Assembly: GCA_028876035.1 (NCBI GenBank)
Contig: JAGWTK010000001.1
Span: 1 to 41,165, forward strand
Length of the DNA stretch: 41,165 bases
Reading direction: 5' to 3'
From: Bacteroidota bacterium
GTDB taxonomy: Bacteria > Bacteroidota > Bacteroidia > Chitinophagales > Chitinophagaceae
Shown here: positions 1 to 41,165 of the stretch, in pieces
How positions within the stretch are numbered: the first letter of the stretch is position 1
How the letters are laid out: every line of letters begins with the position of its first letter
The notes under the pieces: model-generated
The model's input: the letters and a program-made list of their open reading frames with translations, nothing else
Databases searched by the model: none
What the model was told of the DNA's origin: nothing
Program-made: the position numbers and the translations under genes

Positions 1-207
1 AATCGGCCATCAAGGCGTTTTGAAGCCAGAGTAGTTACAATGGAGGCAAACGCTTCGCCGTCACTGGGCCGGATAAAACAATTTGCGCGGGAAGGCTATG
101 GAAACCTAAAGTTACCCATAGCAACAAGCTGCAGAACTCAAGCTAACTGATGATTTGGCAGGGAGTTACACAGGGAGAACTTTTAAACTATTAAACCCTT
201 AAACTTT

Positions 208-636
208 TCAACTGCTATGATCCGCTACAATCTTCCACTTGCCTGCAATCTTGCGGAACAGCAGCGTATAGTGACCACTTAAATCACCCACTGTGCGTTT
301 TAGCATCCATTTACCCAGCACCCAGTAATAGTCGGACGAAAGTTTCTGCACTTTTATGATGTCAAAAAAGAGTTTTCCCATCTGTTCGGGACCATTGTAG
401 CTCTTCTTGTAATTTGCCAGCGTATTGGCATAACCGTAAGTAACCCCGTTCTTACCGATGAACATCAGCGAGTCGCTTTGCCAGTAACCCGACATAAACT
501 CCTCGAGGTTGCCTTTGTTCCAATACAGTGTTTGCTGGTTAAGAATTTCAATGATTTGTTTTTTATCATTGCCCGATTGCGCTGTAGCAGCGATTATTAC
601 CAGTGACGTAGCAATAAAGAGAAAAATTTTTTTCAT
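208..636 (-). CDS. secreted SnoaL-like / DUF4440 (NTF2-fold) protein
   Basis: ORF 208..702. The internal ATG at 636 gives a signal peptide, MKKIFLFIATSLVIIAATAQ. The body (YWNKGNLEEFMSGYW...GKWKIVADHSS) fits the NTF2-like DUF4440 pattern. The upstream 66 nt of the ORF are judged non-coding. Confidence 0.6.
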   Translation of the reverse strand: MKKIFLFIATSLVIIAATAQSGNDKKQIIEILNQQTLYWNKGNLEEFMSGYWQSDSLMFIGKNGVTYGYANTLANYKKSYNGPEQMGKLFFDIIKVQKLSSDYYWVLGKWMLKRTVGDLSGHYTLLFRKIAGKWKIVADHSS

Positions 637-728
637 ATTCAGTGGTTGTAGATGAACAGGTGCCAGACCTAATGTACGCACTTTCCTGCTTTGCCCGTTC
701 ATCGGCTTTTTCGTGAGACTGCTGGAAT

Positions 729-764
729 AAAAAAAGGGTACCAGGTCTTGAACACCTGGTACCC
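729..764 (-). terminator. intrinsic terminator closing the GMC operon
   Basis: Perfect 11-bp stem gggtaccaggt (736-746) / acctggtaccc (754-764) with a 7-nt loop. An A-run at 729-735 becomes a T-tract on the minus strand. It lies 58 nt downstream of the small-subunit stop at 822. Confidence 0.7.
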
Positions 765-821
765 CAATGCAACCGGACAGTTATTGGCCGGCCGGCAGTA
801 TGAAGGCTATACGAAGTCTTA

Positions 822-1388
822 CTAAGTTGCCCAGGCTTTATCGCCTTTTTTGTAGTCGATACAACCCTCGTACTTTCCTGGAACTGCCACATAGCGCAGT
901 GCCTGGGTAGCCCCCTCTTTCGAGGTGAAATAACCGAAGAGGGTGAGCTGTTTCATCATCGTGAAATAGTGCGAAGGATCTTCCTTCTTCTTACTCTTCT
1001 GGTATTCCTTGGCTTCTTTATCGAGGGCTGTCAGGAACTTGGTTCGTTCTTCCGGCGTCGCTTCCATAAATGATTTGCCTGTTTCTTTCTTGCAGGCTTC
1101 GTCCAGTTTGGCAATGCCTTCGTGGAAGACTTTCTGATCGCCCTCTGTGTAGCAATCGTTCACCATCACGGTCATAAACTGGCCCACTTTTGCTGCTTTG
1201 GCACCCGGACTGCTGGTGGTGGGCAGGATAGTGTCCGCCACTTCATCCAGGAAGGCGGTGTCCTGGGCTGTGAATACCGCGCCGCCCACCGTTGGTTCAT
1301 TTTTACACCCGCTGAGCAGCAGTTCGCCGCCGATAACGGCACCGCCCGTAAGCACGGTAATCATTTTGAGAAGCTCTCTTCTGTCCAT
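822..1388 (-). CDS. gluconate 2-dehydrogenase subunit 3 family protein (TAT-signal lipoprotein, putative hitch-hiker small subunit of an FAD dehydrogenase complex)
   Basis: 188 aa. The N-terminus MDRRELLKMITVLTGGAVIGGELLLSGC has a twin-arginine motif plus an LSGC lipobox. It sits 19 nt downstream of the last GMC gene on the same strand. Size and placement are typical of the small subunit of GMC/FAD dehydrogenase complexes. Confidence 0.85.
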   Translation of the reverse strand: MDRRELLKMITVLTGGAVIGGELLLSGCKNEPTVGGAVFTAQDTAFLDEVADTILPTTSSPGAKAAKVGQFMTVMVNDCYTEGDQKVFHEGIAKLDEACKKETGKSFMEATPEERTKFLTALDKEAKEYQKSKKKEDPSHYFTMMKQLTLFGYFTSKEGATQALRYVAVPGKYEGCIDYKKGDKAWAT

Positions 1389-1407
1389 ATGGTTTGTTTT
1401 ATACTGT

Positions 1408-3135
1408 TTACAAGTTACCTTTTTTTAATTCATCCACCGCATGATTGGCGGCCCTTGCGGTGAGCGCCATAAATGTAAGCGATGGATTTTGCGTACCCGT
1501 CGACACCATGCAGGCGCCGTCGGTCACAAACACATTGCTGCAGCTGTGCAACTGGTTCCATTTGTTCAGCAGGGAGGTCTTGGGGTCCTTGCCCATTCTT
1601 ACGCCGCCCATCTCGTGTATATCGTTCCCGGGCCTGCGTCCATTATCGAATGCATTGATATTTTTACATCCGGCTGCTTCCAGCATTTCGGAACCTTGTT
1701 GCAGAAAGTCTTTCAACAGTTTTTCATCATTCGCATCATAGTCCACGTTGGCTACCAGCAAAGGAACACCCCAGTCATCTTTCTTATCCTTACTCAGCTT
1801 AACTTCATTTGATGCTTTCGGAATGGTTTCGCCCTGCATCATCATAAACACATTCCAGTAAGGTGCCGGTTCAGTTAAACTATCCTTCCAGGCGCCGCCG
1901 ATGCTGGCACCTTCCGAAGTATCACCCATGCGACCCCTGCCAGCACTGTAATGTACCATATAACCGCGTAAAAAGTCCATTTCCTGTTTGTAAACATTCC
2001 GGAAATTGGGCATCATCACAGCGGTGGGTCTCCTCCCATAATCAATCTTATCTTCAAAGCCTTCGATACTGGCGTTGATGTTTCCCCGGTAGTTATGGAA
2101 GGCGATATATTTACCCAGCAAGCCGTTATCGTTACCCAGTCCGTTTGGAAAGCGGTTCGACACCGAGTTCAGCAATACCAGGTTACTGTTCAAACATGCT
2201 GCATTCACAAAAATGATCCGGGCATAATACTCGAGCTCCTGTTTGCTGTGGGCATCTATCACCTTTACTCCAATCGCCTTATTTGTTTTCTCATCATACA
2301 TGATCGAATGCACCACGGAATCTGGTCGCAATGTGAGGTTACCCGTTTTGAACGCCCAGGGCAATGTTGACGAGTTGCTGCTGAAATAGCCGCCGAACGG
2401 GCATCCCCGGTAACAGATATTCCTGGCCTGGCACTGCCCGCGGCCCTGCTGCAAATGCACATCATTGGGTTTGGTCAGATGTGCGCACCTGCCCTGCACC
2501 ACATAGCGATCTTTATACTTTGCCAGGATTTTTTCCTGGATATGTTTCTCCGGACAATTCATTTCCCAGGGCGGCAAAAACTCACCATCGGGTAAGGTTT
2601 CTACGCCGTCTTTATTGCCACTAATGCCTGCGAACTTCTCCACATGACTGTACCAGGGTGCCAGGTCTTCGTAACGAATGGGCCAGTCAACCGCGAAACC
2701 ATCTCGGGCCGGACCTTCAAAATCATATTTACTCCAGCGCTGTGTTTGCCGTGCCCAAATCAAAGATTTTCCGCCTACCTGGTAGCCACGAATCCAATCA
2801 AAAGGTTTTTCCTGTATGTAGGGGTGTTCTTTGTCTTTCACGAAAAAATGCTGTGTAGCCTCATCAAACGCATAACAGCTATCAGCAATCGGGTTCTCCT
2901 GCGAAAGTTTTGTCGTGAGCCTTGTGCGATGCGGAAACTCCCAGATATCCATCGTAGTTGTTGGATAATCTTTGATATGCTTTACGTCGCGCCCACGTTC
3001 CAATACCAGGGTCTTCAATCCATGATCACACAATTCTTTGGCCGCCCAGCCGCCGCTGATCCCCGATCCGATCACGATCGCATCGTAGGTATTTTGCGCT
3101 TTTGCGCGGTTGTTGATATGTAACGAATCGGCCAT
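1408..3135 (-). CDS. GMC-family FAD dehydrogenase catalytic subunit, paralog 1 (most divergent)
   Basis: 575 aa. Starts MADSLHINN. Carries the FAD motif YDAIVIGSGISGGWAAKEL, the Cys motif CQARNICYRGCPFGGYF, and the C-terminal GMC region DIHEMGGVRMG...VFVTDGA...ELKKGNL. No signal peptide. Confidence 0.9.
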   Translation of the reverse strand: MADSLHINNRAKAQNTYDAIVIGSGISGGWAAKELCDHGLKTLVLERGRDVKHIKDYPTTTMDIWEFPHRTRLTTKLSQENPIADSCYAFDEATQHFFVKDKEHPYIQEKPFDWIRGYQVGGKSLIWARQTQRWSKYDFEGPARDGFAVDWPIRYEDLAPWYSHVEKFAGISGNKDGVETLPDGEFLPPWEMNCPEKHIQEKILAKYKDRYVVQGRCAHLTKPNDVHLQQGRGQCQARNICYRGCPFGGYFSSNSSTLPWAFKTGNLTLRPDSVVHSIMYDEKTNKAIGVKVIDAHSKQELEYYARIIFVNAACLNSNLVLLNSVSNRFPNGLGNDNGLLGKYIAFHNYRGNINASIEGFEDKIDYGRRPTAVMMPNFRNVYKQEMDFLRGYMVHYSAGRGRMGDTSEGASIGGAWKDSLTEPAPYWNVFMMMQGETIPKASNEVKLSKDKKDDWGVPLLVANVDYDANDEKLLKDFLQQGSEMLEAAGCKNINAFDNGRRPGNDIHEMGGVRMGKDPKTSLLNKWNQLHSCSNVFVTDGACMVSTGTQNPSLTFMALTARAANHAVDELKKGNL

Positions 3136-3219
3136 TGGCTTTTGGCAGTTGGCTTTTGGCTTGTTTCAGTGATTAATTCGTGTCTGGTTGCAAAAGGCTA
3201 ATAGCTAACAGCCAACAGC
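3136..3219. repeat. phase-locked degenerate heptad array (12 units) filling the GMC1/GMC2 spacer
   Basis: tggcttt|tggcagt|tggcttt|tggcttg|tttcagt|gattaat|tcgtgtc|tggttgc|aaaaggc|taatagc|taacagc|caacagc. The outer arms are imperfect reverse complements. Confidence 0.8.
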
Positions 3220-3222
3220 TTT

Positions 3223-4932
3223 TTACAGGTTTCCTTTCTTCAACTCGCTTACCGCAAAATCAGCGGCTCTTGCAGTAAGCGCCATATACGTTATTGATGG
3301 ATTCTGGCAGGCAGATGAAGCCATGCAGGCACCATCGGTGATGAATACATTTTTAGCATCGTGCACCTGGTTGTGGCCATTGAGCACCGATGTTTTTGGA
3401 TCCTTACCCATGCGGGCTGTTCCCATTTCATGGATACAGAAACCGGGTGCCGGCGCAGCGTCGTAGGTTGAAATATTTTTCAAACCAGCTTTCTCCAGCA
3501 TTTCGGCGGCACTGTTCATCATATCCTTGCGCATCGCTTTTTCATTTTCTTTGAACTCGCAGTCGATCACCAGCGTGGGCAGTCCCCATTTGTCTTTTTT
3601 GTTTTTATCGAGCGTTACGGTATTCTCATAATACGGAAGGTGTTCTCCCCAGGAGCCAATTCCGAATGTCCAGTTGCCTGGTTCGGTAAGTGAATCTTTA
3701 TAGGCTGCTCCCAAACCTTCTTCGATAGAAATTCTTCCTCTTGCAGCACCCCCCTGGTAACCAAACCCGCGTACATACTCTTTTTGTCTCGTAGCAGCGC
3801 TGATATTACGAAAGCGGGGAATATAAATTCCATTGGGCCGGCGACCGTAGGTGTATTTATCGGCAAACTCGTCTGACTCACCGTTCGCCCCTACGCCATA
3901 ATGATGATCCATCAGGTTATGTCCTACCTGTCCGCTGCTATTGCCAAACCCATTTGGAAATACATCCGATACTGAGCTTAATAGAATATGCGTTGTTCCG
4001 AGAGTAGATGCATTGATGAAAACTATCTTCGCGTAATACTCTTCGGTCTTCATGGTTTCCGAATCGAGTATGCGAACGCCTTTTGCCTTCTTCGTGTCTT
4101 TATCATACAATACTTCCAGCACAATCGAAAACGGACGCAGTGTTAGGTTACCTGTTTTCCTGGCAGCCGGTAAGGTAGCAGAGTTACTGCTGAAATAACC
4201 ACCAAAGGGGCAACCCTCGTGGCATTTGCTCCTGAACTGACAGGGACCACGTTCACCAAGCCTGGCCGTATGATTCGCAGATCGACCGATGATCATACGC
4301 CGGCCGTCTTTGAAACTTTTTTGAATTCTTTCTGCCACCTGCTTCTCCAGGCAGTTCATTTCCATCGCTGGCAGGTATTTTCCATCGGGCAGTTGCGGCA
4401 AATTCTCAATCGAGCCGCTGATGCCAACAAAGGGTTCTACATAATCATACCAGGGCGCAATGTCCTTGTAACGTATGGGCCAGTCAACACCGTGGCCGTC
4501 TTTTGCATTTGCTTCAAAATCGATATCGCTCCAGCGGTAACACTGGCGGCCCCAGGTTAAGCTTCTTCCGCCTACATGGTTACCCCTTACCCAATCGAAA
4601 GGCTTTACCTGTGTGTAGGGATTTTCTACGTCGTTCACAAAGAAATGCTTCGACACTTCGTTAAAGGCATAGCATTTACTTTGGATCGGACTTTCTTCCT
4701 GCACTTTCTTGCTTAAACTACCATGGTGATCCAATTCCCAGGGGTCTTTGTTAGTTCCTGTATAATCTTTCACATGCACTACATCTCTTCCTCTTTCCAA
4801 TACAAGCGTCTTCAATCCCTTTTCGCAAAGCTCTTTTGCCGCCCAGCCTCCGCTGATGCCGCTGCCAACAACGATCGCATCGTAGGTATTTTGTGTGATG
4901 GCTTTGTTGTTGATATTAAGTGAATCCCCCAT
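3223..4932 (-). CDS. GMC-family FAD dehydrogenase catalytic subunit, paralog 2
   Basis: 569 aa. Starts MGDSLNINN. Carries YDAIVVGSGISGGWAAKEL, CQFRSKCHEGCPFGGYF, and CIHEMGTARMG...VFITDGA...ELKKGNL. No signal peptide. Confidence 0.9.
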   Translation of the reverse strand: MGDSLNINNKAITQNTYDAIVVGSGISGGWAAKELCEKGLKTLVLERGRDVVHVKDYTGTNKDPWELDHHGSLSKKVQEESPIQSKCYAFNEVSKHFFVNDVENPYTQVKPFDWVRGNHVGGRSLTWGRQCYRWSDIDFEANAKDGHGVDWPIRYKDIAPWYDYVEPFVGISGSIENLPQLPDGKYLPAMEMNCLEKQVAERIQKSFKDGRRMIIGRSANHTARLGERGPCQFRSKCHEGCPFGGYFSSNSATLPAARKTGNLTLRPFSIVLEVLYDKDTKKAKGVRILDSETMKTEEYYAKIVFINASTLGTTHILLSSVSDVFPNGFGNSSGQVGHNLMDHHYGVGANGESDEFADKYTYGRRPNGIYIPRFRNISAATRQKEYVRGFGYQGGAARGRISIEEGLGAAYKDSLTEPGNWTFGIGSWGEHLPYYENTVTLDKNKKDKWGLPTLVIDCEFKENEKAMRKDMMNSAAEMLEKAGLKNISTYDAAPAPGFCIHEMGTARMGKDPKTSVLNGHNQVHDAKNVFITDGACMASSACQNPSITYMALTARAADFAVSELKKGNL

Positions 4933-4935
4933 GTT

Positions 4936-5005
4936 TAGTCGATAGTCTTTAGTCCGTAGTAGTTAGTCGTCAGCCTGTAGCTTGCAGCTTGCAGCCTGCG
5001 GCTAC
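4936..5005. repeat. phase-locked degenerate heptad array (10 units) filling the GMC2/GMC3 spacer
   Basis: tagtcga|tagtctt|tagtccg|tagtagt|tagtcgt|cagcctg|tagcttg|cagcttg|cagcctg|cggctac. It starts 4 nt from the GMC2 start codon and overlaps the GMC3 stop codon. Confidence 0.85.
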
Positions 5006-6714
5006 AAATTCCCTTTCTTCAACTCACCCACCGCATAATTCGCCGCCCTTGCCGTGAGCGCCATATAGGTAAGCGAAGGGTTAACGCAGGAGGCGGAGGT
5101 CATGCAGGCACCATCGGTTACAAATACATTTTTTGCATCCCATACCTGGTTGTGTTCATTGAGCACCGATGTTTTTGGATCGCGGCCCATGCGCGCACTG
5201 CCCATTTCGTGGATACCATCGCCGATCTCGTGACCAGTATCACGCGTTTTGATGTCTTTCACACCGGCGGCTTCCAGCATGGCGACTGCTTCGCTAACAA
5301 TATCTTTGCGCATCTTCAGTTCATTTTCCTGCAGCACTGCATCCATTGATAAAATGGGAAGCCCCCACTTATCTTTTCCTGTTTTATCCAAACTGATTTT
5401 ATTCTGGTGGTGCGGCAACACTTCGCCAAAACCACCGATATTCATTGTCCATGCACCAGGCTCCGTGAGCGCATCTTTGAATGCAGCGCCGATCGCCAGT
5501 TCTTCGACTGATCGGTTATAACCTTGTCTGGCTGCACCACCCTGGTAACCAAATCCACGCAGGTAGTCGCGTTTGTCGCCATTGATGTTTACGAACCGGG
5601 GAATATAGATACCGTTTGCGCGGCGACCATAATAGTATTTGTCTTCATAACCCTCTACCATGCCCGATGCACCGAGGTTATAGTGATGGTCCATGATATT
5701 GTGACCCAGTTCCCCGCTGCTGCTCCCTAAACCATCGGGCCAGATATCGGTGGCCGAATTCATCAATACCCAGGCACTGTTAAGGGCAGATGCATTCACG
5801 AAAACAATCTTCGAATAGAATTCGTAGGTCTTGTTGTTCTCTGCATCCATCACTTCTACACCCCTGGCTTTCTTCTTGTCTTTATCATACAGAATTTTCG
5901 ACACGATGCTCCAGGGACGGATAGTGAGATTACCCGTCGCCTTTGCCGCGGGCAAGGTAGAAGATTGCGTACTGAAATACCCGCCGAAGGGACATCCTTC
6001 CCAGCAACGGTTTCTGAACTGGCAATTGGTTCTGCCCTTATGCGGCACCGTTAGATTGGCCACACGGCCGATGATCATGTGTCGTTCGCCTTTCCACTTG
6101 TCTTTTATGCGCGCCGCTACATCCTTCTCCACACAAGTCATGTCCATCGGTGGCAGGAATTGACCATCGGGCAGGTGTTTGATGCCTTCCAGTGAGCCAC
6201 TCACACCAATATGCTTTTCTACATGATCATACCAGGGTGCAATGTCTTTATAACGGATGGGCCAATCGATTGCCCAGCCATCTTTTGCATTGGCTTCAAA
6301 GTCGAGATCACTCCAGCGATAGCTTTGCCTGCCCCATAAAATAGATCGACCACCCAACTGATAAGCGCGCCACCATTTAAAAGGTTTCTCTTCGTAATAA
6401 GGCGCTTCGCTGTCTTTCGCCCAATAGTTGATAATGGGCTCCGACTTACCCCAGGTGCGGGCAATCACCGGGCGATCTTTGAGATCTGCGAGCGGGGTTG
6501 TACCACGATGGGGAAAGTCCCAGGGATCTTTATTAGCCGATGCGTAATCTTTGACGTGCTCAAAATTGCGACCGCGTTCCAGCATCAGGACTTTTAATCC
6601 CTGTTCGCACAATTCTTTCGCTGCCCAACCACCACTGATACCCGAACCGATGACGATCGCATCGTAGGTTTGCTGCGTTGTAGCGCTGTTGTTGATATGG
6701 AGTGTGTCCGACAT
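5002..6714 (-). CDS. GMC-family FAD dehydrogenase catalytic subunit, paralog 3
   Basis: 570 aa. Starts MSDTLHINN. Carries YDAIVIGSGISGGWAAKEL, CQFRNRCWEGCPFGGYF, and GIHEMGSARMG...VFVTDGA...ELKKGNL. No signal peptide. Confidence 0.9.
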   Translation of the reverse strand: MSDTLHINNSATTQQTYDAIVIGSGISGGWAAKELCEQGLKVLMLERGRNFEHVKDYASANKDPWDFPHRGTTPLADLKDRPVIARTWGKSEPIINYWAKDSEAPYYEEKPFKWWRAYQLGGRSILWGRQSYRWSDLDFEANAKDGWAIDWPIRYKDIAPWYDHVEKHIGVSGSLEGIKHLPDGQFLPPMDMTCVEKDVAARIKDKWKGERHMIIGRVANLTVPHKGRTNCQFRNRCWEGCPFGGYFSTQSSTLPAAKATGNLTIRPWSIVSKILYDKDKKKARGVEVMDAENNKTYEFYSKIVFVNASALNSAWVLMNSATDIWPDGLGSSSGELGHNIMDHHYNLGASGMVEGYEDKYYYGRRANGIYIPRFVNINGDKRDYLRGFGYQGGAARQGYNRSVEELAIGAAFKDALTEPGAWTMNIGGFGEVLPHHQNKISLDKTGKDKWGLPILSMDAVLQENELKMRKDIVSEAVAMLEAAGVKDIKTRDTGHEIGDGIHEMGSARMGRDPKTSVLNEHNQVWDAKNVFVTDGACMTSASCVNPSLTYMALTARAANYAVGELKKGNL

Positions 6715-6812
6715 TGGCTTTTGGCTATTGGCTGTTAGCTTGTTTACGTTACAAATTCCTGTTTTTGTCTCCTACGGGCTAAGAGCCAACAGCTAATAGC
6801 CAACTGCTTCCT
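6715..6812. repeat. phase-locked degenerate heptad array (14 units) filling the GMC3/GMC4 spacer
   Basis: tggcttt|tggctat|tggctgt|tagcttg|...|gctaaga|gccaaca|gctaata|gccaact|gcttcct. The TGGCT-type arm and the AGCCA-type arm are imperfectly complementary. Confidence 0.8.
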
Positions 6813-8629
6813 CACAAATTGCCTTTCTTCAACTCTTCCACCGCATGATTCGCCGCTCTTGCAGTGAAAGCCATATAAGTAAGTGAAGGATTAACGCAAG
6901 AGGCAGAGGTCATGAATGATCCATCGGTAACGAATACATTCGGTGCATCCCATACCTGGTTCCATTTGTTGAGGACCGATGTTTTTGGATCGGCACCCAT
7001 ACGTGCAGAACCCATTTCGTGAATACCGCGACCAAGCGTACCATCACCTTCACGGCCTTTCACGTCTTTAACACCGGCGGCTTCCAGCATTTCGATGGCA
7101 TCGGCCACCATATCCTTGCGCATTTTCTTTTCGTTCTCTTTGTATTCAACATCCATCGCGAGTACAGGCAGACCCCATTTGTCGAGACGTTGTTTACCAT
7201 TTTTATCGGGAACCGGTTTGGTACCCAGGTCGAGACCAGTCACCGGATCTTTGTAAGGTTCAGTCTTATCGCCGTACAATTCTTTGTCGATGTACACGCG
7301 GTTCTCGTGGTATGGTAATGTTTCACCAAAGCCACCGATATTCATCGTCCAGGAGCCCGGTTCTGTGAGTGCATCTTTGAAAGCACCACCAATCACCAGT
7401 TCTTCCAGTGAACGGTTATAACCTTGCCGGCTCGCACCGCCCTGGTAGCCAAAGCCACGCAGGTAATCGCGTTTATCACCAAAGAAATTGCGGTAACGCG
7501 GAATGTAAATGCCATTCGCACGGCGACCGAAATAGTATTTGTCTTCGTATCCTTCCACACGACCCGCAGCGCCTACACCGAGGTGGTGGTCCATGATATT
7601 GTGACCGAGCTCACCACTGCTGCTACCCAATCCATCGGGCCAGATATCGGTAGCGGATTGCATCAGTATCCAGGCGCTGTTGAGGGTAGAGGCGTTCAGG
7701 AAAATGATCTTTGCGGTATAGGTATATGTCTTGTTGGTTTCTGCATCGAGTACTTCTACACCAGTTGCTTTTTTCTTGTCTTTGTCGTAGAGGATTTTAG
7801 TTACAATGCTCCAGGGGCGCAGCTTCAGGTTGCCCGTTGCCATGGCGGCCGGAAGGGTAGAAGACTGGGTGCTGAAATACGCACCGAACGGACAACCCAG
7901 CCAGCACTTGTTGCGGAACTGGCAATTGGTTCTTCCCTCATGCGGCACCGTTAGATTGGCGGTACGACCGATGATCATCGAACGATCCTTAAATTTTTCT
8001 TTGACACGCTTTGCTACATCCTTTTCTACGCAGTTCATATCCATCGGCGGAAGAAACTGTCCGTCGGGCAATTGCGGTAAGCCTTCTTTGGATCCACTGA
8101 TCCCGGCGAATTTCTCTGCATAATCGTACCAGGGTGCAATTTCTTTATAGCGAACGGGCCAGTCGATCCCAACACCTTCTTTGGCATTTGCTTCAAAGTC
8201 CCAGTCACTCAGGCGATAGCTCTGGCGACCCCACATGAGCGAACGACCGCCTACATGGTAACCCCGGAACCAGTCGAACCGTTTGATTTCGGTATACGGA
8301 CTGTCCTTATCGCTGCACCAGTAGTCGAGGTTGGTTTCATTGAGCGGATAATCGCGTTTCAACACGGGATAATCATGGATCATCTCCTGCGTACGTCCGC
8401 CCCTATGCGGGAACTCCCAGGGATCTTTGGTGGCATTCACGTAATCCTTCACGTGTTTGATATCTCGTCCGCGTTCCAGCATCAATACCTTCAGGCCTTT
8501 TTCGGTCAGCTCTTTTGCAGCCCAGCCGCCGCTGATACCGGATCCGATAACGATGGCATCGAAGCTGGTTTGCTCGGCAGCGTTGGTATTGATGTTAACT
8601 GGTTTCTGTAGGGAAGTATCTCCTGGCAT
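6812..8629 (-). CDS. GMC-family FAD dehydrogenase catalytic subunit, paralog 4 (long form with ~30-aa insertion)
   Basis: 605 aa. Carries FDAIVIGSGISGGWAAKEL, CQFRNKCWLGCPFGAYF and GIHEMGSARMG...VFVTDGS. It has an extra segment, ELYGDKTEPYKDPVTGLDLGTKPVPDKNGKQRL (about nt 7187-7282), that paralogs 1-3 lack. Confidence 0.9.
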   Translation of the reverse strand: MPGDTSLQKPVNINTNAAEQTSFDAIVIGSGISGGWAAKELTEKGLKVLMLERGRDIKHVKDYVNATKDPWEFPHRGGRTQEMIHDYPVLKRDYPLNETNLDYWCSDKDSPYTEIKRFDWFRGYHVGGRSLMWGRQSYRLSDWDFEANAKEGVGIDWPVRYKEIAPWYDYAEKFAGISGSKEGLPQLPDGQFLPPMDMNCVEKDVAKRVKEKFKDRSMIIGRTANLTVPHEGRTNCQFRNKCWLGCPFGAYFSTQSSTLPAAMATGNLKLRPWSIVTKILYDKDKKKATGVEVLDAETNKTYTYTAKIIFLNASTLNSAWILMQSATDIWPDGLGSSSGELGHNIMDHHLGVGAAGRVEGYEDKYYFGRRANGIYIPRYRNFFGDKRDYLRGFGYQGGASRQGYNRSLEELVIGGAFKDALTEPGSWTMNIGGFGETLPYHENRVYIDKELYGDKTEPYKDPVTGLDLGTKPVPDKNGKQRLDKWGLPVLAMDVEYKENEKKMRKDMVADAIEMLEAAGVKDVKGREGDGTLGRGIHEMGSARMGADPKTSVLNKWNQVWDAPNVFVTDGSFMTSASCVNPSLTYMAFTARAANHAVEELKKGNL

Positions 8630-8650
8630 AGTTATATTCTTTTAATCGTT

Positions 8651-8727
8651 ATTGCTATTGGCTATTGGCCATTGGCAATTAGCTATTGGCAAAAAGCTAA
8701 CAGCCAAATGCTAAAAGCTCACGGCTA
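8651..8727. repeat. phase-locked degenerate heptad array (11 units) in the GMC4/GMC5 spacer
   Basis: attgcta|ttggcta|ttggcca|ttggcaa|ttagcta|ttggcaa|aaagcta|acagcca|aatgcta|aaagctc|acggcta. It ends on the GMC5 stop codon. Confidence 0.85.
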
Positions 8728-10500
8728 CAAGTTTTGTTTCTTCAGCTCCTCCACTGCATAGTTCGCTGCACGTGCGGTAAACGCCATGTAGGTGAGGGAC
8801 GGGTTTTGGCAAGCAGCGGATGTCATGAAGGAACCATCGGTAACAAATACGTTGGGTGCATCCCACACCTGGTTCCATTTGTTCACTACAGATGTTTTTG
8901 GATCCGCACCCATGCGGGCAGAACCCATTTCATGGATACCACGGCCCAGGGTACCGTCGCCATCTGCACCGCGTACATTCTTCACGCCGGCAACAGTGAG
9001 CATCTCAATGGCATCATTGAGCATATCCTTGCGCATCTTCTTCTCGTTCTCTTTATATTCAACATCGAAGGCGAGTACAGGAAGTCCCCATTTATCGAGC
9101 CGCTGTTTTCCGTTCTTATCAGGAACAGGACGGCTTCCGAGATCCATACCCGTCACCGGGTCTTTGAATGGTTCGGTTTTATCGCCGTACAAGGTTTTGT
9201 CGAGATAGATGCGATTCTCATGGTAAGGCAATGTTTCACCGAAACCACCCATGCCCATACTCCATCCGCCGGGTTCTGTGAGTGCATCTTTGAACGCGCC
9301 GCCAATGTTGAATTCAGCAATGTCTTTGGACCAGCCTTCGCGGCTCGCACCGCCCTGGTAACCGAAGCCACGCAGGTAATCGCGTTTATCACCAAAGAGA
9401 TTGCGGTAGCGCGGGATATAAATGCCATTCGCGCGGCGACCGAAATAATATTTATCATCATAACCATCCACCGTACCACTGGCCCACACACCGAGGTGGT
9501 GATCCATGATATTATGACCGAGCTCGCCGCTGCTGCTACCCAAACCGTCGGGCCAGATATCGGTGGCCGATTGCATCAGTATCCAGGCGCTGTTCAGGGT
9601 AGAGGCGTTAAGGAATATGATCTTCGCGTTGTAGGTATAGGTCTTGTTATTCTCTGCGTCGAGCACTTCCACGCCCGTTGCTTTTTTCTTATCCTTATCG
9701 TAGAGAATTTTTGTAACGATGCTCCAGGGCCGAAGCGTAAGGTTGCCGGTTTTTTCTGCGGCGGGATAGGTAGAGGATTGTGTGCTGAAATAGGCACCAA
9801 ACGGACAACCCAGCCAGCATTTGTCGCGGTACTGGCAATTGGTTCTTCCCTCATGCGGCACCGTTAGATTGGCACTTCGTCCCATGATGATGCGGCGGAA
9901 CATTTTCGGATCGTAGTGGGCATTCATCCGTGCGGCCACATCTTTTTCCACGCAGTTCATTTCCATCGGCGGAAGAAATTGTCCGTCGGGCAACTGCGGC
10001 ATGCCCTCTTTTGAACCATTGATGCCGGCGAATTTCTCCACATAATCATACCAGGGCGCAATGTCTTTGTATCGGACGGGCCAGTCGATCGCCACGCCTT
10101 CTTTTGCATTCGCTTCAAAATCGAAATCACTCCAGCGATAGCTCTGTCGGCCCCACATCAGCGAACGGCCGCCTACATGGTAGCCACGGAACCAGTCGAA
10201 CCGTTTCACTTCGGTATACGGACTGTCTTTATCACTGCACCAATAGTCGAGATTGGTTTCATTGAGCGGGTAATCGCGTTTGAGTACCGGGTAATTTTTG
10301 ATCATTTCCTGCGTGCGCCCGCCCCGGTGCGGAAAATCCCAGGGATCCTTGTTCGCATTCACATAATCCTTTACGTGCTTAATGTCCCGGCCTCTTTCCA
10401 GCAACAGGGTTTTGAGGCCTTTCTCGCACAGTTCTTTTGCTGCCCATCCGCCACTGATTCCAGAGCCGATGACAATCGCGTCGTAGGTGTTATCTGCCAT
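8725..10500 (-). CDS. GMC-family FAD dehydrogenase catalytic subunit, paralog 5 (long form with insertion)
   Basis: The ORF extends to 10566, but its first 22 codons (MYLVLCTSYRAFQILNTRYYLT) translate the heptad repeat array. The ATG at 10500 gives MADNTYDAIVIGSGISGGWAAKEL, like the other paralogs. Also carries CQYRDKCWLGCPFGAYF and the same insertion as paralog 4 (TLYGDKTEPFKDPVTGMDLGSRPVPDKNGKQRL). Confidence 0.85.
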   Translation of the reverse strand: MADNTYDAIVIGSGISGGWAAKELCEKGLKTLLLERGRDIKHVKDYVNANKDPWDFPHRGGRTQEMIKNYPVLKRDYPLNETNLDYWCSDKDSPYTEVKRFDWFRGYHVGGRSLMWGRQSYRWSDFDFEANAKEGVAIDWPVRYKDIAPWYDYVEKFAGINGSKEGMPQLPDGQFLPPMEMNCVEKDVAARMNAHYDPKMFRRIIMGRSANLTVPHEGRTNCQYRDKCWLGCPFGAYFSTQSSTYPAAEKTGNLTLRPWSIVTKILYDKDKKKATGVEVLDAENNKTYTYNAKIIFLNASTLNSAWILMQSATDIWPDGLGSSSGELGHNIMDHHLGVWASGTVDGYDDKYYFGRRANGIYIPRYRNLFGDKRDYLRGFGYQGGASREGWSKDIAEFNIGGAFKDALTEPGGWSMGMGGFGETLPYHENRIYLDKTLYGDKTEPFKDPVTGMDLGSRPVPDKNGKQRLDKWGLPVLAFDVEYKENEKKMRKDMLNDAIEMLTVAGVKNVRGADGDGTLGRGIHEMGSARMGADPKTSVVNKWNQVWDAPNVFVTDGSFMTSAACQNPSLTYMAFTARAANYAVEELKKQNL

Positions 10501-10508
10501 AGTTAAAT

Positions 10509-10627
10509 AGTATCTGGTATTTAGTATCTGGAATGCCCGGTACGAAGTACAAAGTACCAAGTACAAAGACAGGAATTAAGTAGTACCAGGGGTTCTGCTA
10601 ATAGCTAACGGCCAAAAGCCAATTGCT
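10509..10627. repeat. phase-locked degenerate heptad array (17 units) in the GMC5/TIM-barrel spacer
   Basis: agtatct|ggtattt|agtatct|ggaatgc|ccggtac|gaagtac|aaagtac|caagtac|aaagaca|ggaatta|agtagta|ccagggg|ttctgct|aatagct|aacggcc|aaaagcc|aattgct. Confidence 0.8.
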
Positions 10628-10632
10628 TGTAC

Positions 10633-11526
10633 TCACACATCGCAGATCTTCACCGCCTGTTTCAGGGCAGCGATCTTTGCTTTATTGTCTTCGCCGGTAG
10701 GAATGAATTCCTGGGCAACATAGCCTTTGAAGCCGGTGTCGACGATGGCCTGCATGATGGCAGGGTAGTTGAGTTCTTGTTTTTCGTTGAGTTCATGACG
10801 ACCGGGTACTCCCGCCGTATGGTAGTGACCGATGTATGGGTGGTATTCCCGAATAGTGTGTATCACATCCCCTTCGTCGATCTGCATGTGATAGATATCG
10901 TACAGCAGTTTGAAGTTTTCTGAACCCGTGCGTTTGCAGAGTTCTACCCCCCAGGCCGTGCGATCGCACATATAATCCTTGTGATCAACTTTGCTGTTAA
11001 GCAATTCCATCTGGATCGTAATGCCGTTCTTTTCCGCCAGCGGAAGAATGCGTTTCAATCCTTCTGCGCAGTTTTTCAGTCCGGTCTCATCATCCATACC
11101 CCGGCGGTTACCACTGAAGCAGATCACATCTTTATAGCCGGCTTTTACCATCAGCGGTATCACTTCTTCGTAATCTTTGACCAGCTGGTCGTGGAAGTCT
11201 TTGTTATTGAAACCATCCACCAGGCTCACTTTACCGCCGTGGTAGCACATCGAGCTATAGATGCCGTATTGCTGCAGCATCGGCCAGTCTTTAGGTGCTA
11301 TTAAATCGATTGCACTAAATCCTATTTTTTTAACGTGCTTACACAGTTCTTCCAGGGAGATGAAGTTATAACACCACTGGCAAACCGAATGGTTAATGTT
11401 TCCTTTGAATTTCACGTTGGCGGCGTTTTCGCCCGCATAGGCAGCAGTCATGGAGGAGGCGCCCAGGGCGGCCGTTCCTGCAAGCATGGTCTTGAGTGCC
11501 TCGCGACGGTTATGTTTTGCTGGCAT
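10633..11526 (-). CDS. TAT-exported hydroxypyruvate-isomerase-like / xylose-isomerase-like TIM-barrel protein
   Basis: 297 aa. Twin-arginine signal MPAKHNRREALKTMLAGTAALGASSMTAAYA. The segment LLYDIYHMQIDEGDVIHTIREYHPYIGHYHTAGVPGRHE is typical of the Hyi/TIM-barrel family. Confidence 0.85.
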   Translation of the reverse strand: MPAKHNRREALKTMLAGTAALGASSMTAAYAGENAANVKFKGNINHSVCQWCYNFISLEELCKHVKKIGFSAIDLIAPKDWPMLQQYGIYSSMCYHGGKVSLVDGFNNKDFHDQLVKDYEEVIPLMVKAGYKDVICFSGNRRGMDDETGLKNCAEGLKRILPLAEKNGITIQMELLNSKVDHKDYMCDRTAWGVELCKRTGSENFKLLYDIYHMQIDEGDVIHTIREYHPYIGHYHTAGVPGRHELNEKQELNYPAIMQAIVDTGFKGYVAQEFIPTGEDNKAKIAALKQAVKICDV

Positions 11527-11562
11527 ATCGGAGTTGAAATTTACGGCAAGACTTTTATTAAA

Positions 11563-12786
11563 CTACACCGCTGGTGCAACTGATTTTTTTCTTTTGTAAA
11601 AGAAAAGGATGGCAAAAGCGACAGTAAGCACCAACGGGATCATTAAAGTAACATTAATAATTGCCTGACCTGCTTCTGCGGGTGTTTTGCTTGCCTGGAG
11701 TCTATCATAATAGCCACCCATAAAAATCAGGTAAAGCGATACGGCGAACATGCCCGCACCACCCATAAAATTAAGTCCAACCGCACCCGTTTCCGGTAAG
11801 TTTTCGGAGACGAATCCCAGCATGGTAGGCCAGAAATAACACACGCCCATTCCAAAGAAAATGGCGCCAACAAAGAGCATGTTACCGGTTGAATGACCGA
11901 GCAGGTACAAACCTATCGAAGCAAGGATAGCCGATGTTAACAGCACGCCGGCAGCCGACAAGCGGTGTACGATGGGACCTGCAAAAGCACGACCAATCAC
12001 CATAATACCTGTTTCAATGGTGAGCAGCAGCAATGCGTTATCAGTCACATTCTTCAGCAATACATCGATCCACTGACCAGTAAACAATTCAGTGATAGCC
12101 GTTCCAAGCATCAGCACAATCATCACAAGAAACAGCGGTTTCAGCAATGCCTTGTACATGTCGCCCGAGCTGATACCACTGGCTACTCTTTCTGTTACCG
12201 GGAATGCAAGCTTGTAGAACAGGTAACCGTATACCACGGTCGGAATCAACATCAATCCCACCAGGAAACGCCAGTTAGTAATAATTTTCGTAGCACCATC
12301 TGCCCCCATCGCTGTTTGGCCGAAGAAAGAAACGATCAATGTACCAATCACGATTCCACCAGGGAACCAAAGATGAAAATGGTTCAGCTTGGTGGTTTTA
12401 TTGGTTGTGTATAAACTAGCCACGAGTGGATTACAAGCTGCTTCTACCAGGCCATTGCCCATACCTATTAATAAAGTGGAAATGAACAAAGGCCAGAAAC
12501 CTTGCGCCGTAATCGTAAGTACAATACCCAGTGCATGAAATAGAAACGCCCCCACCAGCAATTTTTTCATTCCAATGATATCAACTACAAGTCCGCCTAT
12601 CACGATCGCCAGGGGGAAACCCCAGAAAGCCGTGCTGGTAATAACGCCAATTTGTTCCTGGTTGAGTGAAAACTGCTCTTTCCAGGTGGTAAGCAAACCC
12701 GCCCGGATACCAAAAGAAAGGGAAGTAACAAGTAATGAGGTACAGCTGGCAAAAAAGAGTTTGTCGCGCTGAATGGTAGCTTGCAT
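11563..12786 (-). CDS. MFS sugar transporter (fucose/glucose-galactose permease-like)
   Basis: 407 aa and highly hydrophobic, with about 12 predicted TM segments. It is the first gene of the minus-strand operon, 36 nt upstream of the TIM-barrel gene. Confidence 0.8.
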   Translation of the reverse strand: MQATIQRDKLFFASCTSLLVTSLSFGIRAGLLTTWKEQFSLNQEQIGVITSTAFWGFPLAIVIGGLVVDIIGMKKLLVGAFLFHALGIVLTITAQGFWPLFISTLLIGMGNGLVEAACNPLVASLYTTNKTTKLNHFHLWFPGGIVIGTLIVSFFGQTAMGADGATKIITNWRFLVGLMLIPTVVYGYLFYKLAFPVTERVASGISSGDMYKALLKPLFLVMIVLMLGTAITELFTGQWIDVLLKNVTDNALLLLTIETGIMVIGRAFAGPIVHRLSAAGVLLTSAILASIGLYLLGHSTGNMLFVGAIFFGMGVCYFWPTMLGFVSENLPETGAVGLNFMGGAGMFAVSLYLIFMGGYYDRLQASKTPAEAGQAIINVTLMIPLVLTVAFAILFFYKRKKSVAPAV

Positions 12787-12973
12787 ATCGTTAGAAGGTT
12801 AGGTGGAAAAATGAGGAGTTAAATGTAATTTTTATTTTTTATAAATCACATTCACTAATTTATTTATTTCGTTCAAATTTTTTCATCAGACTTTCTTACT
12901 TTTCCAATCACATTCTTCTCTTCACGAAAAGGATTGCTTCACCTATTCAAAAAAATAAACAACCCACACTACA

Positions 12974-14140
12974 ATGAACAGAAAGTTAAGAATGGGCATG
13001 GTGGGCGGCGGTAAAGATGCGTTTATCGGCGCTATTCACCGGTTGGCTGCCAATATGGACGGATTGATTGAATTATCCTGCGGTGCACTTAGTATCAACC
13101 CGGAGATTGCCCGCGAATCGGGCAAAATGCTTTTTCTGCCGGAAGATCGCACCTACCTCACTTTTGATGAGATGATTAAAAAGGAAGCAGCGCTGCCGGC
13201 CGATAAGCGGATGGATTTCGTGACGATCGTTACGCCCAACTTTGCACACTTCGCCCCGGCCATGATGGCGCTTGACCATGGCTTTCATGTAGTGATCGAA
13301 AAGCCCATCACATTTACCTACGATGAGGCCAAACAACTCAAGAAAAAACTCGAAGAAACCGGACTGGTACTTTGCTTAACACATACTTATTCGGGCTATC
13401 CCCTGGTAAAACAGGCCAAACAAATGGTGAAAGACGGTGTCCTTGGTAAAATCCGGAAGGTTTGGGTTGAATATCCGCAAGGCTGGCTCAGCAAAATGAG
13501 CGAACGGGAAGGGAATGCACAAGCTGCCTGGCGCACCGACCCCAAGAAAAGCGGTAAAGCCGGCGCCATGGGCGATATCGGTACTCACGCTGCCCACCTC
13601 GCCGAATATATCACCGGTTCAAAAATCACGCACCTTTGCGCAGACCTTAATATTATGGTGCCCGGCCGTGCACTCGATGACGACGGCAACGTGTTGCTGA
13701 AGTTCGACAATGGCGCTGCGGGCGTGCTGATGGCCAGCCAGGTGGCAGCGGGTGAAGAAAACGCCCTGAAAATTCGCGTATATGGCGAAAAAGGCGGTAT
13801 CGAATGGGCACAGCATGAACCCAATACTTTATTGGTAAAATGGCTGGATCAACCCACACAGATCCTGCGCGCGGGCGGCAACTACGGCGATCGACTCAGT
13901 AAATACGCGATTCACAACAGCCGCACACCGGGCGGTCACCCCGAAGGTTACCTCGAAGCTTTTGGTAATATCTACCGCAACTTCGCCCTTACCCTCGGTG
14001 CACGCATCGACGGTACCAAACCCAGCGAAGAAATGCTCGACTTCCCCGGCGTAGAAGACGGACTGCGTGGCATGGCATTCATCGATAATGTGGTGGCATC
14101 GGCACAGAGCGATAAGAAGTGGCACGAGTACCAATCTTGA
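12974..14140 (+). CDS. Gfo/Idh/MocA family oxidoreductase (cytoplasmic, no signal peptide)
   Basis: 388 aa. N-terminal Rossmann segment LRMGMVGGGKDAFIGAIH and the family EKP motif (HVVIEKPITF). Confidence 0.9.
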   Translation: MNRKLRMGMVGGGKDAFIGAIHRLAANMDGLIELSCGALSINPEIARESGKMLFLPEDRTYLTFDEMIKKEAALPADKRMDFVTIVTPNFAHFAPAMMALDHGFHVVIEKPITFTYDEAKQLKKKLEETGLVLCLTHTYSGYPLVKQAKQMVKDGVLGKIRKVWVEYPQGWLSKMSEREGNAQAAWRTDPKKSGKAGAMGDIGTHAAHLAEYITGSKITHLCADLNIMVPGRALDDDGNVLLKFDNGAAGVLMASQVAAGEENALKIRVYGEKGGIEWAQHEPNTLLVKWLDQPTQILRAGGNYGDRLSKYAIHNSRTPGGHPEGYLEAFGNIYRNFALTLGARIDGTKPSEEMLDFPGVEDGLRGMAFIDNVVASAQSDKKWHEYQS

Positions 14141-14301
14141 GTTGTAAGTCGTAAGTAATAAGTTATAAGTCGTTTCGGCTATCAGGGGCGAGCGGTAAGA
14201 GGTTAGGGGCAATGGACGGGAAAGTGTTGAATTTTTACTTTTGACTTTCCGGTCTTTGTACTTTGTACTTGCTACTTTGTACCACATACCAAATACTAAA
14301 T
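14141..14301. repeat. phase-locked degenerate heptad array (23 units)
   Basis: It starts right after the Gfo stop codon: gttgtaa|gtcgtaa|gtaataa|gttataa|gtcgttt|cggctat|...|tttttac|ttttgac|tttccgg|tctttgt|actttgt|acttgct|actttgt|accacat|accaaat|actaaat. One phase is kept across 161 nt. Confidence 0.8.
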
Positions 14302-14361
14302 ACGTCTGCAGTGGCCGAAGACGAACTCATAAAAAAACACGCCCAGAATGCTCTTGATGCG

Positions 14362-15039
14362 ATGACGCATCCGGGCAAGAAGTGGACGCACAAACTAAAA
14401 GACATTTTACAGGAGATCCTGATCATTGTCTTTGCAGTGAGCGTTTCCATCTGGCTGCACGGTTGGTCGGAGGATCGAAAGGACCGGCGGGAAGAAAAAG
14501 AGTTCTTTGCAGGACTAAAACAGGATATCGAAGCCGATCTCACAGAAATGGAGAACGATCGCGCTGCATTGCGCCTGGTGCAGCAACATTGTATGTATTA
14601 TGGAATGGTGGGCAAGGGAAGACCTTTTCAGATAGATAGTGTGATGAACTATGCCTATATTTTCTTTACGCAGGCACAGATCAACCCGCGTATCAGCCGC
14701 TTTGAAGCATTGAAAGGCAGCGGACGCCTGGACATCATTGAGGACAAAAAGCTGTTGTATAACATTATCGACCTCTACCAGAAAATCTTTCCAACGATCT
14801 ACCGTTACAACCAGTCGTTCAACGAACTTAACAGCAACAAAATTGACCCCTACCTGGGCGATATGCTGCAGATTGACACCAGCGGCAATTTTCTGAACTC
14901 GATCGATATCCTTAAAACCTCAAGAATGCGCCTGCTGCTCAACCAGCTTTATTCCAATGCCGCCACCTGCGAAGGGGCGTATACCAAAGGCATTGAGAAG
15001 AGTAAAGAGATACTGGCTGGGATGAAGGAAAGTCATTAG
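14362..15039 (+). CDS. hypothetical N-terminally membrane-anchored protein (DUF6090-like architecture)
   Basis: The ORF runs from 14263, but codons 1-13 translate a heptad array. ATG 14362 gives MTHPGKKWTHKLKDILQEILIIVFAVSVSIWLHGW, a short basic N-terminus followed by one TM. GTG 14311 is an alternative start. There is no recognisable catalytic motif. Confidence 0.5.
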   Translation: MTHPGKKWTHKLKDILQEILIIVFAVSVSIWLHGWSEDRKDRREEKEFFAGLKQDIEADLTEMENDRAALRLVQQHCMYYGMVGKGRPFQIDSVMNYAYIFFTQAQINPRISRFEALKGSGRLDIIEDKKLLYNIIDLYQKIFPTIYRYNQSFNELNSNKIDPYLGDMLQIDTSGNFLNSIDILKTSRMRLLLNQLYSNAATCEGAYTKGIEKSKEILAGMKESH

Positions 15040-15178
15040 TCGTTAGTCGATAGTCTTTAGTCCAGAGTCATTAGTCCATAACCGGTAATCGATATTGAAC
15101 CATCATTAGTAAAAATCAAAAGCTAATGGCTAATGGCCAACAGCTAAGAGCCAATAGCCAATACCTAACAGCTAAAAA
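15032..15178. repeat. phase-locked degenerate heptad array (21 units)
   Basis: gtcatta|gtcgtta|gtcgata|gtcttta|gtccaga|gtcatta|gtccata|accggta|atcgata|...|ctaatgg|ctaatgg|ccaacag|ctaagag|ccaatag|ccaatac|ctaacag|ctaaaaa. It begins in the last codons of the upstream gene and ends 1 nt before ATG 15180. Confidence 0.85.
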
Positions 15179-15179
15179 T

Positions 15180-16235
15180 ATGACAACACTCAAAGGACCC
15201 GGCATCTTCCTCGCACAGTTCATGGGCGATGCTGCCCCGTTCAATTCCCTGAAAACAATTTGCGAATGGGCGAAAAGCATCGGATTTGTGGGCGTACAGA
15301 TTCCGAGCTGGGACAGCCGCTGCATCGATTTACAAAAAGCAGCCGAGAGCAAGACTTACGCAGATGAGATTAAAGGCATCGTGAATGCTGCCGGACTCGA
15401 AATCACCGAACTTTCAACCCACCTGCAGGGACAACTCGTAGCCGTTCATCCGGCCTATGATGCACTTTTCGACGGATTCGCACCTGAGCAATACCGGAAT
15501 AACCCCAAAGCACGCACGCAATGGGCCGTTCAGCAACTCGAATATGCAGCGAAGGCTTCGCAGAACCTGGGGCTGAATGCACATGCAACTTTCAGCGGCG
15601 CCCTGCTCTGGCAAACGGTGTACCCATGGCCGCAGCGTCCCGCCGGATTGGTGGAAACTGGTTTCAAAGAACTGGCCAAACGCTGGCTGCCCATCCTTAA
15701 TAAATTTGATGAAGCCGGCGTGGATCTTTGCTATGAAATTCACCCCGGAGAAGACCTGCACGATGGCATTTCTTATGAGATGTTCCTCGAAAAAGTAAAC
15801 AACCACCCCAGGGCCTGCCTCCTGTATGATCCTTCGCACTTCGTACTGCAATGCCTCAACTACCTCGAGTATATCGATAATTACCACGAACGCATCCGGA
15901 TGTTCCATGTAAAGGATGCAGAGTTCAATCCTACCGGTAAACAGGGCGTATACGGTGGCTACCAAAGCTGGATCAACAGGGCAGGAAGATTCCGTTCCCT
16001 GGGCGATGGGCAGGTCGATTTCAAATCTATCTTCAGCAAACTGGCTGCGTACGATTACAAAGGCTGGGCAGTCATGGAATGGGAATGTGCCATCAAACAC
16101 CCCGAAGACGGCGCCAAAGAAGGTTCGGTATTCATCAAGAACCATATTATCCGTGTCACCGAAAAAGCCTTCGATGATTTTGCAGGCACGGGCAGCGACG
16201 AAAATTTTAACCGGACGATCTTAGGATTGCAGTAA
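15180..16235 (+). CDS. sugar phosphate isomerase/epimerase-type (xylose-isomerase-like) TIM-barrel protein, cytoplasmic
   Basis: The ORF runs from 15126, but its first 18 codons (MANGQQLRANSQYLTAKN) translate the heptad array. ATG 15180 gives MTTLKGPGIFLAQF. Contains CYEIHPGEDLHDG and MFHVKDAEF, typical of this fold. No signal peptide. Confidence 0.85.
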   Translation: MTTLKGPGIFLAQFMGDAAPFNSLKTICEWAKSIGFVGVQIPSWDSRCIDLQKAAESKTYADEIKGIVNAAGLEITELSTHLQGQLVAVHPAYDALFDGFAPEQYRNNPKARTQWAVQQLEYAAKASQNLGLNAHATFSGALLWQTVYPWPQRPAGLVETGFKELAKRWLPILNKFDEAGVDLCYEIHPGEDLHDGISYEMFLEKVNNHPRACLLYDPSHFVLQCLNYLEYIDNYHERIRMFHVKDAEFNPTGKQGVYGGYQSWINRAGRFRSLGDGQVDFKSIFSKLAAYDYKGWAVMEWECAIKHPEDGAKEGSVFIKNHIIRVTEKAFDDFAGTGSDENFNRTILGLQ

Positions 16236-16299
16236 TTTTAGGCCCGCTGAAAAGCAGCCTTACTATTACGCTATTTCAATTAATCTACTACACAAAACA

Positions 16300-16710
16300 A
16301 TGTTTATGTTCAAGAAGTTTTTGGCTATTGCGGTAATTGTGGCCGCCTGTTATTCCTGCAACAACAATGAAACAAAATCTGCGGGTGGTGAAACAAAAGA
16401 CACAACAGCAGCAAAACCTGCCGAGCCTGCCGTAGCAGCAAATCCGGAAGCAGAAAAAGGAAAAGAGCTGATCGCGGGCGACAACTGTTTGACCTGTCAC
16501 AAAATCGACGAAGCTGTAACAGGACCGGCTTACCGCGATGTAGCCAACAAATACAGCAACGACGACGAAACCGTTACCAAACTCGCCAACAAAATCATCA
16601 AAGGCGGTTCGGGTGTATGGGGACAAATCGCGATGACGCCGCACGATACCCTGTCGGTTGACAACGCCAGGCTGATGGTGAAATACATTCTTTCGCTGAA
16701 AAACAAGTAA
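16300..16710 (+). CDS. class I c-type cytochrome (mono-heme), lipoprotein
   Basis: 136 aa. Signal/lipobox MFMFKKFLAIAVIVAACYSC, a single CLTCH heme-binding motif, and a downstream GQIAMTPH candidate Met ligand. Confidence 0.85.
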   Translation: MFMFKKFLAIAVIVAACYSCNNNETKSAGGETKDTTAAKPAEPAVAANPEAEKGKELIAGDNCLTCHKIDEAVTGPAYRDVANKYSNDDETVTKLANKIIKGGSGVWGQIAMTPHDTLSVDNARLMVKYILSLKNK

Positions 16711-16763
16711 GCAAAAGAAAGGAGGATAAGACACTGAGCGATTGAAAAATTAAACAAAAAAGA

Positions 16764-17480
16764 ATGAAGACTATTTTGCTTGCACTCGGATTACCAGCGA
16801 TGATGTTAGTGGGAAATGCAAACGATCCGCAACCTGCCGTCCACACGGTAACCAGCACTCCCGCAAAAGGGGGCTGGGTATCACTGTTTGATGGTAAGAC
16901 GCTGAAGGGATGGCACCTGTATGGAAAATCTGGCACCGGAGATGCCTGGACAGTAGAAAATGGCGCAGTGACCCTCCACCCGGGTGCCAAAGAAGGCGGT
17001 GACCTGGTGACCGATAAGGCCTACAGCAACTTCGACCTGAAACTGGAATGGAAGATTTCAAAAAACGGTAACAGTGGTGTTATTTTCCTCGTACAGGAAG
17101 ATCCCGCGAAATACGATCACACGTATAAATCCGGTCCGGAAATGCAGGTGCTCGATAACGATGGTCACCCCGACGGAAAAATTACCAAACACCGCGCCGG
17201 GGACCTGTATGATCTGATTAAAAGCAGTTCAGAACCCGTAAAGCCCGTAGGCGAATGGAACCAGGCCGAAATCATCGTGAACAAAAGCAAACTCACCCTG
17301 AAGCTGAACGGCGTAACCGTGGTGAGCACGACCCTCTGGGACGAACACTGGAAGCAACTGGTAGCAGGCAGTAAATTCAAAGACATGCCCAACTGGGGAA
17401 CTTTTACCTCCGGTAAAATTGCTTTACAGGATCACGGCAACGAAGTAGCTTTCCGCAATATCATGATCAAAGCGTTATAA
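16764..17480 (+). CDS. DUF1080 / 3-keto-disaccharide hydrolase family protein, secreted
   Basis: 238 aa with a signal peptide. Carries family hallmarks GWVSLFDGKTLKGW...GNSGV...ALQDHGNEVAFRNIMIK. Confidence 0.85.
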   Translation: MKTILLALGLPAMMLVGNANDPQPAVHTVTSTPAKGGWVSLFDGKTLKGWHLYGKSGTGDAWTVENGAVTLHPGAKEGGDLVTDKAYSNFDLKLEWKISKNGNSGVIFLVQEDPAKYDHTYKSGPEMQVLDNDGHPDGKITKHRAGDLYDLIKSSSEPVKPVGEWNQAEIIVNKSKLTLKLNGVTVVSTTLWDEHWKQLVAGSKFKDMPNWGTFTSGKIALQDHGNEVAFRNIMIKAL

Positions 17481-17490
17481 AAAAACAAAC

Positions 17491-18258
17491 ATGCTGACCC
17501 ATCTTTTCGTCACAAAAAGTTTTGTACTGGCAGCCTTCACTGCCAGTATTTTTTTTACGGTTGCCCCTAAACGTTATGAACCACCGGCAAAAGAAAAGCG
17601 CATACTTGTATTCGCCAAAACCAACGGCTTTCACCATGAAAGCATCGCCGACGGTATAGTAGCGATTCAAAAACTGGGTGCACAGAATCATTTTGCGGTA
17701 GACAGCACCACCGACTCCTTACAGCTCTCTGCCGACAACCTGAAAAAATACAGTGCCCTGGTTTTCCTCAGCACCACGGGGAAAGTACTGGGGCCCGACC
17801 AGGAAGCGGCCCTGCAGCAGTACATGAAAAAAGGCGGTGGCTGGGTAGGTATTCATGCAGCGGCCGACTGCGAATACAATTGGCCCTGGTATGGAAAACT
17901 GGTAGGCGGCTATTTTAAAAGTCACCCCAAACAACAGCAGGCCAAACTGATGGTAGTTGATAAAAAGCATCCCTCCACTGAACAACTACCGGATATATGG
18001 GAACGGTGGGACGAATGGTATAATTACAAAGACCTCAATCCCGATGTGAAAGTGCTGATCAAAATCGACGAAACTTCCTACACCGGCGGTGAGAATGGCG
18101 CCAATCACCCCATGGCCTGGTACCATACCTATGAACGGGGCCGCGCATTCTATACCGAGATGGGACACACGAAAGAATCATTTGTTGACCCCGTTTATCT
18201 CCAGCACATCCTGGGCGGAATTGAATGGGCGATGGGAACAAAGAAGATGGATGACTAG
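17491..18258 (+). CDS. ThuA domain-containing protein (trehalose-utilisation-like)
   Basis: 255 aa. Hydrophobic N-terminus, then ILVFAKTNGFHHESI...GGGWVGIHAA...HPMAWYH, typical of the ThuA family. Confidence 0.8.
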   Translation: MLTHLFVTKSFVLAAFTASIFFTVAPKRYEPPAKEKRILVFAKTNGFHHESIADGIVAIQKLGAQNHFAVDSTTDSLQLSADNLKKYSALVFLSTTGKVLGPDQEAALQQYMKKGGGWVGIHAAADCEYNWPWYGKLVGGYFKSHPKQQQAKLMVVDKKHPSTEQLPDIWERWDEWYNYKDLNPDVKVLIKIDETSYTGGENGANHPMAWYHTYERGRAFYTEMGHTKESFVDPVYLQHILGGIEWAMGTKKMDD

Positions 18259-18377
18259 CGCTATTCATCGCAACAACCAAAAATTGCATTTCGCTTGAAA
18301 CGAGCTGACGGGGTTAAAACACCTGAACGGTATTGAAGCGCATTTTGTAGTTTCAGGGTTAACCAGAAAACCCAACT

Positions 18378-18875
18378 ATGCAATTGCTGAAACCGTTTTA
18401 CTTTGCCGTTTGCTTCCTCCTTCCGTTGTTGGTGCACAGCCAATCAAAGCCAACTGCATCAAAAAAAATCGAATCCACGCTACAGGCTACCGCAAAGGCA
18501 ACGCTTGCAGGTAATCAATCTATCTTACTAACGGACTATATCATCGTTGCTTCGATGAATTCGAGAGAGTCTGCACCCGATCCAACGAGAGCTGGTAGCA
18601 ATACGGTGATAAAGTTCACCGGCACACCCGACAACGGATCAGAGGCCACTTCCCTGGCTATTACATTTGTTCCGGACGCTCCATTATACGATAAGGCGGA
18701 ATACATCGAATCGACCAAAACAATTTATCTTACCATGCCCGTGAGTCAATACCCCGTGGTCATGAGTGAAATCGCACAAACGATCGATAAACCCGGGTCC
18801 ACCAAAAAACTCAAAGGTATATGGCTGGATGCGCTTGCCGGAAGAACCATCGGCATCATTCAAATGCTTCCATAA
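18378..18875 (+). CDS. hypothetical secreted protein
   Basis: 165 aa with signal peptide MQLLKPFYFAVCFLLPLLVHSQ. I recognise no family. Confidence 0.5.
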   Translation: MQLLKPFYFAVCFLLPLLVHSQSKPTASKKIESTLQATAKATLAGNQSILLTDYIIVASMNSRESAPDPTRAGSNTVIKFTGTPDNGSEATSLAITFVPDAPLYDKAEYIESTKTIYLTMPVSQYPVVMSEIAQTIDKPGSTKKLKGIWLDALAGRTIGIIQMLP

Positions 18876-18911
18876 CTGCGTTCTTATTATTCATTACAAT
18901 AAACAAAGCAT

Positions 18912-19349
18912 ATGTCAATCTCAACCAACCTGCGCTTTCTCCTGATAGGAGCACTCTGTTTCACGATCGCTGCATTCCGCCCTGTAGAAAGGCCGGCCGC
19001 AAAAGTGTATGTGAAAAATATTATGATCATTTATAAAAAGCCAGCCGGAACGGGAGACGGACCCACACTGCGTATGCGGTTCCTGAACGGAACCAATAAA
19101 TCACAAACCTATACGATGAAAGGAAACATTCCCTTACTGCAGTTGGAATGCGAAAAACCAGACGGATCCATCATTGGCATACGGGGTCTTCAGGAGGATA
19201 TGACCTGTAGCTTCAGCTTAACCCTTCCTCCCGGCCAAAAAGATCTCATCATATCTGAGATAGGTGTAACCGGAGCTGGCTGGACCATGCGTATCAACAA
19301 CGGTCCCGAAATTCCCATTGTACAAGGGTTAACCGAAAGGAAAATGTAG
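18912..19349 (+). CDS. hypothetical protein with N-terminal hydrophobic segment
   Basis: 145 aa. It starts 36 nt after the preceding ORF on the same strand. No family recognised. Confidence 0.45.
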   Translation: MSISTNLRFLLIGALCFTIAAFRPVERPAAKVYVKNIMIIYKKPAGTGDGPTLRMRFLNGTNKSQTYTMKGNIPLLQLECEKPDGSIIGIRGLQEDMTCSFSLTLPPGQKDLIISEIGVTGAGWTMRINNGPEIPIVQGLTERKM

Positions 19350-19399
19350 TGGCGAAATTGCCCGGCACAATCTTTTGGTAGTATTTCTTCCGCTCCGAA

Positions 19400-19867
19400 T
19401 CAGATGTCAAATACAATTCCCTCCCCGCCGGTATTGCATTCGAATGCTTCCAGCGCAGAGAAATCGACGGTATGATACTGGCTGATCTTATCAAATGGCA
19501 CTACGTACAGGTGCGAGGGCTTGGCGGGTAATCCACCCAAACCGATGACCACAAATACCGGGATATTCGTGCGCTGCTGAAAGCGCGTCAATACATCCAT
19601 TTGTTCCTGGTCAGTCCAGGTAAACTTCTTCCTATAATCAGCCTGGCGGAAGCGTGATTCCACTGCAATTCGGGTGTTCGTGCCATTGACTTCAAAAATA
19701 TGCCCCGGCTCGAGCGGCGAAAGTGGATACAGTCCGGGTTGACGGGTATCGGTGCTCCTGTAGCGCTTGTTACAAAGTTGCTGGTGGATAAAGAGGGTGA
19801 AGGCCTGGCCTTTGTCGGACAAATCGCTGTCCGGGCCGGAAAAACGGGATACGGATGAGGGGGTCAT
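19400..19867 (-). CDS. hypothetical protein (weak resemblance to a restriction-endonuclease-like fold)
   Basis: 155 aa, with no competing ORF. The segment GHIFEVNGTNTRIAVESRFR followed by a hydrophobic strand IPVFVVIGLGG loosely resembles a PD-(D/E)xK core. This is not a confident assignment. Confidence 0.45.
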   Translation of the reverse strand: MTPSSVSRFSGPDSDLSDKGQAFTLFIHQQLCNKRYRSTDTRQPGLYPLSPLEPGHIFEVNGTNTRIAVESRFRQADYRKKFTWTDQEQMDVLTRFQQRTNIPVFVVIGLGGLPAKPSHLYVVPFDKISQYHTVDFSALEAFECNTGGEGIVFDI

Positions 19868-20016
19868 GGGATTTGGATTAAGCTACCAAAACGCACGGAG
19901 GCAAAAATAATTATGCGGTCAATCGAAAATCGGCCGCCATTCGTCGAAGCGCACAGCCTTCGATTCCATCGCAGATCAACAAAAATGGATATATTGAAGC
20001 ACCTAATTGCTTGTAC

Positions 20017-20937
20017 ATGAACAGAAGAGAGTTAATCAAGAGCAGCACCGCCGCCATCTTGCTTCCACAGCTGCCAAATCTGTCAAAAAAAGATCCGCCC
20101 GCGGCGCATTTCAGGTTCTGCCTGAACACCAGTACCATCATGGGACAAAAACCCGGGCTGATCAAATCCATCGAGATAGCCGCTGCGGCGGGTTATGATG
20201 GCGTGGAGCTGTGGATGATGGACATACAAGACTACCTCTCAAAAGGTGGCAGCACGGAAACGCTGGCCAAACTGCTGCAAACAAAGAAATTGAAATTTGA
20301 AAACGCCATCAGCTTTACAGAATGGCTGGTCGACGATGACACAAGGCGACAAAAAGCATTGGTTGCACTCGAAGAAGAAATGAAGATAGTAGCGACCATC
20401 GGCGGAAAACGAATTGCCGCACCGCCGGCAGGATTAGCGCCAGGCCAGGTTCCAGAGCTCACAAAAGCAGGTGAACGTTACCGTGAGATCCTCCAGCTTG
20501 GCCGGAAACACGGCGTAATGCCCTTGCTGGAATTCTGGGGCGCTTCGGGTTCGGTAGATAAACTGCCCGTAGCACTTGCCATCGCTGCCGAAGCCAATGA
20601 CCCCGACGCACGCATTCTCCCCGATGTTTACCATCTATTCCGTGGCGGCAGCGGGTTTGATGGCCTGCGGTTGCTGAACGGACACGCGATTGATATCATT
20701 CATGCAAACGACTACCCGGGCGGTAAACCGGTGGGGGAATTGACCGACGCCGACCGCGTCTATCCCGGCGATGGCGTGGCTCCCTATAAAAAAATACTGG
20801 ACAACCTGCGCTATATCGGCGGCACCAAAGTGCTTTCGCTGGAATTGTTCAATGCAGGTTACTGGAAGGAAGATCCGCTGGCCGTTGCGAAGACAGGATT
20901 GGCGAAAATGAAAAAACTGGTGAATAACGCACAATAA
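20017..20937 (+). CDS. TAT-exported sugar phosphate isomerase/epimerase-type TIM-barrel protein
   Basis: The ORF opens at TTG 20011; the first ATG (20017) gives MNRRELIKSSTAAILLPQL, a twin-arginine signal. Carries ILPDVYHLFRGG and IIHANDYP, typical of the fold. Confidence 0.85.
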   Translation: MNRRELIKSSTAAILLPQLPNLSKKDPPAAHFRFCLNTSTIMGQKPGLIKSIEIAAAAGYDGVELWMMDIQDYLSKGGSTETLAKLLQTKKLKFENAISFTEWLVDDDTRRQKALVALEEEMKIVATIGGKRIAAPPAGLAPGQVPELTKAGERYREILQLGRKHGVMPLLEFWGASGSVDKLPVALAIAAEANDPDARILPDVYHLFRGGSGFDGLRLLNGHAIDIIHANDYPGGKPVGELTDADRVYPGDGVAPYKKILDNLRYIGGTKVLSLELFNAGYWKEDPLAVAKTGLAKMKKLVNNAQ

Positions 20938-20953
20938 GTTTCAGCAAACGTTA

Positions 20954-21673
20954 TTACCTTCCTTTGAACCGGTAGAGGTAAGGTGCTTTATTTTGCGCGC
21001 CGGTATATTTTTTCTCCAAACGCTCCAGCACGCCCAGTGAGAGCATCTTTTTTTGAAAGTTGTTCATGGCGAAAGGACGCTCGTAAACAGCTTCATACAA
21101 TGCCTGCAGATCACGCATGGTAAATGTTTCAGGAAGAAGATTAAATGCAATCAGCTTTGAGTCGAGGTGTTCGCGCAGCGAAGCGAGCCCGGTTTCCAGA
21201 ATCTCATTGTGATCATAAATCATTTCGGGAACTGCATCAATGCTCCGCCATTCGAGGTATTCGTCAAATTCGCCGTTCTTCAATACAACCCTGTTGATAT
21301 CGAGCAAAGCGTAAAATCCGATGCACACAAACCGATCTGTCATCCAGTCGACCACTTCCTTGTTGAACCGCCTGGGATCATATTTACGTAACGCTTCTTT
21401 GAGAACGTTTTTATTCCTGCTGCCGATGATCCTGTTTTCATTGCCAAAAACACGGAATTGTTCGAGGTAGACCTTCTTCAATCCCGTTCGCTCCTGCAAT
21501 ACCCTGGCTGCAGCTTTTTCAACGCTTTCTGTTTTCCTGATATAGCCACCCAGCAACTCCCAGTTTTTCTTACCAAACTTGTTCCTGGAGATCAACACTT
21601 TCAGCGACCGTTCGGAATAACCAAATACGACACAGTCAAGCGATAAATTAGGTATGTATTCTTCGATTTGCAT
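20954..21673 (-). CDS. Nudix-domain transcriptional regulator (NrtR/AraR-like)
   Basis: 239 aa. Degenerate Nudix box GGYIRKTESVEKAAARVLQERTGL. The C-terminal winged-helix-like region FTMRDLQALYEAVYERPFAMNNFQKKMLSLGVLERL is typical of NrtR-family regulators. Confidence 0.8.
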   Translation of the reverse strand: MQIEEYIPNLSLDCVVFGYSERSLKVLISRNKFGKKNWELLGGYIRKTESVEKAAARVLQERTGLKKVYLEQFRVFGNENRIIGSRNKNVLKEALRKYDPRRFNKEVVDWMTDRFVCIGFYALLDINRVVLKNGEFDEYLEWRSIDAVPEMIYDHNEILETGLASLREHLDSKLIAFNLLPETFTMRDLQALYEAVYERPFAMNNFQKKMLSLGVLERLEKKYTGAQNKAPYLYRFKGR

Positions 21674-21736
21674 GATGAAGCCAACCGGGCCAAAGATAAC
21701 GGCATTAATGACCTGTTGAAAGAAGAGGGGAAGGTA

Positions 21737-21763
21737 TCTATTATCTTTTTTGTAGATAATAGA
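21737..21763. promoter_or_regulatory. candidate operator palindrome in divergent promoter region
   Basis: Perfect 9-bp inverted repeat tctattatc (21737-21745) / gataataga (21755-21763) with a 9-nt T-rich spacer. It lies between the Nudix regulator start (21673) and the TolB-like gene start (21809). Confidence 0.35.
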
Positions 21764-21808
21764 AATTTTTGTTTAGATTCGTTGATATTTCACTAAAAAC
21801 GCTGCCAT

Positions 21809-22735
21809 ATGTTGTATTCTCTTTTCCGGAAAGCGCTTGCTGTTTTTATACTTATTCCTCTCCTGTCTACGCGTGTTATTGCGGCTGATACCACCAGCTA
21901 TATTCAGGTATTGAACGTCGCCACCCGACACCTGGATACGATACTGGTGGCAAAGTATCACCTGGAAGCACCGAACTGGCATCCCAACGGCTACCTGATT
22001 GTAAATAGCTATGGCAAACTCTATACACTTAATCTTGCCAGCAAGCAACTCGCAAGACTCAATACCGGCTTCGCCGAAGAATGCAACAACGATCACGGAC
22101 TTTCGCCCGACAAGAAATGGCTGGCCATCAGCCATAATAACCGCGCAGACACTTCGTCCAAACCATACCACTCCGCCATCTATATTCTTCCCGTGGGGGG
22201 AGGCGTACCAAGGCCCGTCACCAATCAAACGCCATCTTACTGGCATGGCTGGAGTACCGATGGAAAAACACTGGCCTACTGTGCAGAAAGAAATGGCAAC
22301 TACGATATCTATACGATTGGAGTTACTGGCGGCGCGGAAAAGCGAATGACCAGCGCGGAGGGCCTGGACGACGGTCCCGAATATTCACCGGATGGTAAGT
22401 ATATTTATTTCAACTCTTACCGTACAGGCCATATGCAAATCTGGAGAATGAAAACAGATGGGTCGGAACCGGAACAACTGACATTCGATGAGAACTCCAA
22501 TTGGTTTGCCCATCCTTCGCCCGACAACAAGCACATTGTTTTTATTGCTTATATTACTGATGAAAAACAAAGTCATTTGTTCGGGAAGCAGGTCAAACTG
22601 CGATTAATGGATCTTAGAACGAAAGAGATAAAGGACCTGACCGATGTATTTTTTGGCGGACAAGGAACCATCAACGTACCTTCCTGGAGTTCCGACAGTA
22701 AGAAACTTGCGTTTGTCAGTTATCGTGTCAATTAA
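21809..22735 (+). CDS. TolB-like beta-propeller (PD40 repeat) protein, secreted
   Basis: 308 aa with a signal peptide. Repeated PD40-type motifs: [44 protein letters not shown]. Confidence 0.75.
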
Positions 22736-22758
22736 CGAACAGCATTAAAATAAGCCGT

Positions 22759-24162
22759 ATGCATACCAACAATTCCCGCTCTTCAAGAAAGAAGTTTTTA
22801 CAACAAATCGGTGCCACCAGCCTGCTGGCCATGAGCAGCCCATTCTACTCGCTGGCAGCCGCCGAAAAAGCAGAGGAAAGAATACTGCGTTACGACAGAA
22901 AAATTTCGGCCGGCGATACCATTCGTGTCGGTGTAATTGGCTTCGGTATCCAGGGTCATTTCGACCTGGGGACCGCTCTTAAGGTGCCCGGTGTAGAACT
23001 GGGCGGGATTTGTGATTTATATACCGGCCGCCTGGTGAATGCAAAAGAAACCTATGGCAACGATCTCTTTACCACACGTAATTACAAAGAGCTGCTTGAC
23101 AGAAAAGATATCGATGCCGTGATCATCGCTACGACCGATGTATGGCATGCCCGTATCACCATGGATGCACTGGCAAAAGGAAAGCATGTTTACTGCGAAA
23201 AACCGATGATATATAAAATCAGTGAAGGCAAGCCGGTGGTAGATGCTGCAAAGAAATCGGGAAAAGTACTCCAGGTCGGCAGTCAGCGTGTAAGCAGTAT
23301 TGCCTCCGCCAAAGCAAAAGAATTGCTGGCCTCCGGCGAAATCGGAAAATTGAATATGGTGAATGCTGTGTATGACCGGCAGAGTTCTATCGGCGCATGG
23401 GAATACACCATCCCAAAAGATGCCAGCGCGGAAACTGTTGACTGGGATCGGTTTATCGAAGCGACGGGCAGGCTGGAATACGACCCGAAAAAATTCTTTT
23501 GGTGGAGGGCATTCAAAGAAGTAGGAACCGGCGTAGCAGGGGACCTTTTTATTCACCTGCTCAGCGGAACGCATTTCATCACCAATTCAAAAGGACCAGA
23601 AAGCATTTACAGCACCGGCCAGTTCAGCTATTGGAAAGATGGACGCAATATGCCGGATGTAATGGCGGGCGTTATGCAATACCCCGATTGCGATGAACAT
23701 CCCGCGTTTCAATTGACATTGCAGGTAAACTTTATCAGCGGCACGGGCGGACAGGAGGTGATTCGTTTTGTTGGTTCGGAAGGAACCATCGATGTTCAGG
23801 GGAATAGCCTCACCGTAAAACATAGTATCCTGCCCGAAGCACCGGGCTTCGGTGGTTATGATTCCGTATTTACTTTTTCAAAAGCTATGCAGGAGGAAAT
23901 GCAGAAAGATTACGATGCAGCATGGCCTGCAGAGAAACGCAGGCGCAAAACAAAAGACGATATTGTTTTCAAAGCGCCGCAGGGTTACAGTGATCACCTG
24001 GATCATTTTACCAATTTCTTTGATGCCATCCGTACGGGAAAACAGGTTACTGAAGACGCCCTGTTTGGATTCCGCGCTGCTGCTCCCGCGCTTTCCTGCA
24101 ATGAAAGCTTTTTCACGAAGAAGATTATTCAGTGGGATCCGGTCAATCTGAAAGTTAAATAG
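22759..24162 (+). CDS. Gfo/Idh/MocA family oxidoreductase with TAT-type signal
   Basis: 467 aa. N-terminus MHTNNSRSSRKKFLQQIGATSLLAMSSPFYSLAAA. Rossmann segment IRVGVIGFGIQG. EKP motif HVYCEKPMIY. Confidence 0.9.
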   Translation: MHTNNSRSSRKKFLQQIGATSLLAMSSPFYSLAAAEKAEERILRYDRKISAGDTIRVGVIGFGIQGHFDLGTALKVPGVELGGICDLYTGRLVNAKETYGNDLFTTRNYKELLDRKDIDAVIIATTDVWHARITMDALAKGKHVYCEKPMIYKISEGKPVVDAAKKSGKVLQVGSQRVSSIASAKAKELLASGEIGKLNMVNAVYDRQSSIGAWEYTIPKDASAETVDWDRFIEATGRLEYDPKKFFWWRAFKEVGTGVAGDLFIHLLSGTHFITNSKGPESIYSTGQFSYWKDGRNMPDVMAGVMQYPDCDEHPAFQLTLQVNFISGTGGQEVIRFVGSEGTIDVQGNSLTVKHSILPEAPGFGGYDSVFTFSKAMQEEMQKDYDAAWPAEKRRRKTKDDIVFKAPQGYSDHLDHFTNFFDAIRTGKQVTEDALFGFRAAAPALSCNESFFTKKIIQWDPVNLKVK

Positions 24163-24393
24163 TTTAAATTTTAAGGTTCTTCGGTGCGACCCGCTGACGA
24201 GTTTTCCAGCACCATCGTGAGTAAAGAACGGTGCTGGTTTAAGGTCTAACGTCTGCGGTTACGCTGTTCGGTCGGTTTTTTTTGTCTTTCCTGTGAAAGC
24301 AGGAATCTAACAACATAAATTCCCGTACCGTCTCCGGTAATGGACGTTGCGTGCTTAAAAAAACAGTTTGGATAAATTCTGTATTCACAAATC

Positions 24394-24963
24394 GTGATAA
24401 ACGAAGCGCTAAAAAATTACATTCTTGCTGTGTCATCGCTCTCCGATGAAAGCAGAAATGCTTTTTTCAGCGCTTTCAAAACATGGGACGTTCCGAAAGA
24501 GCATTTTCTGGTAAAAGAAGAACAGGTTTGTAACTACATCTTTTTTGTTGCCAAAGGTGCGGTGCGCATTTTCTATCATAAAAACGAAAAGGAAATTACA
24601 GAATGGATTGCTCTTGATGAAGAGTTTCTGCTCTCGATACAAAGCTTTTTCCAACGTTCTCCCAGCAGGCTCATAATACAAACATTGGAGCCCTCGGAAA
24701 TATGGGGGATTTATTATGATGATTTAATAAGACTGGCAACTGCCCACCACGACATTGAAACCTGGTTTCGCAAATTGCCTTCCGCCGCGCTGATTCTTGC
24801 ACAAAACCGAATGGACTCCATTCAGTTTGAAACCGCCCATCAACGGTATCAAAATTTACTAAACCAGCACCCCAATATTATCAAAAGAGTTCCCCTCACC
24901 TACATCGCCTCCTTTTTAGGGATCACGATTGAAACACTGAGCCGGATGCGCGCTAAACAATAG
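24394..24963 (+). CDS. Crp/Fnr family transcriptional regulator
   Basis: 189 aa from GTG 24394; there is no in-frame ATG nearby. It has a cNMP-binding-like N-domain and a C-terminal HTH, RVPLTYIASFLGITIETLSRMR. Confidence 0.75.
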   Translation: MINEALKNYILAVSSLSDESRNAFFSAFKTWDVPKEHFLVKEEQVCNYIFFVAKGAVRIFYHKNEKEITEWIALDEEFLLSIQSFFQRSPSRLIIQTLEPSEIWGIYYDDLIRLATAHHDIETWFRKLPSAALILAQNRMDSIQFETAHQRYQNLLNQHPNIIKRVPLTYIASFLGITIETLSRMRAKQ

Positions 24964-24969
24964 TGTTAT

Positions 24970-24983
24970 TTGATATTTGTCAA
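24970..24983. promoter_or_regulatory. FNR/CRP-like box TTGAT-N4-GTCAA
   Basis: ttgatatttgtcaa matches the FNR-type consensus TTGAT-N4-ATCAA at 9 of 10 positions. It starts 7 nt after the Crp/Fnr gene stop, and its centre is about 78 nt upstream of the DUF4386 start codon. Confidence 0.4.
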
Positions 24984-25053
24984 ATCGCCGTTCCGGAAAG
25001 TTTCGGAAAATTGATCTCAAAACTTTTTTTCCAACATTCAGCAAAAGGCGATT

Positions 25054-25761
25054 ATGGACAATTCACCGCTTTTATTAAAAAAAGATGCAAGACTTGCAGG
25101 TTTTCTTTACCTGCTGCACATTGTTGCAATTGTGTACGGCGTTATCTTCATTTCAACAAAGTTTGGAATAAGCGGCACCGATGGAATGGCGAATAATATT
25201 ATCTCCAATGAATTACTGTTTCGAACAGGTATCGCGAGCCGGATTCTCGGCGTTATCACTACGCTGTTGTTGTCACTAACGCTATATCGGCTTTTAAAAT
25301 TAGTGAACAGCACGCAAGCACTGCTCATGCTTACGCTGGCAGTTCTTTCAGTGCCATTTCAACTTTTTGCTGAAGTTTTCAATATATCATCGTTAATGAT
25401 AGCAAAAGGGGAGTTGTTTAAATCAATAGGTAATCAGCAAAGGCATGAGCTTACAGTATTATTTCTCCATCTTTACAATAACATCGTCTCGGCAGGACAA
25501 ATATTCTGGGGACTTTGGCTCTTGCCATTCGGATTATTGGCGCTTAAAGGCAGACTGTTACCAAAGTTTCTTTGTGTGCTATTGATTGCAGGAAGCGCTT
25601 GTTATTTCATTGACTATTTGGCCTTTTTGTTCTCTCCGGCCTGCCGATCAATCACTGTTCTCGCGCTACTGGCCGGGTTTGCCTGCGAAATAGCAACTAT
25701 GGTATACTTGTTAAAAAAGGGATCAATCGAAAAACCCGTGCTGACTACGCAACAAAAATAA
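25054..25761 (+). CDS. DUF4386 domain-containing membrane protein
   Basis: 235 aa. KKDARLAGFLYLLHIVAIVYGVIF and multiple TM segments, typical of DUF4386. Confidence 0.7.
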   Translation: MDNSPLLLKKDARLAGFLYLLHIVAIVYGVIFISTKFGISGTDGMANNIISNELLFRTGIASRILGVITTLLLSLTLYRLLKLVNSTQALLMLTLAVLSVPFQLFAEVFNISSLMIAKGELFKSIGNQQRHELTVLFLHLYNNIVSAGQIFWGLWLLPFGLLALKGRLLPKFLCVLLIAGSACYFIDYLAFLFSPACRSITVLALLAGFACEIATMVYLLKKGSIEKPVLTTQQK

Positions 25762-25790
25762 GTTAGCGGAATCTGACAAAGATACCTGCA

Positions 25791-25817
25791 AAAAAAACGG
25801 CGCCTTACGGGGCGCCG
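25791..25817 (-). terminator. intrinsic terminator between convergent genes (strong on minus strand, weaker on plus)
   Basis: Stem cggcgcc (25798-25804) / ggcgccg (25811-25817), loop ttacgg. The A7 run at 25791-25797 becomes a T7 tract for the minus-strand OmpA-like gene, whose stop is at 25848. Confidence 0.6.
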
Positions 25818-25847
25818 CCTTATTTATGCTGATGTAATTGTTGTTGA

Positions 25848-26906
25848 CTACGGATTCTTTGTGCCAGTTGCCTGTGCGGCTGGTGCTTCGCTCATGGTCT
25901 TATAAAAATTATCCATATCGGGTGCCAGTACTACCTGCACACCTTTGTCACCGCTACCGCTGGCAGACATAGATTCATTCTGTGCAACCACTTTAACTTT
26001 AGGAAGACCAGTGGCAAGAAGCGCATTGGCTACTGCATTCTGACGCTGCCATGCCATTGCCTTGCGTGCACGTGCACTGGTAATTGCTGATGACTTCCGT
26101 TTACCTGAAGAATAAGCTGTTGAACGCGTTTCCCTGCTACCAGAAGATTTGGCGGTGCTGCGACTGGCAGATGACTTGTGCGTCGTTGCACTGCGTTTGG
26201 TAGAATAAGAACGCATGCGGGTATGATTAGCACTGGACGATGCACGGCTACCGGTGGTATTGGTAACCGTATTATCGTTATCAGAGGGGTTGCCGCTTCG
26301 GGCAGTGTTGTTCGTATTAGATGAAGAGGAACTGCTGTTCATGTCGCTGCCGGAAGACATCCCTGACGCCGTCATCGTTCCGTTTGCGGTTTCCAGATCG
26401 GCCACACTTACATCAATACCTTCCCGACCTTTTACATATTCGCCAATGCTGTTTACCAGTTCCTTTCCTTTTGTGGTGAGCACGGCTGAATTTCCTTTGA
26501 AGAGATTTTTCTCGTTCAAATTAATCATCACCTTCGCATCGGTCTGCGCGATGTCCTGATCACTTAGTCCGGCAGAAGCCAGCGTAGTACTCAACTCACC
26601 TTTGATTTGATCAGCAGTGGTTTTTGCCTTGTTTACATTGTCGGAATAGAAAGCGACATTCTTTTGCAAACTCGCATTGGTGTTATTCGCCGTTTCGATC
26701 GACTGCTGCAGTTCCGAATTTTTTTGGTTAACTGCATTGAGGTTTTGCGTTAACGTGCTGTCTTTTTGTGCGAGTGTAGTACTGTCTGTTCTGAGCCTTG
26801 CTACTTCATCCTGCGACCTATGGTATTTTTTAGAAGAGACGCAGCTGGTGAGCAATATGCCCGCGGACAGGATGGCACCCGCCGTTTGCATAGTTGTTGT
26901 TTTCAT
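25848..26906 (-). CDS. lipoprotein with coiled-coil region and a degenerate OmpA-like C-terminal domain split by a Ser/Thr/Asn-rich insert
   Basis: The ORF extends to 26948. ATG 26906 gives MKTTTMQTAGAILSAGILLTSC (lipobox). LFKGNSAVLTTKGKELVNSIGEYV and AWQRQNAVANALLATGLP resemble OmpA-domain segments. They are separated by a ~110-aa low-complexity stretch (SSGSDMNSSSSSSNTNN...SSASRSTAKSSGS). Confidence 0.6.
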   Translation of the reverse strand: MKTTTMQTAGAILSAGILLTSCVSSKKYHRSQDEVARLRTDSTTLAQKDSTLTQNLNAVNQKNSELQQSIETANNTNASLQKNVAFYSDNVNKAKTTADQIKGELSTTLASAGLSDQDIAQTDAKVMINLNEKNLFKGNSAVLTTKGKELVNSIGEYVKGREGIDVSVADLETANGTMTASGMSSGSDMNSSSSSSNTNNTARSGNPSDNDNTVTNTTGSRASSSANHTRMRSYSTKRSATTHKSSASRSTAKSSGSRETRSTAYSSGKRKSSAITSARARKAMAWQRQNAVANALLATGLPKVKVVAQNESMSASGSGDKGVQVVLAPDMDNFYKTMSEAPAAQATGTKNP

Positions 26907-27062
26907 GGTTTTACATTTTAGAAACTGTATTTGACAAGAGATTTTCAACCTGTCTGTTTCAATTTTGCGGCCATGAACATTTTAGCGGATTTCGGGCTAA
27001 TGCTGAGTAAGAAAATTCCGTTTTCGGTGAAATTTTGAGGAACTGGATGCACATCAGGGCAC

Positions 27063-27087
27063 AAAAAAAGCGGCTTGCGGCCGCTTT
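27063..27087 (-). terminator. intrinsic terminator after the DUF1080 tandem
   Basis: Stem aaagcggc (27067-27074) / gccgcttt (27080-27087), loop ttgcg. The A-run at 27063-27069 gives a T-tract on the minus strand. It lies 18 nt downstream of the stop at 27105. Confidence 0.5.
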
Positions 27088-27104
27088 AACAGTTGAATTT
27101 TTAG

Positions 27105-27869
27105 TTATAGTTCTCTTAACCAAATATTGCGGTAACTGATGGGCTCGCTCTTGTCGCCATGTGCCTGTAGCTTGATGGGTGAAGCGCCATGCTTTTTATA
27201 TTCCGGTGCACCGATATAGGGCGTATCACCTTTTAACACCGCATTGTTCTGAACAAGAACACCATTGAGCATCACTGTAGCCCTGGCTGCTGACAACAGT
27301 GTGCCATCTTCATTAAATCGCGGTGCGGTCCAGATAATATCATAGGTCTGCCATTCACCCGGCTTCCGGCAGGCATTCACCAATGGCGGATATTGTTTGT
27401 ACAGGCTTCCTGCCTGTCCGTTCACATACGTGGTGTTTTTGTAATTGTCGAGCACCTGCACTTCATACCCACCGGCTCCCCAGGGCAGGGCTGCAAGAAA
27501 AATTCCACTGTTACCACGGGCCTGCCCGCTTCCGGTAATATAAGAGGGAATCTGGTATTCAATATGCAGCTGGTAATCCATGAAACGCCTTTTCGTTTGC
27601 ATGTCGCCGTTAGCTTTGTTAACCGTCATCACACCTTTTGCCACCGTCCATTTTGAGGTGGAACTGGTGTCCTTTGTGGGCACCCATTCATCCATATTCT
27701 TACCATCAAAAAGAACAATCGCGTCGGAGGGTGGCTTGCCGTAGGCTGCGCCTGGGGTCACTACTTTTGGAACGGGTGAATAATACTCGGTTTCTTCCGG
27801 TTTTGTTTGGGAAAACAGGGCTGTAGCCCACAGGGAGGCGGCAGCACGCATAAAACAAGATCTGTTCAT
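27105..27869 (-). CDS. DUF1080 / 3-keto-disaccharide hydrolase family protein, secreted
   Basis: The ORF extends to 27905. ATG 27869 gives MNRSCFMRAAASLWATALFSQ (signal peptide). Carries LFDGKNMDEW...GQARGNSGIFL...KLQAHGDKSEPISYRNIWLREL. Confidence 0.85.
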   Translation of the reverse strand: MNRSCFMRAAASLWATALFSQTKPEETEYYSPVPKVVTPGAAYGKPPSDAIVLFDGKNMDEWVPTKDTSSTSKWTVAKGVMTVNKANGDMQTKRRFMDYQLHIEYQIPSYITGSGQARGNSGIFLAALPWGAGGYEVQVLDNYKNTTYVNGQAGSLYKQYPPLVNACRKPGEWQTYDIIWTAPRFNEDGTLLSAARATVMLNGVLVQNNAVLKGDTPYIGAPEYKKHGASPIKLQAHGDKSEPISYRNIWLREL

Positions 27870-27948
27870 AAATAGACGTTGGTGGGTTGATATAAAAAGA
27901 GACACCGAAGGGTGCCTCTCAAATTAGGTAAAATTTTCCTGTAGCAGC

Positions 27949-28719
27949 TTATAGTTCCCTTACCCAGATATTCCGGAAACTAATCGGTTCGCTCTTATCG
28001 CCATGGGCCTGCAATTTAATCGGAGCGGGTCCATGCGCTTTGTATTGTGGCGTACCGATGTATACTGTCTTTCCCTTCAGTTCGGTGTGGTTTTGCAAGA
28101 GTACACCGTTGTGGATGACCGTTACATAGGCCGCCGACTTCAGCGTACCATCTGAATTAAACCTTGGAGCCGTCCAGATGATATCGTACACCTGCCATTC
28201 GCCGGGCTTTTTGCAGGCATTCGCCAGTGGTATCGATTGTTTGTAGATGCTGCCGGTTTGGCCATTCACATACGTACTGTTGTTGTAACAGTCGAGCACC
28301 TGGATTTCGTAACCATCATCGCCAGGCCCGGTAGAAGCCAGAAACACACCGCTGTTACCACGTGCCTGTCCGCTTCCCGTGATGTTCTCCGGGATCTTCC
28401 ATTCGATATGTAACTGGTAATCTGTAAAGCTCTTCTTCGTTTGAATATTACCGGTAGTCTTATCCACCGTCATCACGCCGTCTGCCACTTTCCATCCGGC
28501 TGGGCTACCCGGCTTATTCACCGATTCCCATTGATCCAGGTTTTTACCATCGAACAAAACCACGGCATCTGAAGGTGCATCCGCCGTTGAATTACCCGGT
28601 GTTACTACTTTCGGAACGGGAGAATATACTTCCGTTGCTTTAGGGTCGCCCTGTGGCTGTTGTGCATAGCTGGCAGCTGCCATCATAGTAGCAGCGAATA
28701 ATAAACTTGTTCTTTTCAT
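27949..28719 (-). CDS. DUF1080 / 3-keto-disaccharide hydrolase family protein, secreted (tandem paralog)
   Basis: 256 aa with signal peptide MKRTSLLFAATMMAAASYAQ. It is collinear with 27105..27869 (LFDGKNLDQW...GQARGNSGVFL...KLQAHGDKSEPISFRNIWVREL). Confidence 0.85.
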   Translation of the reverse strand: MKRTSLLFAATMMAAASYAQQPQGDPKATEVYSPVPKVVTPGNSTADAPSDAVVLFDGKNLDQWESVNKPGSPAGWKVADGVMTVDKTTGNIQTKKSFTDYQLHIEWKIPENITGSGQARGNSGVFLASTGPGDDGYEIQVLDCYNNSTYVNGQTGSIYKQSIPLANACKKPGEWQVYDIIWTAPRFNSDGTLKSAAYVTVIHNGVLLQNHTELKGKTVYIGTPQYKAHGPAPIKLQAHGDKSEPISFRNIWVREL

Positions 28720-28739
28720 ATCCTTCGTTTTCTTTTCGG

Positions 28740-30071
28740 TTATACGGTAGGTAATTTGTACCCGTTGTGGTATTCTTTCAGCAGGTATTGTTTGTTGATT
28801 GCTTCATCGGTGAAACGTTCTTTGGTTTTATCCCACACCAGCTTTTTACCACTGCGGAAGGCGATATTGCCCATTTGCGCAACGGTGGCCACATGAGCAC
28901 CTGCCTGGATAGAGCAATGCAAATCTTCTGTCTTCCTTGATTTAACCACACTTACAAAGTTTTCCCAGTGCTTATCAAGGCCGTTATCAGAAGGTGCTGC
29001 AAAGGGCTTGCTCACCTTGTTCTTACTTTGTTTTTCCTCGATCACTTCCCAGCCACCACGGTTCAGCACCAGGGTGCCATTGTTGCCAATGAATGCAATA
29101 CCATGGTCGCGGCCGTACGAGCCGTTATCAATACCCATCGCTGAATCCCATACCAGGTTGAAGCCATCGAATTCATACAGCGTTGTAAGTGTATCCGGTG
29201 TTTCTTCGTACAAATCGGGATACGCGAAGCGCCCGCCCAGTGCAGCCACCGATTTTGGAATCGGCGACTTCATACCCAGCAGGCCATAGTCGAGCAGGTG
29301 CACACCCCAGTCGGTCATCAATCCGCCGGCATAATCCCAGAACCAGCGGAAATTGAAATGGAAGCGGCTCGAATTAAACGGTCGGATCGGCGCAGGTCCC
29401 AGCCACTGTTTGTAATCTACGCCTTCGGGCGGCGCACTGTCTGCTACTACCGGACCGGGTTTCATCCAGCCCTGGTAGCACCAAACCTTTACGGTGCGGA
29501 TATTTCCGAGCTGACCTGTTTGCACAAAATCCACCGCGTCCCTGAAGTGCTGCTGACTGCGTTGCCACTGGCCGGCCTGCACTACTTTTTTATAGCGTTG
29601 CTGCGCTGCCACCATGCGACGGCATTCTTCAATTGAATTGCCAACAGGTTTTTCTACATATACATCTTTCCCCGCTTCGCAGGCGTGGATCATGATGAGT
29701 GCATGCCAGTGATCGGGTGTACCGATTATCACCGCATCGATATCTTTTTGCGCCAGCAATTTTCTGTAATCATCATAGGTCTTTATGCCACTGGTGGAAA
29801 CGCCTGCCTTGCTCAACTCTCCCAGGCGGTTTGCGATAACCGATTTGTCGACATCGCAAACAGCAACTAGGTTTACGCCGGGGACTTTCATGGCGGCTTT
29901 CACATTGGCCCAGCCCATTCCATTAATGCCAATCGCACCAATATTCAATTGGTCGGAAGGCATAATCCGGTTTTTGAAATAGGCAAAAGCCTGGTTATCG
30001 AAAGCAGAAGCAAGCGCGCCAGCACCCAGCAATACCGACGATTGTTGAAGAAACTTTTTTCTTGAGTTCAT
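28740..30071 (-). CDS. Gfo/Idh/MocA family oxidoreductase with TAT-type signal
   Basis: 443 aa. N-terminus MNSRKKFLQQSSVLLGAGALASAFDNQAFA. Rossmann segment LNIGAIGINGMG. EKP motif DVYVEKPVGN. Confidence 0.9.
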   Translation of the reverse strand: MNSRKKFLQQSSVLLGAGALASAFDNQAFAYFKNRIMPSDQLNIGAIGINGMGWANVKAAMKVPGVNLVAVCDVDKSVIANRLGELSKAGVSTSGIKTYDDYRKLLAQKDIDAVIIGTPDHWHALIMIHACEAGKDVYVEKPVGNSIEECRRMVAAQQRYKKVVQAGQWQRSQQHFRDAVDFVQTGQLGNIRTVKVWCYQGWMKPGPVVADSAPPEGVDYKQWLGPAPIRPFNSSRFHFNFRWFWDYAGGLMTDWGVHLLDYGLLGMKSPIPKSVAALGGRFAYPDLYEETPDTLTTLYEFDGFNLVWDSAMGIDNGSYGRDHGIAFIGNNGTLVLNRGGWEVIEEKQSKNKVSKPFAAPSDNGLDKHWENFVSVVKSRKTEDLHCSIQAGAHVATVAQMGNIAFRSGKKLVWDKTKERFTDEAINKQYLLKEYHNGYKLPTV

Positions 30072-30077
30072 AGCAGG

Positions 30078-30971
30078 TTATTTAAGCAGGTTTTTTTTCA
30101 TGTAGGCAGCACTTGTTTTGATGCAGTCGAACACCGGGTGACGGTATTGCTCCTGCTCAACAAATACATAGTCAACTCCTGCCCTGGCCTGGTGTTTAAA
30201 AATCGACTTCCAGTCGATCACCCCATTGCCCACTTCGCAGGTTTGTCCTTTGGGTTTACCTTGTGTTTCTTTCTCCATGTCTTTGATATGCCACATCGCA
30301 AACCGGCCGGGATATTTGTTGAACCAGGTGGCGGGATCCTGCCCGGCATACACCACCCAGTAAATATCCATTTCGAATTTCACCAGGTTAGGATCGGTAT
30401 TCTTCAGCAGGTAATCATATACCGTTGCGCCGTCCATCGGCTCGAATTCAAAATTATGGTTGTGGTAACCAGTGATCAGTCCGGCTGACTTGCTCAGTTC
30501 ACCGCCTTTGTTCAGTCGCTCTGCAATGCGTTTGAAATCATCCGGCGTCCTGTGTTTGTCATCCATATACGGGATCACGACGTATTTATGTCCCAGCGTA
30601 TGCGCATCTTCCAGTAAACGCTTCCAGCTGTCCCAGTTATAATCTGCCCCGTAGGTCATATCTGCAATACCATAGTGGCCACTGGGTGTAGCGAGGCCAT
30701 GCTTTTTGAGGATAGCGGAGAATTCCTTCACGGATTTACCGAAGAAGGTACGGTCTGCACTGTTGTAACCATACAATTCAAGGGTGCGATAGCCCGCGGA
30801 TGCCACCTGCCCGATAGTCGCACTGAGGTCTTTGGTTTTTGCAATTTCGTCGCGGATAGTGTAAAGCTGGAGACCAAGGTCTTTGTGCATTTTAAACAGG
30901 CCTTTGGTATCAACCATGAGCGCGGCAGCAAATACGGAGCTCTGCCGGATAAATGTTCTGCGGTTAAGCAT
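30078..30971 (-). CDS. TAT-exported sugar phosphate isomerase/epimerase-type TIM-barrel protein
   Basis: 297 aa. Twin-arginine signal MLNRRTFIRQSSVFAAALMV. Carries GYHNHNFEF, FEMDIYW and MWHIKDM, typical of the fold. It ends 6 nt upstream of the Gfo gene. Confidence 0.85.
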   Translation of the reverse strand: MLNRRTFIRQSSVFAAALMVDTKGLFKMHKDLGLQLYTIRDEIAKTKDLSATIGQVASAGYRTLELYGYNSADRTFFGKSVKEFSAILKKHGLATPSGHYGIADMTYGADYNWDSWKRLLEDAHTLGHKYVVIPYMDDKHRTPDDFKRIAERLNKGGELSKSAGLITGYHNHNFEFEPMDGATVYDYLLKNTDPNLVKFEMDIYWVVYAGQDPATWFNKYPGRFAMWHIKDMEKETQGKPKGQTCEVGNGVIDWKSIFKHQARAGVDYVFVEQEQYRHPVFDCIKTSAAYMKKNLLK

Positions 30972-31123
30972 GACAAGCTGGTTTTAGAATGATAGTTCGA
31001 TTGGGTGGGTAAATTACGAAAATTTGATACGCCAGCAGGGATTTAACATCGTTTAAATGTTTGCCGTTCGGGGTCTTAATTGTATGTTTGACGCATCACG
31101 AAACACAGCGCTGGTAACCTTCT

Positions 31124-31744
31124 ATGTCTCTCGCCGATACCATAAAGTCGAACCCCGGGCTTAAGAAACTCAGCCTCTGGATGATTAGTTCCGGCAACGG
31201 CGTGCGCCCGCGCTGGTGGGTCCGCACTTTCGTAAATCCTTTCTATCACAAACGGGGCAAAAACACGCGTTTTTTTCGCAGGGCAAGAATCGATACCATG
31301 CCTTTCAACGTATTTGAAACGGGGAATGATGTGACCATTGAAGATTTCACATTTGTTAATAACGGTGTCGGACCGGTGAAAATTGGTGACGGTGCTTTTA
31401 TCGGTGCGATGAATGTAGTGATTGGGCCGGTTACCATTGGCAATCATGTTATGACCGCACAACATGTGGTCATGAGCGGGCTTAACCATGGATTCAGCGA
31501 TGTTACCGTTGCGTTCCGGTACCAACCCTGCACCACACATCCCATTTCAATTGGCGAAGGCACCTGGATCGGGGCAAACAGTGTTGTAACCGGCGGTGTA
31601 ACCATCGGCAAGTATTGCGTCATTGCTGCGGGCAGCGTAGTCACTAAAGACGTGCCTGACTATAGCATTGCCGCCGGCAACCCGGCGAGGGTGATTAAGC
31701 AGTTTAATCACGACACGAAGCAGTGGGAGCGAATAGGAATTTAA
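31124..31744 (+). CDS. hexapeptide-repeat (left-handed beta-helix) acyl/acetyltransferase
   Basis: 206 aa. Hexapeptide runs IGDGAFIGAMNVVIGPVTIGNHV and IGEGTWIGANSVVTGGVTIGKYCVIAAGSVVTKDVPDYSIAAGNPARVI. Confidence 0.8.
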   Translation: MSLADTIKSNPGLKKLSLWMISSGNGVRPRWWVRTFVNPFYHKRGKNTRFFRRARIDTMPFNVFETGNDVTIEDFTFVNNGVGPVKIGDGAFIGAMNVVIGPVTIGNHVMTAQHVVMSGLNHGFSDVTVAFRYQPCTTHPISIGEGTWIGANSVVTGGVTIGKYCVIAAGSVVTKDVPDYSIAAGNPARVIKQFNHDTKQWERIGI

Positions 31745-31793
31745 GATATAAGATATTTTGATTTGAGATATACAGGTATCGCTGATGGCTGAT
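31741..31793 (+). repeat. 53-bp element, left copy of an inverted pair (internally heptad-structured)
   Basis: ttaagatataagatattttgatttgagatatacaggtatcgctgatggctgat. It matches the reverse complement of 35386-35438 at 47 of 53 positions and overlaps the acetyltransferase stop codon (31742-31744). Confidence 0.85.
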
Positions 31794-31852
31794 GGGGTCA
31801 TCGCTGATTTCCAAAATGCAGGCGCATTTTCGTGGACGACCCCGCAGAGAGG

Positions 31853-31888
31853 CATCTGCACATCTGCACATTTACACATTTGCACATT
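31853..31888. repeat. octamer tandem repeat abutting the ArsC-family start codon
   Basis: catctgca|catctgca|catttaca|catttgca|catt, followed directly by ATG 31889. Confidence 0.8.
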
Positions 31889-32242
31889 ATGAAGAAGATG
31901 TACCACCTCGCCACCTGCACCACCTGCCAGGCGATTATCAAAGAAACCGGCGCAGCTACAAAAAACCTGGAGATGCAGGACATCAAAACCGAAGCAATAA
32001 CACCGACGCAACTGGATGAAATGAAAAAGATGGCGGGGAGTTACGAAGCGTTGTTCAGCCGGCGCGCGCTTAAATACAAGGAGTTGGGCTTAAAAGACAA
32101 GCAACTCAGCGAACAGGATTATCGCAACTATATCCTTTCCGAATATACTTTCCTCAAACGGCCTGTCACCATCCTGAACAAACAAATTTTCGTAGGCAAT
32201 GACAAGAAAACAGTTGCAGCATTAAAGCAGGCGCTCGGGTAG
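31889..32242 (+). CDS. ArsC/Spx/MgsR family protein
   Basis: The ORF opens at GTG 31832, but its first 19 codons translate an octamer repeat. ATG 31889 gives MKKMYHLATCTTCQAIIKE... . The protein is ~117 aa with FSRRALKYKELGL and FLKRPV, typical of the family. Confidence 0.8.
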   Translation: MKKMYHLATCTTCQAIIKETGAATKNLEMQDIKTEAITPTQLDEMKKMAGSYEALFSRRALKYKELGLKDKQLSEQDYRNYILSEYTFLKRPVTILNKQIFVGNDKKTVAALKQALG

Positions 32243-32456
32243 ATTTCCTGGTCGGCAGAAAACCTGCTTTCACCGACAAATGACGCTCCCGCCGGCCGGC
32301 AGACTTACTTTAGAAGGCGAAAACCACATTGGCAGCCCAAACCCTTTCGGGTACGTATCCGTTATGGATAGTGTTACTGTGAAAATGTTGGGAATGGCTG
32401 ATAGCAGAACCCGGCCCGATTAATTGAGGTCCGGATGCTCATCAATAGGATGATGT

Positions 32457-35086
32457 ATGAGAATATTTTGCCGTTTTTCGGGTTTGCTTTGCCTGCTGCT
32501 GGCTGCGACCAGTGGCTATGCACGGCATGTGAAGGGCGGACATATTGAATACACTTATAACGGCGTGGGCAGCAGCGCGGGTACCTCCAGCTATTCCATT
32601 GAGGTAAGCGTTTTCTTTAGTTGCACCACCTCGGGCCCAAAAGACAATGTATACCTGGGAATTTTTGACGCTGTGAACGGAAACAGCGCCTTCAGCAAAC
32701 TCATTTCTGTCAACACGATCAATACGGTGTCAAAGGGAAGCTCCAATCCCTGCATGAGTAACCCACCCACGATCTGCTACGAGATCAGAACATATGTGTA
32801 CACACTGGATCTGCCCGATAATCCCAATGGTTATATCATCACGGTACAAGACGCCTTCCGCATCGACGGCATCGTGAACATCATCGGATCGGCCAGTTCC
32901 GGCATTACGCTCACTGCGAATATACCCGGCACTATCAGCGGAACCGACTATCACATCAACAACAGTCCGCATTTTATTTTTAAAGACACGGCCATTGAAG
33001 CTACCTCGGTAATTTCAGCTACCAGTTCGCTGCTACAGATGTTGATGGAGATTCACTTTCGTACGCCTTCGGAAACGGCCTCAACGTAGCGAGTGCCAAT
33101 AGTAACACGTCTACGACGGCGCCCGGCGCACCGCCGTATCCATCCCTATCGTACAACACGGGGTATAGTGGCACCGCACCCCTCGGTCCAAATGTAAGCA
33201 TCAACCCGGTGACCGGACTTATCTCAGGCGTAGCACCATCTACACCAGGTGAATACGTGGTGGCGGTGTATGTAAAAGAATGGAGAAAAGGCGTGCTGAT
33301 AGCCCAGCTCAAAAAGGAATTGCAGATTTATGTGTTTAACTGCAGCCTGGTAGGTGCTGCATTAAACGATTCTTATGTCAATTGCAAAGACTATACCTAC
33401 ACGTTTCAGAACGAGTCCACCAATTCGTCGATCACTTCTTATTCATGGGATTTTGGCGTTAAGTCGCTTACAAATGATACATCGTCGCAGCCGGTACCGA
33501 CCTATACTTACCCCGACACGGGCGTCTACATCCTCAAGCTGAAAGTAGGTACAGCCAACGGCTGCCTCGATTCAACCACAGCACCAGTGAAAGTATTCCC
33601 AGGATTCACCCCTGACTTTTCGTTTAGCGGCAGCTGTTACCAGTCACCCATACAATTCACGAACACATCGATCGTAAAGTATGGCACGCCGGCCTTTTCC
33701 TGGGATTTCGGCGAACCGGCTAGTTTGACCAACATTTCTACCCTTAGCAATCCAACGCACCAATACGCGGCACCCGGAAATGAAACGGTCACACTGCAAC
33801 TCTCGAGCAGTAAAGGTTGTGTTGATACCATCTCCAAACAGGTAGTCGTTACCGGTAAACCCGATATCGCACTTCCATTCAGGGACACACTGATTTGCAG
33901 TATCGACAGTCTTCCACTCATCGTGAATAGTGTCAATGCAGGTTCTTACCAATGGACACCCGCCTACAATATCATCAATGCCAGTTCTGCTCACCCGATC
34001 GTTTATCCGAAAGATACCACGGTGTATACCGTAGTCGTGCAGGATAAAGGCTGTATTGACAGTGCCTCGATAACAGTGAATGTACTCGATTATATTACGG
34101 TGAGTCTGACTGCCGATACAACTATCTGTGCAACTGACAGTATTACGCTACGACCAGCGACGTACGGACTGAGCTTTCAATGGTCACCGGCTGCCAGCCT
34201 CAGCAGCAGCACAGTCAAATATCCATTGGCAGCACCTGCCAGTACTACTACCTATACGGTGTTGGCCAACCTCGGTAAATGCCAGGCAAGCGCCTCCCAA
34301 AAAATTCGGGTGGTTCCCTATCCAGGCGCTAATGCAGGCCCGGATACCACGATTTGTTTTGGTGCTTCGGCAGTCTTGCATGGATCGCTCACAGCGAACT
34401 CATTTACGTGGTCGCCCCTGCTGAATGTTTTCAATTCAACTACGCTACACCCAACGGTAAGCCCGCTGCTGACGACGAATTACGTACTAACAGTGATGGA
34501 CACACTCGGATGTCCCAAACCCGTAAGCGATACCGTGCTCGTCACAGTTCTTCCAAAAATCGGTATTGATGCAGGCAGGGATACAAGCATTGTAGTCGGA
34601 CAACCCCTGCAACTACAGGCGATCGCCGCCGCATCAAACTTACAATACAGTTGGTCTCCTTCAACATGGCTCAACAACAGCAGCATTGCTAATCCTGTTG
34701 CACAGATCAACAACAATACGGTGGACAGTATTTATTACACCGTCACTGTGAAGAACCCTGCTTCCTGCGCTGCCAGTGACGGTATCCATGTGCTGGTCTA
34801 CAAAACGCTTCCCGATATCTTTGTTCCGTCTGCCTTTACACCCAATGGCGATGGCAGAAATGATTTCATGCATCCGATCCTCATCGGCATTCGTCAACTC
34901 AACTACTTCCGCATCTACAACCGATGGGGACAACTCATCTTCTCCAGCGCGCAGAACAACAGTAGCTGGGACGGCCGTCTCTCGGGCCAACTCCAGGACC
35001 CGGGTTCCTATGTGTATGTTGTGAGTGCGGTGGATTACCTTGGGAAGAGGATTTTCAGGAAGGGAAGTTTTGTTCTTATAAGATAG
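32457..35086 (+). pseudogene. T9SS type-B sorting-domain (gliding-motility C-terminal domain) adhesin with PKD-like repeats, interrupted by a frameshift near 33000
   Basis: The N-terminal ORF 32457..33089 has a signal peptide (MRIFCRFSGLLCLLLAATSGYA). A second frame is open from 32999 (TGA at 32996-32998) and reads SYLGNFSYQFAATDVDGDSLSYAFGNGLN..., continuing into ORF 33209..35086. That ORF ends in the CHU_C-type domain FVPSAFTPNGDGRNDFMHP...YNRWGQLIF. The change from frame 0 to frame 2 is consistent with a 1-nt deletion or a sequencing error. Confidence 0.6.
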
Positions 35087-35087
35087 G

Positions 35088-35141
35088 AAAGGATTTAAGA
35101 GGTAAGATGTGAAGATGTAAGATATCTTTCGCTGCATGGCC
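35088..35141 (+). repeat. 54-bp direct repeat, copy 1
   Basis: aaaggatttaagaggtaagatgtgaagatgtaagatatctttcgctgcatggcc. It matches 35214-35267 at 51 of 54 positions and starts 2 nt after the adhesin stop codon. Confidence 0.85.
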
Positions 35142-35213
35142 CCTGCGTATCGCGCAGATTCCTGCAGTTGTCCAGAACGCACTATCGCATTCCGACGGCA
35201 GTGCTGAGAATGT

Positions 35214-35267
35214 AAAGGATTTAAGAGGTAAGATGTAAAGATGTAAGATATCTTTCGGTGCATAGCC
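35214..35267 (+). repeat. 54-bp direct repeat, copy 2
   Basis: aaaggatttaagaggtaagatgtaaagatgtaagatatctttcggtgcatagcc. An inverted partner of its gatgtaagatat core (atatcttacatcgatacatcttatatcatacatc) lies at about 35339-35375. Confidence 0.85.
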
Positions 35268-35385
35268 TTTGCTTATTTCGTAGCTTTTTACAACTTGCAG
35301 GTACGCAGCATCTCCCTTGGAAGGGCCCTGGGAAAGGATATATCTTACATCGATACATCTTATATCATACATCAACATCGGCTGT

Positions 35386-35438
35386 ATCAGCCATCAGTGA
35401 TGTCTTTATATCCCACATCAAAATATCTTATATCTTAA
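35386..35438 (-). repeat. 53-bp element, right copy of the inverted pair
   Basis: atcagccatcagtgatgtctttatatcccacatcaaaatatcttatatcttaa. It ends 1 nt before the peroxidase stop codon (35440-35442, minus strand). Confidence 0.85.
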
Positions 35439-35439
35439 A

Positions 35440-36495
35440 TTAGTGCAGGTTCATAAAATCCGGCGTTACATCATAGCCCGGCGGCGCAAACATTGGATTC
35501 TTGATAAAGCTGCTATCCGTGAGCGTCCGCAGGAAAGCCGTTAATTGTCCCGTTTCGTAGTTGCTGATGGGTAGCTTTTTCTGTAGCAGCGAATCCGTTT
35601 GTTTAGAAACATTCATTTTCGAGCGGTAATGATCGTACACATTGTACAAGCTAAAAAATCTCCCGTCGTGCCCGTACGGAAAAGTCAGCGCCACGTTGCG
35701 CAGGGAAGGTACTTTGAAGGCCATCGAATCTTTTGATTCACGTGTTATTTTCATGCGACCTGAATCATTAAGTGTGGTATCCAGGCGCAGCCCCGTATTG
35801 CGGTAGGAAAAATCGGTGAAAAAGGGTGGGGGGTGGCAGCCCGTGCATTTCTGGTTGAAGATCTCGTAGCCCAGTTTCTCCGGTAAATTAAAACTTGCTT
35901 CGCCACGCATCACCTGGTCGTATTTGCTATTGCTGCTTACCAGTAGCAGCATGTACTGACTCAAAGCCATCATCGTCAGTTTTGTATTGATGGGTTGATT
36001 GCCAAAGGCAGCTTTGAACATACGCCGGTAAGCGGTATCCCGACTTATTTTTTTGATCACCCGATCAATGGTTTCACCCATTTCATTGGGTGCTGTCAGT
36101 GGCGCCAGTGGTTGCAAATCAAGATGGGTTATACCACCGTCCCACATAAATGCTTTTTGCCAGGCCAGGTTTTGCAAAGACGGTGCATTTCGCGTGGTGA
36201 GGGAATTGTTGTAACCGTGACTGAGGTTGTGATCATAGGTTGCAAAGGCGCCAAACTGCTGGTGACAGCTGGCGCAGGAGATGGTAGAGTCTTTGCTCAG
36301 CTTCTCGTCGTAAAAAAGTTTTCGCCCGAGTTCAAATCCTTCATCCGTCAAAGGGTTTTTTGAAAAATCATATTGGGGTTTGGGCCAGCCTTTTGGCACC
36401 ACAAACGGGAGTGGCTTAGGCTTCGACGCAATGTCCACCCAGGCAATTCCCGCCAGTGTCAATGATATCACTAGTATGATGATGCGTCCTTTCAT
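35440..36495 (-). CDS. di-heme cytochrome c peroxidase (MauG/MbnH-like)
   Basis: 351 aa with an N-terminal membrane anchor. It has two CxxCH motifs (CASCH and CTGCH) in the spacing typical of the bacterial CCP/MauG family. Confidence 0.85.
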   Translation of the reverse strand: MKGRIIILVISLTLAGIAWVDIASKPKPLPFVVPKGWPKPQYDFSKNPLTDEGFELGRKLFYDEKLSKDSTISCASCHQQFGAFATYDHNLSHGYNNSLTTRNAPSLQNLAWQKAFMWDGGITHLDLQPLAPLTAPNEMGETIDRVIKKISRDTAYRRMFKAAFGNQPINTKLTMMALSQYMLLLVSSNSKYDQVMRGEASFNLPEKLGYEIFNQKCTGCHPPPFFTDFSYRNTGLRLDTTLNDSGRMKITRESKDSMAFKVPSLRNVALTFPYGHDGRFFSLYNVYDHYRSKMNVSKQTDSLLQKKLPISNYETGQLTAFLRTLTDSSFIKNPMFAPPGYDVTPDFMNLH

Positions 36496-37205
36496 TGTAA
36501 TACCGAAAACATACGGGCATAGTTATCGGCCAGCCGGGTTGCCAATTCGCCGGGCTGATGACAAACAGGTGTAATGGCAATCTTCAGCGGGCGAAGCGCA
36601 TCAAACCATTGCAACAAGTCAGCTTTTATGCGAAGTGTATCCAGGTTGCCATCAGGCGGTAGTTCCAGTGTTATCCGCCGAAGTGCGTTCTCTTTCTGCC
36701 GGAATCCTCCAACATGCCAGCTAAAACTATGCTGTGGCGCAGGAGATACCTCGCTTTGTCCTTCGAGCTTTGCAAACACATAGCCGCTGTTCCAGGTCCA
36801 GAACATCGCATTCATCGGATCGAGGCTGCCTGTTTGCACACCGCTTACATTGCGGGCACTGTCTACGCCAATCAGAAAACTAATCTTACGCAAATTATGT
36901 TTGATGGGAAGCGTGATTATTTTGGATGCACTGTCTTCTTCGTTGATCAGGAAATATTTATCACTAAGGGAAGTGGTCGACTGTTTGTCATCGGTTAATT
37001 CGATGCCGGAGATATAGTATTTGAATTTATTAACGACAAAGGGTTCACCAAAGCGGTTGTAGTAAACACTGTCGAAGAGTACCAGCGGCGCATTGCCTAC
37101 TGCATGTACGAACTGCAGGGTTTGTGCAGATGCTTGTCTCAATCCCATCACCAGGATCAGAACAAGAAACAACTGACTCCATTGCTTGCAAACCCTTTTC
37201 TGCAT
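36492..37205 (-). CDS. MbnP family protein (putative copper-binding partner of the peroxidase)
   Basis: 237 aa with a signal peptide (LILVMGLRQASAQ). Carries FKYYISGIEL..., ISFLIGVD..., MFWTWNSGYVFAKLEG... and SWHVGG, typical of MbnP-family proteins. It overlaps the peroxidase start by 4 nt (ATGA). Confidence 0.65.
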   Translation of the reverse strand: MQKRVCKQWSQLFLVLILVMGLRQASAQTLQFVHAVGNAPLVLFDSVYYNRFGEPFVVNKFKYYISGIELTDDKQSTTSLSDKYFLINEEDSASKIITLPIKHNLRKISFLIGVDSARNVSGVQTGSLDPMNAMFWTWNSGYVFAKLEGQSEVSPAPQHSFSWHVGGFRQKENALRRITLELPPDGNLDTLRIKADLLQWFDALRPLKIAITPVCHQPGELATRLADNYARMFSVLQ

Positions 37206-37259
37206 ATCGCTAAAGATACAAACTGCCTGCGGCCGGCACTGTTAAAGCGATGCAGAATT

Positions 37260-39749
37260 TTAACGCAGCAGATGGTCGATACGCACAAAAGAATATCCTT
37301 TTTTCCGGAGCGCGCCGATCAATGCGGGTAAACGGCTGTAAAACTTCTCCGGGCGACGTGAATCGGTGCCAATATGAACTAATAAGATGAATCCATTGAG
37401 ACCATCCGGATCTTTTTCTTCGTAATCGAGGACCGACTGAAAGATGGTTTGGTTGTCGACATAGTTGTCTTCTTTCCCGGGGAATGTATAATCTGCATTG
37501 CTTCTTGTACCCGGGGTAAAATTGATCAACTGCAGACCCGCCTCGCGCGTCCAGGCGGCGATGCTGTCGTTGTACCATTCATAGGGTGGAAGAAAGAATC
37601 GGCTTGTTGTCTTGTTGAACCCGAGCTTTTTTAGCTCCGCATAACTTTTTTCAAGGTCTGCTTTGAATTCTTTCTTTGTCACCAGTAAGCTGTCGCGTTG
37701 CTGCCAATCGCAGTACAGCAAATGCTTGTCAGAATGTGAACCCAGGTAATGTCCGTCCTTTTTCAACCGGCGAAGGAGGGCCGCAAAAGAAGGGTTTCGG
37801 TAGAAATTGCCGGTGAGGAAGAAAGAAGCAGGAGCGGATTGCTGTTTGAGCGCATTGGCAATATAGTTGCCGCCGTCGCCGAATTCATCTCCCGTAAAAA
37901 CCAGCGCGATTTGCTTTGCATTCCGTTTGCCTCTTGTAATGGCTCCTTTTTCAACGGTGAATACCGGCTGCACCGGAACAGCACTGGCTTGTTTTGCGGC
38001 CAACAGGTACACGAGGCTCGCAGTGCCGTCCATCGTGGGTTCATTCGTGCTGTAATCACCCGCGTCGTCATGGTATACTACAAGGTCAGACTGAAATTCG
38101 GCGAGGGTATCGGGTTCGAACAGTGTTAAACCAATAAGACTTTTGTAAATGCTACCGTAAACCGGACCATCGACGAGTCCACCATCCAGCTTGTACTTCT
38201 TGAGTACATACAAGGATGAATGCGGATGTTGGGGAGATGATCCATTTGCCGGCAAACCACCTACCATTGATCTTCCCCAGATATTGCAGCCGAACAGCCA
38301 GTCGAAACATGCTTGTTCGAGAGGGAGGTAGGTTGAATCCTTGCTTAACGTCCGGTAGAGATAGCATTGAATCGCAAAGGAGGTCGTAAGGTTATTGGAA
38401 CACCAGATAAACGGGATACCCCGGTAAAAAGCGTTGTCCTTTGCTTTGTTCCAAACCAGGTCGATGCCGCGTTTGTACCAGCTTAGCAGCAATGCTTTTT
38501 TCCTGGAATCCTGCAAAGCCAGTTCGTAGTGCCCGAAATTGTGAAAAGGATACCATTGATAGTGCTTCATGGTATCACTACCGAACCAGGGAGTAACGGG
38601 TTCCTGCGCAGCGTAGGCGACCGATTGTCGAAGCAATGCGGAGTCAAGGGTAAGTGCAAACAAATTCACGGCCCCCAGTTCCATATCATCGGTCCAGTTG
38701 TCTTCGTTGTAATAGTAGGGTGCTTTGTTGGGTGCGGTTTGCGCTACACCCGGATGCTGCAGACCCAACGCAAAGGCCGAGGCAGCGCTTTCTTTGAGTA
38801 AACTTGCATAAGTTGGGTCTGTCCTTTCAAACAGCCTTGCGCCCAATGAAAAGGCGCTGGTAAATTTTCCAGCGATCGATGCGGTGCCGGTGGTTTGATT
38901 CTTCCATTTTCCCAGGCCCTGCGGTAGTCCATTGGCAAAATATACCGGCCGGCTCCTGCCCGGGCCGGTGCCATAGTCGGCGCTATCGTGGTTGGGTAAC
39001 CGAAATCCGGCATGGTCGCGGTCATCTGCCAGCTGTGCAAACATCCAGTCGGCCCGCGGATGCATCTTTAATAACCATTGCAGTCCCCAGCGTGCTTCAT
39101 CAACTACATCTGCTTTGCCATTGGAACCTTCCAGTCCGTTTGCCTGGAAATGATCGCTGAACACCTGCGGAAAGTCGCGCCATGCCGCCAGCAGGTGATA
39201 GGTAGCGTTGGCAGAGGTGGTCACATATTGCAGGTAGTCACTGGCATCGTGCCAGCCGCCCGATACATCGATGGGTGTACCATCGGGCATGGGACCGTAG
39301 ATCGTATATCCATCACCGGTATGACAGGAGTCCTTGAGGAAAGGATTGAACCCGCTTCGTTGCTGCCGCATATAGCGTAGCAGGAAATCGGCCATACCAT
39401 CGTACACTTTGTTGTCTATCCGGAAATAAGGCGACTGCGCATTTCCACAGCGCAGCTGGTAAACACCTTGTTTTGTAAAGCGGCTGAAATCCAACCGAGC
39501 GTTCTGTGAGAATGGTCCGTACTTTCCATATACCCGACCGATATTTCCTTCCCATACCACCGCCCCTGTACTGCTGTCCACCAAACTAAACGAAGGCGTT
39601 ATTGGATCTCCTTTGCTCACCCACACGGCCGTTTTCGGCGACTGGCAGGGATAGCCTAGCTGGTTGATGCGGATCCAGGATTGGTTAAATGCATCCCGGG
39701 TGAACGAAAGAAAAATGATGATAAGTATGCAAAGTTGTGTCCGTTTCAT
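37260..39749 (-). CDS. glycoside hydrolase family 9 (Ig-like N-domain + GH9 catalytic) fused to a C-terminal polysaccharide deacetylase (CE4/NodB-like) domain
   Basis: The ORF extends to 39908, into the IS end. ATG 39749 gives MKRTQLCILIIIFLSFTRDAFNQ (signal peptide). GH9 motifs are SGGWHDASDY, SPQHPHSS and YHDDAGDYSTNEPTMDG. The C-terminal part has IALVFTGDEFGDGG and GSHSDKH (an HSxxH metal motif), as in NodB-type deacetylases. Confidence 0.85.
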   Translation of the reverse strand: MKRTQLCILIIIFLSFTRDAFNQSWIRINQLGYPCQSPKTAVWVSKGDPITPSFSLVDSSTGAVVWEGNIGRVYGKYGPFSQNARLDFSRFTKQGVYQLRCGNAQSPYFRIDNKVYDGMADFLLRYMRQQRSGFNPFLKDSCHTGDGYTIYGPMPDGTPIDVSGGWHDASDYLQYVTTSANATYHLLAAWRDFPQVFSDHFQANGLEGSNGKADVVDEARWGLQWLLKMHPRADWMFAQLADDRDHAGFRLPNHDSADYGTGPGRSRPVYFANGLPQGLGKWKNQTTGTASIAGKFTSAFSLGARLFERTDPTYASLLKESAASAFALGLQHPGVAQTAPNKAPYYYNEDNWTDDMELGAVNLFALTLDSALLRQSVAYAAQEPVTPWFGSDTMKHYQWYPFHNFGHYELALQDSRKKALLLSWYKRGIDLVWNKAKDNAFYRGIPFIWCSNNLTTSFAIQCYLYRTLSKDSTYLPLEQACFDWLFGCNIWGRSMVGGLPANGSSPQHPHSSLYVLKKYKLDGGLVDGPVYGSIYKSLIGLTLFEPDTLAEFQSDLVVYHDDAGDYSTNEPTMDGTASLVYLLAAKQASAVPVQPVFTVEKGAITRGKRNAKQIALVFTGDEFGDGGNYIANALKQQSAPASFFLTGNFYRNPSFAALLRRLKKDGHYLGSHSDKHLLYCDWQQRDSLLVTKKEFKADLEKSYAELKKLGFNKTTSRFFLPPYEWYNDSIAAWTREAGLQLINFTPGTRSNADYTFPGKEDNYVDNQTIFQSVLDYEEKDPDGLNGFILLVHIGTDSRRPEKFYSRLPALIGALRKKGYSFVRIDHLLR

Positions 39750-39841
39750 TCTTGTGTTGGAATGTTTAATGTCTAAGTGTAATGTAGCTAGACATCGTGG
39801 ACTAAAGAGGGGGTCTTTAAAACCTGCCTGTTTAGGCCTTT

Positions 39842-41143
39842 TAAGTTCTTTGACATCGTGGACTAAAGCCCCTATAGGGGCGGCTAAAGGTGGCAAAGTT
39901 CCAGACATCGTGGACTAATCAATTTGGTAATGTGTTTGCCATTCAATTTTGTTGTCGCGCATTGCCATCAAGCATTGGGTTTCAATATCGATTAATGCCA
40001 GTATGTAGCTGTATTCCAAACGTTTTGGCATTAAAAATCGCTCTCCAAAGACATCTAAAATGAGATCGCTCCTGATGAAACGAACCAGAATTATTTTCCC
40101 TTGTCGCAGTGGCAATGGTTTATCAGAAGGTGTGAACTCAACGGGCAACTTATCTCTTGTTAATTCCTGCGGGATTAGTTCATTGGGGGTTTTATTTTTA
40201 TGCAAATTGTAGCGATGGAATTGATTATGAAAGTCTTCAAACTCTCTCGCACAAACTAATAAATGTTCAAAGCTGGTATAGGTTTTTCCTCTGACAAAAC
40301 GCTTTTGAAAAGAGTCATTGAATTTTTCAATAGTTCCGTTTCTCCAAGGCTCTTTTATAGGTATAAAAACTACAGTGACCCGAAGGCTCAATGCCAGTCT
40401 TATCAGCTTGCTAAAGCTATGTGGATGACGATTGCTTCCCCTGAAGCTTAACTCGTTGTCCATTTGAAGATAATCCGGAAGGCCTCTTTGCTGCCAAAAG
40501 CGAATGACACTCTGAAGCACATTATCAGTATCCCGTCCCCGTATCGGGTTTATATGAACAAAATGAGTTGTAGTATCGATGATGTTGAGACTATAATACC
40601 TGCCATCACCTTTCACATACCTGGGCCCAACAAAATCCATCTGATCTAAAACAATCCCGATAGATGGATATTCATTAGTTCTTTTTCTTTCCTTAGGCTC
40701 TTTTCGGTTTAAGTTGGCGCCTTTTAAAATCTTATTGATTTTCCAAACAGGCAACACGGTAGCCTGCTGTTGCCGCAGTTCATATTGAATACTAATCGCT
40801 CCTTTCTGGCTGTAAGGTTTATTCTCCAAAGAAAGCCTGGCGGCAATCACAGCTTCTCTGTCCTGCTCAGACACCAAAGAACGGCTCGACTTGGGCTTTC
40901 TGCTTTTCTGTAGATACCACTGGCCATCAGGGTTTTCCTTATAACGCGTCAGCCACTTGTAAAGCCAGCTCTTACTGCACTTATACTGCTTCAAAATGCT
41001 TGCTACAGACTGACCTGCACGGTAGGCTGTCACCGCCTTAATAACCTTTTCTTCTTTAGCCATGTATGTCCATTTAAGGCATACACTACTAAATTTGTCC
41101 ACGATGTCTAACTATTTTCTAGTCCACGATGTCAAAGAACTTA
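39842..41143 (-). mobile_element. IS element (~1.3 kb) with a single rve/DDE transposase; family uncertain (IS481/IS3-superfamily-like)
   Basis: 24-bp terminal inverted repeats: taagttctttgacatcgtggacta (39842-39865) and tagtccacgatgtcaaagaactta (41120-41143). Each end also has a subterminal copy of the 12-mer gacatcgtggac (39904-39915; 41097-41108). No target-site duplication is visible. The outer boundary is uncertain because a further 12-mer copy sits at 39791-39802 and the window ends at 41165. Confidence 0.7.
39915..41063 (-). CDS. DDE transposase with N-terminal HTH and integrase-core (rve) domain
   Basis: The ORF extends to 41102; ATG 41063 gives MAKEEKVIKAVTAYRAGQSVASILKQYKCSKSWLYKW (HTH). 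The integrase core is DQMDFVGP...YYSLNIIDTTTHF...LQMDNELSF...PWRNGTIEKFNDSF. Confidence 0.85.
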   Translation of the reverse strand: MAKEEKVIKAVTAYRAGQSVASILKQYKCSKSWLYKWLTRYKENPDGQWYLQKSRKPKSSRSLVSEQDREAVIAARLSLENKPYSQKGAISIQYELRQQQATVLPVWKINKILKGANLNRKEPKERKRTNEYPSIGIVLDQMDFVGPRYVKGDGRYYSLNIIDTTTHFVHINPIRGRDTDNVLQSVIRFWQQRGLPDYLQMDNELSFRGSNRHPHSFSKLIRLALSLRVTVVFIPIKEPWRNGTIEKFNDSFQKRFVRGKTYTSFEHLLVCAREFEDFHNQFHRYNLHKNKTPNELIPQELTRDKLPVEFTPSDKPLPLRQGKIILVRFIRSDLILDVFGERFLMPKRLEYSYILALIDIETQCLMAMRDNKIEWQTHYQID

Positions 41144-41165
41144 TCAGCTAACAGCTAAAACCTAT
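41144..41165. repeat. start of another heptad-type array at the window edge
   Basis: tcagcta|acagcta|aaaccta|t, the same AGCTA-type units as at 3199-3219 and 10600-10606. It is truncated by the window end. Confidence 0.5.

Follow-up and report, generated by a model that had tools for sequence, protein, structure and literature searches.

Several FAD-dependent dehydrogenases pair a catalytic GMC subunit with a small subunit and a cytochrome. Gluconate 2-dehydrogenase, a complex of flavoprotein and cytochrome c after which PF13618 is named, has its genes arranged 1:1:1, includes a three-heme cytochrome and oxidizes gluconate at C2. The fructose dehydrogenase of Gluconobacter japonicus (7W2J, 8K6K) is a proteobacterial membrane complex in which a single catalytic and a single small subunit are accompanied by a multiheme cytochrome subunit, with free fructose as substrate. 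In the gamma-alpha-beta FAD-glucose dehydrogenase of Burkholderia cepacia (BcGDH; 6A2U), which passes electrons to a c-type cytochrome, the small subunit carries a TAT signal and is required for folding and secretion of the catalytic subunit, and the ligands of the 3Fe-4S cluster are Cys212, Cys218 and Cys222, with C-x5-C-x3-C spacing (PMC6719666). Dehydrogenases of the LacABC type, described with one catalytic subunit, are clustered with genes for DUF1080 proteins and homologues of BT2156-2159 and have an important role in glycoside utilization by Caulobacter and Pedobacter (PMC9007349, PMC8121099). Such systems are also present in Bacteroidota, and the glucoside 3-dehydrogenase of Rhizobium radiobacter uses a monoheme cytochrome c (PMC9007349, PMC8121099, PMC9915066). 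Bacteroides thetaiotaomicron lacks an FAD/cytochrome-c-dependent enzyme of this type, and oxidation is done by NAD-type enzymes instead (PMC8121099).

The locus described here lies in a stretch of 41,165 nucleotides (the window; contig JAGWTK010000001.1 of assembly GCA_028876035.1) from a soil or freshwater Chitinophagaceae bacterium. An MFS gene and a gene for a TAT-exported TIM-barrel enzyme lead a run of five collinear GMC genes on the same strand, which is followed by one gene for a small subunit of family PF13618 (ORF list). The features of this unit are:

735-765, minus strand: intrinsic terminator closing the unit after the small-subunit gene (12-bp stem with 7 G-C pairs, then TTTTTTT)
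822-1388, minus strand: 188-aa small subunit of the gluconate 2-dehydrogenase subunit 3 family (Pfam PF13618, E=9e-42)
1408-3135, minus strand: G1, 575 aa, G1-clade GMC/FAD catalytic subunit, the most divergent (this and G2 to G5: Pfam, tree, motifs)
3136-3222, minus strand: G2-G1 gap with inverted arms of 7-nt repeats (TTGGCTN; repeat scan)
3223-4932, minus strand: G2, 569 aa, G2-clade GMC/FAD catalytic subunit
5002-6714, minus strand: G3, 570 aa, G3-clade GMC/FAD catalytic subunit
6715-6811, minus strand: G4-G3 gap with a strong heptad-repeat hairpin (fold and repeat scan)
6812-8629, minus strand: G4, 605 aa, core-clade GMC/FAD catalytic subunit, with about 30 extra residues inserted at 451-480
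8630-8724, minus strand: G5-G4 gap with a heptad-repeat hairpin directly past the G5 stop codon (fold and repeat scan)
8725-10500, minus strand: G5, 591 aa, core-clade GMC/FAD catalytic subunit; its TIM-proximal place is the one filled in single-copy loci too
10633-11526, minus strand: TAT-exported, xylose-isomerase-like TIM barrel (Pfam AP_endonuc_2; N-terminus MPAKHNRREALK...)
11563-12786, minus strand: MFS permease, first gene of the unit (Pfam MFS_1; syntenic in related loci)

Coordinates and strand of all these ORFs are as given in a previous sequence-only reading of this DNA, which had also placed a strong terminator after the small-subunit gene; a stem and T-run were indeed found there (765-735), and the RNA fold of 720-821 reaches -35 kcal/mol (z = -3.8). 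A simple consensus scan detected neither terminator-like sites nor, on the minus strand, a TAnnTTTG -7 motif in any intergenic gap of the array, and the genes from the MFS permease to the small subunit probably form a single transcript. The hairpin in the G4-G3 gap (-32.9 kcal/mol, z = -4.2) was equalled in stability by none of 200 shuffled sequences, and its 3' arm runs up to the start codon of G3, as the 3' repeat arm in the G2-G1 gap does with that of G1.

The domains GMC_oxred_N and GMC_oxred_C were identified in each of the five catalytic subunits (Pfam). Among solved structures, the best match in a PDB sequence search was the large subunit of the G. japonicus fructose dehydrogenase (G1 with 7W2J_A, full length, E=3e-36; G4 with 7W2J, E=2.5e-32), and the alpha subunit of the Burkholderia enzyme was also matched (6A2U_B; G4, E=1e-29; G1, E=5e-21). 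These nearest solved relatives act on fructose and glucose, not on glycosides at C3. In the alignment with fructose dehydrogenase, the C-x5-C-x3-C cysteines line up with those of its Fe-S cluster, and so does the catalytic histidine, in agreement with the family of hetero-oligomeric FAD dehydrogenases proposed earlier. The FAD motif, the cysteine triad and the catalytic histidine are kept in all five copies, and 95% or more of 123 homologues retain each of C-x5-C-x3-C, GSGISGG and IHEMG. The (Y/F)DAIV(I/V)GSGISGGWAAKEL motif and the ELKK(G/Q)NL C-terminus, which had been attributed to all five proteins, are present in 5/5; the start M[AGS]D[ST]L[HN]INN, attributed to four, was found in only three, G1-G3. 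The proteins resemble the catalytic subunit of BcGDH in GMC fold, FAD, a 3Fe-4S cluster held at the surface by a C-x5-C-x3-C loop and lack of a signal peptide, but differ in that the histidine for covalent FAD attachment (His105) is replaced by I, T, L or M and the cysteines of the inter-subunit disulfide are not conserved.

Pairwise amino acid identity among G1-G5 ranges between 50 and 86%, with G4 and G5 the closest (86%) and G1 the most distant (50-55%), the order that had been perceived by eye. Outside the G4/G5 pair, identity is just 50-73% and synonymous sites are saturated. When compared with the orthologues in a related locus (L002), dN/dS was 0.077 for G2, 0.044 for G3, 0.045 for G4 and 0.044 for G5, while for G1 dN was 0.112 with saturated dS. 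All five copies are intact and under strongly purifying selection, and by that measure functional.

Upstream of the array, divergently oriented genes are found that the earlier reading had overlooked, and that identify the pathway:

12974-14140, plus strand: cytoplasmic Gfo/Idh/MocA oxidoreductase, first gene of the divergent operon (Pfam; syntenic in 48 loci)
15126-16235, plus strand: second TIM-barrel enzyme (Pfam AP_endonuc_2, E=2e-34; syntenic in 42 loci)
16300-16710, plus strand: 136-aa lipoprotein, a monoheme c-type cytochrome with CLTCH (CxxCH scan; Pfam Cytochrom_C, E=9e-10; syntenic in 32 loci)
16764-17480, plus strand: DUF1080 / 3-keto-disaccharide hydrolase with a Sec signal peptide (Pfam PF06439, E=6e-54; syntenic in 31 loci)
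17491-18258, plus strand: ThuA-family protein (trehalose utilisation; Pfam PF06283, E=4e-79)

Synteny of the block Gfo - TIM - cytochrome c - DUF1080 - ThuA extends to more than 30 loci, and additional DUF1080, Gfo and TIM genes occur elsewhere in the window. Heptad repeats match at 15122-15175, over the beginning of the second TIM ORF; translation of this gene probably begins close to 15180, as the first 18 codons fall in this repeat. The Gfo/Idh/MocA protein shows a weak match to the NCBIfam levoglucosan dehydrogenase. In the PDB, the TIM barrel at 10633-11526 is related to ketose 3-epimerases and weakly matches a 3-keto-D-glucoside 4-epimerase; this protein is a candidate periplasmic 3-keto-sugar isomerase, epimerase or eliminase.

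Genes for DUF1080, epimerase-like TIM-barrel, Gfo/Idh/MocA and transporter proteins are likewise clustered alongside LacABC-type dehydrogenases, and the DUF1080 hydrolase, IolE-like TIM barrel and Gfo/Idh/MocA enzyme of B. thetaiotaomicron BT2156-BT2160 all have homologues in the window. No gene for a three-heme membrane cytochrome like that of BcGDH is present here; the monoheme lipoprotein of the divergent operon is the proposed electron acceptor of the dehydrogenases. Likened by description, the enzymes would correspond to the periplasmic, cytochrome-c-dependent glycoside 3-dehydrogenases of Caulobacter crescentus (LacABC), Pedobacter and R. radiobacter. With LacABC compared by description, the locus is read as one of the LacABC/glucoside-3-dehydrogenase type for 3-ketoglycosides, in which the single catalytic subunit has been expanded to five old subfamilies.

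The ORF list already shows the longest N-termini, and the FAD-binding fold begins at residue 6-23, so that there is no room for a signal peptide in any of G1-G5. The sole possible extension starts at a TTG 22 codons upstream of G5, a gene that likely begins at the ATG at 10500 because the orthologues in L002 and L003 begin with MADNN and MPDNN. As had been claimed, the only export signal within the GMC/small-subunit array is that of the small subunit, whose N-terminus (MDRRELLK...LLLSGC) combines a twin-arginine signal and a lipobox; R3, R4 and C28 do not vary among 18 homologues, and dN/dS with respect to L002 was 0.033. We propose this protein as putative export escort and membrane anchor of the GMC subunits, by analogy with Burkholderia and from the logic of signal peptides. 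The parallel with the TAT hitch-hiker drawn earlier stands for the shared catalytic family but not for the small subunits: that of BcGDH, the only structurally characterised hitch-hiker, belongs to PF12318, and no similarity to the PF13618 lipoprotein was detectable (hhalign probability 0.5%), so the hitch-hiker role is an analogy. A profile search of PDB sequences (A1) matched no small subunit, and the AlphaFold model was poor (pLDDT 58) and gave no structural match.

The lack of signal peptides in the GMC proteins, together with the lack of detectable homology between PF13618 and the proven hitch-hiker, could also mean that the enzymes are cytoplasmic and the small lipoprotein has an unrelated periplasmic role. 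We consider this highly improbable, since the TIM-barrel, DUF1080 and cytochrome c partners are all exported (by RR, Sec and lipoprotein signals, respectively, which places the chemistry in the periplasm), a c-type cytochrome acceptor functions only outside the cytoplasm, homologous complexes are periplasmic (PMC6719666, PMC9007349), and a small-subunit gene accompanies the GMC genes in 80/80 related loci, directly 3' of one of them in nearly all those that are long enough.

Hitch-hiking spends one escort per exported enzyme, and a 5:1 gene ratio, as opposed to the arrangement of BcGDH, hence poses a stoichiometry problem. A second small-subunit gene was found neither in the 41-kb window (tblastn) nor within 10 kb in any of the 80 related loci, each of which has exactly one. 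In the 58 loci bounded by the TIM gene, from other Chitinophagaceae and Sphingobacteriales species, the cassette MFS-TIM-GMC(n)-small occurs with n=1 in 35, n=2 in 14, n=3 in five, n=4 in three and n=5 in one; the TIM gene (10633-11526) is syntenic in most loci. The architecture, which had been taken as without known precedent, thus recurs: 23/58 bounded loci have at least two GMC genes with a single small subunit, among them two to three further arrays of at least five (L075, L002, L038). This n:1 layout is common in public genomes, and we found no paper describing such arrays. The idea of serial duplication holds in part: the G4/G5 split is comparatively recent, albeit older than the divergence of the window, L002 and L003, but G1, G2 and G3 types are old clades common to several genera, in variable order.

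The GMC type adjoining the small-subunit gene varies by genome (G1, G2, G3 or core), and the small subunits, a single lineage in all these contexts, group in their tree by taxon and not by the type of the neighboring GMC. It might be that the protein escorts some paralogues, such as the adjoining G1 or the ancestral core G4/G5, and that others rely on PF13618 proteins encoded elsewhere; in one related genome (JADKJC01) there are two separate 1:1 cassettes (L031 and L060), and in L047, L052, L031 and L066 the only enzyme that accompanies a small subunit is of G2 or G3 type. Such partial sharing seems rather unlikely to us, given the absence of a second gene within 10 kb in the 80 loci and of type-specific clades among the small subunits, and since functional linkage is normally signalled by operon membership. 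The comparative data favour one generic small subunit for several catalytic types, and support well the view that a single export subunit is common to all five copies here.

Fructose dehydrogenase (7W2J) makes higher-order assemblies, and one operon with one small subunit would also fit a single hetero-oligomeric particle containing several GMC paralogues. The free variation in copy number (1 to 5) and order, which a fixed stoichiometry would not tolerate, makes this very doubtful; one catalytic subunit is sufficient, because single-copy loci are the majority. Equivalence of the five copies, amplified for output or merely tolerated and with the same substrate range, would agree with their identical catalytic and cofactor motifs and the closeness of G4 and G5. 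It is nonetheless improbable in view of the divergence outside that pair and the persistence of G1, G2 and G3 as separate clades across genera. Moreover, divergence peaks in the N-terminal stretch 61-120 and the central residues ~300-480, with conservation of the segments for FAD, Fe-S and C-terminal catalysis, and more enzyme without more escort would not lift periplasmic activity.

We therefore consider it reasonably probable that the locus encodes the initial, oxidizing part of a LacABC/glucoside-3-dehydrogenase type of 3-ketoglycoside pathway, with five old paralogues of differing substrate range and one generic small subunit for all. Each GMC protein, devoid of a signal peptide, would be assembled in the cytoplasm as an FAD and 3Fe-4S dehydrogenase and bind the one PF13618 subunit, on whose twin-arginine signal the folded complex would cross ("hitch-hiking"), to be tethered to a periplasm-facing membrane by the lipidated cysteine. 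The exported enzyme would oxidize a glycoside, most likely at C3, with electrons flowing from FAD through the 3Fe-4S cluster to the monoheme cytochrome c lipoprotein. The 3-keto product would be processed by DUF1080 hydrolases and TAT-exported TIM-barrel enzymes, and the sugars imported by the MFS permease and then reduced by cytoplasmic Gfo/Idh/MocA enzymes. What the sequences show directly is the gene content, the families, the cofactor motifs, the missing signal peptides of the GMC proteins, purifying selection on all copies and the recurring n:1 layout; we infer that every paralogue physically binds the small subunit, that oxidation is at C3, that the cytochrome accepts the electrons, that the genes form one transcript and that substrate ranges differ. 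The five paralogues would represent separately conserved subfamilies, and the expansion in GMC copies probably broadens the set of glycosides that the cell can oxidize.

Eight genes follow one another on the minus strand between positions 822 and 12786, according to the ORF table, and the tandem array proposed in the sequence-only reading thus stands. The array, with the five GMC/FAD catalytic paralogues named G1 to G5, is made up as follows:

11563-12786, minus strand: MFS permease (Pfam MFS_1)
10633-11526, minus strand: TIM-barrel protein (Pfam AP_endonuc_2)
8725-10500, minus strand: G5 (GMC_oxred_N and GMC_oxred_C)
6812-8629, minus strand: G4 (GMC_oxred_N and GMC_oxred_C)
5002-6714, minus strand: G3 (GMC_oxred_N and GMC_oxred_C)
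3223-4932, minus strand: G2 (GMC_oxred_N and GMC_oxred_C)
1408-3135, minus strand: G1 (GMC_oxred_N and GMC_oxred_C)
822-1388, minus strand: small subunit, 188 aa (PF13618, gluconate 2-dehydrogenase subunit 3; E=9e-42)

Pairwise identity among the catalytic copies ranges from 50% to 86%, with G4 and G5 as the closest pair and G1 as the furthest copy, and all five carry the N-terminal FAD motif and the C-terminal ELKK(G/Q)NL, as previously proposed on both counts. The N-terminal signature M[AGS]D[ST]L[HN]INN, on the other hand, was found in three copies and not in the four claimed. A tblastn search of the window gave no second small-subunit gene, in line with the claim of a single one. All the parts lie within 18 kb, which makes the idea of one escort shared by several enzymes easy to test.

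When compared with solved structures, G1 (E=3e-36, with a full-length match to 7W2J_A) and G4 (E=2.5e-32) matched the large subunit of Gluconobacter fructose dehydrogenase (FDH; 7W2J), and both also matched 6A2U_B, from the FAD glucose dehydrogenase of Burkholderia cepacia (BcGDH), in the PDB sequence search. The dinucleotide-binding motif GSGISGG is invariant in the alignment of G1-G5, and a loop of the form C-Q-x-R-x-x-C-x-x-G-C-P-F-G lines up with the cysteines clustered in FDH. The C-x5-C-x3-C triad, for which 3Fe-4S binding is predicted, is shared by the five copies, and at least 95% of the 123 homologues taken from related loci keep it; the same is true of GSGISGG, the histidine of IHEMG and the asparagine of NPS. 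In BcGDH the 3Fe-4S cluster is held by Cys212, Cys218 and Cys222 (PMC6719666), with the same spacing as the triad of G1-G5. Because of the 7W2J matches, the cysteine triad and the conserved motifs, G1-G5 are assigned to the FAD/3Fe-4S dehydrogenase-complex family, and this assignment is secure. A difference from BcGDH, where FAD is covalently bound via His105, is that the aligned residue is I, T, L, M and M in G1 to G5, respectively, and the flavin is probably non-covalent in these proteins. Among the copies, the FAD, Fe-S and C-terminal catalytic segments are the best conserved, and variation peaks in the middle of the protein and in the N-terminal stretch 61-120, a pattern that would fit one redox core combined with differing ranges of substrates.

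None of the GMC ORFs can start further upstream, and their Rossmann fold begins by residue 23, which agrees with the earlier statement that none of them has a signal peptide. Hidden signal peptides were rejected, as there is no room for them at the ORF N-termini; a 22-codon extension of G5 from a TTG at 10566 is possible, although it falls within repeat DNA and orthologues lack it. The small subunit begins MDRRELLK, and its N-terminus (MDRRELLKMITVLTGGAVIGGELLLSGC) combines a twin-arginine motif, a hydrophobic stretch and a lipobox, with R3, R4 and C28 invariant in 18 homologues of 71-87% identity. Its best-conserved part is the C-terminal third (YFTMMKQL...YKKGDKAWA), and the PF13618 profile matches at 143.1 bits (cut-off 23.4) over profile positions 2-135 of 135. 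The signal pattern of TAT hitch-hiking is present, with the signal on the small subunit and none on the GMC proteins, its putative cargo.

To our knowledge, the gamma subunit of BcGDH is the only hitch-hiker subunit with a structure. The sequence used for comparison, which we take to be that of BcGDH gamma, scores as PF12318, a Pfam family other than that of the small subunit. Alignment of the small-subunit profile with it (hhalign) gave a probability of 0.5%, with only the signal peptides aligned. The C-terminus of this presumed gamma sequence agrees with the residues named in PMC6719666. Neither the small-subunit sequence by itself nor a profile of 18 sequences found a meaningful match in the PDB; an AlphaFold2 model built with 18 homologues had a mean pLDDT of 58 (below 50 in the C-terminal third), and a Foldseek search of the PDB with this poor model returned only noise, with E above 3. 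Homology with BcGDH gamma was dropped in view of the different Pfam family and the alignment limited to signal peptides, and the likeness between both proteins is one of role and not of demonstrated homology. Since the homology searches against BcGDH gamma gave no support, we infer the escort role of the small subunit from signal-peptide logic and from the family that gives PF13618 its name.

The recurrence of this layout was evaluated by searching one genome per species with the small-subunit profile, which yielded 80 loci that were analyzed with 10 kb flanks. Nearly all belong to Chitinophagaceae or other Sphingobacteriia/Chitinophagia, the cassette MFS-TIM-GMC(n)-small is conserved among them, and every one has exactly one small-subunit gene. 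Copy counts were limited to the 58 loci in which a TIM gene bounds the array: 35 have one GMC gene, 14 have two (including the locus L034, which really has three copies, one of them fragmented), five have three, three have four, and one (L075) has five. According to these counts, in around 40% of related loci two or more catalytic genes accompany the one small-subunit gene. The nearest relative, L002, shares with the window all five types and their order, and L038 (JAXLUI010000001.1) shows five copies as far as the edge of the fetched DNA reaches. Arrays of three are carried by L028 (OZ257130.1), L006 (Ferruginibacter paludis CECT 8366) and L017 (Hydrotalea flava CCUG 51397). The layout is thus recurrent in public genomes, and the window is at the upper end of a copy-number continuum. 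A literature search found papers on the pathway, and none describing multi-catalytic arrays. In L034, the middle of the three GMC copies (6274-8009) is split over several frames, its centre showing low identity, and is either decaying or affected by long-read frameshift errors in a metagenome-assembled genome; it is the only sign of decay in any array.

A neighbour-joining tree of 123 GMC copies resolved four groups. The core clade comprises the copies of every single-copy locus together with G4 and G5, and its members are always TIM-proximal, while the clades of G1, G2 and G3 are each joined by copies from other genomes, which taken together are those of Hydrotalea, Flavihumibacter, Ferruginibacter, Terrimonas and Sphingobacteriales. 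Genomes differ in how many types they carry and in the order of these, which argues that the G1-G3 types are old and have been gained and lost repeatedly. Only the G4/G5 split is comparatively recent, yet it is common to L002 and a further related locus, L003. Relative to the L002 orthologues, G2-G5 showed dN values of 0.09-0.21 and dN/dS of 0.044-0.077, and the small subunit a dN/dS of 0.033; for G1 dN was 0.112, with synonymous sites saturated and thus no ratio. Pseudogenisation was rejected, given that the five ORFs are intact and dN/dS is <0.08 in the four estimable copies.

The small-subunit tree groups by taxon and not by the adjacent GMC type. The small subunit adjoins a G1 gene in the window, and elsewhere its GMC neighbour is of the G3 type (Ferruginibacter), of the G2 type (L013, L030 and L038) or, where the locus has a single copy, of the core type; a G2-type or G3-type enzyme is the sole partner in L047, L052, L031 and L066. 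The grouping by taxon and the sole-partner loci indicate that one small-subunit lineage holds the same place in the operon whichever of the four catalytic types accompanies it, and this coexistence is the best available support, short of proof, for a generic escort. At least one related genome (assembly JADKJC01) has two separate 1:1 cassettes, L031 and L060. With L052, from Pedobacter cryoconitis, these loci show that some genomes carry a separate cassette of G3-type GMC, small subunit and ThuA, besides or in place of the MFS-TIM-GMC-small cassette; the small subunit therefore also occurs in dedicated 1:1 pairs. Stoichiometry is a real difficulty: one escort would be consumed per exported enzyme, so that the cell would have to make the small subunit in surplus, or else the escort would limit how much enzyme the periplasm holds overall. 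A shared-escort mechanism is the best reading and appears moderately probable to us. A broader proposal, which could about equally turn out right or wrong, is that one PF13618 TAT lipoprotein serves as universal export adaptor and anchor for at least four anciently diverged FAD/3Fe-4S subfamilies, with genomes free to gain or lose catalytic "cartridges" within the operon, in numbers from one to five or more, while the export and electron-transfer parts stay unduplicated, and with the heptad hairpins described below possibly tuning cartridge output.

Head-to-head with the MFS gene lies a divergent operon, syntenic in more than 30 related loci, which includes:

12974-14140, plus strand: cytoplasmic Gfo/Idh/MocA oxidoreductase
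15126-16235, plus strand: second TIM barrel
16300-16710, plus strand: monoheme cytochrome c lipoprotein, 136 aa (CLTCH)
16764-17480, plus strand: DUF1080 / 3-keto-disaccharide hydrolase
17491-18258, plus strand: ThuA

Enzymes of the BcGDH/FDH type are encoded with a membrane-bound three-haem cytochrome c subunit, whereas the array operon has no counterpart: a CxxCH scan found no ORF containing this motif in the dehydrogenase operon, and the only CxxCH proteins in the window are the monoheme cytochrome c and a di-haem peroxidase (35440-36495). The gene for the monoheme lipoprotein is conserved, and its product is a predicted electron acceptor; in Rhizobium radiobacter the electron partner of glucoside 3-dehydrogenase is a monoheme cytochrome c (PMC9915066). 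Glucoside 3-dehydrogenases of the LacABC type are periplasmic and depend on cytochrome c, and their genes cluster with DUF1080 and with homologues of BT2156-2159; in Caulobacter and Pedobacter these enzymes have an important part in growth on glycosides such as lactose and salicin (PMC9007349, PMC8121099). The array clusters with DUF1080, TIM-barrel and Gfo/Idh/MocA genes and a transporter, as in the 3-ketoglycoside pathway, and because this context matches the published association its five GMC products are putative glycoside dehydrogenases, probably acting at C3, that feed that pathway. The pathway assignment is well supported by context. Elsewhere the window has a further two DUF1080 genes, a further two TIM barrels with TAT signals, and two Gfo/Idh/MocA proteins with signal-like N-termini in which KK takes the place of RR. 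A second 3-keto-sugar cluster, which contributes to these counts, is located at 27105-30971 on the minus strand:

27105-27905 and 27949-28719, minus strand: two DUF1080 hydrolases
28740-30071, minus strand: Gfo/Idh/MocA protein with a TAT-like SRKKFLQQ signal
30078-30971, minus strand: TAT TIM barrel

This cluster, along with the Gfo gene at 22759-24162 and the TIM gene at 20011-20937, makes the whole window an island of periplasmic keto-sugar chemistry. A Nudix/NrtR-AraR-type regulator with a winged-helix DNA-binding domain (20954-21673, minus strand) is a candidate island regulator.

With respect to transcription, the strong intrinsic terminator expected 3' of the small-subunit gene was located at 765-735 on the minus strand, and a terminator scan gave no such site in the 19-132 nt intergenic gaps of the array. 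The Bacteroidota -7 motif TAnnTTTG was absent from the minus strand of the inter-GMC gaps, its overall counts being at chance level, as were sigma-70 matches, and Rfam identified no known RNA family anywhere in the window. The single terminator and the gaps free of terminator-like sites and -7 motifs are weakly consistent with one transcript from around 12800 to 735. Intergenic regions of the window hold tandem 7-nt repeats, TTGGCTN (38 in the window vs 12 expected), arranged as inverted arms that fold into hairpins at 3135-3215, 6714-6803, 8658-8721, 10597-10622, 15122-15175 and 41147-41158. The strongest hairpin is that of the G4-G3 gap (-32.9 kcal/mol, z = -4.2), and at G1 and at G3 the start codon directly follows the 3' arm. 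Lacking a T-tract, these hairpins are not classic terminators; as a speculation, they may set the relative stability or translation of the cistrons.

Other repeats were observed. The unrelated five-copy array L075 has analogous hairpins built on different heptads (CAGGTTG, GGCGAGA, GATTGGC) in the gaps 2686-2781, 4435-4532, 6192-6268, 7943-8033 and 9711-9834. In the window, inverted GTACAAA/GTACTTT heptad blocks (10517-10575 and 14247-14303; 37 nt, 86% complementarity), with a further 19-nt arm pair at 10517-10535 and 14285-14303, flank the TIM-MFS-Gfo segment at a distance of 3.7 kb, and give spuriously similar N-terminal extensions to the G5 ORF (TTG 10566) and to an ORF at 14263-15039. In the four-copy array L013, the gaps 1935-2216, 3894-4197, 5923-6106, 7811-8132 and 9837-10000 share a repeated element that is bounded by terminal inverted repeats (CTTGCGTCGCACTCTTGTAC ... 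GTACAAGAGTGCGACGCAAG), measures up to ~200-300 nt in the larger gaps and looks REP- or MITE-like.

The remaining genes include, on the minus strand at 35440-37205, one for an MbnP-family protein (36492-37205) beside that of the di-haem cytochrome c peroxidase / MauG-like protein, a pairing known from copper-acquisition (MbnPH) systems that looks unrelated to the dehydrogenase array. An 882-aa protein (37260-39908, minus strand) is a GH9 cellulase with an N-terminal Ig-like domain and a polysaccharide deacetylase domain, and a transposase/integrase (rve core and HTH domains; 39915-41102, minus strand) at the window edge may explain the contig end. A PKD-domain protein (33209-35086, plus strand) has a CHU_C type IX secretion signal, which confirms a Bacteroidota host with T9SS.

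TAT hitch-hiking is usually described with one signal-bearing partner per cargo. The universal adaptor, if true, would be a modular, multi-cargo form of it, and one escort for up to five enzymes would show tolerance in recognition and offer a conserved docking surface for mapping. As a ready set of FAD/3Fe-4S dehydrogenases that probably differ in the glycosides they prefer, the five subfamilies are of relevance for direct-electron-transfer biosensors and regioselective glycoside oxidation. From an ecological point of view, these data suggest that Chitinophagaceae may broaden their oxidative, non-hydrolytic breakdown of glycosides by multiplying the substrate-recognizing subunit alone.

Follow-up and report, generated by a model that had tools for sequence, protein, structure and literature searches.

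The closest described relatives of the locus analysed here belong to bacterial pathways that attack glycosides by oxidation. In the Agrobacterium operon, the reactions are oxidation, elimination, hydration and reduction, while in the Alistipes AL cluster and the Bacteroides BT2156-2160 cluster the roles of the AL/BT enzymes have been assigned by NMR. The characterised glycoside 3-dehydrogenase GlycDH, from Rhizobium sp. GIN611, acts on O- and C-glucosides by oxidation at C3, and its operon has been described (Bitter 2023, PMC10628242). In Caulobacter, homologues of BT2156-59 and DUF1080 genes were found in clusters with LacABC, and Pedobacter and Echinicola likewise yielded fitness phenotypes for genes of this kind (Liu 2021, PMC8121099; Price 2022, PMC9007349). 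The phenotypes of LacABC and DUF1080 in Caulobacter concern lactose, salicin and raffinose. In Pedobacter a LacABC-type dehydrogenase displays a phenotype, and the BT2156-59 homologues matter for glycoside use both there and in Echinicola.

In the window, 41,165 nucleotides from a member of the Chitinophagaceae (Bacteroidota), the genes in question lie within 822-30971. Pfam scans of this region returned GMC_oxred_N/C (five proteins), Gluconate_2-dh3 (one), GFO_IDH_MocA (three), AP_endonuc_2 (four), 3keto-disac_hyd, i.e. DUF1080 (three), and one each of ThuA, cytochrome c, MFS_1 and a NUDIX+NrtR_WHD regulator. All family calls and counts of the first-pass annotation were thereby reproduced by HMM searches. 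Its statement that no glycoside hydrolase or SusC/D pair lies in these 30 kb also stands, with no match to GH or SusC/D families among the gene-sized ORFs of 822-30971 (Pfam); the closest GH is a GH9-CE4 fusion at 37260-39908. Three ORF starts were corrected (GMC5 to 10500, TIM_hyd to 15180, DUF1080_b to 27869) because heptamer repeats in the spacers give false N-terminal extensions, such as the TTG extension of GMC5 to 10566, which is translated repeat. Judged from sequence comparison, we consider it probable (about 0.75) that the region contains a conserved locus for a non-hydrolytic (3-keto) glycoside pathway with an expanded set of oxidases.

The arrangement of the locus is far from chance: the GMC genes form a tandem repeat with a period of about 1.8-1.9 kb, and the core order is kept across relatives. 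In most of 80 loci, mostly from Chitinophagaceae, one strand carries an optional TIM_C-like gene, the small subunit, one to three GMC genes, TIM_A and an optional MFS gene, and the divergent strand carries Gfo, TIM_hyd, cytochrome c, DUF1080 and an optional ThuA gene. By synteny, the four modules proposed in the first-pass annotation under a single island logic resolve into three kinds of unit. The first is the divergent locus at 822-18258, conserved across Chitinophagaceae. The second is a neighbouring block at 27105-30971; in 13 of 49 related loci, its orthologs are again located downstream of the core. The third, composed of NrtR, a PD40 propeller and a Gfo gene, is separately conserved and elsewhere does not stand beside the GMC locus.

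The minus-strand operon predicted within the divergent locus spans 12 kb and comprises an MFS permease, TIM_A, five GlycDH-type catalytic subunits and one TAT/lipoprotein escort. Spacers within it are only 19-132 bp, and no strong terminator is met before 765-735, where a minus-strand hairpin resembling an intrinsic terminator (735-765; 12 bp stem and T-run) ends the operon. Among terminator-like sites in 600-20000 it ranks first, and the gaps between the GMC genes contain nothing comparable. The catalytic subunits GMC1 (1408-3135), GMC2 (3223-4932), GMC3 (5002-6714), GMC4 (6812-8629) and GMC5 (8725-10500, with the true start at the ATG at 10500) are all on the minus strand, and GlycDH is their nearest characterised relative, with identities of 49%, 59%, 64%, 64% and 63%, respectively. 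These matches are full-length, with bit scores of 535-747, compared with 78-128 bits against FDH or GDH; the sequences of GlycDH, AtHYD and the A. tumefaciens Gfo reductase used for comparison were taken from the supplement of PMC10628242. None of the five GMC proteins carries a signal peptide. All five, as well as GlycDH, contain the FAD motif and C-x5-C-x3-C (in GMC1, GSGISGG and C235-x5-C241-x3-C245; in GMC2, cysteines 231/237/241), and the earlier remark on FAD/Fe-S chemistry therefore holds. We take this spacing to be that of the 3Fe-4S cysteines of B. cepacia FAD-GDH, and such a cluster is predicted here.

The array appears to be old. GMC4 and GMC5 are 84.5% identical and have an insertion of approximately 30 aa in common, with Ka 0.097, Ks 1.24 and Ka/Ks of about 0.08, and in every paralog pair Ks either is saturated or reaches 1.2 or more, which suggests ancient copies each under purifying selection. 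Orthologs of individual copies can be observed in other genomes: those of GMC1 are 63-76% identical in 11 other loci (at most 56% to other paralog types), those of GMC2 73-87% in loci L009, L064 and L082, and those of GMC3 75-86% in L010, L046, L058 and L082; the assignment of a further copy in L055 (71%) is less clear. The GMC4/5 type is the universal ortholog and adjoins TIM_A in nearly all related loci. In the related genome L082, six or more copies follow one another in the order seen here, collinear as GMC5, 4, 3, 2, 2' and 1, of which five are 84-89% identical to their orthologs and GMC2' 73%. The five paralogs most likely differ in specificity for the glycone or aglycone. The small "hitchhiker" subunit (Gluconate_2-dh3, 822-1388, minus strand; Pfam 9e-42) is present as a single copy in the window. 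Its N-terminus, MDRRELLK...LLLSGC, consists of a twin-arginine (TAT) signal and a lipobox, and its ortholog adjoins GMC genes in 45 of the 80 related loci. One escort would probably serve five catalytic subunits.

Upstream of the array on the same strand lies TIM_A (10633-11526; Pfam AP_endonuc_2), a predicted TAT-exported, metal-dependent TIM barrel found in 62 of 80 related loci, in which R7, R8, E174, D210, H236 and E273 are invariant across 30 homologues. Its likeness is to Hyi/OtnI isomerases and ketose epimerases, and its fold matches are generic (TM ~0.65). TIM_A resembles none of the characterised 3-keto-glycoside lyases: BLAST against AtOGE gave no match, and at the place where AtOGE has YHNHDFE, TIM_A has QMELLN. 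It is the most conserved partner of the dehydrogenases. The first gene of the operon encodes the MFS permease (11563-12786, minus strand), a proposed importer of keto-sugar products, the position of which is conserved in 41 of 80 loci. In the divergent spacer, a conserved promoter-like motif, TTAAATGTAATTTTTATTTTTTAT, is located at 12819-12842; its reverse complement contains TACATTTA, similar to TAnnTTTG, and TAAATGTA / AAATGTAA recur at the corresponding position in 31 of 62 related spacers. TACATTTA is presumably a Bacteroidota -7 box (TAnnTTTG).

On the plus strand, the products of the predicted divergent operon are a reductase and a hydratase, both cytoplasmic, a mono-haem cytochrome c lipoprotein, a DUF1080 protein of BT2157 type and a secreted ThuA protein. 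[quoted passage not shown] TIM_hyd (15180-16235) is a cytoplasmic ortholog of the 2-hydroxy-3-keto-glucal hydratase, 67% identical to Agrobacterium AtHYD, matching PDB 8ro4 ("2-hydroxy-3-keto-glucal hydratase") at 8e-173, and 79-89% identical across the 80 loci. The earlier reading of an oxidise/eliminate/hydrate/reduce route is borne out by these identities together with those of the GMC proteins. It had also been stated that nearly all products are predicted to be periplasmic; this requires amendment, as the hydratase and reductase, two key steps, are cytoplasmic, with the MFS importer between the compartments. The cytochrome c (16300-16710; Pfam Cytochrom_C), present in 67 of 80 loci, has one CLTCH motif and a lipoprotein leader ending in VAAC, and is proposed as electron acceptor of the dehydrogenases. 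DUF1080_a (16764-17480; Pfam 6e-54) is a homologue of BT2157-type 3-keto-alpha-glucoside lyases / glucal hydratases (PDB 8tda/8tde of BT2, BT2157, and 8rr2, 9fbe, at ~3e-42) that retains E-x-Q and Q-x-H. The ThuA-domain protein (17491-18258; Pfam ThuA 4e-79) follows DUF1080_a in 20 of 80 loci, and no ThuB-type partner is adjacent to it. Leaders of Sec type are present on the DUF1080 and ThuA proteins. For the core locus, neither a regulator nor an outer-membrane uptake system is visible.

The neighbouring block is a minus-strand operon that ends at a terminator-like hairpin at 27067-27087. TIM_C (30078-30971) is a predicted TAT-exported homologue of AL1/BT1/AtOGE-type 3-keto-beta-glycoside lyases, matching the AL1/BT1 structures 8tcd/8tcs/8tct at ~1e-38 and 8bvk (AtOGE) at 2e-21. 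Its YHNHNFE and WHIKD align with YHNHDFE and IHAKD of AtOGE, the variants H134A and H189A of which are essentially inactive. It is the only AtOGE/AL1-type lyase in the window; many relatives contain such a lyase within the GMC operon, whereas here it is absent from that position. Signals of RR type had been quoted for three of the TIM barrels (NRREALK, MNRRELIK, LNRRTFIR) and read exactly so. Gfo_TAT2 (28740-30071), predicted to be periplasmic, is distantly related to the glycoside 3-dehydrogenases BT2158/AL3, with a match to PDB 8tdf/8tdh (5e-34) limited to the N-terminal half. DUF1080_c (27949-28719; PDB 4qhz 1.5e-93) and its tandem paralog DUF1080_b (27105-27869; Pfam 6e-45) are secreted and belong to the uncharacterised 4qhz subfamily; DUF1080_b is 65% identical to DUF1080_c and 26% to DUF1080_a. 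DUF1080_c retains E-x-Q and Q-x-H and has no match to BT2157 structures at E up to 1e-3.

The third unit contains an NrtR/AraR-type Nudix-wHTH regulator (20954-21673, minus strand; Pfam NrtR_WHD, AraR_C, NUDIX), a secreted beta-propeller (21809-22735, plus strand; "TolB family", PD40 repeats, Pfam) and its partner Gfo_TAT1 (22759-24162, plus strand; Pfam), of predicted periplasmic location. The propeller model has a pLDDT of 89, and its closest match in the PDB is the uncharacterised protein 2ojh from A. tumefaciens (TM 0.93, 45% identity). In approximately 35 of 80 loci a PD40 propeller gene immediately precedes the Gfo gene, and the trio NrtR(-)/PD40(+)/Gfo(+) was found again in metagenome loci. 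A candidate NrtR operator at 21738-21762 is a perfect palindrome, CTATTATCT-N7-AGATAATAG; TATTRTCT-N7-AGAYAATA with covarying arms is present in 7 of 12 orthologous spacers examined. Gfo_TAT1 matches PDB DgpA1 (2e-23) and AL3/BT3 (7e-19). Against BT_2158_fam (NCBIfam, cut-off 750), Gfo_TAT1 and Gfo_TAT2 score 108 and 179 bits, far below. It should be noted that both carry SRKKFLQQ, with R-K and not R-R, while S/T-R-R-x-F-L is found in 77 of 80 homologues of Gfo_TAT1 and a twin-arginine leader in at least 9 of 13 of Gfo_TAT2. The earlier label of two Gfo proteins with TAT-type signals is therefore reasonable, if slightly atypical for these two. The related idea that TAT export carries proteins preloaded with cofactor fits the pattern of signals.

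In its strong version, the first-pass annotation would make all four modules a single co-regulated island, governed by the Nudix sugar regulator, with one shared set of lyases and hydrolases supplied by respiratory as well as nicotinamide-linked oxidases. All genes do lie inside 30 kb, the 27105-30971 block recurs beside the core, TIM_C-family genes follow the small subunit in operons with GMC in 21 of 41 relatives, and components are interchangeable between clusters (Nasseri et al.). Nevertheless, such integration seems unlikely. The NrtR palindrome is unique in the window, even with three mismatches allowed, and since this conserved operator lies in the regulator's own divergent spacer and nowhere else, NrtR appears to be a local regulator of the adjacent propeller-Gfo operon and not of the island. 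Moreover, GMC and small-subunit genes stand near NrtR-PD40-Gfo_TAT1 in only 1 of 80 metagenome loci. This trio is an independent unit that has a candidate operator to itself and is not linked to the other genes in any conserved way. The orphan TIM_B (20011-20937, plus strand; Pfam), a predicted TAT-exported IolI-like barrel (PDB 1i60 IolI, 3e-20), has no conserved neighbours and no homologue in 160 related loci. The region is also broken up by terminators of the separate blocks and by approximately 3 kb of genes with no relation to the pathway (Crp-like, DUF4386, coiled-coil), and neither a motif common to the block promoters nor a common operator was found.

For the favoured pathway, the following process may be proposed. 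While still in the cytoplasm, each signal-less GMC subunit would acquire FAD and a 3Fe-4S cluster, and the single twin-arginine escort would then carry it across the membrane. In the periplasm, it would oxidise a glycoside at the C3-OH of its non-reducing sugar, with electrons passing to cytochrome c and then to the respiratory chain. Subsequently, the 3-keto-glycoside would be cleaved by beta-elimination, beta-anomers probably by TAT-exported metal TIM barrels of TIM_C type and alpha-anomers by Sec-exported, Ca-dependent DUF1080 proteins. The MFS permease may take up 2-hydroxy-3-keto-glucal or 3-keto-glucose, after which the AtHYD ortholog would hydrate and the cytoplasmic Gfo enzyme reduce the product to glucose. 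The 27105-30971 operon, with TIM_C, a TAT-Gfo and two DUF1080 proteins, could provide a second, redox-neutral periplasmic route of BT2156-59 type with a tightly bound nicotinamide cofactor, while the NrtR/propeller/TAT-Gfo unit and TIM_B would be independent genes.

An incomplete oxidation of free sugars, polyols or sugar acids by the GMC array, with the TIM barrels as keto-sugar isomerases or epimerases, would account for the nearest solved structures of the GMC proteins (fructose dehydrogenase large subunit, 3e-36; B. cepacia FAD-GDH, 5e-21), for a small subunit whose Pfam family is named after gluconate 2-dehydrogenase, and for the resemblance of TIM_A to hydroxypyruvate and 2-oxo-tetronate isomerases and ketose 3-epimerases. 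We regard this as very improbable, given that the GMC proteins are far closer to GlycDH, that the glucal hydratase and reductase orthologs make sense only after glycosidic elimination, and that a BT2157-type DUF1080 is in the locus. A different role for the same chemistry deserves greater weight and is a possible, if tentative, reading: the array may mainly deglycosylate or detoxify plant and microbial natural products (saponins, flavonoid O- and C-glycosides, thioglycosides, pseudo-sugars) in place of feeding on di- or oligosaccharides. GlycDH was discovered through ginsenoside deglycosylation and acts on flavonoid O- and C-glucosides, the AL/BT systems cleave glucosinolates and acarbose, the locus lacks PUL or GH genes with which polymers could be depolymerised, and the MFS permease has only weak matches, to aromatic-acid/H+ symporter models. 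However, fitness data on homologous loci of Caulobacter, Pedobacter and B. thetaiotaomicron show roles in nutrition on lactose, trehalose, raffinose and salicin, and through the salvage branch of hydratase and reductase glucose is regained for growth. One role does not preclude the other.

Compared with known systems, CarA/CarBC, LgdA/LgdB and ThuAB, which had been cited as precedents, are distant analogies only; membership in each was tried and rejected. The 27105-30971 block displays likeness to Bacteroides BT2156-2160 and the Alistipes AL cluster. The density of such genes, previously thought unusual, is not exceptional within this family, and the idea itself is in the literature (PMC8121099, PMC9007349, PMC10628242). 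The functional reading of the locus was correct for the most part, though not novel; clusters that unite these families with dehydrogenases of LacABC type had already been reported. What distinguishes the locus is an ancient five-copy GlycDH array with a single TAT escort and a single cytochrome c, a TAT-exported TIM barrel (TIM_A) conserved beside that array, and a cofactor type that matches the export route. It may be regarded as an enlarged form of the already described bacterial 3-keto glycoside pathway, in which the sugar is oxidised first and then removed, and its main distinctive feature is that five old tandem copies of the oxidising enzyme have one export-escort subunit in common.

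The genes of the region 822-30971 were established by a six-frame ORF listing with Pfam scans of all gene-sized ORFs of the window, and the family inventory of the first-pass annotation was confirmed exactly, the N-terminal sequences quoted there being the same in our translations. The minus strand carries, from 12786 down to 822, an MFS permease, the TIM barrel TIM_A, five tandem GlycDH-type catalytic subunits (GMC5 to GMC1), and the Gluconate_2-dh3 small subunit, in that order. From 12974, the plus strand carries Gfo_cyt, a Gfo/Idh/MocA protein with no signal, an inserted ORF of no assigned family, the signal-less TIM barrel TIM_hyd, a mono-haem cytochrome c lipoprotein, the 3keto-disac_hyd protein DUF1080_a, and a secreted ThuA protein. 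There follow TIM_B, a TAT TIM barrel (20011-20937), a Nudix/NrtR regulator (20954-21673, minus), and a secreted PD40 beta-propeller with the TAT-type Gfo_TAT1 (21809-24162). Three unrelated genes lie between Gfo_TAT1 and the minus-strand operon of TIM_C, Gfo_TAT2, DUF1080_c, and DUF1080_b (30971 down to 27105). The earlier statement that this 30-kb island holds no glycoside hydrolase or SusC/D genes was borne out for the gene-sized ORFs of 822-30971 by Pfam, a GH9-CE4 fusion being located outside, at 37260-39908. Neither DUF1080 nor ThuA has a specific model in NCBIfam, and the same holds for the GMC proteins and their small subunit. Three ORF starts were moved because heptamer repeats in the spacers produce spurious N-terminal extensions, the corrected starts being 10500 for GMC5, 15180 for TIM_hyd, and 27869 for DUF1080_b.

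The long dehydrogenase operon has spacers of 19-132 bp with no strong terminator. GMC1 is separated by 19 bp from the small subunit gene, after which the only feature is a strong terminator at 765-735. A promoter-like motif, TAAATGTAATTTTTTATTTTTAAA (12819-12842), precedes the start codon of the MFS gene by approximately 35 nt and is kept in 31 of 62 related loci. Its reverse complement includes TACATTTA, which we take to resemble the Bacteroidota -7 promoter box, and the motif is probably the promoter of this operon. A sigma-70 promoter scan was uninformative (26 sites found, 24.7 expected), as is expected for Bacteroidota. Five ORFs (14263-15039, 18378-18875, 18912-19349, 19400-19867, and 25848-26948) have no family match above the curated cut-off and no conserved counterpart in related loci, save one 47% match of the ORF at 14263 in locus L010. 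The latter ORF lies in the interval 14141-15179 separating Gfo_cyt from TIM_hyd, genes that adjoin directly in nearly all relatives; it displays a weak DUF6090 match under the cut-off and one predicted membrane segment, its homologue in L010 is the only one at the equivalent place, and heptamer-repeat spacers flank it on both sides. Downstream of ThuA, the ORFs at 18378-18875 and 18912-19349 have signal-peptide-like N-termini and may be lineage-specific secreted proteins or non-genes. A CHU_C-domain T9SS protein and the related loci assign the window to Bacteroidota, family Chitinophagaceae. A near-identical 7.3-kb contig was found in run SRR24111737.

Period-7 tandem arrays crowd the intergenic spacers in both orientations and in the flavours AGCYAAN, TTAGTCN, GTACNAA, and AAGATRT, and are located at 3131-3229, 4934-5003, 6714-6808, 8650-8718, 10508-10636, 14140-14303, 15031-15175, 31738-31795, and 35081-35441. 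Related Chitinophagaceae loci (1.28 Mb in total) likewise have 7 as their most frequent TRF period (157 arrays, with 62 of period 14), and the arrays are distributed very unevenly, from zero in some genomes up to 18 per 21 kb in others. They recall the STRR heptamers of heterocystous cyanobacteria. Two inverted repeats, partly heptamer-built (31738-31793 and 35386-35441; 56 nt, 89% complementary), bound a 3.6-kb segment with an ArsC-like gene, an unassigned secreted protein, and a PKD/CHU_C (T9SS) surface protein. The segment is not adjoined by a recombinase gene; it could be invertible or mobile, or could merely lie between matching repeat-rich spacers. Beyond it, an MbnP-like protein and an MbnH/MauG-like di-haem peroxidase with two CxxCH motifs (35440-37205, minus) form a pair unrelated to the glycoside locus, adjoining the GH9-CelD_N-CE4 fusion (37260-39908) and an IS-type integrase (39915-41102).

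Which of these genes belong together was analyzed by synteny. A genome collection scanned with TIM_hyd gave 80 loci of 79-89% identity, nearly all belonging to Chitinophagaceae, and all window proteins were compared with them by tblastn. Cultured relatives bearing the core include Puia sp. P3, Pollutibacter soli, and Flavihumibacter petaseus. It can be observed that the core order is [TIM_C-like]-small-GMC(1-3)-TIM_A-[MFS], divergent from Gfo_cyt-TIM_hyd-cytc-DUF1080_a-[ThuA]. Homologues of Gfo_cyt are present in 75/80 loci, of DUF1080_a in 70, of cytochrome c in 67, of TIM_A in 62, of the small subunit in 45, of the MFS permease in 41, and of ThuA in 20, with a GMC protein in 56; as many of the contigs are incomplete, these are minimum counts. 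Orthologs of the 27105-30971 operon are located downstream of the core in 13 of the 49 loci with enough flanking sequence. In 21 of 41 loci the GMC operon includes a TIM_C-family gene immediately after the small subunit; the strong terminator occupies this position in the window instead. A horizontally acquired genomic island was ruled out by the GC content (0.42-0.51) and skew, neither of which breaks at the cluster borders, and by the synteny of the core across the family.

The middle of the region behaves differently from this core. A metagenome scan with Gfo_TAT1 returned a further 80 loci (L083-L162); the PD40-Gfo_TAT1 pair is kept in approximately 35 of them, with NrtR divergently adjoining in approximately 17 of those. 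The propeller gave a good predicted model, its best PDB match being 2ojh, an uncharacterised structural-genomics entry from A. tumefaciens (45% identity). The spacer between NrtR and PD40 carries a perfect palindrome, CTATTATCT-N7-AGATAATAG, recurring as TATTRTCT-N7-AGAYAATA in 7 of 12 orthologous spacers with covarying arms. The trio of NrtR, secreted TolB-like propeller, and TAT Gfo protein is conserved and uncharacterised, and its pairing of a propeller with a periplasmic Gfo enzyme points to a two-enzyme sugar module as yet undescribed. Neither set of loci, 160 in all, contains a TIM_B homologue. The view that all blocks form a single co-regulated island is disfavoured: the window has no second copy of the NrtR palindrome, even with three mismatches tolerated, a GMC protein with the small subunit lies near Gfo_TAT1 in just 1 of its 80 loci, and comparing the intergenic regions throughout by 9-mers and palindromes revealed no operator shared among the block promoters, only the heptamer repeats being common. 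The blocks are indeed real; however, on the operator and synteny results the four modules proposed earlier resolve into one divergent locus (822-18258), a recurrent neighbour (27105-30971), an independent, locally regulated unit (20954-24162), and the orphan TIM_B. The chemistry assigned in the first-pass annotation, periplasmic 3-keto glycoside cleavage, was largely right, but the "island-level logic" and the novelty were overstated.

At the center of the core locus is the dehydrogenase array. All five GMC proteins match GMC_oxred_N and GMC_oxred_C and carry the FAD motif GSGISGG and a C-x5-C-x3-C motif, which GlycDH shares (CQFRNKC..GCPFG) and whose spacing we take to be that of the 3Fe-4S cysteines of B. 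cepacia FAD-GDH, C212/218/222. The cluster itself is documented in that enzyme (PMC6719666). For direct comparison, GlycDH, AtOGE, AtHYD, and the Agrobacterium Gfo protein were used as listed by Bitter et al. 2023 (PMC10628242) in Supplementary Table 6, whose text was machine-read, so that the BLAST identities to these four proteins are slight underestimates. Over the full length of approximately 550 residues, the BLASTP identities to GlycDH (AEX01166.1) are 64% for GMC3, 64% for GMC4, 63% for GMC5, 59% for GMC2, and 49% for GMC1. Against solved structures, GMC1 matched the FDH large subunit at 3e-36 and the FAD-GDH catalytic subunit at 5e-21. The catalytic subunits are signal-less; the small subunit carries a TAT signal (MDRRELLK), and one such escort gene and one cytochrome c gene, the latter conserved in the divergent operon, accompany the five GMC genes.

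The five paralogs are 50-85% identical in pairwise comparison. Synonymous divergence is saturated in most pairs, and even the closest pair, GMC4/GMC5, displays a Ka of 0.097 and a Ks of 1.24, indicating that every copy is old and under purifying selection. GMC1-type orthologs occur in 11 other loci at 63-76%, compared with at most 56% to the other types; GMC2-type (73-87%) and GMC3-type (71-86%) orthologs occur in other genera, and the universal copy adjoining TIM_A is of the GMC4/5 type. In the flanks of related loci, one copy is visible in 36, two in 14, three in five, and at least five in one. This last locus, L082, on a 6.5-Mb contig of a Chitinophagaceae MAG, has the same divergent operon alongside and a collinear series of GMC5 (89%), GMC4 (85%), GMC3 (86%), GMC2 (87%), a second GMC2-like gene (73%), and GMC1 (84%), so that the array was inherited within a sub-lineage and is not an accident of the window's genome. 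At 16975-18690 of L082, the GMC2 ortholog contains an apparent frameshift, with two overlapping tblastn pieces and no called gene, and may be a pseudogene or an MAG assembly error.

TIM_A occupies the place next to the array. Its RR signal and the metal-site residues E174, D210, H236, and E273 are invariant in 30 homologues, and it has no AtOGE His motif (YHNH). In sequence and fold it resembles hydroxypyruvate/2-oxo-tetronate isomerases, ketose 3-epimerases, and the 3-keto-glucoside 4-epimerase YcjR. The predicted structure (pLDDT 75) returned generic PDB fold matches to epimerases, isomerases, and C-glycoside lyases (TM ~0.65), the likeness to DgpB-C being at the level of fold only (TM ~0.6). 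Our best guess, held with low confidence, is that TIM_A is a periplasmic epimerase or isomerase acting on 3-keto-glycosides. Candidate reactions are C4 or C2 epimerisation or 2,3-keto isomerisation, by which non-gluco substrates may be funnelled to a common lyase.

The enzymes expected to act later were more readily assigned. TIM_hyd matched 8ro4, a "2-hydroxy-3-keto-glucal hydratase", at E 8e-173 in a search of solved structures and is 67% identical to AtHYD by BLAST. Gfo_cyt, which adjoins the hydratase gene bar the one inserted ORF, is 44% identical to the Agrobacterium Gfo oxidoreductase (E 2e-99). TIM_C matched the Alistipes and Bacteroides 3-keto-beta-glucoside lyases 8tcd, 8tcs, and 8tct over its full length (1e-38 to 3e-37) and AtOGE, 8bvk, at 2e-21; by BLAST it is 26% identical to AtOGE (E 1e-20), which had no match to TIM_A or TIM_B. 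Its motifs YHNHNFE and WHIKD line up with YHNHDFE and IHAKD of AtOGE, whose H134A and H189A variants are essentially inactive (PMC10628242). DUF1080_a, of the 822-18258 locus and not of the TIM_C operon, matched the BT2157 structures 8tda/8tde and 8rr2 at approximately 3e-42. The copies of the TIM_C operon, DUF1080_b and DUF1080_c, matched 4qhz at 1.5e-93, the BT2157 structures being absent from their matches at E up to 1e-3. All three display E-x-Q and Q-x-H motifs, in agreement with the conserved Glu164/Gln166 and Gln273/His275 of BT2157. Gfo_TAT2 matched 8tdf/8tdh (AL3/BT3) at 5e-34 over its N-terminal half only. The ThuA domain is clear (266 bits), in a protein with a signal peptide flanked by DUF1080_a and an unassigned ORF. 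Considering the distance between phyla, the dehydrogenase and hydratase are unusually similar to the Agrobacterium/Rhizobium proteins (identities of up to 64% and of 67%, respectively), whereas the adjacent reductase reaches just 44%; this could stem from strong constraint or from an ancient transfer between phyla involving parts of the locus.

Export routes follow a clear pattern, seen directly in the sequence. The GMC subunits, with FAD and Fe-S expected as cofactors, would leave by TAT through the escort subunit, and the periplasmic Gfo proteins (NAD(P)) and periplasmic TIM barrels (Mn/Co) also by TAT; the DUF1080 proteins (Ca) and cytochrome c, whose haem is attached in the periplasm, take the Sec route. 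From this we infer that the route is matched to the type of cofactor. The TAT-type signals attributed earlier to two Gfo proteins hold at the level of the family, S/T-R-R-x-F-L being present in 77/80 Gfo_TAT1 homologues and the twin arginine in most Gfo_TAT2 homologues, but both window copies read S-R-K-K-F-L (22783-22800, and 30048-30065 on the minus strand), with codons AGA AAG and AGA AAA. It is curious that the same R-to-K change is found in two unrelated Gfo paralogs of one genome, and it may reflect a lineage-specific Tat tolerance.

On the basis of these assignments, a delivery and cleavage process can be proposed. The GMC subunits would fold with FAD and the Fe-S cluster in the cytoplasm and be exported by hitchhiking on the RR-lipoprotein escort. 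In the periplasm, they would oxidise glycosides at C3, as GlycDH does with O- and C-glucosides (PMC10628242), and reduce the cytochrome c lipoprotein, which would pass electrons to the aerobic chain. The aglycone or reducing-end sugar would then be freed by periplasmic lyases; AtOGE eliminates 3-keto-beta-glucosides (PMC10628242), as do AL1/BT1, and BT2157/AL2 perform the elimination of 3-keto-alpha-glucosides followed by hydration of the resulting glucal. Subsequently, the keto-sugar would be imported by the MFS permease and turned into glucose by TIM_hyd and Gfo_cyt; in the Agrobacterium system, evidence for glucal hydration by AtHYD is preliminary and reduction of 3-keto-glucose by Gfo is proposed (PMC10628242). 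The 27105-30971 operon would provide a parallel, redox-neutral route on the BT2156-59 model, in which a tightly bound nicotinamide cofactor may be recycled by reduction of the 3-keto-glucose product.

The joint reading, to which a probability of roughly 0.3 is attached, is that the GlycDH paralogs constitute a specificity panel on one escort and one cytochrome c and that TIM_A catalyzes a new periplasmic 3-keto-glycoside reaction. Accepted as such, the five paralogs, or six or more in the related genome, would be interchangeable catalytic subunits competing for one TAT escort and one cytochrome c, and exchange of oxidase subunits on a shared export and electron-transfer chassis, rather than the glycoside hydrolase repertoire, would determine the substrate range of the lineage. 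An array of free-sugar or polyol dehydrogenases is disfavoured by the scores of the GMC proteins, 535-747 bits to GlycDH compared with 78-128 bits to FDH and GDH, and by a hydratase and a reductase in the same locus that act after elimination. Deglycosylation of natural products, in place of disaccharide nutrition, would fit this chemistry too and is regarded here as a plausible but less likely role.

Non-hydrolytic glycoside cleavage by oxidation, elimination, hydration, and reduction has been worked out only in recent years, in Agrobacterium and gut Bacteroidales. A four-enzyme glycoside pathway was reportedly described by Kastner et al. in Angew. Chem. in 2024. The respiratory-linked version is here a conserved, often enlarged locus in Chitinophagaceae MAGs from many environmental metagenomes (the window and approximately 80 relatives), masked by generic annotations such as "GMC family oxidoreductase", "TIM barrel protein", "hydroxypyruvate isomerase", and "TolB family protein". 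Literature searches turned up no relevant account of a glycoside utilization locus (GUL), of ThuA/ThuB, or of G3DH for Chitinophaga, Pedobacter, or Flavobacterium. Glycoside 3-dehydrogenases attract interest because they oxidise glycosides regioselectively at C3 and for use in direct-electron-transfer biosensors. The paralog array represents a natural experiment on their substrate specificity and is also relevant to the question of whether a single TAT hitchhiker can serve several distinct partners. If confirmed, the pairing of export route with cofactor would provide an annotation rule for periplasmic sugar-oxidising systems: FAD with Fe-S, NAD(P), and Mn/Co proteins by TAT, Ca- and haem-proteins by Sec.

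Among the known systems close to the window is the GlycDH-AtOGE-AtHYD-Gfo operon of A. tumefaciens and Rhizobium sp. GIN611 (PMC10628242). The window has orthologs of the dehydrogenase, hydratase, and reductase, the TAT escort is matched at the family level, and the oxidise/eliminate/hydrate/reduce logic is common to both; an AL1/BT1-type lyase is present in addition. However, the single dehydrogenase is replaced by five tandem paralogs, and the dehydrogenase operon has no AtOGE ortholog: TIM_A sits there, TIM_C (26%) being 17 kb away. TIM_A, a BT2157-type DUF1080 protein, the mono-haem cytochrome c lipoprotein, the secreted ThuA, and the MFS permease are additional, and the arrangement is a divergent operon pair in a host from Bacteroidota.

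The Caulobacter crescentus lacABC locus, with a DUF1080 protein (CCNA_01705), a transporter, two "epimerases", and a reductase as described (Arellano 2010; PMC9007349; PMC8121099), and the loci of Pedobacter sp. GW460-11-11-14-LB5 and Echinicola were compared by published description and contain the same families: GMC, small subunit, cytochrome c, DUF1080, two TIM "epimerases", Gfo reductase, and transporter. By these accounts, oxidation there is periplasmic and respiratory-linked, as proposed for the window, and examples from Bacteroidota were already noted; BT2156-59 homologues are described as clustering with LacABC in Caulobacter and, so clustered, as important for glycoside use in Pedobacter and Echinicola (Liu 2021, PMC8121099). 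In the portions of Price 2022 and Liu 2021 dealing with such loci, no multi-copy dehydrogenase array like that of the window is described.

The BT2156-BT2160 and Alistipes AL1-AL5 clusters (Liu 2021, PMC8121099; Nasseri et al. 2024, bioRxiv 10.1101/2024.03.25.586180) correspond in family content to the 27105-30971 operon, with a TIM-barrel lyase, a TAT-exported Gfo dehydrogenase, and DUF1080, all periplasmic. Differences are nevertheless clear. Gfo_TAT2 (178.7 bits) and Gfo_TAT1 (108.2 bits) remain below the BT_2158_fam cut-off (NF058561, 750), only their N-terminal halves aligning, and matches to BT_2159_fam are weak (36-44 bits against 650). The operon has no BT2159-type cytosolic Gfo protein, 27105-31123 contains no SusR-like/DUF6377 regulator, and its two DUF1080 copies, by their structure matches, group with the uncharacterised 4qhz subfamily rather than with the BT2157 type, although they keep the E-x-Q and Q-x-H motifs.

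More distant are B. cepacia FAD-GDH (gamma-alpha-beta) and Gluconobacter fructose dehydrogenase (PMC6719666), which combine a 3Fe-4S GMC catalytic subunit, a small TAT hitchhiker, and a cytochrome c acceptor as predicted here, but which use a membrane-bound multi-haem cytochrome and free sugars, in contrast to a mono-haem lipoprotein and predicted glycoside substrates, with low sequence similarity (E 1e-21 to 1e-36). ThuAB, DgpA/DgpBC, CarA/CarBC, and LgdA/LgdB are alike in general chemistry, C3 oxidation followed by TIM-barrel elimination, and a ThuA domain is present here; unlike ThuAB of Sinorhizobium/Agrobacterium, the ThuA protein is secreted and is not paired with ThuB. The window does not group with CarA/CarBC or DgpA/DgpBC, GMC1 matching a pyranose oxidase structure at 5e-6 only, and it contains no CarC/DgpB or PuCGE-alpha homologue, the latter giving no BLAST match; GlycDH itself shares just ~20% identity with CarA-type oxidases (PMC10628242). 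Gfo_cyt reaches 110.6 bits against the levoglucosan LgdA model (LevoglcsnDh, NF052479), below its cut-off of 650. The locus thus belongs to the kind set by the Agrobacterium GlycDH operon, Caulobacter lacABC-DUF1080, and the BT2156-60/AL cluster, and is distinguished by an inherited five-to-six-copy GlycDH array on one escort, the conserved, uncharacterised TIM_A, the likewise uncharacterised DUF1080 pair of 4qhz type, and the way in which export routes are distributed.

Follow-up and report, generated by a model that had tools for sequence, protein, structure and literature searches.

Tandem heptanucleotide repeats between bacterial genes have been described more than once. The cyanobacterial STRR elements include 7-bp-repeat hairpins between hupS and hupL, which have been suggested to stabilise transcripts or to couple translation (PMC2670836). 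Heptameric simple-sequence repeats (SSRs) are over-represented in bacteria, present in inverted arrangements and strongly variable in length and sequence among close relatives, with polymerase slippage as the hypothesised source (PMC4692102); Xanthomonas GGGAATC and Nostoc GGGGAYT are examples of such LSSRs. TAACTGA repeats, found in Beggiatoaceae, Cyanobacteria and a few Bacteroidetes, are heptamer direct repeats lying a few nt 5′ of start codons, and larger assemblages of 'other heptamer direct repeats' occupy gaps in Gramella, Aequorivita and Elizabethkingia (PMC4679880).

The degenerate 7-nt arrays analysed here lie in a stretch of 41,165 nt (the window) from a member of the Chitinophagaceae, Bacteroidota. 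Their nearest known kind is the cyanobacterial STRR or heptameric simple-sequence repeat. They share with STRR the tandem 7-bp units, several families per genome, an intergenic or intercistronic location and possible intra-operon hairpins (PMC2670836; PMC4692102). They are not new in kind, but a Bacteroidota counterpart of the long-known cyanobacterial heptamer repeats. The initial annotation had implied that no precedent exists; intergenic heptamer arrays had in fact already been reported (PMC2670836, PMC4679880, PMC4692102).

The differences are nevertheless clear. STRR are cyanobacterial, doublets of the STRR units CCCCAGT, TTGGTCA and CAACAGT were not found in the window, and the units here are more degenerate (70–85% identity) and mixed as short blocks. 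LSSRs resemble the arrays in their period of 7, their intergenic location, including inside an operon (pecE-pecF), and their inverted arrangement with stem-loop potential (PMC4692102). However, LSSRs are G-rich, near-perfect and quadruplex-forming, whereas the arrays are degenerate and A/T-rich, each unit having only one or two G or C, and are not prone to form G4 structures; the start-codon polarity reported below is not known from the LSSR account (PMC4692102). TAACTGA repeats consist of one conserved unit in forward orientation, in contrast to the many families and frequent inverted pairs seen here, and no TAACTGA doublets occur in the window. REP/BIME elements are likewise short, imperfectly palindromic, dispersed and mosaic, and lie within operons where neighbouring genes are co-directional or convergent, but the arrays lack a conserved REP sequence, a GTAG head, a fixed length and a RAYT nearby, and the tandem 7-nt substructure is theirs and not that of REP. 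The view that they are not REP/BIME, MITE or CRISPR was borne out, and they match no Rfam family either.

Periodicity and block structure in the window

The arrays, and the terminator that ends the GMC operon, are:

178..213, minus strand: AAAGTTT/AAGGGTTT block of period 7–8 after the DUF4440 gene, truncated by the window edge
735..765, minus strand: canonical terminator, GC-rich stem and U-tract, ending the GMC operon
3135..3222, minus strand: GMC2-to-GMC1 spacer; z = 6.5; dG sense −17.5, antisense −32.9; core phase 1 to 4
4933..5005, minus strand: GMC3-to-GMC2 spacer; z = 7.7; fold z about 0
6714..6811, minus strand: GMC4-to-GMC3 spacer; z = 5.7; dG −32.9 / −41.4; hairpin
8651..8727, minus strand: GMC5-to-GMC4 spacer; z = 7.2; 11 contiguous units
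10509..10627, minus strand: TIM-barrel-to-GMC5 spacer; z = 6.0; three separate blocks
14141..14310, plus strand: spacer after the GFO/IDH/MocA gene; z = 7.9
15031..15179, plus strand: array of TAGTCNN x7 (15031–15080), loop, AGCYAAN x8 (15117–15179)
35087..35441, no strand: convergent gap; z = 4.3; periodicity weaker than in the other arrays

The 7-nt period claimed for the five GMC-region spacers is present in all five, with lag-7 self-match of 0.50–0.68 and z = 5.7–7.7 against shuffles; the same measure averages 0.24 in 90-nt coding windows. TRF called a period of 7 or 14 for each of these spacers, seven gaps of the window give lag-7 z = 5.7–7.9, and in 49-nt windows over the whole 41 kb a self-match of 0.63 was reached by lags 7, 14 and 21 only. 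The quoted unit strings are found where they had been placed, and the arrays do reach start and stop codons: TTGGC begins at 3135, within the GMC1 ATG, and the last unit of 4936–5005 spans the stop codon at 5002–5004.

Other details of the initial annotation require revision. Unit counts were too high, as 3136–3219 is periodic only in units 1–4 and 9–12 (next-unit identity 5–6/7, as against 1–4/7 in units 4–8) and 6715–6812 behaves alike, while the supposed 17 units at 10509–10627 are instead three blocks separated by gaps. The sole testable criterion for 'one phase' per spacer is the register of the RGCY core. This register is unchanged only in the contiguous arrays 4936–5005 and 8651–8727, for which a single phase stands; it fails for 3136–3219 (1 to 4) and 6715–6812 (1 to 6), where the middle 30–40 nt are aperiodic and the arms are out of register with each other. 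Phase locking across arms is not supported by a set of 15 TTRGCY/RGCYAA hairpins from many sources, whose arm-to-arm phase is scattered over 0–6, with phase 0 in 4/15. Transitions between adjacent units exceed the 31% composition expectation (p = 3e-4), yet at 60 against 69 transversions they are no majority, so that 'mainly transitions' was overstated.

The spacers are better described as mosaics of 3–11-unit blocks of degenerate 7-mers, the unit families being TTRGCYN with its complement NRGCYAA, TAGTCNN, GTACNAA, AGTATYT, AAGTNNT and AAGATGT. On the plus strand, 3135..3222 reads TTGGCTN x4 (3135–3163), an aperiodic core of ∼30 nt and RGCYAAN x4 (3190–3222); as mRNA, this is a G/U-rich block past the stop codon and then an A/C-rich block up to the AUG. 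Similarly, 6714..6811 comprises TTGGCTN x4 (6714–6744), an aperiodic core and RGCYAAN x4–5 (6777–6811). The 4933..5005 spacer is a single contiguous 10-unit run, TAGTCNN x5 then YRGCYTG x5, and forms no hairpin. In 8651..8727 a TTGGCTA type grades into an AAAGCTA type at constant register, followed on the mRNA by a 29-nt A/U-rich leader and the GMC4 AUG at 8629. The three blocks of 10509..10627 are AGTATYT x3 (10509–10529), GTACNAA x4 (10537–10568) and AGCYAAN x4 (10597–10627).

Nor are the arrays confined to the GMC operon or peculiar to its paralogs, as had been supposed: arrays with z = 4.3–7.9 also occur at 14141–14361, 15040–15125 (to 15179) and 35087–35439, and the unit families of the GMC spacers recur at 14141–14310, 15031–15179, 35087–35441 and 178–213. 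The 14141..14310 spacer contains AAGTNNT x5 (14141–14174), TTGACTT, then CTTTGTA x4 and ATACNAA x3 (14254–14303). Its last composite block is homologous to 10505–10575 in the same transcript orientation, and 10539–10575 is an inverted copy of 14247–14283 (86% complementary). The TAGTCNN series of 15031..15179 begins within the 3′ end of the upstream ORF and shares a 20-nt variant series, tagtcgatagtctttagtcc, between 15045–15064 and 4937–4956. From ortholog length (351 aa versus 369 aa), the real start codon of the gene downstream of this array is probably 15180. In the convergent gap, AAGATGT-type blocks (35092–35125, 35218–35251) have complements at 35337–35373 and 35386–35441, and the 178..213 block is orthologous to an AAGGTTT array in the related contig L084 (6768–6935). 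At the level of sequence, blocks can thus be seen to have been copied from one gap to another far away without change in the order of their variants.

Spread, placement and turnover of the arrays

Over 1.37 Mb (the window plus 81 Bacteroidota loci), we found 42 lag-7 arrays; no lag other than 7 and its multiples gave more than 11, and shuffles gave none. Such arrays are patchy across Bacteroidota. The array-bearing organism of the window is a soil/sludge bacterium.

Arrays are located where genes end, in co-directional (30) and convergent (6) gaps; divergent promoter gaps seldom carry them (0 found, ∼7 expected, P ∼4e-4). They also have a polarity: in co-directional gaps an A/C-rich, G-poor version lies just 5′ of the next start and a G/U-rich version just past the preceding stop. 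The 35 nt that directly precede the start contain 44% A, 22% C and 8% G, and the first 35 nt past the stop are 26% G. Of 29 gaps, 26 have the end richer in A/C on the 3′ side (p = 7e-6), as do 15 of 18 excluding the window and the relative L087; the corresponding counts are 55:16 for co-directional gaps versus 6:5 for convergent ones.

Statements of genome-wide scope rest on the 41-kb window and strain contigs. Comparison between strains, which the initial annotation had proposed, did reveal exact 7-nt unit differences. L001 is 98.9% identical to the window, and the sole multi-base indel separating the two in 20.9 kb is one exact 7-nt unit in the 4933–5001 array; L085 and L086 carry a different one-unit deletion there, giving two different 7-nt alleles (window 4972–4978). 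Blocks, as read from these alignments, evidently gain or lose whole 7-nt units between near-identical strains. The 6714..6811 spacer has been swapped wholesale in L084, L085 and L086; its versions of 97, 80 and 67 nt cannot be aligned, although their flanks are 96–99% identical, and all keep GC every 7 nt. In L004 and L012 the GMC-GMC spacers are just 10–22 nt, and L004 is as closely related to the window as is the array-rich L087. Since equally related genomes have 10–22 nt spacers at those positions, the arrays are probably dispensable.

Point substitutions are rare. Window versus L001, the arrays differ at 3/783 positions and 4-fold degenerate sites at 109/2784, ∼10-fold more often (P = 3e-10); the arrays are in this respect unlike free-running junk. 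However, non-array gaps are as conserved (5/832), and arm-to-arm correction could be an alternative cause of low array divergence. At ∼78% DNA identity, L087 has TTRGCYN-family arrays at 5/5 orthologous spacers, a persistence that hints at maintenance.

Origin of the arrays

We consider it probable that these are slippage-driven, STRR-like heptanucleotide intergenic arrays that copy and replace one another, turn over fast, are dispersed in the genome and are filtered by translation-initiation constraints, and that they are not a device of the GMC operon. The period would come from replication slippage preferring 7-nt steps, which is the hypothesis published for heptameric SSRs (PMC4692102). 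The rarity of point substitutions in the arrays and their persistence in L087 speak against this reading, with the reservations given above, and slippage by itself accounts for neither the mirrored arms nor copying across 10 kb, steps which we infer in addition; inverted arms may form, and be kept matched, via fold-back or template switching in the hairpin. Selection would chiefly filter array placement and polarity. Bacteroidetes have structure-tuned initiation without Shine-Dalgarno pairing (PMC6847099), and the filter may be this mode of initiation, needing an unstructured, G-poor leader. Frequent complementarity between the two blocks lets ∼60% of the gaps with arrays form a long, imperfect hairpin; predicted energies of array-bearing gaps are −0.24 to −0.26 kcal/mol per nt, versus −0.15 for shuffles. 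Such a hairpin would bring stop and start codons together and might shield stretches of mRNA or link the translation of adjacent cistrons, so that a role in mRNA stability or translational coupling may be envisaged, as for the cyanobacterial STRR hairpins.

A possible but distinctly less probable reading is that the arrays are selected as RNA elements of polycistronic mRNAs, the 7-nt repeat being a mere way of building hairpins that couple cistrons, set start accessibility of paralogs, or stabilise or process the mRNA. As the initial annotation had proposed, several spacers make long hairpins with mismatches, in which the 3′ arm extends as far as the next ATG: those at 3136–3222 and 6715–6811 (predicted sense-strand dG −17.5 and −32.9 kcal/mol) span from 3–9 nt past the stop codon to 0–2 nt before the AUG, with predicted start accessibility of 0.41 and 0.26 versus a window mean of 0.59. 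The low substitution rate, the polarity relative to the start codon, the retention of position while sequence turns over (L084, L087) and the like roles proposed for STRR hairpins (PMC2670836) are also consistent with RNA elements. However, occlusion is predicted at only 2/5 GMC starts. Folding of 4933–5001 and 15040–15125 is no better than shuffles, and ∼40% of 29 Bacteroidota cases are without clear structure, in agreement with the earlier view that the common property is the 7-nt period and not the hairpin. The antisense strand is more stable in 6/7 window gaps, and gaps with the sense versus the antisense strand more stable number 8:21 for the Bacteroidota set and 20:19 for a second, independent one; because the sense strand is no more stable, a G-U signature of selection on the RNA is lacking. 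No U-tract was found after array stems on the sense strand, so that the arrays differ in type from the canonical terminator at 735..765. The short spacers of equally related genomes also argue against this reading.

It is improbable that the arrays are multivalent docking sites for an abundant protein that binds single-stranded nucleic acid with a ∼7-nt footprint and would set the period in place of the polymerase. Candidates are cold-shock proteins, the OB folds of ribosomal protein S1, the single-RRM Rbp proteins of Bacteroidota and a HutP-like ring that recognises NAG-N4. The 7-nt step is constant despite very different units, each with a conserved 3–5 nt core and 2–4 free positions, and point substitutions are few. 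A single CspB protein occupies each heptamer, and S1, Csp and CsrA have been put forward as binders of the TAACTGA repeats (PMC4679880); RbpB recognises G/U/A-rich single-stranded RNA in which its motif is repeated 3x, and an RRM site spans 5–8 nt (bioRxiv 10.1101/2021.04.27.441718). Yet the unit sequences are many and unrelated, both inside a single genome and from one genome to the next, and therefore many proteins or almost no specificity would be required. Moreover, half of the blocks are tied up in stems, blocks share no register and close relatives lack arrays.

Slightly less credible again are small non-autonomous mobile elements (REP/BIME- or MITE-like hairpins) with a transposase encoded elsewhere in the genome. 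Dispersed copies with common variant order, mosaic gaps with hairpin-forming inverted arrangement, the one spacer swapped wholesale between strains, and arrays that 'bloom' in some genomes and are absent from relatives would all fit. Against this, the arrays have no fixed length or ends, their sizes step by 7 nt, unit sequence varies from genome to genome, and the GTAG/CTAC REP head is not conserved. No target-site duplications were seen, the arrays taking over the whole stop-to-start spacer, and the window has no Y1/RAYT-type transposase, its sole transposase being that of an rve-type IS bounded by 24-nt ends of its own.

Chance or assembly artefact is effectively refuted: although the contigs are short-read metagenome assemblies, in which repeats are prone to mis-assembly, the z values of 5.7–7.9 per gap contrast with shuffled controls free of arrays, the same spacers were recovered in independent assemblies of different samples (ENA, Logan, JGI), and similar arrays occur in cultured isolates of Pedobacter, Flavobacterium, Hymenobacter and Flavitalea and in the 6.5-Mb single contig of L087.

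Heptanucleotide periodicity of the spacers in the GMC operon

The operon spaced by heptamers lies on the minus strand, and its gene content was assigned by Pfam.

Features of the GMC operon, in order of transcription
11563-12786, minus strand, MFS transporter (Pfam)
10633-11526, minus strand, xylose-isomerase-like TIM barrel (Pfam)
8725-10500, minus strand, GMC5 oxidoreductase (Pfam)
6812-8629, minus strand, GMC4 oxidoreductase (Pfam)
5002-6714, minus strand, GMC3 oxidoreductase (Pfam)
3223-4932, minus strand, GMC2 oxidoreductase (Pfam)
1408-3135, minus strand, GMC1 oxidoreductase (Pfam)
822-1388, minus strand, gluconate-2-dehydrogenase-subunit-3-like gene (Pfam)
765-735, minus strand, canonical terminator (GC-rich stem and U-tract) at the operon end

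The 7-nt period that the initial annotation had described in the five spacers of this operon was confirmed. Their lag-7 self-identity, that is, the similarity of a stretch to itself at a 7-nt offset, is 0.50–0.68, which lies 5.7–7.7 standard deviations (z) above shuffles; the mean for coding DNA is 0.24. Over seven array-bearing gaps of the window, z ranges from 5.7 to 7.9, and when the whole 41 kb was scanned in 49-nt windows, a self-identity of 0.63 was reached at lags 7, 14 and 21 only. TRF, which is independent of the lag test, found period 7 or 14 with 3–8 copies in every spacer. Chance or an assembly artefact is excluded by these statistics together with independent assemblies and isolate genomes.

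The finer description fared less well. Rather than continuous arrays with the unit counts first given, 3136-3219 and 6715-6812 are periodic just in their four outermost units at either end, around an aperiodic middle of 30–40 nt, and 10509-10627 is three separate blocks, not one array. Nor are the units held in one phase. Between the arms of 3136-3219 the register of the RGCY core shifts by 3 nt, for 6715-6812 the shift is 5 nt, and the register stays constant just in the two arrays that are contiguous (4936-5005 and 8651-8727). As originally worded, the single-phase claim is trivial, since any cutting of a sequence into 7-mers satisfies it. Phase locking between arms was also rejected on 15 TTRGCY/RGCYAA hairpins from many sources, whose arm-to-arm phase is spread over all residues. 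Transitions, said to account for most differences between neighbouring units, are indeed overabundant there (46% where composition predicts 31%, p = 3e-4) but fall short of a majority. The same unit families are found away from the GMC operon, at 14141-14310, 15031-15179, 35087-35441 and 178-213; the other 21 gaps of the window, every divergent promoter gap among them, are without heptamer arrays. We conclude that the periodicity is real and statistically strong, that it was partly mis-described, and that it is not operon-specific.

At least six unit families are distributed over nine gaps of the window, each gap being a mosaic of short blocks drawn from few of them. Adjacent units agree at 4–6 of 7 positions, with a TRF match of 73–93%. 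Variant units follow one another in identical order (tagtcga-tagtctt-tagtcc) at 4937-4956 and at 15045-15064, and 14247-14283 has an 86% inverted copy at 10539-10575, the next ATAC-type block being shared too. Judged from such sequences, the blocks are related by descent and not by type alone. A palindromic 4-nt core (RGCY, GTAC) was considered as a general feature and rejected, being missing from many arrays of other genomes.

An activated-sludge metagenome contig is 98.9% identical to the window, and the closest genomes are Chitinophagales/Chitinophagaceae MAGs at ∼80% amino-acid identity. Homologues are named ‘glucoside 3-dehydrogenase catalytic subunit’ in one source. Sugar-oxidation genes crowd 822-30971, where the five GMC paralogs are accompanied by four xylose-isomerase-like TIM barrels, three 3-keto-disaccharide hydrolases, three GFO/IDH/MocA oxidoreductases, one ThuA-like gene and one cytochrome c; the region looks like an expanded 3-keto-glycoside pathway locus. 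Within the stretches covered in three relatives (L004, L012 and L087), the number of GMC paralogs is two to four.

Placement and polarity of arrays in Bacteroidota

A survey of 1.37 Mb, made up of the window and 81 other Bacteroidota loci, with other lags and shuffles as controls, gave 42 lag-7 arrays, compared with at most 11 for each of the other non-multiple lags and 0 for shuffles. Their location is non-coding in 39 of the 42. Sorted by gap type, 30 arrays are co-directional, 6 convergent and none divergent (∼7 expected), and 3 are coding. The carriers are patchy (Flavihumibacter, Sediminibacterium, Pelobium, Pedobacter, Flavitalea, Hymenobacter, Flavobacterium and one Lewinellaceae MAG), and the unit sequences vary between genomes. 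Many of the arrays are inverted pairs, in which even irregular units are common to both arms. A metagenome scan for four TTRGCYN units returned, among the matches listed, sequences of 31%–68% G+C, cyanobacteria-like loci included. Some of these contigs also carry long arrays of (CCCTAAA)n, the plant-type telomere repeat (L115, 701-865 and 9288-9402; L090, 934-1081); that in L090 belongs to a cyanobacteria-like repeat cluster, next to the further heptamer families TTTATAG and AACTGTC.

Array-bearing co-directional gaps are asymmetric in composition. The 35 nt upstream of the start codon contain 44% A, 22% C and 8% G, and the 35 nt downstream of the stop codon contain 26% G. Of 29 gaps, 26 show the A/C-before-start asymmetry (p = 7e-6); when the window and L087 are left out, 15 of 18 do. 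In an enlarged set the polarity is 55:16 in co-directional gaps, as against 6:5 in convergent gaps; since the asymmetry is absent from the latter, it tracks the downstream start codon and not the hairpin. Fifteen of 16 cases have the TTRGCY arm ahead of the RGCYAA arm, and 17 of 21 strict stems have a GT-rich 5' arm, but an intrinsic rule of ‘G-rich arm first’ (as for Rho avoidance) was discarded on the same convergent-gap result, and the arm order is better explained by leader composition upstream of start codons. The G-poor, A/C-rich block before the start fits the known behaviour of translation in Bacteroidetes, where Shine-Dalgarno sequences are ignored and tuning comes from the structure of the mRNA and the nucleotides upstream (PMC6847099).

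Arrays can also mislead gene callers. The first in-frame ATG of a TIM-barrel gene, at 15126, falls within an AGCYAAN array, so that gene callers translate array sequence and add 18 residues (MANGQQLRANSQYLTAKN) to the N terminus. At 351 aa compared with 369 aa, the L087 ortholog speaks for ATG 15180 being the true start. A further practical consequence is that short-read assemblies will break at arrays.

Variation of arrays between strains

The comparison of unit numbers between strains, suggested at the outset as a check, revealed two different exact 7-nt alleles at 4933-5001 among strains 97–99% identical. Over 20.9 kb aligned with the close strain L001, 1.1% diverged, the sole multi-base indel is one exact 7-nt unit in this array; another one-unit deletion is present in L085 and L086, and L084 has extra units. 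The spacer between GMC4 and GMC3 is unalignable between strains although its flanks are 96–99% identical, and exists as versions of 97 nt (UUGGCUN type), 80 nt (AGCUNNN ×10) and 67 nt (GGCUACA/AGCUUGC), all with GC every 7 nt. Heptamer arrays are also present in the flanking gaps of L084. In L087, a 6.5-Mb single contig with ∼78% DNA identity, all five orthologous spacers contain TTAGCTN/NAGCTAA hairpin arrays, with other heptamer arrays nearby. The GMC-GMC spacers of L004 and L012 are 10–22 nt long, and L004 is as closely related to the window as is L087.

Point substitutions between the window and L001 are rare in the arrays, at 3 of 783 positions, compared with 109 of 2784 sites that are 4-fold degenerate (P = 3e-10); gaps without arrays show a similar conservation (5/832). 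Across 627-21526, 4-fold sites differ by 3.9% from L001 and all intergenic DNA, array or not, by 0.4–0.6%. From gene to gene the divergence in this interval varies between 0 and 3.9%, a spread suggestive of mosaicism by recombination.

The locus is a compact natural experiment: one operon with five of five spacers filled by arrays, the same spacer differing in unit number or in its whole array among near-identical strains, and plain spacers in equally related genomes. With such a strain series, slippage rates, polarity rules and translation effects are directly testable in a lineage that does without Shine-Dalgarno pairing, and the question of why seven, and of any function, becomes experimentally approachable at the GMC operon.

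Class membership and alternative explanations

Intergenic heptamer repeats (short tandemly repeated repetitive sequences, STRRs) have been on record since 1990, and in 2007 heptamers were shown to be the commonest class of long simple-sequence repeats (SSRs) in bacteria. To our knowledge, neither a reason for the seven nor any function has been established. Mazel et al. are said to have described in 1990 the STRR units CCCCAGT, TTGGTCA and CAACAGT of heterocystous cyanobacteria; doublets of these are absent from the window, whose nearest genomes are Chitinophagales/Chitinophagaceae, and the arrays do not belong to STRR1-3 in the strict sense. Other known heptamers (TAACTGA, GGGAATC, GGGGATT) are likewise absent from the window. 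The over-representation of heptamers among long SSRs has been ascribed to polymerase slippage, and those of Xanthomonas and Nostoc are found in gaps (pecE-pecF is one), occur as inverted pairs and vary strongly among close relatives (PMC4692102). Cyanobacterial STRRs form hairpins of 7-bp repeats between hupS and hupL, with suggested roles in transcript stability or translational coupling (PMC2670836), and assemblages of ‘other heptamer direct repeats’ were noted by MacGregor in Bacteroidetes gaps (PMC4679880).

Like STRRs and heptameric SSRs, the present arrays have at least three head-to-tail 7-nt units (by TRF and by lag-7 z of 5.7–7.9), are intergenic and dispersed with several unit families (in the 41-kb window and the 1.37-Mb survey), and are polymorphic in unit number between strains. 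The near-perfect unit identity of SSR/LSSR definitions is not seen in the window arrays; as their units are degenerate, they qualify as ‘STRR-like’ only. Since both anatomy and behaviour match, we read the arrays as a Chitinophagaceae member of the intergenic heptameric-repeat class. Slippage by 7 nt would generate and resize them, as the observed unit polymorphism suggests; blocks would be copied and replaced between loci, an outcome visible in the sequences; and selection would act as a filter, to judge from the avoidance of promoters and the G-poor leader given to the next start codon. Effects of hairpins on coupling, start accessibility or mRNA stability are plausible as consequences.

A selected RNA element for punctuation or coupling, the likeliest of the rivals, finds support in the low point divergence of the arrays and in their persistence by position. 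In several gaps a TTRGCYN block and its complement NRGCYAA give long stems broken about every seventh base, with sense-strand ΔG of −17.5 (3136-3222), −32.9 (6715-6811) and −23.2 kcal/mol (8630-8724), and the start sites of GMC3 and GMC1 have a predicted accessibility of 0.26–0.41, the mean being 0.59. The rival is weakened, however, in that arrays are dispensable, some do not fold (4933-5001 and 15040-15125 do so no better than shuffles), and strand asymmetry is lacking. Antisense hairpins are more stable in 21 of 29 Bacteroidota gaps; because this bias (21:8) did not recur when an independent set was folded (19:20), strand-specific RNA selection was rejected, there being no G-U signature of RNA-level optimisation. 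Terminator-like matches on the sense (minus) strand include none inside a GMC spacer, and no sense-strand U-tracts were found 3' of array stems; a role as canonical terminators was rejected on these grounds. The sense strand of the GMC spacers also lacks the Bacteroidetes −7 promoter motif TAnnTTTG. An Rfam search gave no match at the gathering threshold, its sole matches being at chance level (E = 0.4–0.8) with none relevant at E ≤ 1, and a tRNA/tmRNA search found none.

The idea that the arrays may be a platform on which a protein covering 7 nt (Csp, S1 or RRM-type Rbp) binds is attractive and would account for the seven, but the diversity of units counts against it. The RbpB CLIP paper reports no motif like the heptamer arrays. 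A bolder reading, which we think quite improbable, is an ‘operon punctuation’ code common to Bacteroidota and cyanobacteria, which some abundant protein of this footprint would recognise on RNA in its single-stranded form. The candidate reader, a Csp, S1 or single-RRM Rbp-type protein, would then load on the A/C-rich block before the start codon, the complementary G/U-rich block gating loading via the hairpin. Gain, loss and unit number of arrays would set how strongly neighbouring cistrons, in this operon the five dehydrogenase paralogs, are expressed relative to one another, and a tunable element of this kind would be recognised by few point differences combined with a fast turnover of units.

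The initial view that the arrays are not REP/BIME, MITE or CRISPR was borne out in the window on each count. REP/BIME elements are conserved, imperfect palindromes of 20–40 nt that have a GTAG/CTAC head and an associated RAYT, whereas the arms here vary in length and sequence, and no Y1 transposase is present among the window's proteins. MITEs have a fixed length, terminal inverted repeats and a target-site duplication, whereas the versions of a spacer measure 62/69/75 nt or 67/80/97 nt and the arrays fill the whole interval between stop and start without duplication of a flank. CRISPR repeats of 24–48 nt alternate with unique spacers of similar length, whereas the units here are 7 nt and contiguous. 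A REP/MITE-like mobile element, although compatible with array dispersal and replacement, is improbable for want of fixed ends, target duplications, a conserved head or a suitable transposase in the window.

Some minor features were noted in the window. The sole TAnnTTTG in an array-bearing gap, at 14236-14243, lies between AAGTNNT and CTTTGTA blocks ∼70 nt upstream of a GTG start at 14311; going by this motif, the gap may hold an internal promoter. An IS-like element at 39842-41143 has a minus-strand ORF (39915-41063) with HTH and rve integrase domains and ends in perfect 24-nt inverted repeats (39842-39865 and 41120-41143). A 56-nt inverted repeat, 89% complementary (31738-31793/35386-35441), with the heptamer doublets TAAGATA and GCTGATG inside its arms, surrounds a 3.6-kb segment in which an ArsC-family gene and a hypothetical gene accompany the gene of a PKD/CHU_C (type IX secretion) protein. 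A 106-nt direct repeat (35081-35186 and 35207-35312, 76% identical) occupies the convergent gap that follows the gene with the type IX secretion signal, and each of its copies opens with an AAGATGT-type block. Finally, a tandem array of period 8 at 31853-31888 (CATCTGCA/CATTTGCA, 4.5 copies), A/C-rich and G-poor, abuts the ArsC-family start codon at 31889 exactly, with the polarity of the heptamer arrays but a different period.
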